Source: Nitrospirota bacterium (GTDB lineage: Bacteria; Nitrospirota; Thermodesulfovibrionia; UBA6902). From it: 64,000 bases of DNA. The notes beneath the pieces were generated by a model. That model saw only the letters and a list, made by a program, of their open reading frames with translations. It was not told where the DNA came from and ran no database searches. The position numbers and the translations under genes are program-made. The stretch is taken from contig JACQZF010000032.1 of the NCBI GenBank assembly GCA_016213945.1, positions 20,324 through 84,323 of the forward strand. Direction: 5' to 3'. Position 1 is the stretch's first letter; each line of letters opens with the position of its first letter. Below are positions 1-64,000 of this stretch, piece by piece.

Positions 1-110
1 AATATACAAAAATAGATTACGCATTGCTGTATAATTTCCTTACTCAGCGGCTTGATGGATTAAGAGAATTTGCAAAGCATATAAGCGCATACATAGAGAA
101 AGAAAGTTAA
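1..110 (+). CDS. 3' end of an unidentified CDS (partial)
   Basis: Frame 3 is open from the window edge to TAA at 108-110 (...LTQRLDGLREFAKHISAYIEKES*). No family recognised. Confidence 0.25.
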   Translation, partial: YTKIDYALLYNFLTQRLDGLREFAKHISAYIEKES

Positions 111-118
111 ACTGAAAA

Positions 119-1369
119 ATGCTTGAAAAGTTACGTTACCTCACATCAGGTGAATCACACGGACAGGCGCTAACATGCATCATTGACGGCGTTCCTTCAA
201 ATCTTTCATTGTCTTCAAAAGATATAGATAACGACCTTGCGAGAAGGCAGAAGGGTCACGGCAGGGGCGGCAGGATGAAGATAGAAACAGACCACGCGCA
301 AATCCTCTCAGGAGTGCGGCACGGAAAAACCCTCGGCTCGCCGGTAACGCTTTTGATAGAGAACAAGGACTGGCAGAATTGGTGTGATGTTATGAATCCG
401 GAGTTGGGAGTCAGGAGTCAGGAGTCAGGAGTCAGAAGTTTGGAGTCCGTCACTCATCCTCGTCCGGGACATGCTGATCTCGCTGGCGCGATGAAATACA
501 GCACTCACGATATACGGAATATCCTTGAACGTTCAAGCGCGCGGGAGACAGCAGCAAGGGTCGCCGCTGGGGCCGTGGCAAAAAAGTTCCTCTCGGAATT
601 TAATATTCAGGTCATAAGTTATGTAGCTGAAATTGGCGGAATGAGAATAACCCCTCTAAATCCCCCCTTGGCAAGGGGGGACTTAAGGGGGGCCAAGAAT
701 CTTCTATCTCTCTTCAAAAAAGCGGAGGTCTCTCCTGTCAGGTGTCCTGATGAAGGCGCTGAAAAGAAGATGATCAGCAAAATAAATATTGCGATGAAAA
801 AAGGGGACACCCTCGGCGGTGTGTTTGAAGTCATTGTGCTTGGCGTTCCTGTCGGGCTTGGCAGTCACACCCAGTGGGACAAAAGACTGAATGCGAAACT
901 CGCTTCTTCAATGATGGGGATTCAGGCTATAAAGGGAGTTGAGATCGGGCTCGGCTTTGAGATGAGCAGAAGACACGGCTCGGAAGTGATGGACGAGATT
1001 TATTACAGAAGTCAGAAGTCAAAAGTCAAAAGTCAGAAAAGCATGTCACTGTTTTACAGGAAGACCAACAACGCCGGAGGCATTGAGGGCGGGATGAGCA
1101 ACGGGATGCCGGTCATAGTCAGGGCGGCGATGAAGCCGATCCCGACATTGAAGACACCCCTTGCCTCAGTTGATATTATCAGCAAGAAACCTTTTAAGGC
1201 GGCGTATGAAAGGTCCGATGTATGCGCAGTGCCTGCGGCATCGGTCATCGGCGAGGCGGCAACAGCCCTCGCAATCGCTGATTCTTTCCTTTCCAAGTTC
1301 GGCGGTGACAGCATGGAAGAAGTGAAGAGAAATTACAAAGGATACCTGAAGCAGATAAGTGAATTTTGA
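119..1369 (+). CDS. aroC: chorismate synthase
   Basis: N-terminus [20 protein letters not shown] and [21 protein letters not shown] motifs are typical of AroC. Three repeat-derived in-frame segments (about 401-449, 650-698, 1008-1040). Confidence 0.9.
650..698. repeat. nested G5/C5 palindromic element inside aroC (read as [14 protein letters not shown])
   Basis: aaatccccccttggcaaggggggacttaagggggg. Same architecture as 14 or more other copies in the window. Confidence 0.8.
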
Positions 1370-1390
1370 AATACTTTTGAACGGAATAAC

Positions 1391-1450
1391 GTCATTCCGG
1401 CTTGTCCGGAATCTTTCTTAAGGAAGGATTCCCGACTGAGCGGGAATGAC
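1391..1450. repeat. GTCATTCC...GGAATGAC MITE-like intergenic element
   Basis: gtcattccggcttgtccggaatc...gattcccgac...gcgggaatgac. Terminal inverted repeats; about 9 related copies in the window. Confidence 0.8.
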
Positions 1451-1490
1451 GACTAACTAACAACCTGCTATAATTTAAATCAAGGCGGCT

Positions 1491-3074
1491 ATGAAAATCG
1501 TACTGACAGGCTTTATGGGAACAGGCAAGACCTCTGTCGGCAAGGAGCTGAGCAGAAAGCTTGGATACCAGTTCATTGACACCGATGTGCTCATTGAGGA
1601 GCGTGAAAAAAAGCCGGTCTCTCTAATCTTCAAGGAAAGCGGCGAGGAGTATTTCCGCAAGGTTGAACAGGCCGTGGTTGAAGAAGTCTCCCGGCTGAAC
1701 AATGTGGTGATCGCAACAGGCGGCGGCGTTATCAAGAACAAAATAAATGTAGAGAACCTCGGCAGGAGGGGAATTATCTTCTGGCTCAAGGCGGACCCGA
1801 AGATCGTTCTAAAGAGGGTAATGCTTGAGGGAGGCAAACGGCCGCTGCTTGATGTTGAGGAGCCCCTGCAGGAGATCAACAAATTACTCACAGAGAGACT
1901 TCCGCTTTATCAGCAGGCTGATGCTTCAGTTGATACAAATTATATTACGCCTGAAGAGACCGCTAACGAGATAATTGAAATGTTAGGGCTTGACGCGCAG
2001 ACCGTCACCGTTGATCTGAAAGAGAGAAGTTACGACATTGTCATCGGCAGCAAGGTCCTCAGAAGACTTGCCCTCAGGGTGAAGGAATTCAGGCCGTCAA
2101 AGGTCGCCATTGTCAGCAACAAGACGATCTTCCCTCTATATAAAGAAACGGTTCTTAGATCGCTGGAAGAGTGCGGCATAACGCCTACCGTAATTCTCAT
2201 CCCAGACGGAGAGGAATACAAAGACTTCATGTGGACCTACCACATACACGGAGGGCTTCTTAAGGCAAAGTTTGACCGGGACGGGTTGCTCATTGCCTTT
2301 GGCGGCGGGGTCATCGGAGACATCACCGGCTTTGTGGCGTCAACTTATATGAGGGGCATAAGGTGTATCCAGGTCCCGACCACCCTGCTTTCACAGGTCG
2401 ACAGCTCGGTCGGAGGCAAGACCGGGGTGAACCATCCCCTGGGCAAAAACATGATAGGCACTTTTTATCAGCCGTCGCTTGTCATGATTGATATTGATAC
2501 ATTAAGGAGCCTCCCGAAAGGCGAGTTTTCATCCGGCCTTGCTGAGATTATTAAATACGGCGTTATCGCCGATAAGGAACTCTTTAACAGCCTCGAAAAA
2601 AACAGGGAAGACATCCTCACTCTCGGCGACAGCATTATTAAAACAATCAGGCGTTCATGCGAGATCAAGGCCGGTATCGTATCAAAAGATGAAAGGGAAT
2701 CCGGCCTGCGCGCGATCTTAAACTTCGGGCATACGATCGGTCACGCATTAGAAACCGCCACCGGCTACAAAAAATTCCTTCACGGTGAGGCGGTCGCAAT
2801 CGGTATGTGCGTAGCAGCGGACCTTGCGGTGAAATTGGGTATCCTAAAAAAAAGAGAGGCGGGACGGATCAAGTGCCTCGTTGAATTATACAAACTGCCG
2901 GGCGCAATACCCGATGGAATAAATGCCTCTGACCTTCTCTCCGCCATGGAGCTTGATAAAAAGGCCAAGGCAGGCAATATCAGGTTCATCCTTCCGGAGT
3001 CCATAGGCAAAGTCAGGATAGTGGACAGCGTCGGCATGGAATTGATTGCCCGCGTCCTACAGGCTCATGTATGA
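1491..3074 (+). CDS. aroB: bifunctional shikimate kinase / 3-dehydroquinate synthase (AroK-AroB fusion)
   Basis: N-terminal P-loop GFMGTGKTSVGKEL plus IDTD (shikimate kinase). C-terminal GGGVIGDITGFVASTYMRGIRCIQVPTTLLSQVDSSVGGKTGVNHPLGKN (DHQ synthase). Confidence 0.9.
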   Translation: MKIVLTGFMGTGKTSVGKELSRKLGYQFIDTDVLIEEREKKPVSLIFKESGEEYFRKVEQAVVEEVSRLNNVVIATGGGVIKNKINVENLGRRGIIFWLKADPKIVLKRVMLEGGKRPLLDVEEPLQEINKLLTERLPLYQQADASVDTNYITPEETANEIIEMLGLDAQTVTVDLKERSYDIVIGSKVLRRLALRVKEFRPSKVAIVSNKTIFPLYKETVLRSLEECGITPTVILIPDGEEYKDFMWTYHIHGGLLKAKFDRDGLLIAFGGGVIGDITGFVASTYMRGIRCIQVPTTLLSQVDSSVGGKTGVNHPLGKNMIGTFYQPSLVMIDIDTLRSLPKGEFSSGLAEIIKYGVIADKELFNSLEKNREDILTLGDSIIKTIRRSCEIKAGIVSKDERESGLRAILNFGHTIGHALETATGYKKFLHGEAVAIGMCVAADLAVKLGILKKREAGRIKCLVELYKLPGAIPDGINASDLLSAMELDKKAKAGNIRFILPESIGKVRIVDSVGMELIARVLQAHV

Positions 3075-3107
3075 GGTTTTGATAGCTGCCCTGAGTTAAT
3101 TCACGTC

Positions 3108-3530
3108 TTACTTCCTGAATGTTGAATGACATTGTTTGCAGCTTTCTTCTACTTTTGTTGAGAGATTGCTGGCAGCGTCAGCATCTCTTGTTTTTATTGC
3201 GTCCTTTAATTTCAAAATGTTTTCTCTAAAGACATTGTATTGCTTGGTAAAATGTTCCTGTTTGTCCGTATTTTTATGTAACTTGAAGCTTTCGATGTTG
3301 TTGGCCGCTTCTATGATAGTTTCAACTGCGAGGTCCGCGTCCTTAAAATTTTTATCTTTGATTGCATTTTTACATGCTTTCCATTGGTTGCTGATTGTCG
3401 CCATTGCTTCGTGCTGTTTCTTCATCTCGGGACTCATTGCGTGACCGTCATGTTTATGACCTGAAGTTTCTGCAAAAACAGTGCCGCTGCCGATCAGAAA
3501 AAGGGACATGATAATGCTAAGCGTTTTCAT
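3108..3530 (-). CDS. class II (cytochrome c'-like) c-type cytochrome, secreted
   Basis: Signal peptide, helical sequence and a single CKQCH haem motif 6 residues from the C-terminus. Overlaps the cusA stop by 14 nt. Confidence 0.5.
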   Translation of the reverse strand: MKTLSIIMSLFLIGSGTVFAETSGHKHDGHAMSPEMKKQHEAMATISNQWKACKNAIKDKNFKDADLAVETIIEAANNIESFKLHKNTDKQEHFTKQYNVFRENILKLKDAIKTRDADAASNLSTKVEESCKQCHSTFRK

Positions 3531-6500
3531 TTTTCTTAAACTTCCTTCCTTTCCACAACATATAAATCGCAGGATATATGATTAGTTCAAGAATTGTCGA
3601 GGTAATGACCCCGCCAACCATCGGGGCGGCAATGCGCTTCATCACATCGGAGCCTGCACCGTGGCTGAACATGATGGGGACAAGACCCGCAAGGATGACG
3701 CTGACGGTCATTATCTTAGGGCGGATTCTCTTGACGGCGCCGTGCATTATTGCATCTTTAAGGTCTGAAATATTATTCATCTTGCCTTCCTTTTTCCACT
3801 GCTCATACGCAAGCTCAAGATAAAGGAGCATTACTACGCCTGTCTCCGCGTCAAGCCCTGCAAGGGCAATTATCCCTACCCATACGGCGATGCTCATATT
3901 GTAATTGAGCAGATATAAAAGCCAGAATGAGCCGACAAGGGAAAAGGGCACCGCAAGGAGCACGATCATCGTCTTGGCCACGGATTTGGTATTCAGGAAA
4001 ATAAGCACAAAGATGATAAGCACGGTAAGAGGGATCACGAGTTTCAACCTCTCCTGTGTTTTCACAAGGTATTCATACTCGCCGCTCCACTCAAGGCGGT
4101 ACCCGTCAGGGATTTTCAGGGATGAAACTTTCGCCTTTGCCTCCTCAACATAACCTCCAACGTCCCTGCCGGAAAAATCTATGAATACATAGGACGCCAG
4201 AAGCCCTTCCTCGCTCTTGATGCCTGTCGGCCCCCTGACTATTTTCATATCCACAAGCTGACCGAGAGGGACCTGTAAAGAGTTAGGAGTTGAGAGTTGA
4301 GAGTTAAGGGTTGAAGAAGGACCCATTCCACCTGACCCCTGACTCATAGCTCCGGGTCCTTGCCCCATGACCGGCACAAGGACCCTCTTTAACTTTTCAA
4401 TATTGTCCCTCAGCTCCCTTGAGTATCTGATATTCACCGGATACCTTTCCCTTCCCTCTATGGTGGTGGTCAGGGGCATGCCGCCGATTGCTGTTTGAAC
4501 AATTTCCTGGATGTCGTCAACGTTTATCCCGTATCTCGCGGCCTCGGCGCGCTTGATATTAAAGTCCAGGAAATATCCGGTGGTCAACCTTTCCGCATAG
4601 GCGCTCCGGGTGCCCCTGATGTCCTTGACAAGATTCTCAATCTCAAGCCCGATCCTTTCGATCTCTTCTATGTTCGGCCCCATGACCTTGATGCCGACCG
4701 GCGTCCTTATGCCGGTGGAAAGCATGTCAATGCGCGCCTTGATCGGCATTGTAAAGGAATTTGCAACCCCCGGTATGGACAAGGCGTCATTTAACTCATT
4801 TTTCAATCCCTCAACTGTCATGCCTTCGCGCCATTCGGACGCAGGCTTTAAATTAATCACTGTCTCAAACATCTCAAGCGGCGCGGGGTCTGTGGCGGTC
4901 TCCGCCCTTCCTGCCTTTCCGAATACCTGGGCGACTTCGGGAACCTGTTTAATGAGTTTGTCCTGCAATTGAATAAGCTTTGAGACCTCTGATATGGAGG
5001 CGGCAGGCACGGTGACAGGCATGTAGAAAAGCGTGCCCTCATAAAGCGGCGGCATGAATTCAGTGCCGAGCTTCATAAACGGGTACACAGTCATCGCCAT
5101 GATTATTACGGCGATTAAGATGACGGTCTTTTTGAATCTCAGTGCAAACCCCGCAAATGGCTCATATATTTTATGGAGGATGATGCTTATCGGATGTCTT
5201 TCTTCAGGGTAGATCAGGAACAGATATTTGAGAACAGGTATTTTGCTTAACACCGGTATTTTGCCGTGAATAAAGATCGTCATCAGCACAGGGGTGATGG
5301 TCACGGCAAGGAATGACGAAAACAGCATCGCAAAAGTTTTTGTGTACGCCAGGGGCTTGAACAACCTGCCTGCTTGCGCCTGAAGGGTAAATACAGGAAG
5401 GAAGCCGACAGTGATGACTAATAATGAGAAGAACAGCGAAGGCCCGACCTCTTTGGCGGCTTCGATGATGACATCAACACGACCCCCCTGAAGTCCCCCC
5501 TTAGTAAGGGGGGATTTAGAGGGGTCATGCTCCCACTCCTCCAACTTCTTATGCGCATTCTCCACCATTATTATCGACGCGTCCACCATTGCGCCGATAG
5601 CGATGGCAATGCCGCTCAGGCTCATGATATTGGAAGAAACACCCAGATAGAACATGCATATAAATGAAATGATGATCGCTATCGGCAGGGTCAGGATGAC
5701 CACAAGCGCGCTCGGCAGATGGAATAAAAAGATGATGCACACGGCGCTCACCGCGATAGAAAGCTTTACGATCTCCTCTTTAAGCGTGTCAATGGAGCGG
5801 CGTATGAGGTCGGACCTATCATAAGTCGTGACGATCTTCATACCCTTCGGGAGGCTCGGCTCGATATCGTTTTTGATCTTCTCTTTGACCCTTTCGATGA
5901 CATTGAGGACGTTCTCACCGAAGCGCACGACAACGATGCCGCCTGCCACTTCGCCTTTTCCGTCAAGCTCTGCAATCCCCCTTCTTATCTCCGGGCCGAT
6001 CTGCACATTGGCGATGTCCTTCAGAAAGACAGGCGTCCCTGTCCCGCCGGCCGCAACCGGGACGTTCTTCAGGTCATCAAGTGTTTTGATATAGCCCCTG
6101 CCCCTTAACATGTACTCAACCCCGGAGAATTCCAGCACCCTTCCTTCAACGTCCTTATTGCTCTTTTTGACGGCTTCCATAACGGTCGTTATAGGGATGT
6201 TGTATGCAAGCAGTTTGTTCGGGTCTACGGTGATCTGGTATTGTTTGACGAAGCCGCCGATGCTCGCGACCTGCGAGACCCCGGGAACGCTTTCGAGCGC
6301 AAGCTTGATGTTGTAGTCCTGGACTGTCCTCAGGTTCGAAAGGTCGTATTGGTTTGTTTCGTCAATAACTGCATAGGAAAATCCCCACCCTACGCTTGTG
6401 GCATCAGGCCCGAGCACGGGATTGGCATCGGCAGGGAGCTTGCCCTTGACGGCCTGCAGATATTCCAGCACCCTGCTCCTGGCCCAGTAGATATCAGTGC

Positions 6501-6798
6501 CTTCTTCGAATATCACATAGATAAAAGAGCTGCCGAGATAGGAAAAGCCTCGCACCACCTGGACCTTCGGGGCGGCAAGGAGCGTTGAAGTTATCGGATA
6601 GGTTATCTGGTCTTCCACAAGGTCAGGGCTTCTACCCTCCCATGAGGTAAATACTATTACTTGCGTATCGCTTAAATCCGGTATGGCGTCAAGCGGGGTC
6701 TGCTTCAGCGCCCAATAACCCCAGATGCAGAGGAACCCGACAAGCAGGAATATGATAAATTTGTTCCTTGCGCTGTATTCGATGATTTTGGCTATCAT
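3517..6798 (-). CDS. cusA: CusA/CzcA-family heavy-metal efflux RND transporter
   Basis: 1093 aa. N-terminus MIAKIIEYSARNKFIIFLL...LKQTPLDAIPDLSDTQVIV is typical of the HME-RND family. Two repeat-derived in-frame inserts (about 4279-4317 and 5485-5530). Confidence 0.9.
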   Translation of the reverse strand: MIAKIIEYSARNKFIIFLLVGFLCIWGYWALKQTPLDAIPDLSDTQVIVFTSWEGRSPDLVEDQITYPITSTLLAAPKVQVVRGFSYLGSSFIYVIFEEGTDIYWARSRVLEYLQAVKGKLPADANPVLGPDATSVGWGFSYAVIDETNQYDLSNLRTVQDYNIKLALESVPGVSQVASIGGFVKQYQITVDPNKLLAYNIPITTVMEAVKKSNKDVEGRVLEFSGVEYMLRGRGYIKTLDDLKNVPVAAGGTGTPVFLKDIANVQIGPEIRRGIAELDGKGEVAGGIVVVRFGENVLNVIERVKEKIKNDIEPSLPKGMKIVTTYDRSDLIRRSIDTLKEEIVKLSIAVSAVCIIFLFHLPSALVVILTLPIAIIISFICMFYLGVSSNIMSLSGIAIAIGAMVDASIIMVENAHKKLEEWEHDPSKSPLTKGGLQGGRVDVIIEAAKEVGPSLFFSLLVITVGFLPVFTLQAQAGRLFKPLAYTKTFAMLFSSFLAVTITPVLMTIFIHGKIPVLSKIPVLKYLFLIYPEERHPISIILHKIYEPFAGFALRFKKTVILIAVIIMAMTVYPFMKLGTEFMPPLYEGTLFYMPVTVPAASISEVSKLIQLQDKLIKQVPEVAQVFGKAGRAETATDPAPLEMFETVINLKPASEWREGMTVEGLKNELNDALSIPGVANSFTMPIKARIDMLSTGIRTPVGIKVMGPNIEEIERIGLEIENLVKDIRGTRSAYAERLTTGYFLDFNIKRAEAARYGINVDDIQEIVQTAIGGMPLTTTIEGRERYPVNIRYSRELRDNIEKLKRVLVPVMGQGPGAMSQGSGGMGPSSTLNSQLSTPNSLQVPLGQLVDMKIVRGPTGIKSEEGLLASYVFIDFSGRDVGGYVEEAKAKVSSLKIPDGYRLEWSGEYEYLVKTQERLKLVIPLTVLIIFVLIFLNTKSVAKTMIVLLAVPFSLVGSFWLLYLLNYNMSIAVWVGIIALAGLDAETGVVMLLYLELAYEQWKKEGKMNNISDLKDAIMHGAVKRIRPKIMTVSVILAGLVPIMFSHGAGSDVMKRIAAPMVGGVITSTILELIIYPAIYMLWKGRKFKKNENA

Positions 6799-6836
6799 AA
6801 TTGATCTGTAAGGGCGGGGTGACCCCGCCCCTACGT

Positions 6837-7982
6837 TTAATGTTTATGCACTCCGACCGGCTTTACGCCCTTTAACTGCGCCTCCGAGTCAATGAGGAAG
6901 GTGCCGGTGTAGGCGACCCTTTCTCCTGCATCCACTCCGTGCAGGACCTCCGTCATTCCATCAGCCTTTAAGCCAAGATGGACTTCCCTCGGCTCAAAAT
7001 AACCTTCGCCTTTGTCCACGTAAATTATCTGCCGTATGCCTGTGTCGATCACTGCCTCATCCGGGACGGCAAGTCTCTTGCCCATATCAATCCTGATCTC
7101 AACATTTGTAAACATCTGCGGCTTAAGCTGGCTGGACGGGTTGTTGATCGTGAACCTTACCTTCGCTGTCCTGGTGTCGCCTGAGAGGGCGGGGTATATA
7201 TAATCAATGGTTGATGAGAAGACTTTGCCGGAGAAATAACTGAGGCTGATGTCAGCGGTCTGCCCGATCTTGATAAAAGGTATTTCATATTCATAAATGT
7301 CCGATATGACCCAGACGCTTGATAAATCGGCAAGGTCAAAAAGTTTTTCACCCGGCATCACACGCATCCCCTGCAGCACGGTTTTCTGAACGACATAACC
7401 GTTTGCGGGGCTGTAAATCGTCAAAGTCCTTACCGGCTTTCCTGTTTCCTCCATCGTCTTTATCTGCTCATCGGTTATGTCCCATAATTTTAATCTCTGC
7501 CTTGCAGCGTCAACGATCCGTTCAGCGTCTTTTGAAAGCATGGAGCTGACTGCTGACTGCTGACCGCTGACCGCTGATTGGTTCCACTTCAGCACATTTA
7601 TAAATTCCTGCTGTGTCGCCACAAGCTCAGGGCTGTAGATCTCCGCAAGCGGTTCGCCTTTTTTCACATACTTTCCGGTGTAATCAATATAGAGTTTTTC
7701 TATCCATCCTTCAATTTTTGTATTTACAGTGGCAAGCAGTTTTTCGCTATATTCAACGCGCCCCACGGTCCTGATAATCTTCTGCATCGGCTTCACTGCT
7801 GCCGCTGCTGTTTTAACGCCGATCAATTGCTGTTTTTCAGGTTCGATCTCAACGGTCGGGGCTTCCTCCTCTGCCTGCGGCGCTGCAGCTTCATGCTGGT
7901 GCTGGGAGTATGATGGAGACGTGTTGAGAGAAAAAAAGATAAATGTGATTAAGCTAAAAAATTTTAGTTGTTTACTTTTCAT
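6837..7982 (-). CDS. cusB: efflux RND periplasmic adaptor (CusB-like)
   Basis: Signal peptide and membrane-fusion-protein architecture. Sits between the TolC-like and CusA genes. Heptamer array 7545-7578 is read as SAVSGQQSAVSS. Confidence 0.85.
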   Translation of the reverse strand: MKSKQLKFFSLITFIFFSLNTSPSYSQHQHEAAAPQAEEEAPTVEIEPEKQQLIGVKTAAAAVKPMQKIIRTVGRVEYSEKLLATVNTKIEGWIEKLYIDYTGKYVKKGEPLAEIYSPELVATQQEFINVLKWNQSAVSGQQSAVSSMLSKDAERIVDAARQRLKLWDITDEQIKTMEETGKPVRTLTIYSPANGYVVQKTVLQGMRVMPGEKLFDLADLSSVWVISDIYEYEIPFIKIGQTADISLSYFSGKVFSSTIDYIYPALSGDTRTAKVRFTINNPSSQLKPQMFTNVEIRIDMGKRLAVPDEAVIDTGIRQIIYVDKGEGYFEPREVHLGLKADGMTEVLHGVDAGERVAYTGTFLIDSEAQLKGVKPVGVHKH

Positions 7983-8062
7983 TTAATGCTCCTTTAACTG
8001 TCATACTGGACCCGTTTCGGCATTTATTCACAAAAAGACCCTGAAATAAGTTCAGTGTGACA

Positions 8063-9355
8063 TTAATATTCCCCTCTTTCTGTATCTCCCTGACTCCTGA
8101 CTTCTGACTTCTGACTACTTGCCGTTAATGCCTCCAGCCTTGCAATTGCCTTTTCCCTCTCCGTGAATTGTTTCCAGTAAAGCGCTTCATAGTCAATAAG
8201 GGATTTGAGCCTTGTTATTACGGTCAGCGCCTCGACTTTTCCGGTCGTGTATTCGGAAATGGCAGATTCAAAATCCTGGTAGGTCTTGGGTATCAAGCCG
8301 TTTTTATACAGGTCCATCAATCTCTCCGAGGATTTGAGCATGGAGTAATTATCTCTTATGCCCGAGGAAAGCATGACTTTTGTGTCGGCAAGCTCATGCC
8401 CGGACTCTTCCAATGACGCCTTGGACTCAAGCACTGCCTGTCTTTGTTTTGTTTTATAAAAGATAGGGACGTTGACCGTAGCGGTCAGGCTCCACATGTC
8501 TTCAAAATATTTGTTTTTTGCGAAGTAGCCCGCGTTGACCGTGAAATCGGGGTAGTATTCTTTTTCAGCCATGTGGACCTTTGTCCTTGCTCCCTCGAAC
8601 ATCTTTTTTTTGGACTTTATGAACGGAGAATTTTCAAAGGCTGTTTCAATAAGTTCATTCATCTCACGGTTGAATAAAGTCGGGGCGGCATCAGACGGTC
8701 TTCCGAGCGGTGAATTAATGTCCCTGCCGATAGCGGCATTAAGCATCGACTCAAGAGACTGGACCCTCTGCTTCAGCATCTCCTCCTGTTCAAGAAGCAT
8801 ATATTTTTCAGTCTGCGCCATTATCACCTCCTGCTGGGGCGCCATTCCAGTTGAATATCTGGCAAGGGCCGCGCTTTCTATCCTTGAAAAAAGCGCTGTC
8901 TTGTCCTTGATGAGGTCGATATTCTTGTATGAAAAAAACAGGTCGTAATAAAGCTCTTTGACCCTCCCTATTGTTTTTAAACGGGCTGAGTCCGTCAGGG
9001 CATTCAGGCTTTCTGCGTCCCTTGCAGCCATTTGGCCCTTTAACGACAGCTTGCCCGGATAGGGGAACATCTGCGAGACAGAGAACATCCACATTGAATC
9101 CGAGGCCATCTCCTCGTCAAAGGTGTACGGGTCCCTAATGCCGTCATTCTGATAGCCGAACATGAACATCGGGTCGGGAAGGCTCTCCGCCTGGAGTATC
9201 CTGAATCTTGAGGCGGATTCCCTCGCATTCAGGATAAACGGCAAAGAAAGACATGATACATAAATCCCCCTTAATCCCCCGTTGCAAAAGGGGGACAAAA
9301 GGGGATTTCTCCTGTCTTCTGACTTCTGTCTTCTGACTTCTGTTTTATTGTGCAT
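8063..9355 (-). CDS. TolC-family outer membrane efflux protein (CusC-like); N-terminus uncertain
   Basis: TolC-type repeats (ESARLKTIGRVKELYYDLFF..., C-terminal KQFTEREKAIARLEAL). The first ~35 codons are made only of repeat elements and show no signal peptide. Confidence 0.7.
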   Translation of the reverse strand: MHNKTEVRRQKSEDRRNPLLSPFCNGGLRGIYVSCLSLPFILNARESASRFRILQAESLPDPMFMFGYQNDGIRDPYTFDEEMASDSMWMFSVSQMFPYPGKLSLKGQMAARDAESLNALTDSARLKTIGRVKELYYDLFFSYKNIDLIKDKTALFSRIESAALARYSTGMAPQQEVIMAQTEKYMLLEQEEMLKQRVQSLESMLNAAIGRDINSPLGRPSDAAPTLFNREMNELIETAFENSPFIKSKKKMFEGARTKVHMAEKEYYPDFTVNAGYFAKNKYFEDMWSLTATVNVPIFYKTKQRQAVLESKASLEESGHELADTKVMLSSGIRDNYSMLKSSERLMDLYKNGLIPKTYQDFESAISEYTTGKVEALTVITRLKSLIDYEALYWKQFTEREKAIARLEALTASSQKSEVRSQGDTERGEY

Positions 9356-9743
9356 CTACGCTGAATTTAACTTTTGATGTCTTGTCGCCCCGGGTTATCT
9401 TTACAACGACATTCCATGAGCCGGACATTGAGATATCCATTACCGCCTTGTACTTGTCGCCGTCAAGCTTCGCGTCAGTCTTATAATCCATTGCGGGCAT
9501 TCCCGGCATCGCGGGCATCGAGTATTCAACCTTCACCTTTGCGTCCGTCACATATTTACCTGAAGCGTCTTTAATTTCAATCTCCACGTTGTTGTTGCCG
9601 ACAACGGGCGGGTTTTTGTCAATCTTGATCTCAACATCATAATCACCGGCTTTTTTCTTTACCTCGTAATCTTTTGCGTAGGCAACACCGCAAAGAAATA
9701 CGATCGCCATTAAAACCATTAAAAACTTTTTCACGTCTTTCAT
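9345..9743 (-). CDS. FixH/YtkA-like secreted protein with MPAMPGMPAM motif
   Basis: Signal peptide, beta-rich about 110-aa domain, Met-Pro motif. First gene of the cus-like operon; overlaps the next gene by 11 nt. Confidence 0.5.
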   Translation of the reverse strand: MKDVKKFLMVLMAIVFLCGVAYAKDYEVKKKAGDYDVEIKIDKNPPVVGNNNVEIEIKDASGKYVTDAKVKVEYSMPAMPGMPAMDYKTDAKLDGDKYKAVMDISMSGSWNVVVKITRGDKTSKVKFSVDAQ

Positions 9744-10074
9744 CGTAACCTCCTGTTTTTTTCGTTCAAGTTATACGGAACATATTACATCATGTAATAG
9801 TCGCAATCAAGTAAATTTTATAGCACAATAGTGAATTAAATATGAATTCAAATACTGCTGCAAGCAAAGCTGTTATTTATGCAGCAGGCTCCTTTTATTG
9901 ATTAGCAGGAGAAATTATTACATGACACCCGGAGAGGTGTCCGTTGAATTGAAAAGAAAACTGTGGTAATGTTACTCATAATAAACAATTAAGTGAAGGG
10001 GGGTGACAGATTTATTTTTACCAAGACAATTATACCGTCTTTGTAAACCACTTTAAAATTATACAGGAGGGAAA

Positions 10075-10611
10075 ATGAAAAAAAGCATCGTAATCATATC
10101 ACTTGCAGTATTAGTTGTCATTACAGCATTTGTAGCTTATGCAGGAAATCCTGAGACATCGCCGAAGGTAATTCCTTATGAGTCAGTCTTTAAACATATG
10201 CCCTGGGCTGCCGGCGGAGATGTGCGCTATCACATCACTATACATAAACCTTACAAGAAGTGGGCCAAATGGCCGGGCAAGGGAGAAATGTATAAGGGCA
10301 AAGAACCGCATGGTGCTTTTTTAACAACTTATGTAAATGAAATTGCACTTGACTCAATAAATAAAGCAAAAAGCATGGCAGACAATTCAATAATCGTGAA
10401 AGAGAACTATGAAACGAATAAACAACTTGCAGCCGTGACAGTTATGTATAAAGTAAAAGGTTATAACCCGGACAGCAACAACTGGTTCTGGGCTAAATAT
10501 GGTCCTGAATTTAACATCCTTGCAGAGGGAAAAGTTGAAGATTGTATGAAATGCCATGCCTCGGTGAAAGATAACGATTATATCTTTACAGGCAAAGTGA
10601 CGGGGAAATAA
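10075..10611 (+). CDS. cytochrome P460-family haem protein (putative)
   Basis: Signal peptide. NWFWAKYGP...CMKCHASVKDNDYIFTG resembles the C-terminal CxxCH region of the P460 family. Confidence 0.5.
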   Translation: MKKSIVIISLAVLVVITAFVAYAGNPETSPKVIPYESVFKHMPWAAGGDVRYHITIHKPYKKWAKWPGKGEMYKGKEPHGAFLTTYVNEIALDSINKAKSMADNSIIVKENYETNKQLAAVTVMYKVKGYNPDSNNWFWAKYGPEFNILAEGKVEDCMKCHASVKDNDYIFTGKVTGK

Positions 10612-10641
10612 ATCCACTATTTAACTTTAGCAATCTGAAGT

Positions 10642-10670
10642 CCCCGCCTGCAAGGCGGGGATTTTTATTT
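10642..10670 (+). terminator. rho-independent terminator
   Basis: ccccgcc-tgcaa-ggcgggg followed by atttttattt. Confidence 0.75.
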
Positions 10671-10883
10671 CAAGAGATTACAGCTTGACACCGTGGGGAA
10701 AAGTGAGATGATTGTTGGCAGGAATACGGCGTCCGGGTATCTGGATTGTTATTTCTGGCATTCCCATTATATAGATCACCTGATAAGCGAGGTGTATCAT
10801 GTGATCACGAAACCGGAGCTGAACGTGTTGACCCTCAAATGATCCATTTATAAAAGGTTGAAAGGAGCTGAAGTTGCAGGCCG

Positions 10884-11645
10884 TTAATAGCTGTAGGTCA
10901 AACCTGCTGAGAAGATATTGTTATTATTTGTTTCGATACTGTTTGAGGTATTTATCTGAAAGTCGTATTCGAAATTTATATAAGCATGGTGCCATATCTC
11001 CCTTGAAACAGTTGCTGAAAATGTATGCTGCCGTGATTCAAAATGCGTGGGGTCGTCGTATTTACGAACAAGATAGCTGTAGCCGATGCCGGGGAAAGTT
11101 TTTTCTCCTGCCATGAATTTTACCCAAACGCCTAACCAGTGGCCGTCATAGGTGAAGCTGTCCGACTTTGCGTCATTTCTCTCGTACTCATAACCCTCGT
11201 GTATTGAGAAATGCCCTGTAACCTGCTGCCATAGTTCTATGGCGCCTCCCAGAGCTGAGCCGCTCCTTTCCTGTTCTCTATAATCCCTTAATTTCCCCCT
11301 CACTATAGCCTGTGCAAACAAAATATCTCCGAATTGTCGATACACTCCCAAATTGAGAAAACCGGTTATCTCATTTAATTGGGTGTTTTTGTCGTAAAAG
11401 TAGGAATCAGCTCCGCCTTTCAAAAACAGGTAAGTATTTTCTTCTGCAACTTTGGTATAGCCTCCAAGCGCCGCTGACAGAGTGAGATAGACGTCATCCT
11501 GTTTATCTATATCAGCAGGCGAACCGAATATATTATCTTCATAAGTAATTCTGGCGCTGGCATCAAAAAGCACTCCAGCCACTGATGTTCCGGAAATTGT
11601 GATAATATTCAGAATAAGCAAAGACACAACAATATAATATTTCAT
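10884..11645 (-). CDS. outer-membrane beta-barrel protein (unknown family)
   Basis: Signal peptide, alternating beta-strand pattern, C-terminal ...AGLTYSY. Confidence 0.45.
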   Translation of the reverse strand: MKYYIVVSLLILNIITISGTSVAGVLFDASARITYEDNIFGSPADIDKQDDVYLTLSAALGGYTKVAEENTYLFLKGGADSYFYDKNTQLNEITGFLNLGVYRQFGDILFAQAIVRGKLRDYREQERSGSALGGAIELWQQVTGHFSIHEGYEYERNDAKSDSFTYDGHWLGVWVKFMAGEKTFPGIGYSYLVRKYDDPTHFESRQHTFSATVSREIWHHAYINFEYDFQINTSNSIETNNNNIFSAGLTYSY

Positions 11646-11675
11646 GTCTTCCCGCCGCCAAACCAGAGGTGTTTT

Positions 11676-12608
11676 CTACATGCCATGCTTTCCTCCTTCA
11701 CCCCCGCTTTGTCCTCCCATGCCGGAGCCGCCGCCCATACCGCCGCCGCCTGTTCCCTGCCCTCCCATGCCGGAGCCGCTACGCATTCCCGCGCCCCCGC
11801 TCATTCCGTGAAATCCCATGCCTCCGCTATTCATCATGGAGTCCATATTCTGCATCATATGGTTCATGTCTGAACCTGATTTGATTCCATTGAAAAACGA
11901 TCTATCCATCATTATCATATCGTCTTCTGTATAACCTTTATCAATAGCTTTGCCAATGAACTTTTGCGCATGTTCCGGAGGCATCCCCATCTCTATGAAA
12001 GCAGTCATGGTCGCCATGGCCACATTAAACCGGGATAAAGACTGATTATTTTTCATTACCTTCTGTCCTGTCTGCATGATTGTATCTTCCGGTACCGATT
12101 TTTCCATCGCCTTCGCCACGGTCTGGGCCGTTTCGCCGGTATCTGTATCTTTATCTGTCTTCATGCCGCTCCCGACAAGGCTGTTAACGATTCTGTCGGC
12201 TGCGGCGGTTTTTTCGATTAATCCTGTTGTGGCATATAGAACTTTTTCAGAAGAAACTCTCTTGGAAAGACCCTGCTCAATCCTGTCCAGGACCGACCTG
12301 ACCGGCAGGTTTTGTTCTTTTGCGCTTACGACGGCAGTCATTAATGCTTCGAGACTTTTACCGTCCCAGCCTCCTGAAAGTCCTCTCCTGATAATAATCG
12401 CAACATCATCAGGCGGGATACCGGTCTTCATCGCATTATGGGAGCTATTAATAAGAGAGGTCTTTTGCTCCTGAGTCAGTGAAGATTCCCCGACGGCAAG
12501 CGTTATTTCTTCCTTATAATTTTCTGTGTCTGCAAGTGCTGTTGAGCAGCAGATGACCACGCTTGAGATTATCACAATAATGAGACTTATTATTCGCGCT
12601 GTTTTCAT
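11676..12608 (-). CDS. secreted protein with Met/Gly-rich C-terminal tail
   Basis: Signal peptide. Tail is MMQNMDSMMNSGGMGFHGMSGGAGMRSGSGMGGQG.... ATGA overlap with the anti-sigma gene. Confidence 0.45.
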   Translation of the reverse strand: MKTARIISLIIVIISSVVICCSTALADTENYKEEITLAVGESSLTQEQKTSLINSSHNAMKTGIPPDDVAIIIRRGLSGGWDGKSLEALMTAVVSAKEQNLPVRSVLDRIEQGLSKRVSSEKVLYATTGLIEKTAAADRIVNSLVGSGMKTDKDTDTGETAQTVAKAMEKSVPEDTIMQTGQKVMKNNQSLSRFNVAMATMTAFIEMGMPPEHAQKFIGKAIDKGYTEDDMIMMDRSFFNGIKSGSDMNHMMQNMDSMMNSGGMGFHGMSGGAGMRSGSGMGGQGTGGGGMGGGSGMGGQSGGEGGKHGM

Positions 12609-13255
12609 GATGTGCTGACCCTCACTACCGAGTTCTTATTGCCAAACCCGTCGTCATGGTATGAATCAGACTTCGGGTCTTCTGCCCACACTTTGCCGTC
12701 GATAACGAACATATAGCTGTACATTTTCGGTTTCAGAGGGATATCTATGGTCCAGATCCCGTCGCCCTGTTTTTTCATAAGGGCTTCGTCTGTGCTCCAT
12801 TTATTGAAATCCCCTGCAAGGGAGACGCTTTTGGCCTCAGGAGAATAAAATTCAAACCGGACGGTAATCATTGTTTCCGGGCTTAAGGATGAGATCCGGC
12901 TGTCCTTTTTCTGGATATAAAAAATCCCTCCCCCCAGTATTGCCACAAAAAACACGGCAGCCACGGCAGCAGCTATATTCCATCTAACCATCCGCTGCCT
13001 GAAAAAGAAATCCTGGAGGCGCTCCATCTTAACCTTTGTGTGCGGAGTCAATTCCCTCATAACTTCTGAAGTAAAAGAGTGCGGCGCTGATTTCCTCTCG
13101 CAATTTCCTGCAATACGGATCGTTTTTCTGAGGAGATCAAGCTCCTCCTTCTGTAAGGGATCGGACTCAATCAGCCTCAGGGCCGCCTTCTCTTCCTCCT
13201 GAGAAAATTCCCCGTCAATAAGCTTGCGAATGATGTCTGTGTTTTTATTCATCAA
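12605..13255 (-). CDS. anti-sigma factor with extracytoplasmic CBM48/AMPK-beta-like domain
   Basis: Overlaps the ECF sigma gene. Single TM segment (AAAVAAVFFVAILGGGIFYI). C-terminal VRFEFYSPEAKSVSLAGDFNKW...GIWTIDIPL...YSYMFVIDG. Confidence 0.6.
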   Translation of the reverse strand: MMNKNTDIIRKLIDGEFSQEEEKAALRLIESDPLQKEELDLLRKTIRIAGNCERKSAPHSFTSEVMRELTPHTKVKMERLQDFFFRQRMVRWNIAAAVAAVFFVAILGGGIFYIQKKDSRISSLSPETMITVRFEFYSPEAKSVSLAGDFNKWSTDEALMKKQGDGIWTIDIPLKPKMYSYMFVIDGKVWAEDPKSDSYHDDGFGNKNSVVRVSTS

Positions 13256-13793
13256 GCACCCCCATCTCTTTTAGAAGCCTCTTCAGCATCTCCCTGCCCC
13301 TATGGGTTTTGACCTTAAGGGCGTTGACGCTGACATTCAGGACAGCCTCCATCTCCCTGTAGTCTAATCCTTCAATATGTTTTAATACAATTACCTCCCG
13401 GTAGTCTTCCGGCAGCATATTAAGAGCCGACTGTATCTTATCCATAATCTGTTTTCCGCTTGCTTCCTCTTCAGGATTGGCCACTGAAGAGGCTATGTCC
13501 GGGGATTCATCAAGCGGGACATGGTGTTGCCTGCTCCTTAAATTGTCTCTGCATTTATTGATTACGATACTGTAAAGCCATGTGGAGAATTTTGAATCAT
13601 ATCTGAAATTCTTTAAATTGTTATATGCGGAGATAAAGCTTTCCTGCGCCAGATCCTGCGCCAGATCAGCATCTCCAAGCATCCTGTATGCTACGTTGTA
13701 AACCATATCCTTATGCCTCTCCACCAGAATTGCATATGTGTCTGCAATACCTTCGGCACACTGTTTAATAAGCGCATGTTCCTCTTGCTGCAT
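13245..13793 (-). CDS. ECF-type RNA polymerase sigma factor
   Basis: Region 2 FISAYNNLKNFRYDSKFSTWLYSIVINKCRDNLR and region 4 REVIVLKHIEGLDYREMEAVLNVSVNALKVKTHRGRE. Confidence 0.85.
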   Translation of the reverse strand: MQQEEHALIKQCAEGIADTYAILVERHKDMVYNVAYRMLGDADLAQDLAQESFISAYNNLKNFRYDSKFSTWLYSIVINKCRDNLRSRQHHVPLDESPDIASSVANPEEEASGKQIMDKIQSALNMLPEDYREVIVLKHIEGLDYREMEAVLNVSVNALKVKTHRGREMLKRLLKEMGVLDE

Positions 13794-13843
13794 CTTTTCA
13801 TTGTTCCTGCATATAAGACGTAATAAATCATTAAACCGTTACA

Positions 13844-14221
13844 TTATCGTTTGATCGAGATTACCGAATTCCTCCCGCCTAATCCATCATCTGTAAAAGG
13901 AGACTCAGGGTCCAAAAGCCACTGCTCTCCATCTACTAAAAATATATACTCATAGCGGCCGTCTGCAAGCGGCAGAGTTATGCTCCATATGCCGTCCCCG
14001 TCTGTATCGGTAAGGACATCTTTGTCCGGATCCCATTGGTTAAAGCTGCCGGCAATAGCGACATGTTTTGTGTTCTGAAGCTTAACAGAAAACCTTACGC
14101 CGCCTTCAAGGATCTTAGGCCCTACGGATTTAATGCTGCATCCGTAAAGAAGTATCGTCATAAGGCAAAGGGTAAATAATAAGTTAGAAAATATTTTTCT
14201 TTTTTCTTTCCTATGCATCAC
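13844..14221 (-). CDS. lipoprotein with CBM48/AMPK-beta-like domain
   Basis: LLYGC lipobox. VRFSVKLQNTKHVAIAGSFNQWDP...GIWSITLPL...YEYIFLVDG is paralogous to the anti-sigma C-terminus. Confidence 0.55.
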   Translation of the reverse strand: MMHRKEKRKIFSNLLFTLCLMTILLYGCSIKSVGPKILEGGVRFSVKLQNTKHVAIAGSFNQWDPDKDVLTDTDGDGIWSITLPLADGRYEYIFLVDGEQWLLDPESPFTDDGLGGRNSVISIKR

Positions 14222-14269
14222 AATATCTTATCATAAGCAAAGTAAGAGATTATGAAGGCCCGGCGTATT

Positions 14270-14323
14270 GAAAATAAAATAAGGGCAATATCCTCTTTTA
14301 AATGAAATACCGATATTGCCCTT
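14270..14323 (-). terminator. rho-independent terminator
   Basis: 12-bp stem aagggcaatatc/gatattgccctt, followed on the minus strand by attttatttt. Confidence 0.6.
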
Positions 14324-14341
14324 ATTAACTTATTAAGATGT

Positions 14342-14653
14342 CTATTGGCTGCCTGTATGGGTATGTGTTCCGGTATTCGGCCCGGTCCCCATGTTAGGGT
14401 TCGGATGTGTTCCGGTATTCGGTCCGGTCCCCATGTTTGGGTTAGTCCCCATGTTAGGGTTCGGATGTGTTCCCATATTAGGATTGCCGCCCATACTCTG
14501 TCCGGCTCCCATATTGGATTTGGTTCCCATCCCTTTTACACCACTCATACTGTTCCCGCTACCCATGCCTTTTCCGGCCCCAAATGCCGTTGTTCCGGCA
14601 ATAAAGGTAAGCGCAACGATTATCGCTAATCCTGCAGTAACTATTCGTCTCAT
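14342..14653 (-). CDS. secreted Gly/Asn/Met-repeat protein
   Basis: Start chosen at MRRIV, 8 nt after aaaggagg. Signal peptide, then the repeated NPNMGT/GPNTGTHP motif. Confidence 0.5.
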   Translation of the reverse strand: MRRIVTAGLAIIVALTFIAGTTAFGAGKGMGSGNSMSGVKGMGTKSNMGAGQSMGGNPNMGTHPNPNMGTNPNMGTGPNTGTHPNPNMGTGPNTGTHTHTGSQ

Positions 14654-14868
14654 TATGTTTTCACCTCCTTTCATCAGCAGAGAATGTTTTCGAGCCTCTG
14701 CGGTATTTGAAAATCTTTGTGTCCTCTGCGATTGAATGTTTACGGTCAATCATCAGTTATTAAGACGAGGCTAAATTGAAAAGGTTACACGTCTTTATAT
14801 ATTAGACGTCAGGTTCATAATTTCTTCAAAACATAGTGCGATTCTAATATTAGTAAGGGGGTAAGAAT

Positions 14869-15048
14869 ATGGAATGGGTTAGAGAAAACTGGTTTTTCAT
14901 TATCTTCTTTGTCATCTTCATCGCCATGCACCTTTTCGGCGGAGGGTGCTGCGGAGGTCATGGCAGCCATAGAGAAGGAGAGGAAGAACACAAAGGACAT
15001 TCGGGGAAAGATACTGCTGGGAAGAAAGGAGGTCAGTCATGCCATTAA
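14869..15048 (+). CDS. DUF2933-like small membrane protein (59 aa, below the ORF-track cutoff)
   Basis: Own translation: MEWVRENWFFIIFFVIFIAMHLFGGGCCGGHGSHREGEEEHKGH.... Overlaps the next ORF by 10 nt. Confidence 0.5.
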   Translation: MEWVRENWFFIIFFVIFIAMHLFGGGCCGGHGSHREGEEEHKGHSGKDTAGKKGGQSCH

Positions 15049-15314
15049 ACATAAGAGTTGCAAGCTGGTCTCTTGGCATTTTCCTGGCAATTTCATATGT
15101 TCTGTGTGTTCTATATGGATTGGTTGTTCCGCAAAGACTGCATGGTATGCAAAACTTTCTTGAGGCGGCGCTTCCTGCCTTCAAATGGCTGACCTTCGGC
15201 GGATTTATCCTCGGTCTCATAGAGAGTTTTCTTTACGGAGTATATATCGGCATTGTGTTTGTTCCGGTATATAATTTCTTTAACAGGAAATGGGAACTGA
15301 AACAGGGAGAATAA
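15039..15314 (+). CDS. small two-TM membrane protein
   Basis: Two hydrophobic helices. Coupled to the neighbouring small ORF and the ICMT gene. Confidence 0.5.
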   Translation: MPLNIRVASWSLGIFLAISYVLCVLYGLVVPQRLHGMQNFLEAALPAFKWLTFGGFILGLIESFLYGVYIGIVFVPVYNFFNRKWELKQGE

Positions 15315-15318
15315 ATTT

Positions 15319-15957
15319 ATGCATGGCGAAGACATTCAATTTGCATACGGTTTCTGGGGTCTTGTTGTTGTCAATGTTGCGCTGTTTGTTTTCTTTATAC
15401 TGAGTTTCCTCACCCCTATCAAGAAAAGGGAATGGCGCTCTATGGGCGTAACCATTGCCTTCTTTGTTGCGCTCTTTACGGAGATGTACGGTTTCCCTCT
15501 CACAATATATATTTTTACAGGAATACTCGGCAGTAAGTATCCTGCATTGAATCCGTTTTCACATGCAAGCGGTCATCTCTGGCTGACATTCTTCGGAGGC
15601 GGGGCCGCAATGATGAATGTCATTCATATCCTCAGCAACGGACTGGTGATTATCGGGTTTGCGATAATGTGGAAGGGGTGGAAACTTATTCACAGTGCCA
15701 AGGGGGAACTGGTGGTAACAGGTCCTTATGCATACGTGAGGCATCCGCAGTATTCAGGTCTTTTTATCATAATGACAGGCATGCTGATCCAATGGCCGAC
15801 AATCATAACGGCATTGATGTTTCCTGTGCTGATTTTTGTATATTACCGTTTGTCAATGAGGGAAGAAAGTGAGATAATTAAACTATCCGGAGATGAATAT
15901 AAAGCATATATGCAAAAGACGCCGATGTTCGTGCCGAAATTCAGAAGGAATCCGTAG
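15319..15957 (+). CDS. isoprenylcysteine carboxyl methyltransferase (ICMT/PEMT) family membrane protein
   Basis: GPYAYVRHPQYSGLFIIMTG motif; multi-TM. Confidence 0.75.
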   Translation: MHGEDIQFAYGFWGLVVVNVALFVFFILSFLTPIKKREWRSMGVTIAFFVALFTEMYGFPLTIYIFTGILGSKYPALNPFSHASGHLWLTFFGGGAAMMNVIHILSNGLVIIGFAIMWKGWKLIHSAKGELVVTGPYAYVRHPQYSGLFIIMTGMLIQWPTIITALMFPVLIFVYYRLSMREESEIIKLSGDEYKAYMQKTPMFVPKFRRNP

Positions 15958-16124
15958 TGGCGATTCATGAATCGCCACTACAAAAAAAGGAGGTGAAGGA
16001 GAGGCGGGAATCCAGACAGTTAAAGCACCGGATGCCAGATCAGGCCTGTCCCCGCAGGCAGTAAGCGGGGAAAATTCGGGCGTGACGATGTGTATTACAA
16101 TTAACAGCAAAAAGGAGGTTTAAA

Positions 16125-16529
16125 ATGAAAAGTTTATTTATGGTGATAATCTTAATTACAGGATTGACAGCAACTTACAGTTTTGCCCAGATGGGCGGCG
16201 GCATGATGGGCGACCAGAAACATGAGACGATGGAGAAAGGCGGGAAGATGATGGATCATAAAGGCATGATGAGCCATGAGAATATGATGGGTAACATGAT
16301 GGACATGATGCACCAGATGTCAGGGATGATGGGAAACATGTCAGGGATGATGAAAGACATGCCGAAAGACAGAATGCATAAAATGTCCGGGATGATGAAA
16401 GATATGTGCACAGAGATGAATAAGATGTCAGGGATGATGGACAGCGGCATGGCAAATGAAAAAGATATGAACGCCATGCATGAGAGAATGAAAGAAATGC
16501 AGAAAAATATGTCTGACATGATGAAGTAA
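16125..16529 (+). CDS. secreted methionine-rich protein (putative Cu(I)/metal binding)
   Basis: Signal peptide. 40 Met in 134 residues by my count, with MSGMM/GNMM repeats. Immediately upstream of copA. Confidence 0.6.
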   Translation: MKSLFMVIILITGLTATYSFAQMGGGMMGDQKHETMEKGGKMMDHKGMMSHENMMGNMMDMMHQMSGMMGNMSGMMKDMPKDRMHKMSGMMKDMCTEMNKMSGMMDSGMANEKDMNAMHERMKEMQKNMSDMMK

Positions 16530-16587
16530 GCAGGTATATATAAAATGAATCGAAAGAAGATCAGAAACATGTTAGAAGAAGGGGAAA

Positions 16588-18894
16588 ATGAAAGTAACCG
16601 ATCCGGTTTGCAACATGACCATTGAGGACAAGGATGCTGTCGGTACATCTTCGTACAAAGGCTTGACCTACTATTTCTGCTCCCCTGCCTGCAAGGAAGA
16701 ATTTGACAAAAAGCCGGAGGCATTTGCAGGAGTCAGAAGTCAGAAGTCAGAAGTCAAAAGTGAAGAAAAAAAAGAAGAGATGGCGAAAGACCCGATATGC
16801 GGGATGGTTATCCCAAAGGAGCGTTCCATAAAAAGGGAGAGCGGCGGCAGGACCTATTATTTTTGCAGTGAGAGTTGCGTAAAAACCTTTGAGGCGCCTG
16901 AGGCGGAATTAAAGTCGATGAAAAGGAGAGTGACGATTGCACTTACCGGCGTTATTGCACTTGCGATTTTCAGGGCAGCGGTATTTTTAGGACTTGCTGC
17001 CGGGGCAACGGTTCTCACTTGGGTTCCCATACCGTGGCTGCCGTGGTTCACATGGGGAGTGTGGCTCTTTATCATCACAACGCCGATTATGATCTTCGGC
17101 GGGAAAGGGTTTTTTATCGGAGCGTACCACGCCGTTAAAGACAGGGTGGCAAATATGGATCTTCTCATAGCCCTCGGCACATCTACAGCTTACATTTATA
17201 GCGCATTTGTCGTCTTCTTCCCTGGAGTATTGCCCGTAGAAGAGAAGAACGTATATTTTGAGGTTGCAGCCATTATCATCGCCTTTGTGCTTCTTGGCAA
17301 ATACATGGAAGAGATAATCAAGAAGCGCAGCTCTGCCGCCATAAGAAAACTCCTCGACCTGAAGCCGCAGACAGCGAGGGTTATAAGAGACGGTGTCGAG
17401 GTGGAAATCCCTGCTGAGTCGGTTATGGCGGATGAGACCGTTGTTGTCAGGCCGGGGGAGAAGCTTCCGACAGACGGCATTGTCATAGAAGGACATTCAT
17501 CAATAGATGAAAAGATGTTAACCGGAGAGAGCGTGCCTGTTGAGAAAAAGGCAGGAGACGAGGTCATAGGAGGCACATTAAACAAAGTCGGTTCGTTTAA
17601 ATTCAGGGCAACGAGGGTGGGCGCAGATACGACATTAAGCCAGATAATTAAAATGGTGGAGGAGGCGCAGGCATCCACCGCGCAAATTCAGAGACTGGCT
17701 GACAAAGTGGCGTCTTACTTTGTTCCCGTAGTTATCGGCGTTGCATTTCTCTCAGCCATTGTGTGGATACTGATGGGAAATTCCACGATGGCGCTCTTAT
17801 CGTTTGTTGCAGTGCTGATAATCGCATGCCCTTGTGCTCTCGGCATTGCAACTCCTGCTGCATTGATGGTCGGTGTCGGCAAAGGCGCTGAGATGGGAAT
17901 ACTTATAAGGGGCGCCGAATACCTTGAAAGGGCGGAAAAATTAAACACCGTGGTATTCGACAAAACAGGCACGCTCACAAAAGGAGAGCCGGAAGTTACG
18001 GAGATAATTGCAGGGGCAGGTCGCAACCTGCCCTATTCTATAACCGAGGATGATATTTTACTACTTGCAGCAATAGCCGAGAAAGGCTCTGAGCATCCGC
18101 TGGCTGAGGCGATAATAAAAAGGGCAAGCATGACCGGGCTGAGCATACCGGATGCGGAGACATTTGAAGCCATCCCAGGTCATGGGGTGAAGGTTACATA
18201 TAAAGGTGAAAATATCCTGATCGGCAACAGAAGGCTGATGAAAGAAAAAGGCATTCCTGTTGAAGGCAAGGAAACCATTATCTCAGGGCTTGAAGAAAAA
18301 GGAAATACAGTGATGCTCGTTGCAAAAGAAGGAAAGCTCGCAGGGCTTATTGCGGTTGCAGACACGCTCAAAGACAACGTTGAAGAGGTAATTAACGGAC
18401 TGAAAGACATGGGCGTTGAGGTTGTTATGCTCACAGGAGACAACGAGCGCACCGCAAAAGCGATAGGTAGACGAATAGGAATAGAGAGGACCATATCAAA
18501 TGTCCTTCCTGGAGATAAGGCAAAGGTCATTAAAGAGCTTCAGTCTCAGGGGAAAGTCGTGGCAATGGTCGGAGACGGAATAAACGATTCCCCTGCCCTG
18601 GCACAGGCAGATATAGGAGTTGCGATTGGAAGCGGCTCGGATGTGGCAAAAGAGACAGGCGGCATCATCCTTGTAAGGGATGACCTGAGAGATGTTATTA
18701 AGAGCATAAAGCTCAGCAGGGCAACAATGCGCAAGATAAAACAGAACCTCTTTTGGGCCTTTGCCTATAACACAGTTTCAATCCCTGTTGCTGCAATCGG
18801 ACTTCTGAACCCTATCATTGCCGCAGCAGCTATGGCATTAAGTTCACTCTCGGTAGTAAGCAACTCCGCTATGCTGAAAAGGGTAAAGATATGA
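16588..18894 (+). CDS. copA: copper-translocating P-type ATPase with two N-terminal YHS/TRASH domains
   Basis: CPC ([13 protein letters not shown]), DKTGTLT and [10 protein letters not shown] motifs. N-terminal VCNM...[12 protein letters not shown] and ICGM...[15 protein letters not shown] array at about 16730-16765 is in frame. Confidence 0.9.
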
Positions 18895-19070
18895 AGATAA
18901 CACATCTTGTAATTATCATTATTTCTGTGCCGTTATTGACAGTGATTATTTCTCTATTCGGCATAACGTTTAGTATCTGGACTTACCTGCTGCTTTTTAT
19001 TTTATGCCCTCTTGCCGCTGGTATTCTGTGGTTTCTCTACAGGGATATGCAGAAGAAATTAAAAAGATAA
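18891..19070 (+). CDS. small two-TM membrane protein, ATGA-coupled to copA (59 aa)
   Basis: Own translation: [59 protein letters not shown]. Confidence 0.4.
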
Positions 19071-19086
19071 TATCGGGCATTCGTTA

Positions 19087-19680
19087 CTACAGTTCTCTTC
19101 TGCCTTCGATGGATTTCGAGAGGGTGACTTCATCGGCAAACTCAATGTCTCCGCCGATTGGGAGTCCATAGGCGATGCGGGATATTTTTACTCCAAGGGG
19201 TTTCAGGACCTGGGATATATACTGGGCAGTGGTTTCGCCTTTTGTGTTAGGGTTTGTCGCGATGATGACTTCTGAAATGCCGCCCTGCTTCACCCTTTCA
19301 ACGAGCTCATTGATCTTGAGCCTGTCCGGGGTTATGCCGTCAATGGGGGAAAGCGCTCCGAGAAGCACATGATAGAGGCCGTTGAAGATTTTTGTATTTT
19401 CAATAACGATGAGATTGCTCGGTTCTTCGACAACGCAGATCGTGTTTCTGTTCCTCTGCAGGTTGTTACAGATGGAGCATATCTCGTCTTCAGTGATGTT
19501 AAAGCAGGCCCTGCAGAAGCGCGCCTTTTTCTTTATTTCAATAATGGCGTTTGCTATCGAGATCGCTTCTTCCTCCGGCATACCCAGTATAAAAAAGGAA
19601 AGCCGCTGCGCGGTCTTCCTGCCGATGCCCGGAAGCCTGGAAAGTTCATTTATGAGATTATCAACTACACCGTTATTCAT
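19087..19680 (-). CDS. recR: recombination protein RecR
   Basis: LPGIGRKTAQRL helix-hairpin-helix, zinc finger CRACFNITEDEICSIC, Toprim region. Confidence 0.9.
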   Translation of the reverse strand: MNNGVVDNLINELSRLPGIGRKTAQRLSFFILGMPEEEAISIANAIIEIKKKARFCRACFNITEDEICSICNNLQRNRNTICVVEEPSNLIVIENTKIFNGLYHVLLGALSPIDGITPDRLKINELVERVKQGGISEVIIATNPNTKGETTAQYISQVLKPLGVKISRIAYGLPIGGDIEFADEVTLSKSIEGRREL

Positions 19681-19693
19681 GGAATTATATTTT

Positions 19694-19782
19694 GATAGTA
19701 GTTAGTAGGTAGTAGAGAGACACAGACTCTCACCGCGCTCTTCTTCTTTTCTCCTTCTCCTAACTCCTAACTACTATCTACC
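19694..19782. repeat. inverted pair of 7-bp tandem arrays (long hairpin) between ybaB and recR
   Basis: gatagtagttagtaggtagtag ... ctcctaactcctaactactatctacc. Confidence 0.7.
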
Positions 19783-19786
19783 TTTT

Positions 19787-20116
19787 TTACCCGAAGATAT
19801 TCCCTAATCCGGGCAGGTTCATGCCGCCTGTAATTTTTTTCATGTCTTCCGACACCAATTGCTGCGCCCCCCGGAGGGCCTCATTCACTGCTGCGACTAT
19901 AAGGTCCTGAAGCATCTCAATATCGTCCGGGTTAACTACGTCGCGCTCGATCTTCAGGGAAACGATCTCCGCTGCGCCGTTGGCTGTGGCAACGACCATG
20001 CCTCCGCCTGCCGACGCCTCATAGGTCTTCTTTTTGGATTCCTCCTGGACCCTTCCCATTTCCTCCTGCATCTTCTGCGCCTGCTTCATCAGGTCGCCAA
20101 TCATCTTCTTATTCAT
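19787..20116 (-). CDS. ybaB: YbaB/EbfC nucleoid-associated protein
   Basis: MNKKMIGDLMKQAQKMQEEM... start preceded by ggagg. Conserved dnaX-ybaB-recR order. Confidence 0.85.
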   Translation of the reverse strand: MNKKMIGDLMKQAQKMQEEMGRVQEESKKKTYEASAGGGMVVATANGAAEIVSLKIERDVVNPDDIEMLQDLIVAAVNEALRGAQQLVSEDMKKITGGMNLPGLGNIFG

Positions 20117-20174
20117 AATACCTCCGTAATTTACAATTATTAGCCAATCTAATTTATATACCTGCGATGCCCGC

Positions 20175-21881
20175 CTAATCACTGTTATCCACCCCTTTGT
20201 CTTCTTCGAGCGATTTAACTTTAACCATGGAGCCGTTAAAAATTCTTATCGCATCCTGTACGATCGGCTCGGAGAAAACCTTTTCCTTTACTTTGTTGAC
20301 ATCATTTTTTATTTCTTTCTTGGGTAAAGAAAGGATTTTCAATTTGATGCTGTGGCCGCTCAGCTTTTGAAGTATCGGGTTAATAACAGCGGCGCTCTTC
20401 TTTATTGAATCCGCAAGCACGGACATCCCCCCGTTGAAACCGATGGATAGTTCTGTCGTTGTCATATTGACAGGCTTGGCCTCTGCAAGCTTGCAGGCAA
20501 GGAGATGGTCCTGTGAGTCGAGATGTTCAATCAATTTCTGCCAGAGTTCTTCCTTGTCCGCTATGACCGTTATGATATCCGGGTCGGGTTGTTTAACCGG
20601 TTCTGTTTTTTTTTCTGCTTGTGGGGCAGCCTGTTGTTCCGAAAATCCCCATTCATCCCCCTTTGTCAAAGGGGGAGCTTTTTCCCCTCTATTCCCATCT
20701 TTTTGAGACTTGAGCGCCTGAGGTGAAGATTCCCGTACATACGCCTGTGCCGGCGTCTCATCGAGCATTTTCATGACGTCCCCGATGGAAGTCATTCCCT
20801 TCACAAAAGAAGTCCTGAGAAGCCCGAGTTCAAGTGTATATCTTGGATTGACGGCGTTTCGGACCTCTCCCTCAAGCCTGAGGAGCTCGGTCAGGAGCAA
20901 AGTAAGTTCTTCAATGCTGACATCGGCTGCAAGCCCCCTCAGCCTTTCTGCATCCTCTCTGGAAAATTCAAAAACGTCTTCAGCGTCTTGTGTTATCTTC
21001 ACGATGGTAATATTCCTGAATTGCTCGACAAGTTCCTTTGCTATCTGCCGCAGGTCGCTGCCCCTGTCAGTGAATTCCTTTATTATTGAAAGTGAGGAGG
21101 ACGCGTCTCCCTTTAAGATAGCTTCCGAAAGATTGGAGATGACCTCCGAATCAGGAAGGCCTAAAAGCGTCTGGAGCTCTTTTTCCGTTATATCGTCGCT
21201 GAAAGAGCAGGCCTGATCAAGCAGTGTCAGGGCGTCCCTCATGCTTCCGTCAGCCGCCTTTGCTATCATCTCCAGCGCGGCCTCTTTGATATTTATTTGT
21301 TCCGCGCCGGTGATTTTTTTGAGCTGCTCTTTAATCCTGTTCTTGGTGACCCTGCGGAAAGAGTGGTGCTGGCACCTGGAGAGAATAGTCGCCGGTATTT
21401 TTTTCGGCTCGGTGGTGGCAAAGATAAAAACCACGTGCGGCGGCGGCTCTTCGAGGGTTTTAAGAAGCGCGTTGAACGCAGGCACGCTCAGCATATGCAC
21501 TTCATCGATGATATAAATTTTATACTTGCCGCCTGAAGGCGCGTATTTCACGGTCTCCCTCAGCTCACGGACCGCGTCGACGCCTGTGTTGGAGGCGCCG
21601 TCGATTTCAAACACGTCAACGGAATGGCCTTCGGTTATTGCCTTGCAGCTTTCGCATTTGCCGCAGGGGTCGCTGTCCGTCCTTTGCAGGCAGTTCAGCG
21701 CCTTGGCAAGGATGCGGGCGGAAGATGTTTTGCCCACGCCCCTTGGGCCTGAGAACAAATAGGCGTGCACGATCTTCCCGCTTGACAGGGCGTTCTTGAA
21801 GGTCTTAACAACCGTCTCCTGTCCGACAAGATCGTCAAAGCTCTGGGGACGCCATTTTCTCGCAAGTACAATGTAGCTCAT
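20175..21881 (-). CDS. dnaX: DNA polymerase III subunit gamma/tau
   Basis: LARKWRPQSFDDLVGQ, GPRGVGKTS, zinc module CGKCESC. A9 run at 20606-20614, at about codon 423. Confidence 0.9.
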   Translation of the reverse strand: MSYIVLARKWRPQSFDDLVGQETVVKTFKNALSSGKIVHAYLFSGPRGVGKTSSARILAKALNCLQRTDSDPCGKCESCKAITEGHSVDVFEIDGASNTGVDAVRELRETVKYAPSGGKYKIYIIDEVHMLSVPAFNALLKTLEEPPPHVVFIFATTEPKKIPATILSRCQHHSFRRVTKNRIKEQLKKITGAEQINIKEAALEMIAKAADGSMRDALTLLDQACSFSDDITEKELQTLLGLPDSEVISNLSEAILKGDASSSLSIIKEFTDRGSDLRQIAKELVEQFRNITIVKITQDAEDVFEFSREDAERLRGLAADVSIEELTLLLTELLRLEGEVRNAVNPRYTLELGLLRTSFVKGMTSIGDVMKMLDETPAQAYVRESSPQALKSQKDGNRGEKAPPLTKGDEWGFSEQQAAPQAEKKTEPVKQPDPDIITVIADKEELWQKLIEHLDSQDHLLACKLAEAKPVNMTTTELSIGFNGGMSVLADSIKKSAAVINPILQKLSGHSIKLKILSLPKKEIKNDVNKVKEKVFSEPIVQDAIRIFNGSMVKVKSLEEDKGVDNSD

Positions 21882-21937
21882 AAATAAGTAGTTAGTAGTA
21901 AGTAGTTATTCTACTTTGCAATCAAGATGACACCTTT

Positions 21938-22062
21938 GTCATTCCGGCGGCTCCGTCCGACCTACTGTTGGCTTGTCCGGAATCTTTCTTTGTTTTCAGA
22001 AGGATTCCCGACGCGCTCCGCTTGCGGGAATGACAACTTAAACACTCGCTTGCGGGAATGAC
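21938..22062. repeat. composite GTCATTCC...GGAATGAC MITE-like element
   Basis: gtcattccggcgg...ggcttgtccggaatc...gattcccgac...gcgggaatgac, with the last arm duplicated. Confidence 0.75.
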
Positions 22063-22171
22063 AACTTAAACACTTAATGGAATTAGTAGTAAGTAGTCAG
22101 AGCAAGAATTAACAGTTTTGTTCTTTTCTTCCATAACTCCTATCTACTAACTACCGACTTCTGTTTTTTTA

Positions 22172-22283
22172 AAGCCGGGCCTTCAGGTTATCCTGCGGCA
22201 CACAGGATAACTGCTTACCGTTGCTTCCTTCCGGACCTGGCGGGGTTCACAGCATACTGTTGCACAGGGCCCGAAGACCCGAC
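22172..22283 (-). ncRNA. ffs: signal recognition particle RNA (small bacterial 4.5S type)
   Basis: Minus strand reads ...ccgccaggtccggaaggaagcaacggtaagc..., the conserved domain IV motif. Sits upstream of dnaX as in many bacteria. Ends approximate. Confidence 0.7.
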
Positions 22284-22366
22284 CCAAAAATAGCTCTCGG
22301 CGATCAGCCTTCAGCAATCAGCTAACAGACCATAGCTGAAAGCTGACGGCTGATCGCTGTTCTTTC

Positions 22367-22457
22367 TGGCGGAGAGGGAGGGAGTCGAACCCTCGAGACG
22401 GTATTAGCGTCTACACGATTTCCAGTCGTGCTCCTTCGGCCACTCGGACACCTCTCC
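22367..22457 (-). tRNA. tRNA-Ser (anticodon GGA), CCA encoded
   Basis: Minus strand GGAGAGG...CACGA-CTGGAAA-TCGTG...long variable arm...GGTTCGACTCCCTC-CCTCTCC-G-CCA. Confidence 0.9.
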
Positions 22458-22614
22458 AAAAACTACAGTCAAAAGTGAAAAGTTAAAAGCAAAAAAAAAT
22501 TACATCCTTTACCTTTAACACTTACCTTTCAACTCAGAACCTGCTCTGATGTTTGCATGATGCGGACGCAAGTAATTTTGACGTTAGTTTAACATTTTTT
22601 TGTGCGGTTGTGTA

Positions 22615-22862
22615 TTATCTCAAGACATACAGAAGCATCAGGTTGATTATGTATATCAGCAATATACCAATGGAGTCCCATGCAAGAAATAATGTTTTCT
22701 TTTCTGCGCAGGGGGCAGCCCGATAATTGCAACGGTTGTCATTGCAATGGCTGACAAGGCGGAGATTATATGGTTCGTTCCGGCAAATGAAAGTATGGGC
22801 CCTTTGATGAAGAGGAAATCGTCAACGGCAAGGACGAAGAGATTGAAAATATTGCTCCCGAA
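22615..22862 (-). pseudogene. remnant of a CaCA (Na+/Ca2+ exchanger, YrbG-like) transporter gene
   Basis: Own translation: FGSNIFNLFVLAVDDFLFIKGPILSFAGTNHIISALSAIAMTTVAIIGL.... A stop lies directly upstream, there is no start codon, and a frameshift precedes the last ...IGILLIYIINLMLLYVLR*. Confidence 0.35.
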
Positions 22863-22970
22863 TTAGAACGGTCAGACTATCAATCCTGATGTGAATTGAC
22901 AATCCGGCATGCTTTATTTATTATTGAATTACAATAATGGCAGTTCAATAATTTAAAGAAAGGGGCAGGA

Positions 22971-24113
22971 ATGGCCAATCCTTTTTATTTGCAGGAGATT
23001 CCTGTTGACGCGCTGTTTTGTAACAGGATTGAAGAGCTCAAAGAATTGCAGTCCTACGCCGAAGCAAGGGCTAATGTAGTGATATTCTCCCCGAGGCGTT
23101 ATGGCAAGACGTCGCTCGTCAAAAGGATTCAAAAGAATCTTTCCCAAAAAGGGGCCGTCACCATCTTTGCCGACTTTTTCGGCGTGGCCTCTGTTGACGA
23201 TGTGGCTGCGCGGCTGGCAAAAGCGGTTTTTGCCGTCACTCATAAAAATGCCCCCTTATGGAAAAAAGCCCTTCGCGCGATAAAATCCTTCCGTCCTGTG
23301 TTGAAGCCCGAGATTGACGGCACTTTTACACTGAGCGTTGAGCCTTCATCTATCGGGACAACGGGGGTAAATCTGCTTGACGAGACCATGGGTTCACTTG
23401 GAGAATTCATAGGAAGCAACAGGAATTTACTGGTCCATATTGCCCTCGATGAATTTCAGGAAATTGTTGTATTAAAAGAGGCGCTGAAAATCGAAGCGGT
23501 TATGAGAACTAATATTCAACAGCACCGCGCATCTTATTTTTTTATAGGGAGCCGGAGGAGAGTGCTTCTCGGTATATTTAACGAGCAGCAGAGGCCATTT
23601 TTTCAGAGCGCTGTCAATTATCCTTTGAAGTCCCTTCCCGCAGATGAACTGGAAAAGTTTATTATAGAGCAATTCAGGTCTGGTAAAATTAAATGCTCTC
23701 CGGAAACAGCCCGCAGGCTTGCATCAGTTGTTAAATACCATCCTTATTACTCACAGAAGCTCGGCTTTTTTGTTTTTGAGATCGGAGGCCGGGTTACAGA
23801 AGACAGCATAGACCGGGCGCTGGGAAAGCTGCTTCTTTCAGAGAAGGCTGTTTTTGAGGCGACAACACAGGGGCTCACTTCTCAACAACGCCTGCTGCTC
23901 CACGCCATTGCAATGGAGCCTGCGAAGAAAATACTTGCAAGCTCATATATCCGCAAACATGGCATCGGCTCCATAGGCGGAATACAGCATGCATTAAGAT
24001 TACTGGAAGAACTCGATCTGGTAGAAAAAGACGGGCAAACAGGATGTTGGAATTTGGTGGACCCTCTTTTTGCTGTCTGGTTAAGAAGTCAAACAGAAGA
24101 AAAAATCATCTAA
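22971..24113 (+). CDS. Arch_ATPase/DUF234-like AAA ATPase
   Basis: FCNRIEELKEL..., Walker A SPRRYGKTSL, Walker B HIALDEFQE, C-terminal winged-helix-like LEELDLVEKDG. Confidence 0.7.
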   Translation: MANPFYLQEIPVDALFCNRIEELKELQSYAEARANVVIFSPRRYGKTSLVKRIQKNLSQKGAVTIFADFFGVASVDDVAARLAKAVFAVTHKNAPLWKKALRAIKSFRPVLKPEIDGTFTLSVEPSSIGTTGVNLLDETMGSLGEFIGSNRNLLVHIALDEFQEIVVLKEALKIEAVMRTNIQQHRASYFFIGSRRRVLLGIFNEQQRPFFQSAVNYPLKSLPADELEKFIIEQFRSGKIKCSPETARRLASVVKYHPYYSQKLGFFVFEIGGRVTEDSIDRALGKLLLSEKAVFEATTQGLTSQQRLLLHAIAMEPAKKILASSYIRKHGIGSIGGIQHALRLLEELDLVEKDGQTGCWNLVDPLFAVWLRSQTEEKII

Positions 24114-24186
24114 AAAACGTGCCGAATGGTCACCAACTTTGTAGTCAAGCCCGTGTCTTCTCATTTCTTACTTCTCACTTGTCTAA

Positions 24187-24276
24187 TGGCGGAGAGGCAG
24201 GGATTCGAACCCTGGGTGAAGTTGCCTCCACAACGGTTTTCGAGACCGCCCCATTCAACCGCTCTGGCACCTCTCC
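24187..24276 (-). tRNA. tRNA-Ser (anticodon CGA), CCA encoded
   Basis: Minus strand GGAGAGG...GCGGT-CTCGAAA-ACCGT...long variable arm...GGTTCGAATCCCTG-CCTCTCC-G-CCA. Confidence 0.9.
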
Positions 24277-24301
24277 ACTGAACGCTGAAAGCTTATAGCT
24301 A

Positions 24302-24772
24302 TCAGCTTTCAGCTCTTAATTGTACAAAAAACCTCTTAAGAATGTCTGCACACTCATTTTCTAAAATTCCGGGCACTACCTTTACCCGGTGATTGAGCGC
24401 GGGATCGAAAACTATCTGATACCGGCTTGTAACCGCTCCGTACCTGTCGTCTTTACAGCCGTAAACGAGCTTGCCCAGCCGGGCATTCACCATGGCCCCC
24501 GCGCACATAACACACGGTTCTTTTGTAACATAAAGGACCGCATCCGTCAAACGCCAGTTTCCCGTCTTCATTGCGCCTTCCCGGATTGCCGTTAACTCGG
24601 CGTGTGCGGTGGGGTCGTTGACAGATTCCCTTTTATTGTGGGCGGATGCGATGACCCGGTCTTCGATTACAAGGACTGCTCCGACAGGGACTTCTCCTTC
24701 AGCAAATGCCGCCTCCGCCTCTTTAAGGGCGAGGCGCATAAAATGCTCATTCATTTCAGGGACAGTTATCAC
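24302..24772 (-). CDS. tadA: tRNA adenosine(34) deaminase
   Basis: HAELTAIREG and PCVMCAGAM zinc motifs. GTG start at 24772 (an alternative ATG lies at 24754). Confidence 0.9.
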   Translation of the reverse strand: MITVPEMNEHFMRLALKEAEAAFAEGEVPVGAVLVIEDRVIASAHNKRESVNDPTAHAELTAIREGAMKTGNWRLTDAVLYVTKEPCVMCAGAMVNARLGKLVYGCKDDRYGAVTSRYQIVFDPALNHRVKVVPGILENECADILKRFFVQLRAES

Positions 24773-24927
24773 GACTGTCCTTTGTCAGCCCCTTTTTTTT
24801 CAGGGAAACATACCGGGCAGTAATATTCTCCGTTATCGAGGCTGCAAACATGGCTTCACTCAGGACAGCAGATACAATCATTTATCGGCTTCTTACAGAC
24901 GTCGCAAATCTCAGTCTTGTTTTCCAT
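24769..24927 (-). CDS. small Cys-rich ORF with an in-frame TGA (23 aa, or 52 aa if recoded)
   Basis: Own translation: MENKTEICDVCKKPINDCICCPE-TGA-SHVCSLDNGEYYCPVCFPEKKGADKGQS*. The terminal TGA overlaps the tadA GTG (GTGA). Confidence 0.3.
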
Positions 24928-25098
24928 CAGCAAACGGCCCTTTCTTTAAAGAATGTTTCAGCATAACTCAGGCATTCCGTGCAAATCAAGGCAGGGCCGG
25001 ATAATAATTCTGGACGGTGATGCAGGCTGAAAAGTCTTGCACAACTTGCAAATCAATTGTGTTAAAATGTTGCATTCTTGATTGTCAAGGAGAGCCAT

Positions 25099-26481
25099 TT
25101 GGGAAAGGCCGCAGCGGTCAGCTTAGAAGGGGATAAAGTAAAAATCGTCCACGCCTCTTTAAGAGGGAAGAATATCACCATTGACAAGACGGAAGTTGTT
25201 GAGGAAAGAGAATTCGACAATTACCTTCGCACGGCAAAAGCCTCAGAGTTTATCGTCACCTGCGATTTCAAAGAAGCCTTTCACGACGTTATAACAACGC
25301 CTGTTGTAAAAGAACAGTATCTCTCAAAGATCGTTGAATCTGAGATAAGAAAGGCCTCCGCAAGGCATGATCTGGTCTTCATTTATACCACGATCGGAGA
25401 GAAGGTCGCCGGTAACAAAAAGGTATTGGAGGTTTTCTATTTCGCTGTAAGCAAAGAGGCCCTCCGTCAGGTTGTGGAAAGATTTTATGACAACGGTAAA
25501 ACGGTCAGGGCCGTATATCCGCATGTGTTTTCCGCGGCATCCTTATTTGATTCCCATCTTGCGGGAGACGCCCATATGGGGATATTCGGGACGGGAAAGG
25601 CGCGTACTATATTTTTTGCCAGGAAAAGCCAGGCACCTGCTGCCAGGAAAACTCCCATCGAAAACCCCAACAGCATCTACTTCATAAGGAATTATGAATC
25701 ATACGAGACTGAGTTGTCGGATTTTGACATACAGAATATCAACATGACCATCAGCTATTGTTTTCAGAACATCAGGCTAAACCCATCGGCTGTCTACTTA
25801 ATGGGCGGACTCGCCGAGCTGCCTCAGATCAGTGTTACGCCTACGGCCCCCCTGACCAGTCTCTTCAGGCCTGAATATATAAACTGCAGCAGGGAGACAT
25901 TCAATGAATATTTCCTGCCGGTTGCTTCTTTCCTTGCGCCCGGCCCGTCTAACATACTCAGTCAGGATTTCAAGAATATTTATCTTTTAAAAAGCTGCAT
26001 GGCATACGCAGTTCAAATTTTTGTCATACTCGCCGCCCTGTGCGTGGGTATTACATTTTATGAGGCAAAAGGTGCGGCTGAGAAAAAAGAGCGTATAAAC
26101 TTATCAAAAAAAGGCAGGGCGGACATTGAAGCCGTTTTCACGGCATACAGTGAAAGGGAGGAAAAGATAAACCAGTACATGCCTGTCGTTGAATTCCTGA
26201 ACAGGCCTTCGCCGGATATTAAAAAACTGTTAATCTCATTGGCAGAGATATATTTCGGAGATTTGACATTGAATACGGTTAACGCCTATGCGAAAGAAGA
26301 AAACACTGTTTCCGTCACCCTGCAAGGGAAGGCAGCAGCAGATACGTACGCAGCGATGCAGGATTCGCTGGACAATGTGACAAATGAATTACGCAAGTCG
26401 GAGAATATGGAAATCACAAACAGTTCGGTAGACTTGAAAGAAAAAACATTTTCCATAGAGATGAACTACAAGACACAATGA
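25099..26481 (+). CDS. PilM/PilN-like fusion (MshI-like) pilus assembly protein
   Basis: Actin-like N-terminal part, TM segment (AVQIFVILAALCVGITFY) and coiled C-terminus. TTG start 6 nt after aaggag (the track start, 25078, is also TTG). First gene of the msh-like cluster. Confidence 0.55.
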   Translation: MGKAAAVSLEGDKVKIVHASLRGKNITIDKTEVVEEREFDNYLRTAKASEFIVTCDFKEAFHDVITTPVVKEQYLSKIVESEIRKASARHDLVFIYTTIGEKVAGNKKVLEVFYFAVSKEALRQVVERFYDNGKTVRAVYPHVFSAASLFDSHLAGDAHMGIFGTGKARTIFFARKSQAPAARKTPIENPNSIYFIRNYESYETELSDFDIQNINMTISYCFQNIRLNPSAVYLMGGLAELPQISVTPTAPLTSLFRPEYINCSRETFNEYFLPVASFLAPGPSNILSQDFKNIYLLKSCMAYAVQIFVILAALCVGITFYEAKGAAEKKERINLSKKGRADIEAVFTAYSEREEKINQYMPVVEFLNRPSPDIKKLLISLAEIYFGDLTLNTVNAYAKEENTVSVTLQGKAAADTYAAMQDSLDNVTNELRKSENMEITNSSVDLKEKTFSIEMNYKTQ

Positions 26482-27029
26482 ACTATTTCCGTTATTTAAA
26501 AAAGAGCTTCCCCTCATATATCATAAGCGGCGTCCTGTTCGGGCTGGCCCTTTTGTCCCTGGTAATACTCCACAGGTATAACAAGTATCTGGACAATACT
26601 CTTGAGACAATGAACAATATCAACATCAGGAGAGATGACATCAGGAAAGAAATAGGAGAGATAGATTCGCTGATCATGTACTTCAAAGAAAAGTTCGGCA
26701 TAAATTCATCCGATATAGCCTCTGAAAAGACCATCCTCCGGGGCCTTGATGAGTTGAAGACAAAATTTGACGCCGCATCAATCTCCGTGACTAAATTTGA
26801 AGAGGCAGGCAGTGAAAAGAAACTCCCTGTTGATATCAAGGTCCCCGTGAAGAACTATAAGATGGTCCTTGATTACGTGGGTTATATTGAAGCGTTCAGG
26901 CTGCCGGCTTACAGGATAAAAAATATTTCCATAACAAAAGAGCAGGCAGGCGGTGTGGTCCTTAATATACAGGGCGAGTTTGTGACGCCGTCAATAGCTG
27001 ATAGCCAAAATCTGGCAGCTAATAACTGA
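26478..27029 (+). CDS. PilO/MshJ-like pilus assembly protein
   Basis: N-terminal TM, coiled coil, ATGA coupling to the previous gene. Confidence 0.5.
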   Translation: MNYFRYLKKSFPSYIISGVLFGLALLSLVILHRYNKYLDNTLETMNNINIRRDDIRKEIGEIDSLIMYFKEKFGINSSDIASEKTILRGLDELKTKFDAASISVTKFEEAGSEKKLPVDIKVPVKNYKMVLDYVGYIEAFRLPAYRIKNISITKEQAGGVVLNIQGEFVTPSIADSQNLAANN

Positions 27030-27032
27030 TTT

Positions 27033-27476
27033 ATGGATAACAGGACAAAAATACTGATTGCCTTTCCATTCATTTTCATTATAATATTTTTTATCGCGGC
27101 GAACTATTTCCCTTTCAAAGGCGGGCTTACGGATATCGAAGACCGCGTATTGGCATTCACGCCTGCTTCGCTTTCAATAAAGGAAAGGCCTGCAATTTCT
27201 GTCAGCGGAGAAATCAAAAGCCCCATGGATTTCAGCTCACCGGCTGTTTCAGCAAGCGTGGAAAAAGAGGGTGATTTAGTTCCTGAGATGGACTATAATG
27301 ATACGTATTTGTCACTCATAGTAATAAGCGGAAAGAGAAAAATGGCGATTATAAAAGGCTCCCTCGTCAGAGAAGGCGAAAGTATTGACGGCATGAAAAT
27401 AGCCAGGATAGAGCCTGACAGGGTCCTGGTAAAAAACAAGACTGAAAAATGGCTGTACCTTGAGAGGTCGAAATGA
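27033..27476 (+). CDS. PilP/MshK-like pilus assembly protein
   Basis: TM anchor. C-terminal ...MAIIKGSLVREGESIDGMKIARIEPDRVLVKN pattern. Overlaps the secretin gene. Confidence 0.45.
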   Translation: MDNRTKILIAFPFIFIIIFFIAANYFPFKGGLTDIEDRVLAFTPASLSIKERPAISVSGEIKSPMDFSSPAVSASVEKEGDLVPEMDYNDTYLSLIVISGKRKMAIIKGSLVREGESIDGMKIARIEPDRVLVKNKTEKWLYLERSK

Positions 27477-29029
27477 AAAAGTGTTTTCTGTCTTCTGTTT
27501 TCTGTCTTCTGTTCTCTGTCTTCTGTCTTCTGTCTTTCATCTCCTGCGCCGCTGTCGGCCAACTGACAAAAAAGCCGGAGAAGAAAATAGACCTCAGCAA
27601 ACAGATGGCCGCGGCAGAAACAAGACCTTCAGAAGCGCCCGCGCCTCAGCTTCCAGGGCCCGTGACCCCCGAATTTGTCCCGGCCAAAGAGGACACCTCG
27701 CCGCTTCAGACCAAGACCGTGTCCGTCTCCGCAAGGAGCACTCCTCTCAGAGAAGTGCTTTTCACTATTGCCGAGACCGCGAGCCTCAATCTCGTAATGG
27801 AGCGCGGAGTTGATACTGAACTCCCTGTGACCATGACATTAAAAAACATAAGCGTTCAGGACGCGCTTAATATCATCCTTGATTCATCCGATTATTTTTA
27901 CTCGGTCACTGAAAACATCCTTACCGTCAGGGCCATGGGAACGGAGATATTTGAGCTTGGCCACCCTAACGTGGTGCAGGAATATAAAATGAATGTCGGC
28001 GGAGATATCCTCAGCGGGACTTCTTCCGTGGGCCAGTCTGCCAACGCGGTAAGCGGCGACGTATCGATCAAGTCCTCCTCTGACAATGTCTCGTTTCAAT
28101 TCTGGGACGCCATTGAAAAGACAATGGGGACCATACTGAAGCCTGAGCAGGGAAAAGTGGTCCAGCCGGCCTTTGTCGTTAACAGGATGGCAGGCACTGT
28201 GATGGTCACCGCGGCAAAAAAGGACCTGAAAAAAGTCGGTGATTATTTTACCAACCTGAAAAAGGTGCTTAACAGGCAGGTGCTGGTAGAGGCGCGCATA
28301 GTCGAAGTCCAGTTGTCGGAAGGCCTGAAGTACGGAATAGACTGGAACGCCTTAATTAAAGGCGTGGCCCAGAGCGCGAACATCAACGTGGGCACAACGG
28401 GATTTACAAATGTGCTTACCGGCGATACACCGAACTTTCAGGTCAATGTCACCGGGACCGAAAACTTGACACTCCTCCTGAAGGCCTTGCAGGAACAGGG
28501 CGATGTGCAGACGCTTTCCAATCCGAGAATAAATATTATGAACGGGCAGACCGCGTTGTTAAGCGTCGGCAGGAACACAAGTTTTATTTCAAAGGTTGAG
28601 ACCGTTACGACAACCTCCGCGGGCTCCGCGCCGACAACCACCTTCACCGTTGAGACCAACAGCGTGCTTTCCGGCATTCTGTTCGGCCTTGTGCCGTACA
28701 TTAACAGTGATGGGGAAATAACTCTGACAATAACCCCTATTGTTACAAACCTCGTCAGCCTTGAGTCAAAGATCGTCGGCGCCACGGACAATTCGGTTGA
28801 GATAAAGCTGCCCACTGTGGACCTGAGGGAAATGAGCACCACGGTCAGGATCATAGACGGACAGATAGTCGTTATCGGAGGGCTCATAAGTAAAAATACA
28901 AAATCAACCGAGAATAAAATTCCACTGCTTGGCGACATCCCGGTGTTAGGCGAATTTTTCAAGAGCGTAGACAAGACAGACGAGCAGACAGAGCTTGTGA
29001 TAATGCTGATACCAAGGTTGATGATTTAA
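27473..29029 (+). CDS. type IV pilus secretin (MshL/PilQ-like lipoprotein)
   Basis: Lipobox LSFISC. Secretin C-domain LSNPRINIMNGQTALLSVG ... IPLLGDIPVLGEFFK. Confidence 0.85.
   Translation: MKKCFLSSVFCLLFSVFCLLSFISCAAVGQLTKKPEKKIDLSKQMAAAETRPSEAPAPQLPGPVTPEFVPAKEDTSPLQTKTVSVSARSTPLREVLFTIAETASLNLVMERGVDTELPVTMTLKNISVQDALNIILDSSDYFYSVTENILTVRAMGTEIFELGHPNVVQEYKMNVGGDILSGTSSVGQSANAVSGDVSIKSSSDNVSFQFWDAIEKTMGTILKPEQGKVVQPAFVVNRMAGTVMVTAAKKDLKKVGDYFTNLKKVLNRQVLVEARIVEVQLSEGLKYGIDWNALIKGVAQSANINVGTTGFTNVLTGDTPNFQVNVTGTENLTLLLKALQEQGDVQTLSNPRINIMNGQTALLSVGRNTSFISKVETVTTTSAGSAPTTTFTVETNSVLSGILFGLVPYINSDGEITLTITPIVTNLVSLESKIVGATDNSVEIKLPTVDLREMSTTVRIIDGQIVVIGGLISKNTKSTENKIPLLGDIPVLGEFFKSVDKTDEQTELVIMLIPRLMI
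27481..27537 (+). repeat. 7-bp tandem array (TTCTGTC-type) encoding the secretin signal peptide
   Basis: gtgttttctgtcttctgttttctgtcttctgttctctgtcttctgtcttctgtcttt is read as CFLSSVFCLLFSVFCLLS. Confidence 0.85.
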
Positions 29030-29108
29030 GGAAAGGGATGAAGGCAAAAGGCAGACGGATGAAGAGTTTGAGAATTCGTCCTTCCCTCATCCTTCTGCCT
29101 TCAGAAAT

Positions 29109-30758
29109 ATGAAACTCGGCGACAGTCTGATAGAGAAGGGCCTGTTAACAAACGAGAGACTTTCGCTCGCGCTGGCCCATCAGAAGATAACGGGCTCCAT
29201 GCTTGGAGAGACCCTTGTTAAGCTCGGGTTTGTATCTTCAGGTGAAATTGCCAAAACTCTTGCGGACCAGACGGGAATCCCTTTCATTGACCTGTCCGAA
29301 TACAATGTGTCTGAAGACGCCATCCGTCTCATCCCGAAAGAAATTGCTGAAAAGGCCGGCTTCATACCCCTGCGTTTGACCGACAGCTCTATCGAAATAG
29401 GGATCACCAACCCTTCAAACATACAGGCCATCGACACCGCGTCAAAGATATCAGGGAAAAAACCCAGGATCTTTTTGATCGACAACACTGGTTTTTATGA
29501 GACCCTTGAGAGGGTCTATTTCTTTCTTGCAAACCCGATACAACAAAATATTGAAACGGCGATCAACGAAATAAAATCCTCTCCCTCCCTTCCCGCGGCA
29601 ACTGTTGCGGACCTTGCGCAAAATTTAATAATGGAAGGGATAAGGAGAAAGGCAACGGATGTCCATATAAGCCCTGCCGCCGACACTATGAATGTTTTTT
29701 ACAGGGTGGACGGCGTGCTGCAATACGGCTTCTGCATCCCGAAGGCCGCCCAGGCAGGGATCATATCGAGGATCAAGGTCATGTCCCTGCTGGATATCTC
29801 GGAGCAGAGACTGCCGCAGGACGGTTCTTTTTCCATGAGTTTTTTAAACACAAAATACGAGATGCGCATATCGACTACGCCCACAATTTACGGCGAGAAC
29901 GTGGTCATCAGGGTGCTTGCCGGCGGCACAGGACAACTGCTCAGGCTTGAAGGGCTCGGCTTTGACCCCGGAAACACAAAACGCCTGCGGGCGCTTTTTC
30001 AAAAGCCCTACGGGATAATTCTGATCACCGGGCCTACCGGCAGCGGTAAGACAACAACGCTGTATGCGGCCCTGAGAGAGGTGGACCTGATCGAAAGGAA
30101 CGTCCTGACCGTTGAAGACCCGGTGGAATACAAGCTGAGCTTTGTAAAACAGACCGCGGTGAATCTGAAGGCGGGTTACGACTTTGCCCTTGCCGGAAGA
30201 AACTTTATGAGACAGGACCCGGACGTCATGCTGCTTGGAGAGATAAGAGATGAGGAAACCGCGAAGATCGCCATCCGCGCCTCCATCACCGGGCATCTCG
30301 TCCTGTCCACCCTTCACACAAATGACGCGGTGACGTCGGTCCCAAGATTGCTCGATTTTAACATTGACAGGTTCCTTCTGTCCTCCTCGCTTCTTGCAGT
30401 CGTTGCCCAAAGGCTTGTCAGGAAACTCTGCAGTAACTGCAAGGAAGAGTATCAGGTGACGGATGAAGAACTTGAGCTGATAGATATCTCAGGATTAAAG
30501 GACGTCACTTTAAAGACCGCCTTCCGGGCAAAGGGCTGCAATATGTGCAGCAATACCGGATATATGGGAAGGACGGTCGTCGGCGAAATCATGGTCGTCA
30601 ACGACGAGATCAGGGAGCTTATCGCGGCAGGCTCGTCATTGATGAAGATAAAAGAGGCGGCGCTGAAACACGGCATGGTGCCGCTAAAGGCCGCCGGTAT
30701 CCAGAAGATCAAACAAAACATCACCAGCATCGAGGAGATCGTCAGGCTGATAGACTGA
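29109..30758 (+). CDS. type IV pilus/T2SS ATPase with MshEN-type N-terminus (MshE-like)
   Basis: Walker A GPTGSGKTT, Asp and His boxes, tetracysteine CSNC...CNMC. N-terminal tandem xLGxxL(I/V)xxG(L/F)(L/V)xxxx(L/I)xxxLxxQ motifs. Confidence 0.9.
   Translation: MKLGDSLIEKGLLTNERLSLALAHQKITGSMLGETLVKLGFVSSGEIAKTLADQTGIPFIDLSEYNVSEDAIRLIPKEIAEKAGFIPLRLTDSSIEIGITNPSNIQAIDTASKISGKKPRIFLIDNTGFYETLERVYFFLANPIQQNIETAINEIKSSPSLPAATVADLAQNLIMEGIRRKATDVHISPAADTMNVFYRVDGVLQYGFCIPKAAQAGIISRIKVMSLLDISEQRLPQDGSFSMSFLNTKYEMRISTTPTIYGENVVIRVLAGGTGQLLRLEGLGFDPGNTKRLRALFQKPYGIILITGPTGSGKTTTLYAALREVDLIERNVLTVEDPVEYKLSFVKQTAVNLKAGYDFALAGRNFMRQDPDVMLLGEIRDEETAKIAIRASITGHLVLSTLHTNDAVTSVPRLLDFNIDRFLLSSSLLAVVAQRLVRKLCSNCKEEYQVTDEELELIDISGLKDVTLKTAFRAKGCNMCSNTGYMGRTVVGEIMVVNDEIRELIAAGSSLMKIKEAALKHGMVPLKAAGIQKIKQNITSIEEIVRLID
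30734..30758 (+). repeat. direct repeat copy 1 (the last 25 nt of mshE, stop included)
   Basis: GGAGATCGTCAGGCTGATAGACTGA, identical to 33122-33146. Confidence 0.9.
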
Positions 30759-30789
30759 GCTAACCTGTCACAAGCAATACCTGTCTTCT

Positions 30790-31275
30790 ATGGAAAATGA
30801 AAAAAATACATTAACGCCCCAATTAGCTGACTTCAAAGCAGCTATCACAAAAGAGTTCTACTCGGAAAATCAATTTAAAATTGATGCTGTAAACTCAAAA
30901 ACATTTATTTTACAATTAGCCCAACATAACCCCAGATCATTTGTTTCAGGAAGTCCAGTTGCACTTGGTAAAGTATTACAGGAGTATAACAGAAACGAAT
31001 TTCACCATATTTTCCCCAAGTCATATTTGAAAACAGTTGGAAAAGAAGATAAGACAATAAATTGCTTGGCAAATTTTTGTTTTATGTCTAAAGCAGATAA
31101 TAATAAACTTGGTGCTGATAGTCCAAGTAAATATAAAACAAAAATGGCACTTAACACAGAAGAAATTCTTGAATCTGCATTTACTTCAGATATAGTTTTT
31201 TTGGACAACTTTGAAAACTTTATTGATGATCGAGCCAACAAACTTTGGCAATATGCAACAACTATGACATCATAA
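30790..31275 (+). CDS. DUF1524/HNH-like nuclease C-terminal fragment (GmrSD/DUF262-family tail)
   Basis: EFHHIFPKSYL ... INCLANFCFMSKADNNKLGADSPSKY resembles the His-Me finger of DUF1524. The frame is open upstream to the TAG inside the repeat, and there is no DUF262 half. Confidence 0.45.
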   Translation: MENEKNTLTPQLADFKAAITKEFYSENQFKIDAVNSKTFILQLAQHNPRSFVSGSPVALGKVLQEYNRNEFHHIFPKSYLKTVGKEDKTINCLANFCFMSKADNNKLGADSPSKYKTKMALNTEEILESAFTSDIVFLDNFENFIDDRANKLWQYATTMTS

Positions 31276-31361
31276 CAAATACCAGTTAGCGCCGGGGGTT
31301 CCTATTGAACGATTACAGCCCCAAAAACTTAAATGTTATGATAATATTATCGGGAGGGTTG

Positions 31362-32132
31362 ATGCCGAGAAAGCGATTAGAGAACAAACCACTCGTTGAA
31401 GCCATCTTTGAATTAAGATGGGAATTAAAGGAAATCGGTCAAGGTATCAAGGTAGACCCGCACTATAAAATCCTTGTTGGCAGCCTATACTCGAAACTAA
31501 AAGAGGAATATCCCCACCATGAGCCTTTACCGGCCTCCTCATTGCCTGATGATATGGCGGGATATGTAATTCAGCACAGATTCAGGAAAGGTGAAAATGA
31601 ATGGCCTCTAATACAAATAGGGCCGGGCATTCTCACGGTTAATGATACGGCAGGATATATATGGGAGGATTTTGAAAAAAAAGTTTTAGCGGCAGTTACC
31701 TCTCTTTTTGAGTCATACCCGCAACCGGAGAATATTAAAATAAATAGTTTGCTTTTAAGGTATATAGACGCCGTTGAATTCAATTATCAATCTGATAACA
31801 TTTTTAAGTTTCTGTTAAATCATATGAAAACAGGTATCAAGTTATACCCGGACCTGTTCAATGGGACTGGGGTTGAGTCTGTGCCTGCATCGTTCGATTG
31901 GCGATTTTCTTTTCCTTGCAAGAAGCCTGAAGGCATTATTCATTTGAGATTTATCAGAGGTAAAAAGGCAAATGCCGATGGATTAATTTGGGAAACGATG
32001 GTTCAGTCAACGGAAGGAAAAGCATCGCAGATATCCAATCAAATAAAGAAGTGGCTAAATGATGCTCACAATTTAACAGACGACTGGTTTTTTAAATTAA
32101 TAAACGGAGAGTTGGAAAGGAGATTCGAGTAA
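31362..32132 (+). CDS. TIGR04255-like uncharacterised protein
   Basis: Start MPRKRLENKPLVEAIFELRW follows gggaggg; this N-terminal pattern matches my memory of TIGR04255. About 256 aa. Confidence 0.5.
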   Translation: MPRKRLENKPLVEAIFELRWELKEIGQGIKVDPHYKILVGSLYSKLKEEYPHHEPLPASSLPDDMAGYVIQHRFRKGENEWPLIQIGPGILTVNDTAGYIWEDFEKKVLAAVTSLFESYPQPENIKINSLLLRYIDAVEFNYQSDNIFKFLLNHMKTGIKLYPDLFNGTGVESVPASFDWRFSFPCKKPEGIIHLRFIRGKKANADGLIWETMVQSTEGKASQISNQIKKWLNDAHNLTDDWFFKLINGELERRFE

Positions 32133-32494
32133 TGCTCGATAATATTTCTTCAACGCATGTAAAAATTAGTCCAACGTTTATGCTTGGTTCAAGCTCTACC
32201 GATGGCGAGGACAGGGAATTTCTGAATTTCGTTCAATATCCGCTTAGAGAACTTTTGTATGGAGGAGAATTCTCATGGCTCGAAACAACATCCCATCCCG
32301 TAACAGTTTCTATTTTCTTTAAGAATGAAACTTATAAGTCCGCAGGAGTTATTCCGGAAGAAATGCTGGAACATGATATATTTGTGAAAATGCCTCCTAA
32401 AAGAAGACGCACTGTTAAATTCAAGATAAGGAGTATAAGGAAAGCGAAACCGAGAATAGTCATTCCGGAGTATCCCTATATAGATAATATTTGA
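32132..32494 (+). CDS. hypothetical protein (120 aa, basic C-terminus)
   Basis: TAATG overlap with the upstream gene. KMPPKRRRTVKFKIRSIRKAKP tail. No family recognised. Confidence 0.45.
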   Translation: MLDNISSTHVKISPTFMLGSSSTDGEDREFLNFVQYPLRELLYGGEFSWLETTSHPVTVSIFFKNETYKSAGVIPEEMLEHDIFVKMPPKRRRTVKFKIRSIRKAKPRIVIPEYPYIDNI

Positions 32495-32498
32495 TAAG

Positions 32499-33035
32499 AT
32501 GCAAACAAGAGATTTCCCATGGTATGAAACAGTTGACAATAAAGAGCCTGTACTGCAGGGAGATTTTCTTTTATCGTGTCCTGTTTTTATCCCCACAACA
32601 GAGTCTTTATTTAATGAAGGCGAGTCCCCTGCTGGCGATATTGAAGAGTATGATGTAATTGTCATGAGCCAATCGTGCGATCTTGTTCTCAAGAAACTGG
32701 ATTTGGTGCTTGTCTGTCCCATCTGGTCATTGGGCGAATTGGAAAGGGAAAACGATTATTTCAAAAAGCGGGAAGGAAAAGAAACTTTACGCCAGGGTAA
32801 TGTTCCGGGATACCATCTTTTAAACGTGTGCGATATTGATGGTTTTCAGAGAGAATATACAGCTGTTGATTTCAGGCATTCATACAGTTTACCATTTAAT
32901 CTTGTCATTGATATTGCCCAAAAACAAGACAAAAGATTGAGGCTACTCCCGCCTTACAGAGAGCATCTTTCCCAAGCATATGCCAGATTCTTTATGAGAG
33001 TGGGATTGCCTGTTGATATCCCCAAGTTCAAATAA
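32499..33035 (+). CDS. hypothetical protein (178 aa) with QGD...VIVMSQSCDL...LVLVCPIW pattern
   Basis: Starts 4 nt after the previous stop. No family recognised with certainty. Confidence 0.5.
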   Translation: MQTRDFPWYETVDNKEPVLQGDFLLSCPVFIPTTESLFNEGESPAGDIEEYDVIVMSQSCDLVLKKLDLVLVCPIWSLGELERENDYFKKREGKETLRQGNVPGYHLLNVCDIDGFQREYTAVDFRHSYSLPFNLVIDIAQKQDKRLRLLPPYREHLSQAYARFFMRVGLPVDIPKFK

Positions 33036-33121
33036 TATTGGAAGGAATTGTTTTGATGTAATTGAAAAAATACTGTCAAGTTTGCAAGGCAGATAAATTG
33101 GAGGCAGTATTATGACAGCCG

Positions 33122-33146
33122 GGAGATCGTCAGGCTGATAGACTGA
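33122..33146 (+). repeat. direct repeat copy 2 (relic of the mshE 3' end)
   Basis: Identical 25-mer. Imperfect similarity to the mshE end continues about 10-14 nt further upstream. Confidence 0.9.
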
Positions 33147-33222
33147 TCGGGCGAAATTAATAGGCATGAAAAGTTCTAACGATAGTATTGACACCGGTAT
33201 AACTTTATTGCATACTTAAAAT

Positions 33223-33471
33223 ATGAAAACAGCGATATCCATCCCGGACGACATATTTAAAGAAATAGACAAGACCGCCAAGGAATATAATTACTCGCGA
33301 AGCGAGATATTTACTATGGCAGTTAAAGAGTTCCTGGAAAAGATAAAATCCAGGAAGCTTTTAGACGCTCTTAATGAGGCATATTCAGGGCCGGAACCCG
33401 CTGAGGAAACCTCATTAAGACAGAAAAGCAAAAGATATTATTCCCGGAAAATCATGAAGGGACCCGATTGA
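33223..33471 (+). CDS. ribbon-helix-helix (CopG/MazE-like) antitoxin
   Basis: MKTAISIPDDIFKEIDKTAKEYNYSRSEIFTMAVKEFL. Overlaps the toxin start (TTGA). Confidence 0.8.
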   Translation: MKTAISIPDDIFKEIDKTAKEYNYSRSEIFTMAVKEFLEKIKSRKLLDALNEAYSGPEPAEETSLRQKSKRYYSRKIMKGPD

Positions 33472-33821
33472 ACATCAAACAGGGCGATATTTTCTGGCTT
33501 GATTTAGGGGCGACCAAAGGTTCAGCGCCGGGCTACCTGCATCCCCACGTTGTCATTCAAAACAATATTTTCAATAAAAGCAAGATCAACACCGTTGTAG
33601 TTTGCGCCATAACTTCCAACCTCAAGAGGGCTTTGTCACCTGGCAATGTTACGCTTAAAAAAGGAGAAGGCGGACTTAAGAAAGACAGCGTCGTCAACAT
33701 ATCACAGTTAATAACAGTTGACAAATCAGACCTTATTGAAAAGCTCGGCACACTGCCGCCATCAAAAGTCAGGCAGGTGGTAGAAGGCATTAAGCTGCTG
33801 ATGGAGCCGAGAGACATTTAA
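33468..33821 (+). CDS. mazF: PemK/MazF-family type II toxin (endoribonuclease)
   Basis: GDIFWLDLG...HPHVVIQNN...VVVCAITSNL...SVVNISQLITVDKSDL. TTG start. Confidence 0.85.
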   Translation: MNIKQGDIFWLDLGATKGSAPGYLHPHVVIQNNIFNKSKINTVVVCAITSNLKRALSPGNVTLKKGEGGLKKDSVVNISQLITVDKSDLIEKLGTLPPSKVRQVVEGIKLLMEPRDI

Positions 33822-33828
33822 AAACCAT

Positions 33829-35049
33829 ATGCCTTTCTTCACATACAAAGCGATCAACAGCGACGGCGAGGTGATCAAGGGGATTGTTGAGGAATTAGAC
33901 GAGGACAATGCCTACACCAATGTAGCGGCATCGGGACTGCATATTTTAAAAATCCGGCAGGCCCGCAGTTACGCTGATTTCTATTTAAAGAAAATACGCT
34001 CGTGGGGCATAAAAGCAAACGCGGTAATTGAATTCGCGGCAAACCTTTCCGTGATGCTCCGCTCAGGCATCCCGCTCGTCACCTCTATTTCCGATATAGC
34101 TATGACAACGGAGAATAAACGCTTCCGGGCCAGGCTTCTTGAGGTCAAAAGGAATATCGAGCTTGGGGCGAGCTTCTCATCTTCTTTGTCAGCGCACTCT
34201 GATATATTCCCTGAGATTTTTATAAATCTTACCATGGTCGGCGAGGAGACGGGAAGGCTGGATGAAAGTCTGTCCGAGGTTGCATTGCACCTCCAGAGGA
34301 TGGAGGACCTGAGAAGCGCGATCATAAGGGCGCTCATGTATCCCGTATTTGCCCTCATCGGCACCACGGGGGCGCTTTTGTTCTGGCTCATATATGTCCT
34401 TCCGAAGATGAGCACTCTCCTGACTTCCATGGATGTGAAGCTTCCCGCCCTCACACAGAATCTTATTCTGGTCAGTAATTTCAGCCAATCCAATTGGTAC
34501 ATCTTTATTGCTGCGCCGCTGGCCATTTATATTCTCCTTGTTCTTTTGTCGAAGAAGGAGTCTACTAAATATTATGTTGACGCGGTGAAGCTGAAAATTC
34601 CCATCCTCAACCTGCTCCTGTCCAATAAACTGCTTGCGCTTTTTGCGGAGCAGTTCAGGATACTGGCCACGGCGGGAGTTACGATTGACAGGTCGTTTGA
34701 CATTATGATAAATGTTATAAGCAATTCCGTATTCAAAAGGGCGCTTGTAGACATAAAGGGAGATATCATGCTTGGCAGCAGGATAAGCGAAGCGCTCAAA
34801 AAGCATGATAAATTATTCCCGAATCTGGTTGTTAGGATGATGTCTATCGGAGAGTCCACCGGCAATCTCGGCGAGCAGCTCAATTATCTGTCAGAGTATT
34901 ACCTGAGAAAGCTCGATGACATCTCGCAGAAGATGGGAAAGATGATAGAGCCGATCATTATCATTGTCATAGGGGCCATATTCCTGGTAATAATCATCGG
35001 CCTCATGTCTCCCATATACGATCTAATCTCGCAGATAGGCAAACAATAA
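33829..35049 (+). CDS. type IV pilus/T2SS platform protein (PilC/GspF/MshG-like)
   Basis: Two GspF repeats, three TM segments, 406 aa. Starts 8 nt after the mazF stop. Confidence 0.9.
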   Translation: MPFFTYKAINSDGEVIKGIVEELDEDNAYTNVAASGLHILKIRQARSYADFYLKKIRSWGIKANAVIEFAANLSVMLRSGIPLVTSISDIAMTTENKRFRARLLEVKRNIELGASFSSSLSAHSDIFPEIFINLTMVGEETGRLDESLSEVALHLQRMEDLRSAIIRALMYPVFALIGTTGALLFWLIYVLPKMSTLLTSMDVKLPALTQNLILVSNFSQSNWYIFIAAPLAIYILLVLLSKKESTKYYVDAVKLKIPILNLLLSNKLLALFAEQFRILATAGVTIDRSFDIMINVISNSVFKRALVDIKGDIMLGSRISEALKKHDKLFPNLVVRMMSIGESTGNLGEQLNYLSEYYLRKLDDISQKMGKMIEPIIIIVIGAIFLVIIIGLMSPIYDLISQIGKQ

Positions 35050-36443
35050 TGGACTTTCTGAATTTCTTTGGACTGAAAGAAGACCCTTTTAAATTAACAC
35101 CCGACCCCGCCTATTTTTATCCTTCATCAACTCACAACGAAGGGCTTCTTCTGCTGGACTACTCCATAGAGCAGAAAGAGGGATTCACCACCGTCATCGG
35201 CGAGCCCGGCAGCGGAAAGACAACGCTCCTTAATGTGTTTTTGGAAAAATGGAAGGCTAAGGCGGAGATAGCGATTGTCCTGACCCCGAGATTATCTCCT
35301 GAAGAATTTTTAGCTTCAATACTTGATGACCTGGACATCGGCCCCAGGCGCAAAAACAAAAATGAGATCATAAAGGCATTCAGGGACTTCATGATCGAAA
35401 AATCATCCGCAGGCAGGTGGGTCGTAATTATCGTTGACGAGGCGCAGAACCTTCCTGATGAGACGCTTGAGGAATTGCGCCTGCTTTCAAATCTCGAAAC
35501 CGACAAAGACAAGCTCCTTCAGATCGTGCTTCTGGGACAACCCGAGCTTGAGACAAAATTGATGTCTGAGAAACTCAGGCAATTGGACCAGAGGATAACC
35601 ACGCGCATTCATCTCGGGCATTTCAATCATAACGAGACGCTCGATTACATAAACTACAGGGTCATCAAGGCGGGAAAGCAGAACCTCCAGATCGACAAAA
35701 AGGCCGGGGCCCTCGCGTATAAAATTTCAAAAGGCGTACCGCGTTTAATAAACATGCTCGTATCCCGCGCATTAATGGCGGCGTATCTGGAAGAAAGCAG
35801 CGTTGTCCTGCCAAGGCATATTCAACATGCCATGAAAAGCCTTGACCACAGCGAGATGAAAAATCAGAAGTTCGGATTGATACCCGTATCGGCGGGGATA
35901 GTTTCAGCCCTCCTGATTATGGGGTCAGCCTATTTCTACTTTCAGCATGACAGTCAAAATGCTCTTAAAGAACAACTGAAGACAACCGAAACAAATCTGG
36001 TCCGGAAACCGGCTGACAGCGATGTATATAACAGGGAAGCTAAACATGAAAAGCGTACAACCCCTCTTAATCCCCCCTTATCAAGGGGGGAATCAGGGGG
36101 GTCATTTCCTGAGCCACCACAAAGGAATACTGAAGACTCATCCCTGCAAAAAATGTCTGAACCGATTATTGTTTCCTCAGAACAGACACAAACTCCTCCA
36201 TACAAACTTGTATTCGTTAAAGTCGATGTTGCCAATGTCAGGGAGAAACCAGCCCTTGATTCTGAAACCGTAGGGCAATTATTAAAAAGCGCCCAGCGCG
36301 CTGTGCTTCAGGAATATGTGGATGACAGCAATTTAAAATGGTATCAGGTCTCTTTCCACGGAGAAAAACGCTGGATAGCTGAAGAGGTGGTAGAGGTGGT
36401 TGATCTGGAAAAGATGAACGGGGAACCCGAAACTGCAAACTAA
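35049..36443 (+). CDS. ExeA/MshM-like AAA ATPase with C-terminal SH3b-like domain
   Basis: FGLKEDPF, Walker A GEPGSGKTT, Walker B IVDEAQNL. C-terminal VKVDVANVREKPALDSETVG...WYQV. G5/C5 element in frame at about 36060-36110. Confidence 0.8.
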   Translation: MDFLNFFGLKEDPFKLTPDPAYFYPSSTHNEGLLLLDYSIEQKEGFTTVIGEPGSGKTTLLNVFLEKWKAKAEIAIVLTPRLSPEEFLASILDDLDIGPRRKNKNEIIKAFRDFMIEKSSAGRWVVIIVDEAQNLPDETLEELRLLSNLETDKDKLLQIVLLGQPELETKLMSEKLRQLDQRITTRIHLGHFNHNETLDYINYRVIKAGKQNLQIDKKAGALAYKISKGVPRLINMLVSRALMAAYLEESSVVLPRHIQHAMKSLDHSEMKNQKFGLIPVSAGIVSALLIMGSAYFYFQHDSQNALKEQLKTTETNLVRKPADSDVYNREAKHEKRTTPLNPPLSRGESGGSFPEPPQRNTEDSSLQKMSEPIIVSSEQTQTPPYKLVFVKVDVANVREKPALDSETVGQLLKSAQRAVLQEYVDDSNLKWYQVSFHGEKRWIAEEVVEVVDLEKMNGEPETAN

Positions 36444-36450
36444 ATAGTAT

Positions 36451-36584
36451 CTGTCCATAAATTGCAAGTTTTCAGTTTCGTCATGCCCGAAGTCTTTAAT
36501 CGGGCATCCAGAGCTGCTGAAAAGACTGGATTCCCGCTCAACAGACTGCGGGAATGACAGTTCAATGTTCGAGTTTATGGACAG
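36451..36584. repeat. variant GTCATGCC...GGAATGAC element nested in the outer inverted repeat ctgtccataaa/tttatggacag
   Basis: Read directly from the sequence. Confidence 0.6.
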
Positions 36585-36597
36585 ACTCCATTGAGCC

Positions 36598-37668
36598 TTA
36601 CCTGCTGTTCTGCAAAAGCATGATCCTCTGCTTCACTTCCGCCCGAGTCCTGTCATCAAGCGGACCAATAGCGTATGCGTTCCTGTAGAGTTTAAGGGCA
36701 TCATCTGTCTTGCCCTGCCTTTCATACACGCGGGCAAGCCCCAAAGTGCCTGACACATCGCCTGACCTTGAGAGCTGCGAGAAATACTCCGCTGCCTTTT
36801 CATGATCCGTCTGTTTCTCATAGAGCAGGGCGAGATTCAAAACAGCGGTTTGATTATTCGGCTCAATCCGCAGCGCGTGATTGAAATTCTCCTCTGCCGC
36901 TGAAATATTGCCTGATCTCGCAGAGGCGATCCCAAGATTGATCAACGCGGGTACGTAATCCTTGTTTATCTCCAATGCCATTTGGCAATACCTGACAGCT
37001 TCGTCAAACGCGTTCATCTCAAGCAGTATGTATGCGATGTTGTTTATGACGGCAACGTTGTCCCTGTCTATCTCCAGGGCCTTTTTGTAATTCATGAGCG
37101 CCTTTGAATAATCTTTTGCCGCTTCATGCTCCCTCGCGCTGTACAAATAAAAATCCTCCCCGGATTCATTCAGGCTTTTCCCCTTGGAACTTGCCGGGCC
37201 TTCCTTTTTTACGATAACCTGCTGCAGGTTCGGGAGGATCTCTCCGGCTTTCTTTTCAAGAGGGCGGGGCATTGCCGCTTCCTGTTTCTTTGAAACAACT
37301 GCCGGCTTGCTGACTTCTTTACCTTGCTCCGCTCCCGCTGATTCCGGGAGCTGCGCTTCCCGGGCAGGTTTTAAACCTGCCCCTGCGGGGGGAGCGGGAT
37401 TATTTTGATCAGCAGGTGATGTCGTCATTCTTCTTTGTGTTGCAACGTTGATATTGCTGACTGATTTTTCGGAGAGCTTATTTACAAAAGACACAAAAAA
37501 GACTCCTGTTATTATGGCAACGGCAAACAGGACGGACAATAAAATTATCCTGCGCCTGTTCGCTGATCTTTTTGCTGAGCTTTCTACAATGCTTTTAAGA
37601 TTCGGAGGGACGTCCCTTTTGGACTGGGGCTGTTTGATCTTTGAGAGTAAATCTGCCAGAAGGCTCAT
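36598..37668 (-). CDS. TPR-repeat protein (MshN-like)
   Basis: Start chosen at MSLLADLLSKIK. TM anchor and several TPR units (YSKALMNYKKALEIDRDN...). GGGGCAGG palindrome in frame at about 37365-37395. Confidence 0.55.
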   Translation of the reverse strand: MSLLADLLSKIKQPQSKRDVPPNLKSIVESSAKRSANRRRIILLSVLFAVAIITGVFFVSFVNKLSEKSVSNINVATQRRMTTSPADQNNPAPPAGAGLKPAREAQLPESAGAEQGKEVSKPAVVSKKQEAAMPRPLEKKAGEILPNLQQVIVKKEGPASSKGKSLNESGEDFYLYSAREHEAAKDYSKALMNYKKALEIDRDNVAVINNIAYILLEMNAFDEAVRYCQMALEINKDYVPALINLGIASARSGNISAAEENFNHALRIEPNNQTAVLNLALLYEKQTDHEKAAEYFSQLSRSGDVSGTLGLARVYERQGKTDDALKLYRNAYAIGPLDDRTRAEVKQRIMLLQNSR

Positions 37669-37790
37669 AAATTTAAGTTCCGTTAATTTTAGTAACCAAT
37701 TATAACAAAATATATCTGCGATTATCTGCGGCAATCTGCGGCCTCTACGTATTGCATCTTATATAAAAAATCCTGTATCCTTTTTCTGTC

Positions 37791-39005
37791 ATGCAGATGC
37801 CCAAACCCGAACAACAGCTCCAGGTAATCAAAAGAGGAGTGGTCGAGATACTGGTTGAAGAAGATCTCATCAGGAAGCTCGATCGTTCTTACCAGACGAA
37901 CACGCCCCTGAAGATCAAGGCCGGGTTCGACCCAACCGCACCCGACATTCATCTCGGACATACCGTGCTTCTTGAAAAGATGCGGCAGTTTCAGGACCTG
38001 GGGCATGAAGTGGTTTTGATAATCGGAGACTTCACCGGGATGATAGGCGATCCCACGGGAAGGTCCGAGGTAAGGAAACCTTTGACAAAGGACAATGTCC
38101 TGAAAAATGCAGAAACCTATAAGGCCCAGGTTTTCAAGGTCCTCGATCCCGGCAGGACGCAGATCAGATTTAACAGCGAGTGGCTTGAAAAAATGACCGC
38201 AATTGAAATTATCAGACTTCAGGCAAAACAGACCGTTGCGAGAATGCTTGAACGTGAAGATTTCAAACAGCGCTTTGAAAACCACAGCCCGATAAGCATC
38301 CACGAGTTTATTTACCCGCTTTTGCAGGGCTACGATTCAGTGGTCCTGAAGGCCGATATTGAGACCGGCGGTACGGACCAAAAGTTCAACCTCCTGATGG
38401 GAAGGGCCCTGCAGCAGGAATACGGGCAGGCGCAGCAGGCGCTTGTGCTTATGCCTCTGCTTGAGGGCACTGACGGTGTGAAAAAGATGAGCAAGAGCCT
38501 TGGCAATTACATCGGCATTACAGAGCAGCCCAAGGACATGTTCGGAAAGATCATGTCCATCAGCGATGAGCTGATGCTCAGGTATTACGAACTGCTGAGC
38601 CGTATCTCTATTGACGAACTGAGTAAATTAAAAGAAGGCATCAAAAATAATTCGGTGCATCCGATGGAGGCAAAGAAATCGCTTGCGTTTGAGATCGTCG
38701 AGAGGTACCACGGTAAAGAAGCCGCTGAAAAAGCGAAAGAGGAATTCGGGCACATATTCAAAGACAAGGGGATGCCTGATGATATCCCTGTGTTTAAGCT
38801 CGGTCCCGCCGATGCGGAGATCTGGCTTCCAAAGATCATGAAGCTCTCCGGCCTCGTTAAGAGCACGGGAGAGGGGATCAGGTTAATAAAACAGGGCGGC
38901 GTCAGCGTGGGTAATGAAAAGTGGGACGACCCTGACAAAAAACTTCCTGCCGGTGAATACCTTCTCAAGGTTGGGAAGAGAAGATTTCTGAAGATATTGC
39001 CGTAA
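37791..39005 (+). CDS. tyrS: tyrosine--tRNA ligase
   Basis: HLGH (DIHLGHTV) and KMSKS motifs, C-terminal S4-like domain. Confidence 0.9.
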
Positions 39006-39017
39006 TGAATTTATAAA

Positions 39018-39038
39018 TTGCCGGCTACCTGCCGGCAA
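39018..39038 (-). promoter_or_regulatory. 8-bp perfect hairpin: candidate bacterial SECIS and/or bidirectional terminator
   Basis: Minus strand: UGA-gggguguag-UUGCCGGC-agguа-GCCGGCAA-uuuauaaa. The stem starts 9 nt after the UGA and the loop contains GGU. Confidence 0.45.
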
Positions 39039-39254
39039 CTACACCCCTCAGGCCCCGCCGTAACCGATGGTCACTTTTCCGTCTTCAACAATGACCGGGA
39101 CTTTCCTCTGACCGCCTGTATGCTTCAGCATCTCTTCCAATTTGGCCTTGTCCGCTTTCACGTCATAATATTGCGCGCCCCAGCCGTAAGCAGACCTGGC
39201 CTTTTCCGTGAAAGGGCAGCCTGCCTTGCCGTAAATAATAACTATTTCCGCCAT
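39039..39254 (-). CDS. glutaredoxin-like protein, candidate Uxx-star selenoprotein (UGA at 39048-39050 read as Sec)
   Basis: MAEIVIIYGKAGCPFTEKA...RKVPVIVEDGKVTIGYGGA-TGA-GGG-GTG-TAG. ggagg precedes the ATG. Without recoding, the CDS is 39048..39254. Confidence 0.55.
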
Positions 39255-39389
39255 AACACCGCCTCCATCAGTTATAATTTTGTCATTAATGATATCATAG
39301 GAGCTGCAAAACAGCATAATCAACAACAAAATACAGAAGTGGCCACGAATGAAAGCTGTAATCTAATGTCCTATGCAGGCTGTAGCCTT

Positions 39390-39448
39390 GTCATTCCGGC
39401 TTGTCCGGAATCTTTTTTACAGAAGGACTCCCGACAAGCTGGAGTGAC
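39390..39448. repeat. GTCATTCC...GGAGTGAC MITE-like element
   Basis: gtcattccggcttgtccggaatc...gactcccgacaagctggagtgac. Confidence 0.75.
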
Positions 39449-39484
39449 AGCTCCGGTGGACGTTGCTACGCAGGCGTCAATAGT

Positions 39485-39661
39485 ATGAAGGAAACAAAGC
39501 TCAACTGTTTTGACTGCGCTTATTTTTATGTAACGTGGGATGAAAAATTTCCACGGGGATGCAAGGCCATGGGTTTTAAATCAAAGGAGATGCCTTCCGC
39601 CGTTGTTTACAAATCATCCGATACGCAGTGTCTTAAGTTTAAATTGAAAAAGAAAAAATAA
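39485..39661 (+). CDS. small Cys-containing hypothetical protein (58 aa)
   Basis: MKETKLNCFDCAYFYVTWDEKFPRGCKAMGF.... The track ORF's N-terminal extension runs through the MITE. Confidence 0.4.
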   Translation: MKETKLNCFDCAYFYVTWDEKFPRGCKAMGFKSKEMPSAVVYKSSDTQCLKFKLKKKK

Positions 39662-39667
39662 TATAAA

Positions 39668-42145
39668 ATGTCTCTGAATCTCTCGCGCTTTAAAAAACCG
39701 AGCAGGTATACCGGCAACGAAATCAATATCGTCCGCAAAGAGGGTGATATAAAAGTCGCCCTCTGCTTTCCTGATACCTATGAAATAGGGATGTCCCATC
39801 TGGGACTAAAGATCCTCTATTCAATAATCAATAAAATCCCCGGTGTCTCTGCTGAACGGTCCTTTTCACCGTGGGTGGATTATGAAGCTTATCTCAGGGA
39901 AAATAATTTACCCCTCACCTCAATTGAAAATAAAAGGCCCCTGAAGGATTTCGATATTGTCGGCTTCACATTACAGTACGAGCTTTCCTATACGAATGTC
40001 CTGAACATGCTTGATCTGGGCGGGGTCCCGATAAAGGCCAAAGACAGGGGAGACAATTTCCCCCTTGTCATTGCAGGCGGCCCATGCGCGGTAAATCCCC
40101 TCGCCCTCTCACCGTTTATCGACGCCTTTGTCATTGGAGACGGAGAGGAAGTGATAGTGGAGATCATAGAGAAAGTCAGAAGTCAGAAGTCAGAAGTCAG
40201 AAGTAAAGAAAATTTATTATGCGGCCTTGCAAAACTCGAAGGGGTCTATGTTCCGGCAATTCACGATGCAGGCAAACAGAAAGTCAGGAGAAGGATCGTC
40301 GAAGACCTTGACAAGGCATTATTCCCTGATGCACCACTTTTGCCATACACTGCAATCGTTCATGACAGGGTGGCAATTGAGGTTGCAAGAGGCTGCACGA
40401 GGGGATGCCGCTTCTGTCAGGCAGGCATGATCTACCGGCCGGTTAGAGAGAGGTCGTATGAAAACGTCCTTTCGCTCGCGCTGAAATCCGTTGCAGCCAC
40501 CGGCTATGAAGATGTGTCTTTTACCTCTCTGAGCGCGGGAGATTACAGCAGCCTCCTGCCGTTGATCAGGGATTTCAATAAAATGTGTTCCGGCTCCCAC
40601 GTCTCTGTTTCACTTCCATCTTTGCGGGTCGGTTCGGTGAACAGCGAGGTGCTTAAAGAAATAAAAAGCGTAAGAAAGACAGGATTCACCATCGCGCCGG
40701 AGGCAGGCACTCAAAGGCTCCGCGAGGTAATTAACAAAGACTTTACGGATGAAGAATATGAAGAAACGCTGAACAAGCTTTTCGCGGAGGGATGGAAACA
40801 CTTAAAACTTTATTTCATGATCGGGCTTCCTTCGGAAACAATGGAAGACATTGAAGGCCTGATCGGCATGGTGAAAAAGGCCTCAAATAAGGGAAGAGAG
40901 ATCACGCGCAAAAGCGTTGAAGTGAATATCGGGATCTCATCCTTTGTGCCAAAACCGCATACGCCGTTTCAGTGGATGGGGCAGGCGCCTATTGCTGAAC
41001 TCCGGGAAAAACAGGACTATCTCCGAAAGGCATTCAGGCGGAGAGGCGTCAATTTCAAGGGACAGCATGTTGAGAACAGCCTGCTTGAGGCAGTATTTTC
41101 AAGGGCTGACAGAGACTGCGCCTTGCTGCTTGAAGAGGCGTGGAGACTGGGGTGCCGGTTTGACGGGTGGTCGGAGCAGTTTGATTTTGGCAAATGGCAG
41201 CTTGCCTCGGAGAAGACCGGCATTGATCTTTACAATTATGCCTCCCGGAATTTTCCCCTTGACGAGGAACTCCCGTGGGATTTTATTGACACCGGGATAA
41301 CAAAGAGTTTTTTAAAATCGGAATACAACCACGCCTTGCAGCAAAAGATCACCGCCGATTGCCGGAAGGCCTGCTCCAGATGCGGGTTGGAATGCGGGGA
41401 TTCAAACACACCCCTGACCCCTCTTAATAGAGGGGAATTAATTCCCCCTTTGAAAAAGGGGGATGAAGGGGGATTTTTTCACAAAATCCATGTCCCTACA
41501 AGGATAAGGGTGAAGTTTGCAAAGACAGGCGAGATGCGGTACCTCTCTCATCAGGAATTAATGACGGCTATTCTGCGCGCCACAAGAAGGGCAAACATCC
41601 CGGTTGCCTATTCAGCGGGATTTCATCCGCACCCGAAGATATCATTCGGCCCCGCGCTTTCAGTCGGCATAGAGGGCTTAAATGAGTACTTTGACATAGA
41701 GCTGACTGCAATGTTGAAGACCCCGGAGTTTGTGGAAATGTTAAATGCAAAGCTGCCTGAAGGGATCGAGGCGCGCGCCGCTGTTTTGGTCCCCGCGAAT
41801 GAGCGCTCCTTAAATGACCTCATTTCACGCTATGAATACGAGATAGATATTGACAATGCGGACATTGAACACATAAAGTCTTTTATGAGCAAACAGGATT
41901 GTCTTGTTATAAGAGAAGAAAAGGGACAGTCCGTTGATATCCGTCCGATGGTAGAAAAGGCCGAGGTCAGCGGCGGCACATTGAATCTTATGCTCGTTGA
42001 CACGGAAAAGACAAAGGCAAGGCTCCATGAAGTATTAAAGGAAATGCTTCAGAAGCCCGTTGAAGAAATTCAGGCGGCAGTAGCAAAAAGGACCCGCCTT
42101 TATGGTTATAATAGAGGCGTGTGGATTGAACCGATTGAAAAATAA
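39668..42145 (+). CDS. B12-binding-domain radical SAM protein fused to a DUF2344-type C-terminal domain
   Basis: CxxxCxxC-type cluster RGCTRGCRFCQAG. C-terminal ...RYLSHQELMTAILRATRRANIPVAYSAGFHPHPKISF. Two in-frame repeat inserts (40175-40209 and about 41410-41480). Confidence 0.8.
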   Translation: MSLNLSRFKKPSRYTGNEINIVRKEGDIKVALCFPDTYEIGMSHLGLKILYSIINKIPGVSAERSFSPWVDYEAYLRENNLPLTSIENKRPLKDFDIVGFTLQYELSYTNVLNMLDLGGVPIKAKDRGDNFPLVIAGGPCAVNPLALSPFIDAFVIGDGEEVIVEIIEKVRSQKSEVRSKENLLCGLAKLEGVYVPAIHDAGKQKVRRRIVEDLDKALFPDAPLLPYTAIVHDRVAIEVARGCTRGCRFCQAGMIYRPVRERSYENVLSLALKSVAATGYEDVSFTSLSAGDYSSLLPLIRDFNKMCSGSHVSVSLPSLRVGSVNSEVLKEIKSVRKTGFTIAPEAGTQRLREVINKDFTDEEYEETLNKLFAEGWKHLKLYFMIGLPSETMEDIEGLIGMVKKASNKGREITRKSVEVNIGISSFVPKPHTPFQWMGQAPIAELREKQDYLRKAFRRRGVNFKGQHVENSLLEAVFSRADRDCALLLEEAWRLGCRFDGWSEQFDFGKWQLASEKTGIDLYNYASRNFPLDEELPWDFIDTGITKSFLKSEYNHALQQKITADCRKACSRCGLECGDSNTPLTPLNRGELIPPLKKGDEGGFFHKIHVPTRIRVKFAKTGEMRYLSHQELMTAILRATRRANIPVAYSAGFHPHPKISFGPALSVGIEGLNEYFDIELTAMLKTPEFVEMLNAKLPEGIEARAAVLVPANERSLNDLISRYEYEIDIDNADIEHIKSFMSKQDCLVIREEKGQSVDIRPMVEKAEVSGGTLNLMLVDTEKTKARLHEVLKEMLQKPVEEIQAAVAKRTRLYGYNRGVWIEPIEK

Positions 42146-42153
42146 AACGCATT

Positions 42154-42250
42154 ACCACAGAGGTCACAGAGAGTAAGAAAACAATGAATGTGACGTTGGG
42201 AATAATTATACTTTTTATTTCTCATTTTTTTGCTCTGTGTTCTCTGTGGT
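42154..42250. repeat. inverted CACAGAG-type heptamer arrays (hairpin element)
   Basis: accacagaggtcacagagag ... ctctgtgttctctgtggt. Confidence 0.75.
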
Positions 42251-42266
42251 TAAATAAAGAAAAACA

Positions 42267-43748
42267 ATGGCTGGAAAGATAATAATCAACATAACCCCCG
42301 AACAAACACGCGTGGCGCTGCTTGAGACCAATACACAGCTCTCCGAGCTTTATATTGAGAGGAAAAAAGACGCCAGCCTGGTAGGCAATATCTACAAAGG
42401 CAAGGTCGTAAAAATACTTCCCGGTATGCAATCCGCGTTCGTGGATGTCGGGCTTGAAAAAGCGGCCTTCCTTCACGCCGCTGACGTGCTGTCTGGTTTT
42501 GATTATTCCATTTTCGGAGAGGACATTGAGGAAACAGTGCCTGTCCATCTGCCGATCGAAGACCTGCTGCGTGAAGGCGAGGAAGTCTTTGTCCAGGTTT
42601 CAAAGGACTCCATCGGCTCCAAGGGCGCGAGGGTCACCTCGTACATCACGCTTCCGGGGAGATATCTTGTGCTTATGCCCGGGGTCGAGCACGTCGGCAT
42701 TTCAAGGAAGATACTTGATGAAGAAGAAAGGACCAGGCTTAAAAATATTATCACCGAGCTGAAAACCAAGAACTTCGGCTTTATCATCAGGACCGCAAGC
42801 GAGGGCTGTACGATGGAGGAACTGAAGAAAGATGTCGACTACCTCATGCTCCTTTGGGAAAATATCCAGAAGAAGAAAGAAAAAGGCGGTTCGCCCCATC
42901 TGCTTTTCAATGACCTCAACCTCGCGCTCAGAAGCGTGCGCGACCTGCTGAACCAGGAGATCGAAGAGGTAATTATTGATTCCAGGGAAGAACATAAGAA
43001 GCTCCTGGATTTTGTTAATACCTATTTCCCTAAATTGATTGCGAAGATCAAACTTTACGAAGGCGTTGAGCCGGTATTTGACGCATACGGTATTGAGCTT
43101 GAGATACCCAAGGCGCTGGGCAAACGTATATGGCTGAAGTCCGGCGGATATATTGTGCTTGACCAGACAGAGGCGCTTACTTCCATAGACGTAAACACAG
43201 GAAAGTTTGTCGGCAAGGCGTCGCTTGAAGACACCATCTTCAAGACCAACATGGAGGCGGTAAAAGAGATCGCCTACCAGATACGGCTGAGGAACCTCGG
43301 CGGGATAATCATAATTGATTTTATTGATATGGAAAAAGAGGAGAACCGGAAAAAACTCTTCAACGTATTCCAGGAGGCAATGTGCAAAGACCGGGCAAAA
43401 TGCACGATACTGGAGGTGTCGGAGCTCGGCCTTATCCAGATGACGAGGAAGCGCGTGAGGGAAAGCCTTGAGAGGGTGTTATGCGAGCCATGCCATTATT
43501 GCGACGGCAAGGGGTTTGTAAAATCTCCCACGACCGTGTGCTATGAGATATTCATGGAGCTGAGAAGGATAGGCGTGAAAAAGAAAAACTGCAAGATAAT
43601 GGTCACCGCTCATCCCTATGTGGCCGACCTTATATATGAAGATGAAAGAGAAGGCCTGGAGCTGATTGAAAAAGAAAACGGATTCAAGATAATCCTGAAG
43701 GCCGACAACACCTTTCACCAGGAGTTCTACGAAGTAGTGACGCTGTAG
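42267..43748 (+). CDS. rng: Rne/Rng-family ribonuclease (RNase G-like)
   Basis: S1 domain (VGNIYKGKVVKILPGMQSAFVDVG) and the catalytic region DVNTGKF...IIIIDFIDM. Confidence 0.85.
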   Translation: MAGKIIINITPEQTRVALLETNTQLSELYIERKKDASLVGNIYKGKVVKILPGMQSAFVDVGLEKAAFLHAADVLSGFDYSIFGEDIEETVPVHLPIEDLLREGEEVFVQVSKDSIGSKGARVTSYITLPGRYLVLMPGVEHVGISRKILDEEERTRLKNIITELKTKNFGFIIRTASEGCTMEELKKDVDYLMLLWENIQKKKEKGGSPHLLFNDLNLALRSVRDLLNQEIEEVIIDSREEHKKLLDFVNTYFPKLIAKIKLYEGVEPVFDAYGIELEIPKALGKRIWLKSGGYIVLDQTEALTSIDVNTGKFVGKASLEDTIFKTNMEAVKEIAYQIRLRNLGGIIIIDFIDMEKEENRKKLFNVFQEAMCKDRAKCTILEVSELGLIQMTRKRVRESLERVLCEPCHYCDGKGFVKSPTTVCYEIFMELRRIGVKKKNCKIMVTAHPYVADLIYEDEREGLELIEKENGFKIILKADNTFHQEFYEVVTL

Positions 43749-43757
43749 AAAGACCTG

Positions 43758-43844
43758 GTAAGAAGCGGGAAATAAGAAGTAAGAAGTTTTAAAACAATCT
43801 TTCTCGGTTTTTACTTCTCAGTTCCCACTTCTTACTTCTCACTT
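43758..43844. repeat. inverted GTAAGAA-type heptamer arrays
   Basis: ggtaagaagcgggaaataagaagtaagaag ... ttacttctcagttcccacttcttacttctcactt. Confidence 0.75.
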
Positions 43845-43852
43845 TTAAAGTT

Positions 43853-44710
43853 ATGACTCTCGACGAAAAATTTACAAAACTGAAAGACGGCCTGAAGGCC
43901 ATGGACAAAGTGATCATTGCTTACTCAGGCGGTGTTGACAGTGCCTTTCTATTGAAGGCAGCTTCGCTATCGGGCCTCTCTGACATTCTCGCAGTTACCG
44001 GGATATCAGAGAGCCTGCAGAAGGATGAACTTTCTACCGCAAAGGAACTTGCCTCTTCCCTGAACATTAAACACCTGACAATAATGACTGAAGAACTGAG
44101 CAATGAAAATTACGCTAACAATCCTCCTGACAGATGTTACTATTGCAAGAAAGATCTCTTCGGCAAGCTCAGGGAAATTGCTGAAAAGGAAAATTGCCCC
44201 TTTGTCCTTGACGGCACAAATGCGGATGACGCAAAGGACTGGCGTCCCGGAAGGCGCGCTGCAATGGAGGAGGGTGTCCGGAGCCCCTTGCTTGATGCGG
44301 GGTTGAGCAAAAAAGAGATCCGGGAATTATCTCGCTCCCTCGGGCTTTCAACCTGGGACAAGCCGGCGGCACCGTGCCTTTCTTCACGTTTCCCATACGG
44401 GCGGAAGATCACGGCAGAGGCGCTCGACAGGGTAAGCCGGGCCGAAACCTTTATAAAAAAGTTCGGCATAAAAGAACTGAGGGTGAGGGACCATGCGGAG
44501 ACTGCGCGGATTGAAGTCAATGCTGAAGATTTCAAGGCGCTGACCGATGACGCGATCAGAAATGAGATCGTCAGCTTCCTGAAATCCCTCGGCTACAAAT
44601 ATGTCACCCTCGACCTTCAAGGTTTCAGAAGCGGCAGCGGGAATGAAGTTTTAACAGATATCAATTCCGAAAACCACGGAGACACAGAGATACGGAGAAA
44701 AGAAACGTAA
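43853..44710 (+). CDS. larE: PP-loop ATP-utilising enzyme, LarE-like sulfur transferase
   Basis: AYSGGVDSAFLL PP-loop, CYYCK motif. The last ~13 codons run into a repeat arm. Confidence 0.75.
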   Translation: MTLDEKFTKLKDGLKAMDKVIIAYSGGVDSAFLLKAASLSGLSDILAVTGISESLQKDELSTAKELASSLNIKHLTIMTEELSNENYANNPPDRCYYCKKDLFGKLREIAEKENCPFVLDGTNADDAKDWRPGRRAAMEEGVRSPLLDAGLSKKEIRELSRSLGLSTWDKPAAPCLSSRFPYGRKITAEALDRVSRAETFIKKFGIKELRVRDHAETARIEVNAEDFKALTDDAIRNEIVSFLKSLGYKYVTLDLQGFRSGSGNEVLTDINSENHGDTEIRRKET

Positions 44711-44763
44711 TATATTTTATTTATAAATTCTTAATATTCTCTGTGCCTCTGTGTCTCTGTGGT
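44673..44763. repeat. inverted CACAGAG-type heptamer arrays
   Basis: accacggagacacagagatacggag ... ttctctgtgcctctgtgtctctgtggt. Confidence 0.8.
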
Positions 44764-44799
44764 AAATTATATATTTTTTTGTGAAAAGCCAAATTAACA

Positions 44800-45990
44800 A
44801 TGACAGAAATCGCCTATCATGATGAACTTTTAAAATGCGTGCGGTGCGGCGCCTGCAAGGCGTTGTGCCCGACCTATCTGACGACTCTGAATGAAACAAT
44901 GGGCGCAAGGGGCCGGGTCGCAATGCTTGGCGAGCTTGAAGAAAACCGCCTTGCGCCGACCCGGAAGCTTGCGGAGAAGATATTCAGCTGCATGCTCTGC
45001 GGCGCGTGCAAGAACCTCTGCCCCACCGGGATCAATATCCCTGAGATGATATACAAAGGAAGAGCAAGGCTGAAGGGTTCTTTCAGGCAGGGCCGTGTCA
45101 TCCGGACGGCCTTGAAATATTCAGCGCCGAGAATGGACGCGGTCTTTGCGATATTGCGCGGGATGCAGAAAATATTATATCGCCCTCTTTTTAACAGAGG
45201 CCTACTGCCATACGTCCCGGAGATCACATCGGAGCCGTTTAAAAACAGCATCCAGGTTTACAGAAGCAAGAAAGCAATCGGCAGGATAGCGATCTTTGCG
45301 GGTTGCAGCGTGAATTACTTTTATCCGAACCTCGGCAGGGCGCTCTCACGGGTCCTGCTTGCAAACGGATACGAGGTCGTTGTCTTTAAGGGTGAGTTAT
45401 GCTGCGGGGCCCCGTTAAGAGCGGCGGGGCTGGATGAGGAGGCGTCAGCGCTTGCAAAGAAGAACATCGAACACTTCAGCAAGGTAAGGGCGGAGGCGAT
45501 AATCAGCATGTGCCCTACATGTACAATGGTGATGAAGGAGCAATATCCTCTTATCGCGGGCGGCTCGATTTCCGGAATCATGGATGTAAACGAATTTCTC
45601 ATTAAATACGATCTCGCCTCGAATCTTGAAACCAACCCCGCGGTTGTCACTTATCATGATCCCTGCCACCTCCGTTACGGGCTGCTGATAAAAGACGAGC
45701 CGAGGCAGATACTGAAAGGCATCAGGGGCGTTGAATTTGTCGAGATGAAACACTCTGACGAATGCTGCGGCTTTGCGGGATTTTTCAGCCTGCATTTTAA
45801 AAATATTTCCAGAGAAATAGGGAAGAAAAAAATTGATAATATAAACGACACAAAGGCTGATACAGTAGTCACATCATGCCCCGGCTGCATGATGCAGCTT
45901 GAAAGCATGAAACTGAAAACCAATTCAAAAGTAAAAGTTAAGCACATTGTCGAAGTAATTGATGAAGCCATGAACGTTGAAGTAAAATAA
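44800..45990 (+). CDS. (Fe-S)-binding protein with two CCG domains (GlcF/HdrD-like)
   Basis: CVRCGACKALCP and CMLCGACKNLCP ferredoxin motifs. CCGAP and CCGFAG motifs. Confidence 0.75.
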   Translation: MTEIAYHDELLKCVRCGACKALCPTYLTTLNETMGARGRVAMLGELEENRLAPTRKLAEKIFSCMLCGACKNLCPTGINIPEMIYKGRARLKGSFRQGRVIRTALKYSAPRMDAVFAILRGMQKILYRPLFNRGLLPYVPEITSEPFKNSIQVYRSKKAIGRIAIFAGCSVNYFYPNLGRALSRVLLANGYEVVVFKGELCCGAPLRAAGLDEEASALAKKNIEHFSKVRAEAIISMCPTCTMVMKEQYPLIAGGSISGIMDVNEFLIKYDLASNLETNPAVVTYHDPCHLRYGLLIKDEPRQILKGIRGVEFVEMKHSDECCGFAGFFSLHFKNISREIGKKKIDNINDTKADTVVTSCPGCMMQLESMKLKTNSKVKVKHIVEVIDEAMNVEVK

Positions 45991-46007
45991 GAACACAACA
46001 ATAATAA

Positions 46008-46085
46008 ACCACAGAGACACTGAGGCGCAGAGACAAATAATGATTTTGAACTTTTCTTTTCTCTGTGTCTCCGTGCCTCTGTGGT
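46008..46085. repeat. inverted CACAGAG-type heptamer arrays
   Basis: aaccacagagacactgaggcgcagagac ... ctctgtgtctccgtgcctctgtggt. Confidence 0.8.
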
Positions 46086-46105
46086 AATCATAAGGAGAGA
46101 ACATA

Positions 46106-46750
46106 ATGAAATTTTTCATCGACACGGCGAACACAAAGGAGATCAAAGAGGCTTGGGAACTGGGGGTCATTGACGGCGTTACCACCAATCCATCGCTGAT
46201 ATCAAAAGAAGGGAAAGAACCGGTAAAACTGCTGAAAGAGATCTGTGGCATAGTCAACGGTCCTGTGAGCGCGGAGGTAGTCAGCCTTGACGCTGACGGA
46301 ATGGTCAAAGAGGCAAAGAAGCTGGCAAAGATACATAAAAACATTGTCGTAAAAATTCCCATGACCAAAGACGGTCTGAAGGCGACAAAAACACTTACAG
46401 GCCTCAAGATAAAAGCAAACGTCACCCTTATCTTCTCGCCGAATCAGGCTTTGCTTGCTGCCAAGGCAGGCGCGACATATGTCAGCCCGTTTGTGGGAAG
46501 GCTCGACGACATATCCCATTACGGCATGGACCTTGTCTCTCAGATACTTGAGATCTATGACAACTACGGATTTGAGACAGAGGTCATCGTCGCCAGCATC
46601 CGCAACCCGCTTCACGTCCTGGATGCCGCAAGGATGGGCGCTCATGTAGCGACAATCCCCTTCCCGGTCATTGAGCAGCTTTCAAAGCATCCGCTTACTG
46701 ATATCGGCATTGCAAAATTCCTGAAGGACTGGGAAAAGGTGCCGAAGTAA
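46106..46750 (+). CDS. fsa: fructose-6-phosphate aldolase / short transaldolase
   Basis: [15 protein letters not shown]...GVTTNPSL...VVKIP...SPFVGRLDD. Confidence 0.9.
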
Positions 46751-46754
46751 AAAA

Positions 46755-46828
46755 ACCACAGAGGCACGGAGGCACAGAGAAAGACAAAAAAATTTATTTA
46801 TTAAACTCCGTGTCTCAGTGTCTCCGTG
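46755..46828. repeat. inverted CACAGAG-type heptamer arrays
   Basis: accacagaggcacggaggcacagag ... ctccgtgtctcagtgtctccgtg. Confidence 0.8.
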
Positions 46829-46864
46829 TTTAATAATATTTTAGGAGATGTGAAGGAGAAGTTT

Positions 46865-47083
46865 ATGCCTATTTATGAATATAAATGCAATGAGTGCAAT
46901 GAGGACTTCGAGAAACTTGTATCAAGCTCAACCACGGAGGTCTCGTGTCCCAAGTGCAATTCGAAAAATATCACAAAGAAGTTTTCACTCTTCGGTATGA
47001 GCGGGGTTGAGAAGCCGGTCACTTCAACAAGCACTTCAGGATGCTCATCCTGCAGTTCATCTTCGTGCAAATCATGTCATTAA
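46865..47083 (+). CDS. FmdB-family zinc-ribbon protein with Ser/Cys-rich tail
   Basis: MPIYEYKCNECNEDFE...CPKCNS... and tail TSTSGCSSCSSSSCKSCH. Confidence 0.7.
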   Translation: MPIYEYKCNECNEDFEKLVSSSTTEVSCPKCNSKNITKKFSLFGMSGVEKPVTSTSTSGCSSCSSSSCKSCH

Positions 47084-47090
47084 CTACCAA

Positions 47091-47169
47091 GTGGGAAGTA
47101 AGAAGTTGGAAGTGAGAAGTGAAGGATAAAACCTTTTAAATCCTACTTCCCCCTTCCTACTTCTTACTT
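47091..47169. repeat. inverted GGGAAGT/GAGAAGT heptamer arrays
   Basis: gtgggaagtaagaagttggaagtgagaagtgaagg ... cctacttcccccttcctacttcttactt. Confidence 0.75.
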
Positions 47170-47180
47170 GAGCAGTTTCT

Positions 47181-48512
47181 CTAATACTGATACTCCATCT
47201 GCATCTGCTCCAGCGAGCCTTCCCGCAGCAGGTATTTCACCTTGTCTTCGGCGATCATTTTGAACGCGTGTTTTATTATCACTTTGTAAAACTCGCAGAA
47301 CTCCGCCTTTTTGTACATGTTCCCCCTGGCGTGCATCTCAGCCGGGCACGGCGAGCCGCAGATATGCCTGAAATCGCAGGTGTCGCACTCATCAATCTTT
47401 TCAACCATCCTCGACCTGATTTCTTTGAACGGCTTTGACTTCATCGCGGCGGCAATTGATGTCTTGAAAATATTCCCGCCGGAAAACTCCTTCATGCTGA
47501 TGAACTCCCCGCACGGCACCATATCGCCGTCAGCGGTAACAGTCAAAAATGTGCGCCCGCCTCCGCAGGGAGAGATATCGCACATCATGCGTCTTGCGGT
47601 TGGCGATATGATGGCAAGGATGACATTGGCGAAATTGCCGATGACGATCTGACGCCCGGATTTTTGCGACAACTCCATGGCGGTATCAACGGCCTTAATT
47701 AAATTCTTTGCAAACAACATGTCCTCCGGTTTTATCTGCACCGCAGGCTTCTGAGTAAGCCTGACCGGATTGAGAAGTACGCAGGGAACTTTCTTTTTGT
47801 GCAGGAACCTCACAAGCTCCGATAATTTATTAACATTATATTTCGTAACCGTGCATATCACGTTCAATCCTTCATAGCCGGTAAACCAGTCCAATGCCTG
47901 TACGGCCTTCTGATAATTGCCGCTGCCCTTTGTCGTAGCGCGCGAGCGGTTGTTCATCTCCTCGCCAGCCGCGTCAAGAGATATGCCTACGCCTACTTTG
48001 TATTTTTTCATAAACTCCGCGTCTTCTTTCTCAAGCAAAAGCGCGTTGGTCTGGATGCCGAAAAGAAATTTCCTGTGATACTTCTTTATCGCGTCAAAGA
48101 GAATATCTTTTGCAAGCAGAGGCTCGGCAGCATGAAAGACTATCACGGGTTTTTTCTTTACGCCCTTAAAATGCTCATCCACCTTTTTCAGCACGGTATC
48201 CAATTGCTGCGCCGTCATCTGCGTGCCCTGTTTCCTTATCTTTGCCGGGATGTAGCAGTAAGGGCAATTGGCGTTGCACCTGTCAGTGGGATCGATGTAT
48301 ACGCAGTTCAGATCAGCATTGAACCTGAAATCATTAAGCTCGGTATCAAGGTGTTCTCTCTCTCTTTTATAAAGATCGATCAACTCATCAGGCAGAATGA
48401 ATGTGCCGTTGTCCCTCGGGATGACCCCCCAGAAGACATTGTCAGGGTCAAGCGCCAGCTTCCAGTCAGCATCAATGTCGGAAAACGAGATTCCGCGGTT
48501 GTTGTCTTTCAT
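47181..48512 (-). CDS. radical SAM/SPASM-domain peptide-maturase-like enzyme
   Basis: CNANCPYCY cluster. C-terminal CGGGRTFLTVTADGDMVPC ... CDTCDFRHICGSPCPAE (SPASM-type). Confidence 0.8.
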   Translation of the reverse strand: MKDNNRGISFSDIDADWKLALDPDNVFWGVIPRDNGTFILPDELIDLYKREREHLDTELNDFRFNADLNCVYIDPTDRCNANCPYCYIPAKIRKQGTQMTAQQLDTVLKKVDEHFKGVKKKPVIVFHAAEPLLAKDILFDAIKKYHRKFLFGIQTNALLLEKEDAEFMKKYKVGVGISLDAAGEEMNNRSRATTKGSGNYQKAVQALDWFTGYEGLNVICTVTKYNVNKLSELVRFLHKKKVPCVLLNPVRLTQKPAVQIKPEDMLFAKNLIKAVDTAMELSQKSGRQIVIGNFANVILAIISPTARRMMCDISPCGGGRTFLTVTADGDMVPCGEFISMKEFSGGNIFKTSIAAAMKSKPFKEIRSRMVEKIDECDTCDFRHICGSPCPAEMHARGNMYKKAEFCEFYKVIIKHAFKMIAEDKVKYLLREGSLEQMQMEYQY

Positions 48513-48564
48513 TAGTTATTACTCTCCTTTTAATTAAAATTATATCTATTGCATAACTACAGCC

Positions 48565-48623
48565 GTCATTGCGGCTTGTCCGCAATCCTTCTTTAAGAAA
48601 GATTCCAGACAAGCTGGAATGAC
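48565..48623. repeat. GTCATTGC...GGAATGAC MITE-like element
   Basis: gtcattgcggcttgtccgcaatc...gattccagacaagctggaatgac. Confidence 0.75.
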
Positions 48624-48674
48624 AATAAATATGGATACCCGTTTTCACGGGAATGACGGACACGGCTGCGACTT

Positions 48675-48739
48675 ACCACTGAGACACGGAGACACTGAGA
48701 TACTTGTATTTTCTCTCTGTGCCTCTGTGCCTCTGTGGT
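48675..48739. repeat. inverted CACAGAG-type heptamer arrays
   Basis: accactgagacacggagacactgagata ... ctctctgtgcctctgtgcctctgtggt. Confidence 0.8.
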
Positions 48740-48748
48740 TTTTTTCTG

Positions 48749-48886
48749 TTATAAAGGCATTCTTTTCTTCGGCACATCGCCGTACATTACAAAATGTGTC
48801 AGGCCGTTTGCGGTCTTGGCGCATTTCATGTGATAAGAGATTGCGCTTGTCTTGGCTTTCTTCTCAGCCTTCTTGTTCCTATTCAA
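48749..48886 (-). CDS. 45-aa ORF, candidate precursor peptide for the downstream rSAM/SPASM enzyme
   Basis: aaggaggtg, then a 9-nt spacer, then TTG. Own translation: (M)NRNKKAEKKAKTSAISYHMKCAKTANGLTHFVMYGDVPKKRMPL*. Confidence 0.35.
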   Translation of the reverse strand: MNRNKKAEKKAKTSAISYHMKCAKTANGLTHFVMYGDVPKKRMPL

Positions 48887-48910
48887 TATTTTTCACCTCC
48901 TTTCTTCAAT

Positions 48911-48952
48911 TCTACCCCTCTTTGTAAAAGAGGGGTAGGGGAGATTTTGGGG
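48911..48952. repeat. nested G/C palindromic element (intergenic copy)
   Basis: tctacccctctttgtaaaagaggggtaggggagattttgggg. Confidence 0.75.
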
Positions 48953-48953
48953 A

Positions 48954-49790
48954 CTAATATTTTTCATTCTCAAAAGTCTTCAGTATCTCCCGCCTCGCCT
49001 CGCCGATTGTGAGGGGGATGCGGTCGAATTTTATTTTGTCCTCATGTTTCAGTCTGTAGATAAGCTCCGCTATATGGGGCAGTCTCAGCTTGATGTTCGC
49101 CATATCTTCAGGCGCATTAAACACCTCCTCCGGTGTCCCGCCTCTGGTGATCCTGCCTTTGCTCAGAATGTAAAGCTCGTCAAGAAAAACAGGCACAAGG
49201 TCCACGCTGTGCGTTGCCATCACAATCGTGACCCCGTTTTCCCTGTTGAGCCTTTGAAGCAGTTTCATCATCCTGTATTCGCCCATAGGATCAAGCCCGG
49301 CGGTCGGTTCATCCAGCAAAAGCATTTCATGCCCCATCGCAAGGAGTCCCGCGATACACGCCCTTTTCCTCTGGCCGAAACTCAGGTTGTGCACGGATTT
49401 CTTTTCCAATCCTTCCAGCTCAACCTCTTTCAGCGCGGCCGCCACCCTCTGCTTTACTTCATTGTCATCAAACCCCATGTTCAACGGACCAAAAGCGACA
49501 TCCTCAAAGAGCGTTGGCGCAAAGAGCTGGTCATCCGGATTCTGGAATACAAGCCCCATTTTTTTGTAGATCTGTTTCGGCGTGAGCTTTCTGATATCGG
49601 TCCCGTCAAGCACCACGCGTCCTTCAAAGCCTTTCAAAAGCCCATCCATTGTGCGCAGAAGCGTTGTCTTTCCTGAGCCGTTAGCGCCGAGAAGCCCGAT
49701 GAACTGCCCTTTTTTTACATCAAGGTTTATATCCGAGAGGGCATCAGTCCCGTCAGCATATCTGTAATAAAGTTTCTCAACCGACAACAT
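48954..49790 (-). CDS. cbiO: ECF/cobalt transporter ATP-binding protein
   Basis: Walker A GANGSGKTT, signature LSFGQRKR, Walker B LLLDEP. Confidence 0.85.
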   Translation of the reverse strand: MLSVEKLYYRYADGTDALSDINLDVKKGQFIGLLGANGSGKTTLLRTMDGLLKGFEGRVVLDGTDIRKLTPKQIYKKMGLVFQNPDDQLFAPTLFEDVAFGPLNMGFDDNEVKQRVAAALKEVELEGLEKKSVHNLSFGQRKRACIAGLLAMGHEMLLLDEPTAGLDPMGEYRMMKLLQRLNRENGVTIVMATHSVDLVPVFLDELYILSKGRITRGGTPEEVFNAPEDMANIKLRLPHIAELIYRLKHEDKIKFDRIPLTIGEARREILKTFENEKY

Positions 49791-49806
49791 TGCTTATCCA
49801 GTGTCC

Positions 49807-49888
49807 GTCATTCCCGCAATCTGTTGAGCGGGAATCCAGAGTCTTTTTTAAAGGAACTGGATTCCGGCTTAAAAACTGCCGGAATGAC
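49807..49888. repeat. GTCATTCC...GGAATGAC MITE-like element
   Basis: gtcattcccgcaatc...gcgggaatccag...ctggattccggc...gccggaatgac. Confidence 0.75.
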
Positions 49889-49925
49889 AACCTTAACTTC
49901 ATTATTAATTTGCAAACATTTCTGT

Positions 49926-50693
49926 TCAAATCATCCATATCGCACCCGCAAAAATAATAAACACCATAGCCACAGCAAATTCGCCAAACCGCAGCGGGCG
50001 TTTTTTCACCAAAGGCATATCGCCTGTATATCCCCTCTGCGTCATCGCCTCCGCTGTTTTCTGGGTCTGGTCTATTCCCCTGATCACAAGAGATCCGGTG
50101 AGTGTGCCGAAGGACCTCAGTCCCTTTCTCATGCCACTGTAGCCAAGGCGGTTTTTTTGAGCGCTGTAAATTGTATGCGCGTCTTCAAGGAACATAAATA
50201 TATACCTGTAGGCAAACATCATTATCTCAATGAACCCCTTCGGAACACGAAACCAGGAAAGCCCTGCCATGAATTCCGTAAACGGGGTCGCAAATCCAAG
50301 CGCAATAACGAGAGATACCGCGCCAAGCATTCTGCCTGCAATCTTCAGCCCCTCGATCAGCCCGTCTCTGTGGACCGTTAAAGTGAGAAGCGGGAAGTGG
50401 GAAGTGGGAAGCGAAAAGACAAACAACGTATCTTCCCCTGTAAAAAAACACTTCAATGCCAAAACCACAACGGCCAAAAACAGCGGCTGAGCCATTCTCA
50501 GGAACAATACACGCAATGGAATTCCCATGCGCACACAAAGCAGGAAACACCCTGCGGCAATAAACAATGGGAACAATACCCCTTTATAGCTCAATACCAT
50601 CAGAAGCAGTGCAATGACAACAGCGAGCTTTGCCCTTACGTCAAACTTCACGACAGGATGCTCTTTTTGAAAATGTTCAGAAAATAGTTTCAT
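49926..50693 (-). CDS. cbiQ: cobalt ECF transporter T component
   Basis: Multi-TM CbiQ-like protein between cbiN and cbiO. Start chosen at MKLFSEHF (the longer track start runs through a MITE). In-frame heptamer array at about 50385-50425. Confidence 0.75.
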   Translation of the reverse strand: MKLFSEHFQKEHPVVKFDVRAKLAVVIALLLMVLSYKGVLFPLFIAAGCFLLCVRMGIPLRVLFLRMAQPLFLAVVVLALKCFFTGEDTLFVFSLPTSHFPLLTLTVHRDGLIEGLKIAGRMLGAVSLVIALGFATPFTEFMAGLSWFRVPKGFIEIMMFAYRYIFMFLEDAHTIYSAQKNRLGYSGMRKGLRSFGTLTGSLVIRGIDQTQKTAEAMTQRGYTGDMPLVKKRPLRFGEFAVAMVFIIFAGAIWMI

Positions 50694-50784
50694 AATTCCG
50701 TTCCATGTCATTCCGGCTTGACCGGAATCTTGTAGGGGCAACCCCTGCGGTTACCCTCTATGCGGGCAGGTTCAAAACCTGCCC

Positions 50785-51126
50785 CTATGTTTTCGTCTTG
50801 CCTTCTGTCAGCTTCCTCCAGTAATACCCCGCAGCAAATCCACCAGCGGTTCCTGCAAGAAGGAATACAAACAGGAGCAAATCGCCCTGGTCCGTGTTAA
50901 TTAACGGCTCTCTCGCCTCTCTTCCATGTTCCTTCGCAACCTTCTCCACAACTGATTCATCAACCCCCGTCCAGCCGGCTGCGCCGGCAGAGGTGGGAAG
51001 TAAGAAGTGAGAAGTGAGAAGTAACCATAGTATGAGAAATTGAGAGATTGAGAAGTTGAGGAATTGAGATTTCCTATCTTCTATTTTCCCCTTCTGACTT
51101 CTGACTTCTGACTTCTGACTTTTCAC
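50785..51126 (-). CDS. cbiN: CbiN-like small membrane component of the cobalt transporter
   Basis: Position between cbiM and cbiQ. C-terminal TM LLLFVFLLAGTAGGFAAGYYW. The N-terminal ~45 codons are heptamer arrays. Confidence 0.5.
   Translation of the reverse strand: MKSQKSEVRSQKGKIEDRKSQFLNFSISQFLILWLLLTSHFLLPTSAGAAGWTGVDESVVEKVAKEHGREAREPLINTDQGDLLLFVFLLAGTAGGFAAGYYWRKLTEGKTKT
50993..51123. repeat. composite of three different 7-bp tandem arrays
   Basis: gtgggaagtaagaagtgagaagtgagaagt / gagaaattgagagattgagaagttgaggaattgag / cttctgacttctgacttctgacttctgact. Confidence 0.85.
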
Positions 51127-51902
51127 AATGCCGCCTCTTCCGCTTTCAGCACGCCCATTTTCACAAGGAGGTCGGGACGTCTTTTATAAAGCAGGACGAC
51201 CATGCCTGAGGTCATTGCCCCTTCAAGGATGCCCAATGGAAGTTGTGTGGGAATGAAGGCAATGAGTATCTTGTAGAAAAGCGGGAGGAATGGCGAATCG
51301 CCTCTTATTCCCGATGCAAGTTCAACGGATGTTGTCATATAGGTTGCCCAGTCTGCGAGGACGCCCGCGATAAAAGCAGCTACAGCCATGTTTACCTTTA
51401 CCGAGCGCAAAGCCCTGAATGTCAGAAATCCTGCAAAGGACCCCATCACGCCCATTGAAAATATGTCCGCCCCCCACGTGCTCAATCCGCCGTGGGCAAG
51501 AAAGAGCGCCTGGATGAGCAATGCCACCGCGGTAACAAGAACGCTTATTGCGGGGCCAACGAGTATCGCGGATATTCCCGTCCCCGCGGGGTGGGAGCAT
51601 GTCCCGGCAGTTGGAACGGGGATTGGCATACATGAGATGATAAAAACGATTGCAGCCATTAACCCAACGAGAGGTTTGAATGAGGGGTCAACAGCGGAAA
51701 GTTTTTTCAACCTGTATAGCCCATATGCTACAAAAGGGACCGCAGCGGCAAACCAAAGCGCCGCCCAGTTGAACGGCAGGATCCCTTCGGAAATGTGCAT
51801 AGCGTGTGCGTCAGTGACAAGCACTAAAGTAACGAGAAGGAAAGAATTAAAAAATGTTATTTCGTGCTTTTGACTTTTGACTTTTGACTTTTGACTGCTC
51901 AT
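51123..51902 (-). CDS. cbiM: cobalt transporter membrane component CbiM
   Basis: MHISEGILP motif after a 34-aa leader, multi-TM. ATGA coupling to cbiX-cbiC. An alternative start at M35 (51800) is possible. Confidence 0.85.
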   Translation of the reverse strand: MSSQKSKVKSQKHEITFFNSFLLVTLVLVTDAHAMHISEGILPFNWAALWFAAAVPFVAYGLYRLKKLSAVDPSFKPLVGLMAAIVFIISCMPIPVPTAGTCSHPAGTGISAILVGPAISVLVTAVALLIQALFLAHGGLSTWGADIFSMGVMGSFAGFLTFRALRSVKVNMAVAAFIAGVLADWATYMTTSVELASGIRGDSPFLPLFYKILIAFIPTQLPLGILEGAMTSGMVVLLYKRRPDLLVKMGVLKAEEAAL

Positions 51903-52891
51903 TCCTCACCTGCCATTAGCAATAATGCATTTACAATTGCCACCGCAACAGGCGTGCCGCCTTTCCTGCTAAGGTTTGTTATAAACGGGAATGTCTGCTC
52001 GGCAAGTAATGCCTTTGACTCCAACGCCTTAACGAACCCAACGGGAACGCCGACAACGAGTGACGGATGACGGGTGACAGGTGACGAGTTGAAAATCTCA
52101 ATTGTCTTAAGCAATGCTGTCGGCGCGTTACCGATCGCGATGATGCCGATGTTGTGGTTTTCTTTTAATGCAGATTCCATGCCTATCTCCGCCCTTGTTT
52201 TATTAGCTGACTGCTGATCGCTGACCGCTGACTGCTGTATTTCACAAACAACCTTCCCGCCCCATTTTGACAGGAGCTTTTTGTTGATCCCTGTTCTGAC
52301 CATTTCAATGTCGGTCAAAATATCTTTACCTGCTTTGATCGCTGCGATACCTGCCTTCACCGCATCAGGATAAAATACGAGACTGTGTTTGAATTCAAAA
52401 TCAGCGGTTGAATGTATCACGCGTTTTATTATCGGCAGTCTCTCTGCAGGGACATCGCTTAAGTCGATCTCATCGGAGATTATTTCAAAACTCTTTTTCT
52501 CGATGTCTTCGGGCTTCATGCCAGACGCCGCCTGTATCCTCTCCAGAACGATCTGGGCCAGCTTGCCGTGAATGCCGAGAGGCTCGGTGTAAACTAATTC
52601 CACCCCCGGGAATGTCTCCCCAGCCTCTTTTATTATCGCCGGGATGTCAGTTGTTACGTGCATCCCGCTGCTTAAAAAGTACGGATGAATGATGATCTTC
52701 CTTGCCCCGTCTTTAACGCAGCCTTTAATTGCCTCCATTATGTCCGGCTGTGCAAACTGTAAATATGCGGCCCGCACACAGTGATCGCCGCATCCGGGAT
52801 GTATCGTGTTGTGCAGCAGCTTTGCCACATGTTCAAGATTGTTCGCGCCTTTTTTAGGACTGCCGTGTCCAGCAATAAGAATTATTTCCAT
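51899..52891 (-). CDS. cbiC: fused sirohydrochlorin cobaltochelatase (CbiX-small) / precorrin-8X methylmutase (CbiC)
   Basis: N-terminal MEIILIAGHGSPKK...IIIHPYFLSSGMHV. C-terminal IIKRVIHSTADFEF...IAIGNAPTAL...VGVPVGFV. Two heptamer inserts. Confidence 0.8.
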   Translation of the reverse strand: MEIILIAGHGSPKKGANNLEHVAKLLHNTIHPGCGDHCVRAAYLQFAQPDIMEAIKGCVKDGARKIIIHPYFLSSGMHVTTDIPAIIKEAGETFPGVELVYTEPLGIHGKLAQIVLERIQAASGMKPEDIEKKSFEIISDEIDLSDVPAERLPIIKRVIHSTADFEFKHSLVFYPDAVKAGIAAIKAGKDILTDIEMVRTGINKKLLSKWGGKVVCEIQQSAVSDQQSANKTRAEIGMESALKENHNIGIIAIGNAPTALLKTIEIFNSSPVTRHPSLVVGVPVGFVKALESKALLAEQTFPFITNLSRKGGTPVAVAIVNALLLMAGEE

Positions 52892-54360
52892 GGTACTCCC
52901 TTACAATGTTTTATAAAATTTTCCGCTATCGAATGATTGCTCCCAAAGTGTATATGAATATAACTGCCGAGCGTGTTCTTGATAAGATACCCTTCGCCGG
53001 ACAGAGCTTTACCATTGCCGTCTTTGACGGAATAGGTTGCAGTAACCCCCCCGTGCCCCCCCCTTAAATAAGGGAGGGATGGGGGGGTTATCTCCGAATA
53101 ATGAAACTCGTGCCCGCGAAGCGTCATTCCATCTTCGCCGATGATAGAGTCCTGCTTAAGGACCAATTCCCTGTATCCGAGTTTGGCCCTGCCCTTTGTC
53201 ATTTTTGTCCTGAGCGGAAAGGTTCCTGCCATAGGATAAAAAACCTCGTCGAAATCATATATCCCCTCCGTGAGATACATGAAACCGCCGCACTCCGCGT
53301 ATACGGGCTTTTCTTCATTTGCAAAATGTCTCACAGATTCCAGCATTGATTTGTTGCCGGACAATTGTTTTGCGTACAGTTCCGGATAACCTCCGCCGAT
53401 GTACACTGCGTCAGCGTCATCCGGTACTTTACTGTCTGCAAGCGGGCTGAACAACACGATCTCCGCTCCTGCTTCTTTCAGCAGATCAAGATTATCCTCA
53501 TAGTAGAAACAGAACGCCTTGTCATGGGCAACGGCGATCTTTACCCCTCCCATCCTCCCCTTGCCAAGGGGAGGAGCAAGGTGGGGTTTCTTTCCTTCTT
53601 CTGGACTTTTGTTCTTTTGCGCTCTTGCTCTTTTGCACTTTTGCGCTATCGCATCCACATCCACATACTTCAAAACTACGTCCGCCAGCTTCTGTATGGT
53701 TTGTTCTGAGATCGGCCCTTCTTCCGCCACGGTAAGTCCGAGATGCCTGTGAGGGATCTCAAAATTCAGGTCACGCGGCAGATACCCAAGCACAGGCACA
53801 TCGTGCACACTGTCTTTCAGCCGGTTAAAATGATTTTCAGATGCCACGCGGTTGAAGATAACACCGTTAATAAGCTCGGTAGCGCAGTAGCTCAGTAGCT
53901 CAGTAACAAAAGGTTCTACTCCAGTTGCTCTGCTGCTCTGCTGTTCTGCTGCTCTGTATTCCCTAAATCCTTTCACTACCGCTCCCGCGCTCTCCGCCAT
54001 TCCATACGCATCCACAACAAGTATGACTGGAAGATCAAGCGTATGTGCGAGCGATGCGGTGCTGAGCTTCCCGTCATATAGTCCCATCACGCCTTCTACA
54101 ACTGATATGTCGGCATCCGCCGAATATTTTTCAAAACATCCCCTGACATAATCTTCTCCGCACATCCAGAGGTCGAGATTACGGGATGTCCTGCCGGTAA
54201 TAACTTTGTGCAAACCCGCGTCAATAAAATCAGGCCCGGTCTTAAACGACTGAACACTCAATCCCTTTTTCTTCAATGCAGCGAGAATGCCGAGCGTAAC
54301 CGTTGTCTTGCCGCATCCGCTGTGTGTCCCTGCGATGATTATGCCTTTTATTGTGTTCAT
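52882..54360 (-). CDS. cbiA: cobyrinate a,c-diamide synthase
   Basis: IIIAGTHSGCGKTTVTLG, GPDFID, C-terminal GATase (ECGGFMYL). At least four in-frame repeat inserts. Confidence 0.85.
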   Translation of the reverse strand: MNTIKGIIIAGTHSGCGKTTVTLGILAALKKKGLSVQSFKTGPDFIDAGLHKVITGRTSRNLDLWMCGEDYVRGCFEKYSADADISVVEGVMGLYDGKLSTASLAHTLDLPVILVVDAYGMAESAGAVVKGFREYRAAEQQSSRATGVEPFVTELLSYCATELINGVIFNRVASENHFNRLKDSVHDVPVLGYLPRDLNFEIPHRHLGLTVAEEGPISEQTIQKLADVVLKYVDVDAIAQKCKRARAQKNKSPEEGKKPHLAPPLGKGRMGGVKIAVAHDKAFCFYYEDNLDLLKEAGAEIVLFSPLADSKVPDDADAVYIGGGYPELYAKQLSGNKSMLESVRHFANEEKPVYAECGGFMYLTEGIYDFDEVFYPMAGTFPLRTKMTKGRAKLGYRELVLKQDSIIGEDGMTLRGHEFHYSEITPPSLPYLRGGHGGVTATYSVKDGNGKALSGEGYLIKNTLGSYIHIHFGSNHSIAENFIKHCKGVPWK

Positions 54361-54381
54361 AAAATTATTGAAAAATCTCCC

Positions 54382-55614
54382 CTAACCCCTCTTTTCCAAA
54401 GAGGGGAAGATATTGTCCCCCTTTGTAAAAGGGGGATGTAGGGGGATTTTGGTAACAATATTTTTTAATTCTTTCAGCAACATCTTATTATGCTTTCTGG
54501 ATTTGACAGCTACCCTGACATACGAATTGTCCAGGCCTTTGAAGTTTGTGCAGTCTCGAACAAGGATGCCTTTCTCTCTAAGTGCTTGGACTACCCCCCC
54601 TTCGCCCCCCCTTACCAAGGGGGGGATGGGGGGGGTAATTTTTAGTAAGTAATAATTCACCGACGACGGATAAAAGCGGATCCCCATCTTCCTGAAGCCT
54701 CTCTCCATAAATTCCTTTTCCTTTGCTATCAATTCAAATGTCTGCTTTGCATACTCAGTGTCTTCAAGCGCGGTGATCGCCGCCTTCTGCGCCAGATTGT
54801 TTACAGTCCACGGTTCTTTAAAACCTTTTATCTGAGAAATCAGATTAGGATGAAAGACCCCGTATCCTATCCTCAATCCAGTAAGCGCATAAAACTTTGT
54901 CATTGAGCGCAGCACGATCAAATAAGGATTGTCCTGAACATGATCGATCACCGATTCCTCTGGGTGAAAATCAATGAACGCCTCATCTACAACAAGCACG
55001 CATTGCGTATCTCTTGCAGCTTCAGCAATTCTCAACACATCGCCTTTCTTAAGAAGATGGCCCGTCGGATTGTTCGGGTTGCAAAGAAAGAGGAGTTTGG
55101 CGTTTGGCGTTTGGCGTTCAGAGTTAAAAGAAAGTGTCTTGATTGCAGATATGAATTCGTCAGTGATTACCCTGAAATTATTTTCTTTTCTTAACTCATA
55201 ACTCTTAACTCTGAACTCTGAACTTAATTTGCAGGCCTTTTCATATTCCGAAAAAGTCGGAGCGGGAATGAGCGCCGTCTCCGGTTTCAACGCGCGCGGA
55301 ATAAGATAGATAAGCTCGGTGCTGCCGTTGCCGCAGATAATGGTTTCAGGACTGATATCGTGAAATCGTGAAAGTCTTTCTCTCAGCATTTTTGATTCAG
55401 GGTCAGGGTAATTGATCAGGCCGTTCATCTCACTCTTAATTACGTTCTTCACCTTCCGCGAAACTCCGAGCGGGTTGATAGACGCGCTGAAGTCAATTAA
55501 TTTGTCTTCAGAAACTCCAAGCTCTTCCGCAATCCTGTAGATATTCCCGCCGTGATCGAACAAGCTCGGCGTTAAGCGTTCAGAGTTCAGCGTTCCAAAA
55601 TTCTCTTTGATCAT
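54382..55614 (-). CDS. cobD: threonine-phosphate decarboxylase (class I/II aminotransferase fold)
   Basis: HGGNIY...LIDFSASINPLG, SMTKFYALTGLRIGY. Multiple in-frame repeat inserts, and the C-terminus lies inside palindromic elements. Confidence 0.8.
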   Translation of the reverse strand: MIKENFGTLNSERLTPSLFDHGGNIYRIAEELGVSEDKLIDFSASINPLGVSRKVKNVIKSEMNGLINYPDPESKMLRERLSRFHDISPETIICGNGSTELIYLIPRALKPETALIPAPTFSEYEKACKLSSEFRVKSYELRKENNFRVITDEFISAIKTLSFNSERQTPNAKLLFLCNPNNPTGHLLKKGDVLRIAEAARDTQCVLVVDEAFIDFHPEESVIDHVQDNPYLIVLRSMTKFYALTGLRIGYGVFHPNLISQIKGFKEPWTVNNLAQKAAITALEDTEYAKQTFELIAKEKEFMERGFRKMGIRFYPSSVNYYLLKITPPIPPLVRGGEGGVVQALREKGILVRDCTNFKGLDNSYVRVAVKSRKHNKMLLKELKNIVTKIPLHPPFTKGDNIFPSLEKRG

Positions 55615-56684
55615 ATAGCAGTTCTCAAATACAGTAATATTAGTGCAAGTCCAAAGCCAAGCAGAGAAGTAAGTTTAATAATTGAGATCGCATTCCCTGA
55701 AGCATTAAGGTACACCTGTTCTTTTACTTCTGACTTCTGACTTCTGACTTCTGACTTTTCTTCTCCGATGTACGGCTTCTCAACAAGAACGCCGCTGTAC
55801 ATTGAAGGCCCGCCGAGCCTTACTCCCAATGCTCCTGCCATTGCCGCCTCCGGGATCCCGCTGTTGGGGCTTAAATGTTTCCTGCCGTCACGCAGCGTAA
55901 TGCGTAATGCGTGATGCGTGATGCGTGATGCGTTCTCAGGATATTTAAATATTGTAATAATGAATGTCGCTATCACGATTAGCATCCCGGTAATCCTCGC
56001 CGGGATGTAATTGGCTATATCATCGAGTTTGGCGGACGCCCATCCGAAATTTATATATCTTTCATTCCTGTACCCGACCATTGAATCGAGGGTGTTGATT
56101 GCCTTGTACGCCATTGCCAGAGGCAGACCGCCGATTGCGAAATAAAACATCGGTGCGATGATTCCGTCAGAGGCGTTCTCTGAAAGAGTCTCGATGGTTG
56201 CCTTTAATATCCCTTTATCGTCTAATTGCTTTGTGTCCCTGCCCACGATCATGCTGAGCTTGTTTTTCGCTTCCTCTTCATTTCCGGTATTCAGGGAATC
56301 TATCACTGCGCGTCCTGATTTAATGAGATCGCGGGTCGCGATTGTGGTGGACGCAAGATACACAACAAATAAAAGCGCAAGATATGAAAACGGCTTCGGC
56401 AAATTCGGGCCCAAAAGCAATGAACTCAATAAATAAAACAATCCATAAGTCGAGCCGACAATAATAATCACAAGGAGAATTCCCATAAACTTGTCTTTCA
56501 GTCTGTGCTCTGTGTTCTGTGTTCTGTGTTCTGTGTTCTGTCTTCTGCCTTCTGTCTTTCTCAACACCCTCTCCATCCTCTCGATCGCCAGCCCGATGAA
56601 CCGCACCGGGTGCGGCAGCCAGCGCGGATCACCTATGATCAGGTCAAGGATATAAGCCGATGTCAATATGACCGGTTCTACCAT
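55611..56684 (-). CDS. cbiB: adenosylcobinamide-phosphate synthase
   Basis: GDPRWLPHPVRFIG, SPNSGIPEAAMAGALG. Three heptamer inserts. Confidence 0.85.
   Translation of the reverse strand: MVEPVILTSAYILDLIIGDPRWLPHPVRFIGLAIERMERVLRKTEGRRQNTEHRTQNTEHRLKDKFMGILLVIIIVGSTYGLFYLLSSLLLGPNLPKPFSYLALLFVVYLASTTIATRDLIKSGRAVIDSLNTGNEEEAKNKLSMIVGRDTKQLDDKGILKATIETLSENASDGIIAPMFYFAIGGLPLAMAYKAINTLDSMVGYRNERYINFGWASAKLDDIANYIPARITGMLIVIATFIITIFKYPENASRITHHALRITLRDGRKHLSPNSGIPEAAMAGALGVRLGGPSMYSGVLVEKPYIGEEKSEVRSQKSEVKEQVYLNASGNAISIIKLTSLLGFGLALILLYLRTAI
56501..56560. repeat. 7-bp tandem array (CTGTGTT/CTGTCTT type) inside cbiB
   Basis: gtctgtgctctgtgttctgtgttctgtgttctgtgttctgtcttctgccttctgtctttc is read on the minus strand as RKTEGRRQNTEHRTQNTEHR. 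Confidence 0.85.
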
Positions 56685-58399
56685 AGTGCACCCTTAATGA
56701 GGGGTTCCTTGCAGTATTCCATACCGAGCTGTCTCAGGATAAAACATATGTCCACGCTGTGTTTCAGGATATCAGCCCACTTGTTTATCGCTTCATCTCT
56801 AACAGCCTGATAATTAAATCCCGCCTGCTGAAGCGGCAGGCCTTTTTCCTTCCTGAGCGAATTCAGTAAGGCGGTCCTGAAATCATCATTGTCAAATACG
56901 CCGTGTAGGTACGTTCCCCAGACGTTGTCTTTCAATGAGCCATCGAGGATCTCAAATCCCCCCTTGCCCCCCTTTTCTAAAGGGGGGATGGGGGGATTTT
57001 CCGTGTTCTTGAATCTATTCAGTTTAAACAACCCGGTATCTCCCGTAGTCTCTCCCACATGAATTTCATAACCTCTGAGAAAATTATTTCCATAACTCTT
57101 AACTCCCAACTCTACACGCTCAACTAACTCCGCTTCCACCTGACATGTCGTCTTTGTTTTATTAAGTGTAGTAACAATATCAAGCAGTCCCATCCCGTCC
57201 ACCTCTTTCATGGTGCTTTCAACGCCGTATGGGTCGAATATTTTTTTGCCTAACATCTGATAACCACCACATACGCCGACAAGATGGACGCCTTTGTTGA
57301 CGGCAGCCTTCACGCAATCTTCCATTCCGCTTTCTCTTAATAACAGCAGATCGCTTACCGTGTTCTTGGAGCCGGGGATAATTATTACATCAGCGCTCAT
57401 GATGTCATCTTCCCACAGGGAATATTTAAGCTCGACATCAGGCTCGTGCAAAAACGGGGCAAAGTCGGTAAAGTTTGAAATATATTTCAATCGCAAAACT
57501 ACAATCTTGATTGTTTTAAACGCCGAACGCTGAACGCTGAACGCTGAATTTCTTTCGAGCGACAATCCGTCTTCCTCGTCAAGGTTCATATCTTTCTGAT
57601 AATTCAGCACGCCGATCACCGGCTTGCCTGTTTTGTCCTCTATCATCCTCAGCCCCGGACGCAGTATGTCTATATTGCCCCGGAATTTATTTACGATAAA
57701 CGCTTTGATGAAGTCTGCGTCAGATAATCCCCCTATATCCCCCTTTTTCAAAGGGGGACTTTCTTCCCCTCTATCAAGAGGGGTTAGGTGTGTGTTCCCC
57801 CCTTTGTCAAAGGGGGGTGGGGGGGGATTTTTCAACAACTCCACTGTCCCGTAAAAAGACGCAAACACTCCGCCCCTGTCGATGTCGCCGACAAGGACCA
57901 CAGGCGCGTCTGTATAACGCGCCACTCTCATGTTCACAACTTCTTCCTTTTGAAGATTGATCTCAGCGGGACTGCCCGCGCCTTCTATAACAATAAGATC
58001 GTATTGTTGAGAAAGCCTGTCATACGCTGCGGTAATTACATCCCATACTTTATCCTTGATCGCATAATATTCTTCCGCTTTCATTGTCTCATACACTTTG
58101 CCGTTCAGTATCACCTGGCATCCAGCCTCGCCGGTCGCCTTGAGGAGCACCGGGTTCATGTCATTGGATGGCTCAACTCCCGCGGCCTCTGCCTGAAACG
58201 CCTGCGCCCTCCCTATTTCGCCGCCTTGTTTTGTGATGAAGGAATTCAGCGCCATGTTCTGCGCCTTAAACGGCGCGACCCTGATGCCCATATCTCTGAA
58301 TATCCTGCACAGGCCCGCGACAATAACGCTCTTGCCCGCGCCTGAACCTGTACCCTGTATCATCAATGCCTTTGCCATGTTCTTTTTTGTCATGAACAT
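56678..58399 (-). CDS. cobQ: cobyric acid synthase
   Basis: MIQGTGSGAGKS, FKAQNMALNS, C-terminal GATase GVCGGYQMLG. 573 aa with several palindromic and heptamer inserts. Confidence 0.85.
   Translation of the reverse strand: MFMTKKNMAKALMIQGTGSGAGKSVIVAGLCRIFRDMGIRVAPFKAQNMALNSFITKQGGEIGRAQAFQAEAAGVEPSNDMNPVLLKATGEAGCQVILNGKVYETMKAEEYYAIKDKVWDVITAAYDRLSQQYDLIVIEGAGSPAEINLQKEEVVNMRVARYTDAPVVLVGDIDRGGVFASFYGTVELLKNPPPPPFDKGGNTHLTPLDRGEESPPLKKGDIGGLSDADFIKAFIVNKFRGNIDILRPGLRMIEDKTGKPVIGVLNYQKDMNLDEEDGLSLERNSAFSVQRSAFKTIKIVVLRLKYISNFTDFAPFLHEPDVELKYSLWEDDIMSADVIIIPGSKNTVSDLLLLRESGMEDCVKAAVNKGVHLVGVCGGYQMLGKKIFDPYGVESTMKEVDGMGLLDIVTTLNKTKTTCQVEAELVERVELGVKSYGNNFLRGYEIHVGETTGDTGLFKLNRFKNTENPPIPPLEKGGKGGFEILDGSLKDNVWGTYLHGVFDNDDFRTALLNSLRKEKGLPLQQAGFNYQAVRDEAINKWADILKHSVDICFILRQLGMEYCKEPLIKGALW
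57726..57832. repeat. three consecutive nested G/C palindromic elements inside cobQ
   Basis: aatccccctatatccccctttttcaaaggggga / cttcccctctatcaagagggg / ttcccccctttgtcaaaggggggtggggggggattttt. Read as PPPPFDKGGNTHLTPLDRGEESPPLKKGDIGG. Confidence 0.85.
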
Positions 58400-58405
58400 A
58401 AAAAT

Positions 58406-58483
58406 GTCATTCCGGCTTGTCCGGAATCAAGATTCCCGATGCGCGGAGCCTGTCCCGACTTGTTCGGGGCTTACGGGAATGAC
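58406..58483. repeat. GTCATTCC...GGAATGAC MITE-like element
   Basis: gtcattccggcttgtccggaatc...gattcccgat...cgggaatgac. Confidence 0.75.
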
Positions 58484-59175
58484 AGATTATTGCTTCCTCC
58501 ATTAATCAATTTTACAACGGGATACTTGTCCCATATCTCTATAACATTCAAACATCCGTAATCCTGTTCGACCCTGAAAATATTCTCAAGCGGGACACCT
58601 AACAATTCGCAGAGTATTACCCTGTTTATTCCCCCGTGTGCGATTATGGCAATATTGTCAAATCCCCCCATCCCCCCTTTTCTAAAGGGGGGCGAGAGGG
58701 GATTATTTTTGTTCTGTCTTAAAATCTTCTCCAACGCAATCACCGCCCTCTCCCTTACCTCAATCGTGCTCTCCCCGCCCATCGGGCTGAACTTCAGGGG
58801 ATTGTCTGCCCACGCATTAAAGGCATCAGGCCATTTCTCTTTTATCTCATCAAAGGACATGCCCTCCCAGATGCCGAAGTTGCGCTCTCTCAGCTCAGGC
58901 ATTATGGCTGGTTTTAATCCATGCGGCCCCGCAATGATCTCCGCGCTTTTTATCGCACGTGAAAGGTCGGAGCAGTAGACAGCGGTGATTCTTGTCTTTG
59001 TAGGGGCGGGTTTTAAACCCGCCCCTACACTGCCATCCTGCACAATATGTTCTGCTACCCTCTTCATCTGTTCAACTCCGTGCTCCGACAGCGGAACATC
59101 TATATGCCCTTTGTAGCGTCTGACCTCCGCGCCCTCTGTTTCACCGTGCCGGATTAAATAAATTTTTGTGAACAT
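58471..59175 (-). CDS. cobC: alpha-ribazole phosphatase (histidine phosphatase family)
   Basis: Start chosen at MFTKIYLIRHGETEG (RHG motif). Position between cobS and cobQ. Two in-frame palindromic inserts. Confidence 0.75.
   Translation of the reverse strand: MFTKIYLIRHGETEGAEVRRYKGHIDVPLSEHGVEQMKRVAEHIVQDGSVGAGLKPAPTKTRITAVYCSDLSRAIKSAEIIAGPHGLKPAIMPELRERNFGIWEGMSFDEIKEKWPDAFNAWADNPLKFSPMGGESTIEVRERAVIALEKILRQNKNNPLSPPFRKGGMGGFDNIAIIAHGGINRVILCELLGVPLENIFRVEQDYGCLNVIEIWDKYPVVKLINGGSNNLSFP
59000..59028. repeat. GGGGCGGGTTTTAAACCCGCCCC palindrome inside cobC (read as GAGLKPAPT)
   Basis: gtaggggcgggttttaaacccgcccctac. Confidence 0.85.
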
Positions 59176-60008
59176 ATGATCACCGTCATTAAAAACAATA
59201 GTTCCGACATCTCGGCAACCGCGCCAAATGTATCGCCTGTCATGCCGCCAAAGTTTTTGTTTGAAAACCAAACCGCGATAATGCAGAAAATATACAGCAC
59301 GGGCAACACCGGCGCAAAGGCGGACAACTGGAAAGATGAATTCAGCATTCCATTGCTGACAACTAATGCGGCGCTTAGTACAATCAAAGCTGATAGTGTC
59401 GCAATCACTAACTCCTTTATCCCTGTGTTCTCAATAAATATTTTTCCGAGCCCGTCCTGTCTCGCTGATTTGCAATGAAAGATCGCAGGCACCATCGCCC
59501 ATCTTGAAAAAACAGGCATCAGAAACAGTGACGAGTAATAAGTGACGAGTGACGGGTGAGAAAATAAGGCATTCAGTGAAAGGTATTTCAGCAAAATGAC
59601 AAGGACTATCGCTATGACGCCAAATGGCCCGACCGTGCTGTCTTTCATGATCGCCAGTTTCTTTTCCCTGGTCCCTCTTGATGCGATCGCGTCAAACGTG
59701 TCCGCAAGACCGTCAAGATGGAGCCCCCCGGTAGTTATCACAATTACAAGGACGACCAGTCCATTCGCCAATTCAACAGGGAAAATTTTCAGGAACAACG
59801 CTGCCGAGATTGAGAACAACGCCCCCTGTACCGCCCCGGCAACCGGAAAGAATGCGGAAGCGCCCCCGATCTCTTTTTCAGAGACATCCCTCATCTCTTT
59901 CAAGGGGATGATCGTCAGAAAATGGAATGCGAGCAGGAAACGGGTGACGGGTGACGAGTGACGGGTGACGAGCGGTCCCTCTAACGGCATGTTTTTCTTT
60001 CTGTCCAT
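59154..60008 (-). CDS. cobS: adenosylcobinamide-GDP ribazoletransferase (cobalamin synthase)
   Basis: FLTIIPL..., HLDGLADTFDA motif, multi-TM. Start uncertain (M24 or M30 of the track ORF). Confidence 0.8.
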   Translation of the reverse strand: MDRKKNMPLEGPLVTRHSSPVTRFLLAFHFLTIIPLKEMRDVSEKEIGGASAFFPVAGAVQGALFSISAALFLKIFPVELANGLVVLVIVITTGGLHLDGLADTFDAIASRGTREKKLAIMKDSTVGPFGVIAIVLVILLKYLSLNALFSHPSLVTYYSSLFLMPVFSRWAMVPAIFHCKSARQDGLGKIFIENTGIKELVIATLSALIVLSAALVVSNGMLNSSFQLSAFAPVLPVLYIFCIIAVWFSNKNFGGMTGDTFGAVAEMSELLFLMTVIICSQKFI

Positions 60009-60077
60009 AATGTTTATCTCTGCTGGACGTACGCAAACGCCCAGCCGTACTGGCGGGTTTAAAACCCGCCCCTGCAA

Positions 60078-61160
60078 TTAATCCTTTTCAGAAACCCCGG
60101 CCTCGCCGAACGTTGCCATCTCTTTATAAATTTTAGTCCCTGCTTCGATGACGAACATTGCCAGGGCGGCCCCTGTCCCTTCTCCGAGCCTCAGATCAAG
60201 GTCAAGGATGGGCCGTAAGCCGATCTTCTCAAGCATTGCCTTGTGTCCCACTTCCTGAGACATGTGGGCCGCGAACATGTAGTCTTTTGTGTTCGGTTCA
60301 ATCGTGTAGGCGATAAGCGCGCCGGCAGTTGAGATAAAACCGTCAACTACAACAGGTATCCTGTTGGCCGCTGCCCCGATGATCAATCCCGCAATGCCCG
60401 CGATCTCCGCGCCGCCTATCTTTGAAAGCACATCAAAGGCGTCGGAAGGATTTGGCCTGTTCAAGGCAATCGAGTCTTTGATCACCTGCACTTTGTGTTT
60501 CCATGTATCGTCATTTATCCCTGTCCCCCTGCCTGTGATCTCTTCAACTGATTTACCTGTAAGCACTGCTGCGATTGCGCTTGAAGGTGTTGTGTTTGCA
60601 ATGCCCATGTCTCCGGTCCCGAATATTTTGTATCCCTTTTTTGCGTATTCGTTTGCCAGCTCTATCCCGACCTGAATGCACTTAGCAGTTTCATCTTTTG
60701 TCATGGCCGGACCTTTTCTCATGTTCTTTGTGCCTGAAACAACTTTACGCGAGATAAAATATCCTCCTGTTCCGGTAGGGGCGGGTTTTAAACCCGCCCC
60801 TGCAAAATCATAATCAACTCCGATATCTACAACCACCACATCCGCTCCAGCGTGTCTCGCAAGCACGTTAATACCCGCGCCGCCATTCAGGAAATTCAAA
60901 ACCATCTGCGGCGTCACCGCCTTTGGAAATGCCGACACGCCTTCATCCGCAACTCCGTGGTCTCCTGCGAAGGTGAAGACTACTTTTTTATCAAGCGCGG
61001 GCATGGCGGTTTCGGTGATTGAAACAACCTGTTTTGCAAACTCCTCAAGCCTGCCGAGACTGCCCTGCGGCTTTGTAAGATTGTCCAGACGCTTCTGTGC
61101 CTGATCGATGAACTTTCCATTAACATGCGATATTCCTGATAACAATGAGCTCAAATCCAT
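60078..61160 (-). CDS. cobT: nicotinate-nucleotide--dimethylbenzimidazole phosphoribosyltransferase
   Basis: [38 protein letters not shown]. Palindrome insert 60776-60804 is read as GAGLKPAPT. Confidence 0.85.
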
Positions 61161-61200
61161 AAATCCTCCAATAATTAATTTTAGGTTGCTTTATTGAGAC

Positions 61201-61268
61201 GTCATTCCGGCTTGTCCGGAATCCCTCCCGAAGAAAGATTCCCGACGCGCTTCGCTTGCGTGAATGAC
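61201..61268. repeat. GTCATTCC...TGAATGAC MITE-like element
   Basis: gtcattccggcttgtccggaatc...gattcccgacgcgcttcgcttgcgtgaatgac. Confidence 0.75.
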
Positions 61269-61316
61269 CAAAGAAAACAGCTCATGCTGGTTTAGTAATG
61301 TTGTATTTTTCATTTT

Positions 61317-61880
61317 TCACTTTTCACTTTTTATTTTAATTGGTATCCCGGCGGTGACCAGATACACTTCATCTGCTGTCTCTGCTATTTTCTGATTCAG
61401 CATCCCCGCCAAATCCCTGAACCGCCTCGCCATCTCGTTTTCCGGCACAATCCCCATACCGACTTCGTTGGAGACGATGAAAATGCGTGATACGTTATGC
61501 GTAATGTGTAACGGATGATTTATTTTTTGTAATGTTTCAAATAATATTCCGATGTCTTTATCTTCAGTCTGTGTTCTGTATTCTGTGTTCTGTATTCTGA
61601 TCATTAAATTCGATACCCAAAGCGTCAGACAATCGAGAATGATGACCCCGTATTTACTGCTTATCTCTGAGATCAAATCAGCAACATTCAAAGGCTCTTC
61701 AAACGTGTCCCAGTCAGCGCCGCGCCCGTCTTTGTGTTTCCTGATGCGTTCCTTCATCTCATCATCAAGCGCCTGAGCGGTTGCGATATACGCCTTCGGC
61801 CCTGAAATTTTTTCAGCCTCTTTCATAGCAAAAGAACTCTTGCCGCTTCTCGCGCCGCCTATGACGAATGTTATTTTCAT
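61317..61880 (-). CDS. cobU: bifunctional adenosylcobinamide kinase / cobinamide-phosphate guanylyltransferase
   Basis: P-loop GGARSGKS, IILDCLTLW, VSNEVG. Heptamer insert is read as IRIQNTEYRTQTED. Confidence 0.85.
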   Translation of the reverse strand: MKITFVIGGARSGKSSFAMKEAEKISGPKAYIATAQALDDEMKERIRKHKDGRGADWDTFEEPLNVADLISEISSKYGVIILDCLTLWVSNLMIRIQNTEYRTQTEDKDIGILFETLQKINHPLHITHNVSRIFIVSNEVGMGIVPENEMARRFRDLAGMLNQKIAETADEVYLVTAGIPIKIKSEK

Positions 61881-61900
61881 AAACTAATTTCATCCACAGA

Positions 61901-61941
61901 ATAAAAATAAAAACCCCGGCCTTCGATAAGAAAGCCGGGGG
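61901..61941 (-). terminator. riboswitch expression-platform terminator
   Basis: Minus strand cccccggc-tttcttatcgaag-gccgggg followed by tttttattttta. Confidence 0.7.
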
Positions 61942-62180
61942 ATAAAAGCCAAGACCTTTACCCTCACAACCTCGTACCACGAAGGCTTCTTGTGAGGCTC
62001 TGCTCAGGCCGGTCTTCTGGCTCTCCCGATCTCTACCTGCCTTCCCTGTCTATTCAACAAGTGGCATACCGTCGTAGAGATGTGACTTCCGAAAAGTGGA
62101 AATCGGGATTACAGCGGCGGGTCCGCTCCCGTATCTCACGGGATTCCCCATTAAGCCCATTCGGGCGCCTGAACAATATG
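61942..62180 (-). ncRNA. cobalamin (B12) riboswitch
   Basis: Minus strand contains GGGAAUCCCGUGAGAUACGGGAGCGGACCCGCCGCUGUAA, GCCACU...GGGAAGGC and the B12 box AGCCAGAAGACCGGCC. Directly upstream of cobU. Confidence 0.85.
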
Positions 62181-62254
62181 TGCATGAATTATAACTTATT
62201 GGCTTTGTATTAAGTCAAGGACGTTTACTGCAAGGGGACTATAAAGGGCCGCGC

Positions 62255-62977
62255 TTACATCAGGATTTTATTTAACTCGGCAGTATATTCAGTGCCTTCT
62301 TCGTAGAGATAAACGGGCGGGGCGATCTTAAGCCAGGCGCCTGAACCTTTTACCGCTTCGATCAGGACCATCTTGGCCTCTTCTCCAATCCTGGAATGAA
62401 CAAACCTCATCCTCTTAGGCTCAAGCCGCGATTGTTGAAGGAGGCTTGTTAATTCTGCAAGCCTGAATGGATGGTAGATCATGAAAAACTTGCCTGAATG
62501 TTTCAGCAGATAAGAGGCTGTGTTGATCAAATCAGGCAATGTTATCTCTATCTCATGTCTTGCAACCGCGCGTTCCTCGTAAATGCTCAAACGTCCGGTC
62601 CTGGTTTTCCTGAAAGGAGGGTTTGAAAAAACAAAATCAAATTTATTGGCAGGGAAAACTTCCTTTAGCGCCCTCATGTCTTTTTCGATTATCTCAACCC
62701 TGCCGTCCAAATCATTTAAACTCACGTTTCTCCTTGCGCGTTCAGCGAGTTTCTTTTGAATTTCAACGGCAGTTACATACACCTGCTTCAGCCTCTTTGC
62801 AAGGAGAATGGATATGACGCCGGAGCCTGCGCCAAGCTCAACGCCCTTTTCGAGGCGTTTCGCTGAAATAAAATTTTCAAGCAGCACAGCGTCTATGCTG
62901 AAGCGGTAGCCGTCTATTGCCTGAAACAGCTTGATGTTTTTTATGCTGTCGAGTGTTTCGTTGTGTTCTGGTTTCAA
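62255..62977 (-). CDS. N6-adenine-type methyltransferase, TrmN6/YfiC-like
   Basis: SAM motif VELGAGSGVISILLA and catalytic NPPF (FSNPPFRK). Confidence 0.6.
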   Translation of the reverse strand: MKPEHNETLDSIKNIKLFQAIDGYRFSIDAVLLENFISAKRLEKGVELGAGSGVISILLAKRLKQVYVTAVEIQKKLAERARRNVSLNDLDGRVEIIEKDMRALKEVFPANKFDFVFSNPPFRKTRTGRLSIYEERAVARHEIEITLPDLINTASYLLKHSGKFFMIYHPFRLAELTSLLQQSRLEPKRMRFVHSRIGEEAKMVLIEAVKGSGAWLKIAPPVYLYEEGTEYTAELNKILM

Positions 62978-63053
62978 AAAATCCCCCTTTCTCCCCCTTT
63001 TTCAAAGGGGGAACCAGTTCCCCTCTTTGGCAAAGAGGGGTGAGGGGAGATTT
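62976..63053. repeat. two adjacent nested G/C palindromic elements (intergenic)
   Basis: aaaaaatccccctttctccccctttttcaaaggggga / gttcccctctttggcaaagaggggtgaggggagatttt. Confidence 0.8.
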
Positions 63054-63064
63054 TATAAAGATGA

Positions 63065-63715
63065 TTACATCGATTCATTGGTTTGCGGGAAAATATCCAG
63101 TAACCTGTCAAAGCTGTCGATTACGAAATCGGCGTCCTTTAAAATTTCTCTCTTGCGAAAACCGTATGTCACTGCAATGGTCTTTATCCCTGCGGCCTTA
63201 CCTGCTTCAATATCATAGTTGCTGTCACCGATGATTGCAGTTTCTTCCGGTAAGACACTGAACATATTCATCAAATCAAATATCGGGACCGGCGACGGCT
63301 TCATTTCTCGAACACTATCACTACCCCAGACAACGTCAAAGTACTGTAAAAGTCCGACTCCTCTCAGAACCTCTTTTGACAGAGCCTCTCTTTTGTTCGA
63401 CACCACTGCTTTCCTATAATTACCCAATTGCTGCATGGTCTCTTTCACGTGCGGATATGCCACTGTATTGTCAACCACATGCTCCGAGTAATATCCGATG
63501 AACCTGTCTGTAACAAGCTGCCTGGAACTCTCGTCTTTTACAGGAAGCAGAGACACCAGCAGTTTTGATATGCCGGAGCCGACCATAGCCTTGGTCTCTT
63601 CGACGGAATAAACTTTGTTGCCGAATGGTTTAAGGGCAAAATTCAGCGCATCGGCAATGTCCTGTGCCGTGTCAGCAAGGGTTCCGTCAAGGTCGAATAT
63701 AAGCAGCTTAAGCAT
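63065..63715 (-). CDS. HAD-superfamily hydrolase (phosphoglycolate phosphatase-like)
   Basis: Start chosen at MLKLLIFDLDGTLADT (DxDGT motif). VSNK, GDSNYDIEAGKAAG. Confidence 0.75.
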   Translation of the reverse strand: MLKLLIFDLDGTLADTAQDIADALNFALKPFGNKVYSVEETKAMVGSGISKLLVSLLPVKDESSRQLVTDRFIGYYSEHVVDNTVAYPHVKETMQQLGNYRKAVVSNKREALSKEVLRGVGLLQYFDVVWGSDSVREMKPSPVPIFDLMNMFSVLPEETAIIGDSNYDIEAGKAAGIKTIAVTYGFRKREILKDADFVIDSFDRLLDIFPQTNESM

Positions 63716-64000
63716 AAAAGTTTGATGCCGGATAAATTCAAAGTCAAAATTGCTAAATAGTATAAATAAGCATTTGAAATTTATCCAATGACATACTCCC
63801 CGAGGCAAGCCTGCGGGGTATCTTAAAGAAAAAGAGACAACTGGTCTTTATGTAACTGTTGGTACTCATTTGTACGCCCTTGTTCTTTAACATATTTGCT
63901 GATCGTATTTTCATTGCCTTGCTTAGACGATGCCGACATCCGCGACTCCATCCTGTTAAACCTGAGTGAATCGGGAGATTATAATATAGCCGTCTGCGGC

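Follow-up and report, generated by a model that had tools for sequence, protein, structure and literature searches.

The window, a 64,000-nt stretch from a Nitrospirota MAG (Thermodesulfovibrionia-like), encodes chorismate synthase (aroC), envelope, copA and radical-SAM genes and a set of cbi/cob genes, and contains around 35 separate arrays with a 7-bp period as detected by TRF (Table 1). About 24 of these arrays lie within Pfam-verified housekeeping ORFs, all still open, and about 10 are intergenic; two thirds are coding, while density per kb is around four times higher outside genes than inside. Hosts confirmed with Pfam include chorismate synthase, AcrB-type CusA, CusB, a P-type ATPase with YHS domains, a radical-SAM protein, CbiM, a CbiX-CbiC fusion, CbiB, CobQ and CobS. 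The initial annotation described strict heptanucleotide arrays of many unit types, placed in frame in housekeeping genes, encoding low-complexity heptad peptides and leaving each host ORF open; TRF and shuffled controls bear this out, and the TRF arrays coincide with its coordinates or deviate by a few bases. Its peptides SAVSGQQSAVS and NTEHRTQNTEHR were correct, but the cbiM unit given as GTCAGAA is GTCAAAA, a 13-residue peptide is absent as written (the nearest being a 12-mer in CbiB and a 10-mer in the cbiN leader), and VTGDEVTGDG is absent, VTGD being confined to the antisense (+) reading of the arrays in cobS and cbiC, where the real peptides are PVTRHPS-like.

Exact period-7 runs of at least three copies numbered 11 in the window versus none in five dinucleotide-like shuffles, and none were found in the window at periods 4–6 or 8–15. 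Period-8 arrays are also present, and periods 5, 6 and 9 were not over-represented in the window; across the window and 1.1 Mb of related loci, 7 and 8 were the only enriched periods. The initial annotation had described neither the period-8 arrays nor the intergenic arrays and their inverted pairing. Logan assemblies made independently from three sequencing runs were 99.97–100% identical to the window over five array-including stretches, with one mismatch and no gaps, and were identical across the array at 52056..52089. At the several arrays covered, no copy-number difference was found among these three assemblies of the population.

Table 1 Heptamer and octamer arrays in the window, with the content of the same site in related loci.
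Position	Strand	Location	Repeat	Peptide	Fold z	Same site elsewhere	Basis
400..447 (TRF 407-447)	+	aroC loop 1	(GGAGTCA)~6	16 residues		L084: palindrome + (CCCAATC)4	TRF
1006..1038	+	aroC loop 3	(CAGAAGT/CAAAAGT)4.7	12 residues		L084: (GGGCAAA)n, nearly equal length	TRF
4279..4317 (TRF to 4314)	-	cusA	CTCAACT-like (coding strand)	SSTLNSQLSTPNS		L084: different, G-rich array	TRF
7545..7577	-	cusB	(CAGCGGT/CAGCAGT)4.7	SAVSGQQSAVS		L084: kept nearly base for base	TRF
8089..8116	-	TolC-like cusC, C-terminus	(AGTCAGA/G)4			L084: different units	TRF
9312..9343	-	cusC, codons 5-15	(CAGAAGT/CAGAAGA)			L084: conserved, equal copy number	TRF
16727..16761	+	copA, linker between two N-terminal YHS/TRASH domains	(AGTCAGA)5				TRF, Pfam
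19694..19781	.	recR–ybaB	inverted pair of 7-mer arrays			L084: another element	TRF, I8
22300..22357	.	SRP RNA to tRNA-Ser gap	(ATCAGCN)-type hairpin		-8.3		I6
27482..27536	+	secretin, signal-peptide hydrophobic core	(TGTCTTC/TGTTTTC)7.9	CFLSSVFCLLFSVFCLLS			TRF
40173..40204	+	radical-SAM/DUF2344 protein (rSAM825)	perfect (AAGTCAG)4.6				TRF
43758..43844	.	rng–larE	(GTAAGAA)4 + (ACTTCTC)4 hairpin		-4.3		I2
44673..48739 (44673-44763, 46008-46085, 46757-46829, 48677-48737)	.	gene boundaries	four hairpins of 8-mer CACNGAGA arrays (family D11)		-5 to -9.8		I3, I4
47089..47169	.	convergent fsa/rSAM443	(AAGTGAG)n + (TCCTACT)n hairpin		-5.5		I5
50381..50411	-	membrane protein CbiQ	(CTTCCCA)4.4	LPTSHFPLLT		L003: unit conserved	TRF
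50989..51121	-	cbiM-cbiN junction/cbiN leader	imperfect inverted pair (AAGTCAG)4.4 + (ACTTCTC)4.9 around 8-mer array		-3.2 (weak)		
51867..51896	-	CbiM leader, charged n-region	perfect (AGTCAAA)4.3			L003: (AGTCAGA)4	TRF
52056..52089	-	CbiX-CbiC	(CGTCACC)-type	SSPVTRHPSLV		L003: (CTCCAAA)n	TRF
52206..52237	-	CbiX-CbiC	(CAGCGGT)-type; 91% identical to the cusB array (family D6)	QQSAVSDQQSA		L003: (GGGGCAA)n	TRF
53873..53956	-	cbiA	pair of 8-mer arrays, AAEQQSSRATGVEPFVTELLSYCATEL		-0.4		
55095..55224	-	cobD aminotransferase	(AACGCCA)3.4 + (AGTTCAG/AGTTAAG)5.1, mutually part-complementary				TRF, I12
55726..55757	-	cbiB hot spot 3	perfect (AAGTCAG)4.6	12 residues		L003: (GGGCAAA)n, equal length	TRF
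55895..55933	-	cbiB hot spot 2	(ACGCATC)5.6			L003: (TCACTTG)n	TRF
56502..56555	-	cbiB hot spot 1	(ACAGAAC)7.7	RRQNTEHRTQNTEHR		L003: missing (39-bp gap)	TRF
57519..57548	-	cobQ	(TTCAGCG)4.3	NSAFSVQRSAF		L003: unrelated palindrome	TRF
59527..59559	-	membrane protein CobS	(TCACTCG)-type			L011: (CACTATT)4, out of frame by one unit	TRF
59940..59970	-	cobS, before CobS domain (starts residue 50)	(CGTCACC)4.4	PLVTRHSSPVTRF			TRF, Pfam
61305..61337	-	spanning cobU stop codon	(GAAAAAT/GAAAAGT)				TRF
61568..61599	-	cobU	(CAGAACA/CAGAATA)4.6	IQNTEYRTQTE			TRF

Intergenic arrays occur as inverted pairs forming long hairpins (fold z-scores from -4 to -10) and, with stems of 25–30 bp at gene ends, these are probably terminator or RNA-stabilising hairpins. 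Within genes, several arrays coincide with protein export signals. For example, the secretin array, the longest in the window, lies in the T-rich orientation, and the CbiM leader array sits upstream of an AHA↓MHISEG cleavage motif, with the CbiM domain beginning at residue 36. The N-terminal cusC array adjoins a CCCCC/GGGGG palindrome at 9262-9308, and in cusC of locus L084 the hydrophobic core of the signal peptide comes from an inverted second arm.

Relative to Aquifex chorismate synthase (1q1l), the first aroC array is an insertion and the array at 1006..1038 adds 10 aa; the inserts lie between conserved blocks of that enzyme and, in an AlphaFold model, in segments with pLDDT <50, among them residues 96–114 at the first array. 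Across 120 orthologues, three AroC loops are common array sites, and the lengths of loop 2 peak at 16–17, 23–24, 30–31 and 37 aa, i.e. in 7-aa steps. The peptide found at a given site differs among orthologues, and no distant taxon was seen to encode one of these peptides in non-periodic DNA. Similarly, the three CbiB hot spots are common to around 20 genomes; HRTQ-type peptides at the first also occur in L004, L006, L011, L012 and L013, that of L004 being shorter than in the window by approximately one heptad (6–7 aa).

Heptamer arrays were present at 1.5–13 per 10 kb in more than 20 related genomes (1.4–13 per 10 kb in loci L003–L015, L018, L019, L051 and L062), while none were found in the more distant relatives L016, L017, L020, L025 and L030. 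The arrays characterise one clade within the Nitrospirota, all of whose sampled genomes have them, and are absent farther out. Their earlier description as inserted was only half right: the sites are old and common to the whole clade, and what turns over is their content. This turnover is rapid. Flanks in L084 are 93% identical to the window, yet 2 arrays are kept and about 8 sites have different content; L003 has four CTTGTCA copies where the window has one, leaving an exact gap of 21 bp; and the four units of the cbiM array differ between the window and L003 at the same position in every unit, indicating concerted evolution. At a given site the units thus evolve much more quickly than the surrounding sequence, both in their letters and in their number, as whole units are gained or lost and all units of an array are homogenised.

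Surviving coding arrays are in frame, free of sense-strand stops and of a hydropathy suited to their context. Only 1 of 183 homology-checked protein/locus comparisons was out of frame at the array (cobS in L011, one unit short of in-frame and read here as a natural product of slippage), and 166 of 234 arrays were flanked on either side by 40 or more open codons. Coding units in the window were stop-free in all 22 cases on the sense strand versus 5 of 22 on the antisense strand, the remaining 17 containing an antisense stop (31% expected). The T-content of an array correlates with the hydropathy of its flanks (rho 0.27, p 3e-4): loops of the SQKSEVR or NTEHRTQ type come from T-poor units, whereas hydrophobic signal or membrane segments come from the complementary, T-rich orientation. 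Since 7 equals 1 modulo 3, the frame is preserved only when three units (21 bp, 7 aa) are gained or lost together, and all frames yield the same heptad peptide. Permissive sites within genes are few and shared across the clade; they are disordered loops, linkers between domains, either end of the protein and signal-peptide regions.

Published surveys describe heptanucleotides as the most abundant category of long SSR in most of the prokaryotic genomes covered and propose polymerase slippage as their origin (Mrazek 2007, as summarised in PMC4679880; PMC4692102). We consider it reasonably probable that the Nitrospirota arrays are lineage-wide, fast-evolving microsatellites of this LSSR/STRR-like kind, heptanucleotide and less often octanucleotide, which arise by slippage and copying between loci and whose survivors are filtered by coding selection. 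A resemblance to the STRR repeats of cyanobacteria had been proposed, and it holds for STRR/LSSR heptamers as a class; membership of the STRR family proper is not supported, as the host is a Nitrospirota bacterium, coding arrays make up two thirds of the total and neither STRR1–3 units nor TAACTGA were found in tandem. The arrays would be generated by slipped-strand mispairing or by template switching, either of them in a 7-nt register, and genome-specific units may spread when one array is now and then copied into another by template switching or ectopic conversion. Such copying is supported by the sharing of units, and in places of exact sequence with flanks, among unrelated loci of one genome (given below), and by the enrichment of GTCA (55 arrays versus 9.7 expected), AGT and TCA in the units. 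Some observations fit slippage less readily. Copy-number polymorphism was not observed directly, as the three assemblies of this population agree across several arrays and near-identical metagenome contig pairs differed by indels in palindromic elements only. Unit sequences are far from random, and AACACAG and AAAGGGC also build arrays in unrelated phyla, which pure local slippage from native seeds does not predict. Moreover, passing from one to four copies in an essential gene by single-unit steps entails frameshifted intermediates, and so needs multi-unit events, polyploidy or a ready-made array.

Delivery of ready-made arrays is the core of an alternative that we regard as unlikely, in which arrays and hairpins are miniature mobile elements, introduced as pieces of ~30–45 nt by transposition-like or templated insertion, with slippage only remodelling them afterwards and hot spots reflecting target preference and tolerance. 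Consistent with this, a 31–32 nt (AAGTCAG)4+AAG(T) string occurs in the same phase at three loci including copA; 36 nt, non-periodic flanking bases included, are identical between the arrays of rSAM825 and cbiB hot spot 3, and the A-rich right flank of rSAM825 recurs in copA (family D3). Pairs of identical units are more frequent within genomes (5.6%) than between them (2.9%), a value reached in none of 500 permutations, and units recur in other phyla. Array length stops sharply below five full units (21–27 periodic positions, none at 28–29), and 19 confidently non-coding arrays are mostly as short (17–37 nt), so selection on frame alone is insufficient to explain the ceiling. Arrays and palindromes substitute for each other at the same site between L084 and the window, and one AroC loop carries heptamer arrays, CCCCC/GGGGG palindromes or a third palindrome depending on lineage; such replacement looks more like insertion than slippage. 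A palindrome indel of 44 bp separates two contigs that are 99.4% identical, and small dispersed repeats of Nostoc are reportedly often embedded in tandem heptamers. However, neither conserved flanks nor target-site duplications were found around eight AAGTCAG-type arrays, the >80 distinct units are too many for a single template, and the window yielded no candidate for a transposase, a reverse transcriptase or a nuclease. The 44-bp indel is equally explicable as a deletion between two adjacent similar hairpins, (CAGAACA)4 occurs in just 1 of 2.9 million viral contigs, and the one-versus-four copy gap and the concerted change in cbiM are signatures of slippage.

It is improbable, in our judgement, that the arrays are instead selected modules, kept for a role in RNA (regulator sites, as proposed for TAACTGA, or structure) or in protein (linkers and signal peptides). 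Hot-spot loops retain something in all clade members, some arrays form signal-peptide n- or h-regions (cbiM, secretin and cusC of L084), the intergenic pairs fold into stable hairpins where genes end, and the excess of antisense stops points the same way. Against such a role, site content is not conserved even where flanks are 93% identical, loops are minimal in some orthologues (e.g. P0046 and P0048, while AroC site 3 measures 9 aa in 9 sequences), the inserts are predicted to be disordered, and the pair within cbiA folds no better than shuffled sequence.

Less probable still is the suggestion, raised in the initial annotation, that the arrays are contingency loci, in which gain or loss of one unit switches the host gene off or on and generates population heterogeneity. 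A change of one or two units does shift the frame, and arrays follow soon after the start codons of the secretin, the TolC-like gene and the cbiM leader, much as Neisseria opa-type repeats lie in the signal-peptide region. A single out-of-frame cobS exists, and position 51867, the edge of the cbiM array, is the exact end point of two Logan contigs from separate runs, which could represent a copy-number bubble in the assembly graph. For housekeeping genes this proposal is not supported, as unselected frame switching would put far more than 1 of 183 gene/locus pairs out of frame, biosynthetic and replication genes in single copy (aroC, cbi/cob, radical-SAM, copA) are the hosts, most arrays have ~4 units, the N-terminal cusC array has equal copy number in L084 and the three-run assemblies agree. 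An assembly or sequencing artefact is extremely improbable, for while long (CAGAACA)n arrays of other phyla often lie at contig ends and short-read contigs break at some arrays, the three-run assemblies match without gaps, arrays occupy orthologous sites in >20 MAGs from different studies, all are in frame, and 30-bp arrays are spanned by single reads.

For the biology of these Nitrospirota, phase variation is conceivable only for the 5'-end arrays of envelope genes (secretin, 27482-27536; TolC-like, 9312-9343). Under the slippage-and-copying explanation, most coding arrays would be tolerated passengers, and a few may have taken on a role as linkers or signal peptides.

Short tandem arrays with a strict 7-bp period occur throughout the window, where TRF recovered approximately 35 separate period-7 arrays at coordinates matching those of the initial annotation. 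At period 7 the 64 kb contain 11 exact runs with three or more copies, versus none in five shuffles, and no such run occurs at periods 4–6 or 8–15; a smaller family of 8-bp arrays was also present. All 23 strong arrays identified by a mismatch-tolerant scan overlapped long ORFs, and Pfam agreed with the gene names initially assigned (chorismate synthase, AcrB-type CusA, CusB, a YHS-domain P-type ATPase, a radical-SAM/DUF2344 protein, CbiM, a CbiX-CbiC fusion, CbiB, CobQ and CobS). Approximately 24 of the 35 arrays lay within Pfam-verified ORFs, and every host ORF remained open across its arrays, as had been claimed. About ten arrays were intergenic, and array density was therefore higher outside genes (~1.6 per kb) than inside them (0.42 per kb). 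Some details of the initial reading had to be corrected: cbiM has GTCAAAA as its unit, the 13-mer peptide of that reading is absent, and so is VTGDEVTGDG, VTGD being an antisense reading where the real peptides are PVTRHPS-like.

Independent Logan assemblies of three sequencing runs matched five array-containing stretches of the window at 99.97–100% identity, with one mismatch and no gaps, and the arrays are therefore not assembly artefacts. Strain-level copy-number variation was sought by exact-protein look-ups, for which the matches were short Logan contigs only, 99.97–100% identical to the window, while the 90% clusters of ten array-bearing proteins were singletons except for one leading to the relative L084. 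Two Logan contigs from different runs (L166 and L167) both terminate at window position 51867, the exact edge of a perfect (CTTTTGA)4 array in cbiM, and this shared end is a possible hint that copy number varies within the population. As a practical caution, such arrays disrupt short-read assemblies, swell low-complexity matches in homology searches and can pass for contingency loci.

A CbiB scan (one genome per species) identified the nearest relatives as Nitrospirota/Thermodesulfovibrionia MAGs, chiefly from groundwater and the subsurface. The 19 closest array-bearing loci contained 1.4–13 period-7 arrays per 10 kb, and relatives further away, Thermodesulfovibrio among them, had none. Enrichment in the window and related loci was confined to periods 7 and 8: no locus examined had an excess at periods 5, 6 or 9, and 80 further metagenome loci fetched with CobT held 47 arrays of period 7, six of period 8 and none of any other period. 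All loci together provided 239 confidently coding and 19 confidently non-coding arrays. As the arrays recur across relatives' loci, the trait is a heritable feature of the clade and not peculiar to this contig.

The units CAGAACA and AAAGGGC also build arrays, often long, in unrelated phyla. Loci retrieved via the peptide pattern QNTEHRTQ (within L052–L082; e.g. L056 1–175, L065 10104–10234 and L053 1086–1209) carried long arrays of perfect CAGAACA repeats, with 7 to >25 copies and many at contig ends, in hosts including Treponema, Synergistales, Acidobacteriota, Actinomadura, Marinomonas, Chroococcopsis, Planctomycetota and Bacteroidota. In addition, a Vicinamibacterales MAG (Acidobacteriota, 68% GC; L073 5448–14991) contained seven heptamer arrays with units as in the Nitrospirota clade (AAAGGGC, AACACAG), some of them inverted pairs and one coding for the C-terminal tail of FabD (KKGQRAEGKGQRQR).

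Within the clade, array sites recur with altered content. L003, a relative with ~80% nucleotide identity to the window, also carried an array at 11 of the 14 window array sites that could be aligned, in most cases built from another unit. Every unit of the cbiM array differed at one and the same position (AGTCAAA in the window, AGTCAGA in L003), indicating concerted evolution, and just downstream a single CTTGTCA in the window corresponded to four in L003, a gap of exactly 21 bp. L084, with flanks 93–94% identical, kept the cusB array and the N-terminal array of the TolC-like gene cusC nearly base for base and differed in content at about eight other sites; at two sites it has a heptamer array where the window has a CCCCC/GGGGG palindrome. 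CbiB proteins from about 20 genomes had three hot spots in common, at which heptad-periodic peptides vary in length and exceed 50 residues at one hot spot in L006. When AroC was aligned with the Aquifex chorismate synthase structure (1q1l), two arrays and one palindromic insert lay in gaps that separate conserved blocks of the alignment, where they add 6, 10 and 3 residues, and these three loops were hypervariable among 120 orthologues. Loop 2 lengths peaked at 16–17, 23–24, 30–31 and 37 residues, that is, in steps of 7 amino acids or 21 bp. An AlphaFold model of AroC (50 orthologues) gave pLDDT <50 at residues 96–114, 179–190 and 291–328, spanning the three insert segments.

Placement and unit changes of arrays, and coordinates of other repeats and neighbouring features (window coordinates unless stated)
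Feature	Coordinates	Location or content in window	Counterpart in relative
CopA array		linker joining two YHS domains	
CobS array		ahead of Pfam domain	
TolC-like protein arrays		C-terminus; codons 5–15	
CbiM array		charged n-region of leader, directly upstream of AHA|MHISEG cleavage motif	
Secretin array		signal-peptide hydrophobic core	
cbiB array	55726	AAGTCAG	L003 GGGCAAA
cbiB array	55895	ACGCATC	L003 TCACTTG
CbiX-CbiC array	52206	CAGCGGT	L003 GGGGCAA
cusC N-terminal region	9230–9355	palindromic element	L084 9933–10249
Compound palindrome	651–692, 5483–5524, 9266–9304, 20657–20675, 36061–36101, 41444–41462, 54417–54435, 54594–54635, 56958–56995, 57739–57757, 57797–57817, 58664–58701, 62993–63011		
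Third intragenic family, palindrome GTAGGGGCGGGTTTTAAACCCGCCCCTGCA	37358–37387, 50760–50789, 59000–59029, 60047–60076, 60775–60804	five copies	
Dispersed family GTCATTCCGGCTTGTCCGGAATC ... GATTCCCGACAAGC ... GCGGGAATGAC	1378–1441, 21998–22074, 39377–39440, 48552–48615, 50694–50729, 58393–58428, 61188–61268	6–7 copies	
Met/Gly/His-rich ORFs	11676–12608, 14342–14749, 16125–16529	18-, 42-, 21/45-bp repeats	
Island with MazF toxin	30790–33821	four further ORFs, no Pfam match	
SRP RNA and two tRNA-Ser genes	22178–22276 (−), 22367–22457 (−), 24187–24276 (−)		
Cobalamin riboswitch	61990–62187 (−)	upstream of cobU-cbi operon	

Because 7 equals 1 modulo 3, all three frames of an array give the same cyclic heptapeptide, and only the strand matters. 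Coding units in the window were free of stops in 22 of 22 cases in sense versus 5 of 22 in antisense. Across 182 coding arrays, sense-strand T-content, and hence peptide hydropathy, correlated with flank hydropathy in the host protein (rho 0.27, p 3e-4): T-poor units encode SQKSEVR- or NTEHRTQ-type loops, while the complementary orientation encodes LLSVFCL-type membrane or signal segments.

The arrays also share units beyond orthologous sites. A set of 234 arrays reduced to 86 canonical units, with 152 arrays having units that occur at least three times; AACACAG alone occurred 29 times in 15 genomes. GTCA was present in 55 arrays (9.7 expected), and AGT and TCA were also enriched. Identical units were found in 5.6% of pairs within a genome, where the sites are necessarily non-orthologous, versus 2.9% between genomes, a result reached in 0 of 500 permutations. 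Within the window, AAGTCAG-type arrays occupied eight unrelated sites, at which no target-site duplications or longer conserved flanks were visible; the arrays of cbiB and of rSAM825 (the radical-SAM/DUF2344 gene) were the same base for base across 36 nt, of which four are non-periodic flanking bases, and the copA array shares the A-rich right flank. In a network of units, 95% had a one-mismatch neighbour versus 80% in a null model of random heptamers, which is a modest signal; as heptamer space is small under rotation and strand, unit multiplicity and within-genome sharing were relied on instead.

Non-coding arrays take the form of inverted pairs at gene boundaries, with stems of 25–30 bp, A/T-rich loops and fold z-scores of −4 to −10, and four such hairpins built from 8-mer CACNGAGA units lie within 4 kb. 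They may plausibly serve as terminators or 3′-end stabilisers. The tRNA and SRP RNA genes are directly flanked by heptamer arrays or hairpins, and a cobalamin riboswitch precedes the cobU-cbi operon.

Inverted pairs also occur within genes (the cbiN leader, cobD, and cusC of L084), where the window contains dispersed palindromes as well. One of these, a compound palindrome of ~40–45 bp (AAATCCCCC..TCCCCCC-loop-GGGGGG..GGGGGATTT), has about 13 window copies, twelve of them intragenic and in frame, encoding PPLxKGGxGGF-type peptides. Its arms resemble two units of the aroC (AATCCCC)n array of L084, in which heptamer arrays take its place at the same sites. Near-identical metagenome contigs differed by 44-, 32- and 15-bp indels, all in CCCCC/GGGGG palindromic elements (L121 at ~4090 versus L122, 99.4% identical; L105 versus L106), one of them nested at the centre of another copy. 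Their source is either an actively mobile element or recombination between neighbouring hairpins; the 44-bp L121/L122 indel was rejected as proof of transposition, as deletion between two adjacent similar hairpins fits equally. Rickettsia palindromic elements and other intragenic MITEs are short in-frame repeats found in housekeeping genes at surface-exposed, tolerant positions, and the CCCCC/GGGGG and GGGGCGGG palindromes, as in-frame dispersed palindromes in genes, behave in the same way. Single direct heptamer arrays do not fit the description, though some intragenic arrays form the inverted pairs mentioned above. The known elements are dispersed palindromes 100–150 bp long and non-tandem, without a 7-nt periodicity or 21-bp quantised length change. 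A third intragenic family, the GTAGGGGCGGGTTTTAAACCCGCCCCTGCA palindrome, encodes GAGLKPAPT peptides in CobT, CobC and a TPR protein, and the dispersed GTCATTCCGGCTTGTCCGGAATC/GATTCCCGACAAGC/GCGGGAATGAC family lies mostly at gene boundaries, with some copies overlapping listed ORFs.

Several neighbouring ORFs were also noted. In cusC, the window is without the hydrophobic signal-peptide core and the ~20 residues after it that are present in L084, with a palindromic element there instead, and its copy may thus be N-terminally damaged. L084 carries a bAvd/23S-rRNA-intervening-sequence-type four-helix-bundle gene between cusB and cusA (12565–12966) that the window lacks. Met/Gly/His-rich low-complexity ORFs adjoin copA and the cus genes; they are probably metal-binding proteins, with repeats unrelated to the heptamers. 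Finally, four ORFs without a Pfam match and a MazF toxin form an island between gspE-like and gspF-like genes of a secretion/pilus operon.

The best explanation of these patterns, and one we regard as reasonably probable, is that the arrays are fast-evolving heptanucleotide microsatellites, which slippage in a 7-nt register and copying between loci would maintain, which selection would filter by frame, freedom from stops and hydropathy, and whose intergenic copies would form hairpins. Array size places demands on this account. The number of periodic positions per array was roughly uniform from 21 to 27, with none at 28–29, and arrays of 7–8 units were rare. Length peaked near four units in both coding and non-coding arrays, the latter class comprising only 19, and as these were also mostly below five units (17–37 nt), frame selection alone would probably not account for the size. 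Growing one unit at a time from one to four copies would take essential genes through frameshifted states, so that multi-unit events, inter-locus copying or polyploid buffering would be needed. Four units are likewise the mode in intergenic GGGAATC arrays of Xanthomonas (Rehm et al., PMC4692102).

The size limit, the frameshifted intermediates and the occurrence of the same units in unrelated phyla together keep alive the idea of cassette delivery or dedicated repeat writing. In place of ordinary slippage, a dedicated, horizontally transferable repeat-generating activity, such as a template-switching or reverse-transcribing polymerase, would at each event write approximately three units (21 bp, or two helical turns) from a small set of preferred heptamers such as CAGAACA, AAGTCAG and GGGCAAA, which are arrayed in Acidobacteriota, spirochaetes, Synergistota and cyanobacteria too. 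We consider this improbable. A Pfam scan of the window's unknown ORFs for candidate driver genes identified nothing relevant. If such an activity existed, core proteins would have their disordered loops, linkers and signal peptides continuously rewritten across the clade, a built-in source of in-frame peptide novelty.

The initial annotation had likened the arrays to STRRs and proposed that they might act as contingency loci; the likeness stands at the level of class and the contingency reading is not supported. Phase-variable simple sequence repeats of Haemophilus and Neisseria include heptanucleotide repeats at hmw promoters (PMC8262952; PMC11868660). As in contingency loci, the window arrays are non-triplet and lie inside ORFs, some in signal-peptide coding regions, where a change of one unit would shift the frame. 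However, copy numbers are low, the hosts are core metabolic genes (aroC, cbi/cob, radical-SAM, copA and cusAB) rather than surface, host-interaction or restriction-modification genes, with only the secretin and the TolC-like gene fitting contingency functions, and ON and OFF states were not seen together among relatives or in the three-run assemblies. Of 234 arrays, 166 were flanked on each side by at least 40 open codons, and in 183 protein/locus comparisons a single gene was out of frame at its array. This was cobS of L011, whose reading frame is broken in two precisely where there is a (CACTATT)4 array (7177–7206) that is 10 nt shorter than that of the window and one unit short of being in frame. 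A homology-free frameshift scan returned five candidates, among which homology upheld only L011 cobS; at least two others were judged to be adjacent-gene or antisense-ORF artefacts. This record is the expected outcome of purifying selection on slippage-prone sequence, the opposite of contingency loci. An association with phage was rejected, (CAGAACA)4 being present in 1 of 2.9 million viral contigs.

Among described repeats, the arrays come closest to the heptanucleotide long SSRs (LSSRs) reported by Mrazek et al. 2007, alongside the STRRs of cyanobacteria and the TAACTGA repeats of Beggiatoaceae (PMC4679880); these three classes and the present clade have in common the period, small copy number, inverted-pair variants and scattered lineage distribution. 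LSSRs are reported to be head-to-tail with a strict 7-nt period and scattered, lineage-specific occurrence, polymerase slippage being proposed as their origin. The tandem copies beyond chance and heptanucleotide predominance that characterise LSSRs (5–11 nt units) are both seen here. In contrast, LSSRs are reported as overwhelmingly intergenic, with non-triplet units avoided in genes and essentially confined to non-coding DNA, whereas about two thirds of the window arrays are inside conserved housekeeping genes. The clade is also unlike LSSRs in its in-frame 21-bp quanta, clade-shared hot spots and dozens of unit types per genome.

Heterocystous cyanobacteria reportedly carry the STRR1–3 heptamers, described by Mazel in 1990, which are likewise tandem heptanucleotide repeats. 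No tandem copies of STRR1 CCCCAGT, STRR2 TTGGTCA or STRR3 CAACAGT were found on either strand of the window. STRRs and the GGGGATT arrays of Nostoc (PMC4692102) resemble those of this clade in being heptamer tandems with several unit families per genome, abundant in one lineage, and L084 has (CCCAATC)4, the reverse complement of Nostoc GGGGATT. However, STRR hosts are cyanobacterial and the repeats intergenic, whereas here the hosts are Nitrospirota/Thermodesulfovibrionia and the arrays mostly coding. The Xanthomonas arrays, most with four units, include some inverted pairs (PMC4692102).

TAACTGA direct repeats occur in marine Beggiatoaceae, cyanobacteria and Bacteroidetes (MacGregor 2015, PMC4679880). 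Like the window arrays, they are heptamers in 2–6 copies, have stops in all frames of one orientation so that only the other can code, and have a cross-phylum distribution that is unexplained; their CTGA/TCAG core is common to many units here, and the few intragenic cases lie at protein termini. In Beggiatoaceae, however, a single unit is repeated, mostly immediately upstream of start codons, with related heptamers unrepeated, whereas the clade has many units and mostly ORF-internal arrays, a few of them just after start codons. The window contains four single copies of TAACTGA and none in tandem.

The arrays differ from known classes above all in their mostly intragenic, in-frame location in conserved housekeeping genes, with clade-shared hot spots and lengths quantised at 21 bp; they further differ in host phylum, in unit diversity and in lacking the canonical units. 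The searchable literature yielded no account of heptamer arrays inside Nitrospirota genes. Textbooks present non-triplet microsatellites as kept out of genes except where they act as switches; this bacterial clade as a whole tolerates hundreds within essential genes. They expose a strong, lineage-specific mutational process in a 7-nt register, on which selection has left its imprint as 21-bp quanta, strand-dependent hydropathy and a restriction to permissive loops. The dominance of heptamers among long bacterial SSRs thereby becomes testable, by comparing replication and repair genes between array-bearing and array-free genomes of one phylum. For the proteins themselves, the arrays are a route to de novo low-complexity loops, linkers and even signal peptides in conserved proteins.

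Follow-up and report, generated by a model that had tools for sequence, protein, structure and literature searches.

Features of the locus

The window, a stretch of 64,000 nt from a Nitrospirota contig (JACQZF010000032.1), contains a cassette of three genes, here designated A, B and C, and the positions of these genes and of the features around them are given in Table 1. Gene A begins with an ATG (MPRKRLENKPL...) preceded by a GGGAGGG Shine-Dalgarno sequence. A TTG at 31305, which would give a longer open reading frame (ORF), was rejected as the start of gene A because homologues begin at the same residue as the ATG at 31362. The stop codon of A (TAA, 32130-32132) and the start codon of B (ATG, 32132-32134) overlap by 1 base, and B and C are separated by 4 nt (TAAG, 32495-32498), in agreement with the coordinates, overlap and gap reported when the genes were initially annotated as a translationally coupled cassette. 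The order A-B-C and its coupling are seen again in dozens of genomes from unrelated bacteria and archaea, and the co-occurrence of the three genes thus extends beyond the source genome. A-B-C is a conserved unit, of which B-C is the conserved core.

Table 1 Features of the cassette and its surroundings (positions in the window)
Feature	Position	Strand	Description
Left 25-nt direct repeat (GGAGATCGTCAGGCTGATAGACTGA)	30734..30758	+	Last 25 nt of a pilB-like ATPase gene, stop codon included
GmrSD_C-like fragment	30790..31275	+	161 aa, stand-alone, resembles the C-terminal His-Me (DUF1524) domain of GmrSD
Leader (AAATGTTATGATAATATTATC...GGGAGGG)	31326..31361	+	-10/TATA-like element and Shine-Dalgarno sequence of gene A; putative promoter
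Gene A	31362-32132	+	256 aa, TIGR04255 family, putative accessory third component
Gene B	32132-32494	+	120 aa, putative antitoxin or adaptor
Conserved C-terminal tail of B (..IPEEMLEHDIFVKMPPKRRRTVKFKIRSIRKAKPRIVIPE..)	32342..32491	+	Conserved between bacteria and archaea; predicted C-binding, C-neutralising element
Gene C	32499-33035	+	178 aa, putative toxin, MazF/Kid/CcdB-type fold
Right 25-nt direct repeat	33122..33146	+	86 nt past the stop of C; closes a 2388-bp unit
RHH antitoxin and PemK/MazF pair	33223-33821		PemK E 1.5e-27

Gene A

Residues 5-256 of A match positions 1-252 of the 252 positions of the TIGR04255 profile (NCBIfam; 136.5 bits with a curated cut-off of 30 bits, E 1.3e-39), so that the initial assignment of the gene to this family holds over the full length of the profile. 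No further significant domain match was found in Pfam or NCBIfam, the only match in PADLOC-DB v2 was a chance-level one to Cas5g (E 0.024), and searches of PDB sequences with A, B and C, as single sequences and as family profiles, returned chance matches only. The plasmid and phage collections gave just two weak partial plasmid matches to A; the one on a Marinobacter plasmid is without an annotated gene and its context is uninformative. The TIGR04255 accession was not mentioned in the literature searched.

Of the 74 loci that could be assessed, 38 have a TIGR04255 gene upstream of B-C. These genes stem from two divergent subfamilies, which are tracked by the subfamilies of B, and the divergent proteins found at the position of A in loci L077 and L085 pass the TIGR04255 cut-off with 134.9 and 78.4 bits. 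Of 31 loci, 26 have an overlap of 1 or 4 nt between the stop of A and the start of B. The alignment of A has 55 invariant columns.

The AlphaFold (AF2) model of A has a pLDDT of 85, and a Foldseek search with it returned TATA-binding protein (TBP), Bet v 1 and ARO/CYC structures. The model loosely suggests a two-lobed TBP-like/helix-grip-like fold, a class that is approximate only because the TM-scores are low (0.2-0.3). Folds of this type serve DNA or ligand binding. Among viral structures, the TBP-like VETF-L proteins were matched, which strengthened the TBP-like assignment but pointed to no function.

Gene B and its tail

Only 24 sequence homologues of B were found, which indicates fast evolution as compared with A and C, each 58-64 % identical between Nitrospirota and archaea. 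Between bacteria and archaea the conservation of B is confined to its tail, which is made up of an acidic helix, a PP turn, a beta-hairpin and a P-x-IV-x-PE motif. Of 80 loci, 71 have an ORF with this tail (~45 aa, detected with the tail HMM) immediately upstream of C, ending 0-50 nt before it; this is the classical antitoxin-then-toxin layout. The N-terminus of the ORF is swappable, being a RelB-like antitoxin domain, a TPR domain, a RES domain or an extension. In Oscillatoria sp. PCC 10802 (L081), the tail is joined to a RelB-like domain (PF18506, E 1.2e-9, 38.3 bits, cut-off 27), and elsewhere to TPR. The RES fusion, in locus L059, shows that the N-terminal module of B can be of toxin type, so that B is less straightforwardly read as an antitoxin.

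In the window, residues 1-70 of B are an N-terminal extension that contains the short motifs GSSSTDGED and KNET, seen in A-linked loci, and A-linked B proteins have N-terminal motifs in common. The part of B that precedes the tail has a median length of 83 aa in loci with A and 51.5 aa in loci without A (Mann-Whitney p 1.4e-4, calculated without phylogenetic correction and with ORF starts that are upper bounds). B-C also occurs alone, without A, for example in Methanothrix, and some pairs that have neither A nor an effector-like domain possess a B of ≤70 aa. No match to B was found in Pfam, NCBIfam, PADLOC or PHROGs, no DNA-binding domain was recognisable in the B of the window, and an RHH-like pattern in Asgard loci was not significant.

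The initial annotation had drawn attention to the strongly basic tail of B as a possible nucleic acid binder. The tail in the window has a net charge of +6, and the median of 73 homologous tails is -2. Strong basicity is thus a trait of the clade of the window and not a general one, and a basic, nucleic acid-binding tail was ruled out as a feature of the family. Nucleic acid binding is unsupported because the charge is not conserved, and the tail is more likely a toxin-binding part.

Gene C

The AF2 model of C (pLDDT 86, pTM 0.82) was compared with the PDB using Foldseek, and ranks 1-44 were all MazF/Kid/PemK chains (probability 0.9-1.0, best E 3.3e-4) with TM-scores of 0.55-0.70, normalised to the target. 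C is therefore modelled as a MazF/Kid/CcdB fold, consisting of an SH3-like barrel and a C-terminal helix, with insertions of ~60 aa. C has no match in Pfam (E<=1), NCBIfam, PADLOC or PHROGs, nor among PDB sequences when the family profile was included, and its alignment with four MazF sequences using hhalign was not significant (probability 0.9 %). The family has conserved motifs of its own, namely QGD, [ST]QxCD, LRxG, PPYRE and FARFFMRVGLP, and the SQSCD motif, which had been singled out as conserved-looking in the single sequence, is invariant in 54 aligned homologues.

The endoribonuclease site of Escherichia coli MazF has the catalytic residues R29 and T52. In the sole stretch aligned by hhalign, the near-invariant W76 of C falls on T52 of MazF and P74 on P50, in a mapping that is partly inferred, and the alignment of 54 sequences has no conserved Arg ahead of the corresponding strand. 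On this partly inferred mapping, C appears to be without the MazF Arg/Thr catalytic pair, and RNase activity cannot be assumed because Trp76 stands in place of the catalytic Thr. His106 and His156 were considered as a catalytic pair of C and ruled out, both being variable in more distant members.

The missing catalytic residues are what would be expected if C were a non-catalytic adaptor or regulator with a MazF fold and the active part were A or the N-terminal domain of B (e.g. RES), tethered by the B tail. The toxin-type RES domain on the tail in L059 and the conservation of A, which is as strong as that of an enzyme, agree with such an arrangement. It is nevertheless quite unlikely, since B-C pairs exist in which there is neither A nor an effector-like domain, the RelB-like domain with the B tail upstream of C gives the canonical order of antitoxin then toxin, and the invariant polar motifs of C suggest an active or binding site.

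The C family comprises 4435 matches and at least 2271 clusters at 50 % identity, and is present in at least 559 species of bacteria and archaea, including Asgard archaea. No homologue of C was found in the phage and plasmid collections, and four loci were found among the 2.9 million viral contigs of IMG/VR. A large family that has no Pfam or NCBIfam model thereby gains a predicted MazF/CcdB fold and a putative toxin-like role.

Putative inserted unit and genomic context

The two copies of the 25-nt repeat are 100 % identical and spaced 2388 nt apart, and the GC content is 0.32-0.41 inside the unit that they enclose as compared with ~0.50 in the flanking pil genes. The initial annotation had placed the cassette beside a nuclease fragment and a mazEF module, and both neighbours were recovered, the latter as the RHH antitoxin and PemK/MazF pair of Table 1. 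The nuclease fragment has weak matches to Pfam GmrSD_C (E 0.029, covering positions 47-108 of the 138 in the profile) and to PADLOC Orf5 (E 0.0018), and other loci have no homologue of it next to the cassette. The fragment probably represents a degenerate defence gene, carried by the same inserted unit as the cassette. An Rfam scan of the island returned no match, and so gave no sign of an RNA antitoxin or a riboswitch.

The leader is nearly identical in four Nitrospirota-type loci, and a related leader of ~45-50 nt (GTTATATGAAATGGCG..ATATGGAGGT) is common to bacterial and archaeal loci, with unrelated sequence (0.27 identity) further upstream. Its conservation marks the boundary of the mobile unit but gives no indication of extra constraint. 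An operator for A within the leader was considered and not demonstrated, the leader identity of 0.60 being similar to that of third codon positions (0.565).

The closest relative is at a different locus, and the genomic context is variable between lineages. Many bacterial phyla and archaeal lineages have the cassette, but in a patchy distribution, and with ~60 % identity between the two domains this indicates horizontal transfer. Together with the low-GC unit between direct repeats, these features show a mobile cassette that behaves like a selfish element. Its carriers include the cultured Oscillatoria sp. PCC 10802 and Promethearchaeum syntrophicum MK-D1, and further carriers are metagenome assemblies placed in Acetomicrobium and Methanothrix, two genera of which cultured members exist. 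The cultured carriers make the cassette testable.

The 148 nearest neighbours belong to 165 Pfam families, mostly housekeeping with few toxin–antitoxin or defence genes, which rules out a conserved fourth gene and strict residence in defence islands. Of the two points that the initial annotation had put forward for testing, co-occurrence of the partner genes was borne out, and enrichment in defence islands was not.

Several loci lie among metabolic genes, and the weak structural resemblance of A to the Bet v 1, START and ARO/CYC ligand-binding proteins would suit a compact housekeeping or metabolic operon in which the TIGR04255 protein is a helix-grip ligand binder of a small-molecule pathway. 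No search yielded a housekeeping assignment, however, and such an operon is most improbable in view of the patchy distribution with its signs of horizontal transfer, a context that differs in every lineage, the MazF fold of C, the joining of the B tail to a RelB-like domain and, in the window, a unit of low GC between direct repeats.

Proposed function

Taken together, A-B-C is best explained as a mobile toxin–antitoxin module that is type-II-like and includes a regulatory or sensor protein as its third subunit, a reading to which we assign a probability of roughly 0.55. The fold of C, the conserved arrangement of the genes, the modular make-up of B, the association of A with a longer B and the mobility are observations, whereas toxicity, binding, target and the role of A are inferred. 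The genes have the layout of type II systems, with adjacent co-directional small genes, a B-tail ORF upstream of C and a conserved pair, and the toxin-type character first suggested for the cassette draws support from the MazF/Kid fold of C and the fusion of the B tail to a RelB-like antitoxin domain.

C would be the toxin, with a MazF/CcdB-type fold and an invariant surface of its own ([ST]QxCD, PPYRE, FARFFMRVGLP). Because it has this surface and not the MazF catalytic pair, it probably acts by a non-canonical mechanism on a target that bacteria and archaea share, either RNA or a core machine; a toxin conserved enough to be present in both implies a universal target. B would be a modular antitoxin, of which the C-terminal ~45 residues may bind and neutralise C, and of which the N-terminus would be an exchangeable input or regulatory module that in two-gene versions may be a DNA-binding RelB-like antitoxin domain. 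Such a design, with a single short putative toxin-binding tail and many N-terminal input modules, would be unusual. In the version found in the window, the extension of B by ~70 aa may dock the translationally coupled A, which would be a regulatory subunit.

For the role of A, the tentative first choice is a DNA-binding, autoregulatory partner that replaces the missing DNA-binding domain. It might also be a sensor of a trigger or ligand that releases the toxin in the manner of abortive infection, which is only slightly less likely, and by analogy with toxin–antitoxin–chaperone (TAC) systems it could conceivably be a stabiliser of the antitoxin, which is unlikely. In its most specific form, which we put forward tentatively, the proposal is of a new, very widespread three-part system of bacteria and archaea, Asgard lineages among them, in which A docks on the motifs of B and, through DNA binding or the sensing of a ligand or invader, controls a MazF-fold toxin in which a new Cys/Asp-containing site ([ST]QxCD and PPYRE) would stand in place of the RNase site and act on a target shared by both domains. 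TIGR04255, a sporadically distributed family, would thereby gain its first functional context, that of an accessory subunit in a module of toxin–antitoxin type.

A dedicated anti-phage abortive infection system, in which A or the N-terminal modules of B would sense phage, B would be displaced or degraded and C would arrest the cell, differs from the toxin–antitoxin module preferred here mainly in biological role, as it would serve in defence and not as an addiction or selfish module. Some loci adjoin restriction-modification, HEPN/MNT, AbiEii, SLFN/AAA_15 or ThsB-TIR genes or GmrSD remnants, recognition would suit the N-terminal modules of B, which vary and are sensor-like (TPR), and the fast evolution of the B N-terminus fits an arms race. 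We nevertheless regard a dedicated defence role as rather unlikely, given that none of A, B and C was matched in PADLOC beyond chance level, that the nearest neighbours include no recurrent defence partner, that the conservation of A and C is unusually high for arms-race genes, and that homologues are so scarce in the viral, phage and plasmid collections.

Comparison with known systems

The initial annotation knew of no described system with this composition, and none was found in the library searches or in the literature, where searches on the MazF-like fold and on tripartite toxin–antitoxin systems returned only known tripartite systems, none with the A-B-C composition.

The toxin–antitoxin module proposed here resembles MazEF, Kis-Kid, PemIK and CcdAB in the MazF/Kid/CcdB toxin fold of C, in a small upstream gene that is conserved at its C-terminus, in short or overlapping gene spacing, and in a mobile, patchy distribution. 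In MazE, Kis and CcdA, it is the C-terminal region that neutralises the toxin. Unlike the toxins of these systems, C is without sequence similarity to PF02452, has ~60 extra residues and has Trp at the position of the catalytic Thr with no conserved equivalent of the Arg; no AbrB or RHH domain for DNA binding was recognisable in the B of the window, and a third gene (TIGR04255) is translationally coupled upstream of B.

The order of accessory gene, antitoxin and toxin, and an antitoxin without a recognisable DNA-binding domain of its own, are shared with omega-epsilon-zeta, PaaR-PaaA-ParE and HipBST. The accessory proteins omega, PaaR and HipB are RHH and HTH proteins, whereas A, at 256 aa and with its approximate TBP/helix-grip-like fold, is unrelated to them. 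A description of HipBST is given in PMC10627512.

In TAC systems, the third component of which is a SecB-like chaperone, a C-terminal chaperone-addiction extension of the antitoxin confers dependency (PMC5105189, PMC6377645). The likeness lies in a third protein that is tied to an antitoxin extension, as B has a longer N-terminal part here in loci with A. The extension of B is N-terminal, however, the gene order is different, and A is not SecB-like, SecB being absent from the Foldseek matches of A.

In the hyperpromiscuous toxin–antitoxin networks (e.g. Panacea/DUF4065 antitoxins, NetFlax), a single conserved element occurs with many different partner domains, and the same principle is seen in the present cassette. 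The conserved part here, by contrast, is a short, putatively toxin-binding tail together with one toxin family, and the promiscuity lies in the N-terminal module of the antitoxin, which may be RelB-like, TPR, RES or the putative A-docking extension.

Organization and mobility of the cassette

The cassette comprises three genes, A, B and C (256, 120 and 178 aa), whose positions and coupling agree with those given in the initial annotation (see table). It shares the interval separating a pilB-like ATPase gene from a pilC-like one with a GmrSD_C-like fragment and a ribbon-helix-helix (RHH) antitoxin and PemK/MazF toxin pair. Together, the cassette and the GmrSD fragment make up a 2388-bp unit in which the GC content is 0.32-0.41, compared with ~0.50 outside. 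A direct repeat bounds this unit, and the left copy of the repeat coincides with the 3' end of the pilB-like gene, stop codon included. In appearance the two copies suggest att sites or a target duplication, but no recombinase was found within the 2388-bp unit. The closest relative, locus L008 (L numbers denote cassette loci from other genomes; 87-91% identity), lies in a location other than a pil cluster, and as a unit the cassette is both conserved and mobile. The GmrSD_C-like ORF is probably what is left of a type IV restriction gene, and no counterpart of it was found beside the cassette in other genomes. The canonical mazEF pair is outside the repeat-bounded unit and abuts the pilC start; it seems to have been inserted between pilB and pilC in a separate event, probably an earlier one. 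In addition to the pilB-like ATPase and the pilC-like membrane protein, the surrounding pilus-like cluster, as read from translations, comprises a secretin-like ORF, an AAA ATPase of 464 aa whose C-terminal region is SH3-like and, on the minus strand, a TPR protein.

Features of the cassette locus, in window coordinates
Feature	Position	Strand	Remarks
Type IV pilus / type II secretion-like cluster	27473-30758 and 33829-37734		Host locus; assigned from translations alone
25-nt direct repeat	30734-30758 and 33122-33146		Perfect; flanks the 2388-bp unit
GmrSD_C-like fragment	30790-31275	+	Stand-alone 161-aa ORF; HHIFPKS motif; weak GmrSD_C (DUF1524) match
Leader	31326-31361		Also upstream of gene A in L001, L004, L011, L016, L017, L025, L026, L028 and L030
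Gene A	31362-32132	+	ATG start; GGGAGGG Shine-Dalgarno sequence in front
Gene B	32132-32494	+	ATG overlaps TAA stop of A by one base
Gene C	32499-33035	+	4 nt separate B from C
RHH antitoxin (82 aa) and PemK/MazF toxin (117 aa)	33223-33821		4-nt overlap; PemK E 1.5e-27
TyrRS-like gene	37791-39005		After the pilus-like cluster; from translation

A leader of ~45-50 nt, with a TATA/-10-like element and a Shine-Dalgarno sequence, accompanies gene A in bacteria and archaea, and the pattern common to the copies from both is GTTATATGAAATGGCG.CTTTAGAAAA.ATATGGAGGT. Its sequence suggests that it may be a promoter functional in both domains. Conservation of the leader is not above that of third codon positions (0.60 against an identity of 0.565), and it is therefore taken as marking the unit boundary, not as proof of an operator. 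Direct repeats of 21-103 nt also flank B-C or A-B-C in many other genomes, including L018, L020, L021, L022 and L029 (Methanothrix), L042, and L076, L079 and L086 (Chlorobiaceae). Those in Methanothrix resemble a dispersed repeat family and those in Chlorobiaceae duplicated gene segments, possibly reflecting a cassette-like mobility that is integron- or REP-associated.

Distribution and gene content

Searches with C gave 4435 homologues at E<=1e-3 in a 90%-clustered database and 2271 clusters in a 50%-clustered library (435 with E below 1e-30), nearly all of them stand-alone proteins of 165-200 aa. Scanning a single genome for each GTDB species showed C to be encoded in at least 559 species, spread over many bacterial phyla and, among the archaea, Methanothrix, Syntrophoarchaeum, Thermoplasmatota, DPANN and Asgard lineages (Promethearchaeum syntrophicum MK-D1, Heimdallarchaeota and Jordarchaeum). 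The A and C proteins of the window are 58-60% and 62-64% identical, respectively, to those of archaeal loci, and B is alignable with its archaeal counterparts only in its last ~40-45 residues; B alone as query retrieved only 24 homologues. The three genes co-occur well beyond this genome. An ORF carrying the conserved C-terminal tail of B ends immediately before C in 71 of 80 genome loci. Upstream there is a close homologue of A, a member of the uncharacterised TIGR04255 family, in 30 of the 80, and a divergent TIGR04255 subfamily in a further eight (two members verified with NCBIfam, E 4e-39 and 7e-22), so that A of either subfamily is found in 38 of the 74 loci with enough upstream sequence to judge its presence. 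In 26 of 31 loci the end of A overlaps the start of B, by either 4 or 1 nt. B-C is thus the universal core and A an accessory gene in about half of the loci. In two archaeal loci, L035 and L060, the A position upstream of B is occupied by unrelated proteins, encoded by ORFs of 303 and 222 aa, that have a D-I-R-P-I-F-N motif in common and no Pfam or NCBIfam match; these may be an alternative accessory family.

The genomic context differs in every lineage and includes restriction-modification genes, MNT/HepT, Phd/ParE, AbiEii, SLFN/AAA_15, transposases and ThsB-TIR, as well as plainly housekeeping neighbourhoods. No recurrent fourth partner gene emerged from the 148 nearest ORFs surveyed, which fell into 165 Pfam families.

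Features of the encoded proteins

Neither B nor C has a match in Pfam, NCBIfam, PADLOC, PHROGs or PDB sequences. The AlphaFold model of C is confident (pLDDT 86, pTM 0.82), and a Foldseek search of the PDB with it ranked only MazF/Kid/PemK toxins in the first 44 places (probability about 1; TM-score 0.55-0.70, normalised to targets of ~110 aa). C thus adopts the MazF/CcdB fold, into which some 60 residues are inserted. Homology to MazF is undetectable when the sequences are aligned. In the single stretch that aligned, P74 falls on P50 of MazF and W76, which is nearly invariant, on the catalytic T52; the C family has no conserved Arg at the position equivalent to R29, the mapping of which is partly inferred. 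Motifs kept across the wider family are [ST]QxCD, which the initial annotation had picked out as a conserved-looking SQSCD, LRxG, PPYRE and FARFFMRVGLP; His106, His156 and Cys73 vary. These motifs and substitutions argue that C, while of MazF fold, has a functional site of another kind, and RNase activity should not be assumed.

The tail of B (~45 aa) follows the pattern F-x-[IK]-KNET, an acidic helix, hD-h-x-V-[RK]-h-PP, a beta-hairpin and P-x-IV-x-PE. Its proposed basic, nucleic-acid-binding character is unsupported, as the 73 tails compared have a median net charge of -2, and that of the clade of the window is +6. The part preceding the tail is an exchangeable module. Domains fused to the tail are a RelB-like antitoxin domain in a 104-aa ORF of Oscillatoria PCC 10802 (L081; PF18506, E 1.2e-9, exceeding the gathering score), TPR repeats in a planctomycete 324-aa ORF ending 27 nt before C (L050), and a RES toxin-type domain in a member of the Chloroflexia (L059, 367-1488). 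Resemblances of other N-termini to RHH (Asgard) or DUF104 (Planctomycetes) have non-significant scores, and the N-terminus is very short in Methanothrix. Extensions of B linked to A have the short motifs MYQLT..DVT, SSS..EE.D and E-x-D-x-SS..P-x-F in common, and the median pre-tail length is 83 aa with A (n=39) versus 51.5 aa without (n=26; Mann-Whitney p 1.4e-4, with ORF starts as upper bounds and phylogeny ignored). The subfamilies of B track those of A.

Protein A is a full-length TIGR04255 protein (NCBIfam, 136.5 bits, E 1.3e-39) with no match among PDB sequences. Its confident model (pLDDT 85) weakly matches archaeal TBP, di-domain ARO/CYC, Bet v 1/START and DynU16 structures in the PDB (E down to 5e-4, TM-score just 0.2-0.3), and in a viral structure library one unnamed protein well (TM-score 0.5-0.6), along with TBP-like VETF large subunits. 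The model has two alpha/beta lobes and places A in the TBP/helix-grip class, whose fold serves to bind DNA or small ligands; it allows no catalytic inference.

Proposed function and comparison with known systems

The evidence best supports reading the cassette as a type-II-like toxin–antitoxin module, with binding, toxicity and target all inferred. C would be the toxin and B the antitoxin, its tail binding C by parallel with MazE, Kis and CcdA, whose C-terminal regions bind their toxins. The N-terminus of B would serve as an interchangeable regulatory or input module, and the translationally coupled A, where present, may dock on the motif-bearing extension of B. A role for A as autoregulatory partner is slightly favoured, and only tentatively, because two-gene versions can have a DNA-binding antitoxin domain at that place and the predicted fold of A is of a DNA-binding type; a role as trigger or ligand sensor ranks next and is only slightly less likely. 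Under the toxin–antitoxin reading, the roughly 60% identity of C across the two domains of life implies that its target would be common to bacteria and archaea.

The initial suggestion of an undescribed toxin-type or defence module is supported as regards the toxin type, and the cassette may or may not serve in defence; no PADLOC model matched the cassette proteins, and the literature searched contained no mention of TIGR04255. The cassette appears, from sequence and model, to be a toxin–antitoxin-type module with a previously unannotated toxin family, one that is very large and crosses the bacteria-archaea boundary, and it offers a first functional context for TIGR04255. The closest systems, MazEF, Kis-Kid and CcdAB, are alike in toxin fold and gene layout but differ in sequence membership and catalytic residues. 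Omega-epsilon-zeta, PaaR-PaaA-ParE and HipBST (PMC10627512) have the same gene order, with third components unrelated to A. In toxin–antitoxin–chaperone (TAC) systems an antitoxin extension is tied to a third protein (PMC5105189, PMC6377645), a likeness by which A could stabilise the antitoxin, the least likely of the three roles considered for A. The TAC third component, too, is unrelated to A. Toxin–antitoxin systems are familiar as a general category; the present module would join a catalytically re-tooled MazF fold, a modular putative antitoxin and a new accessory protein.
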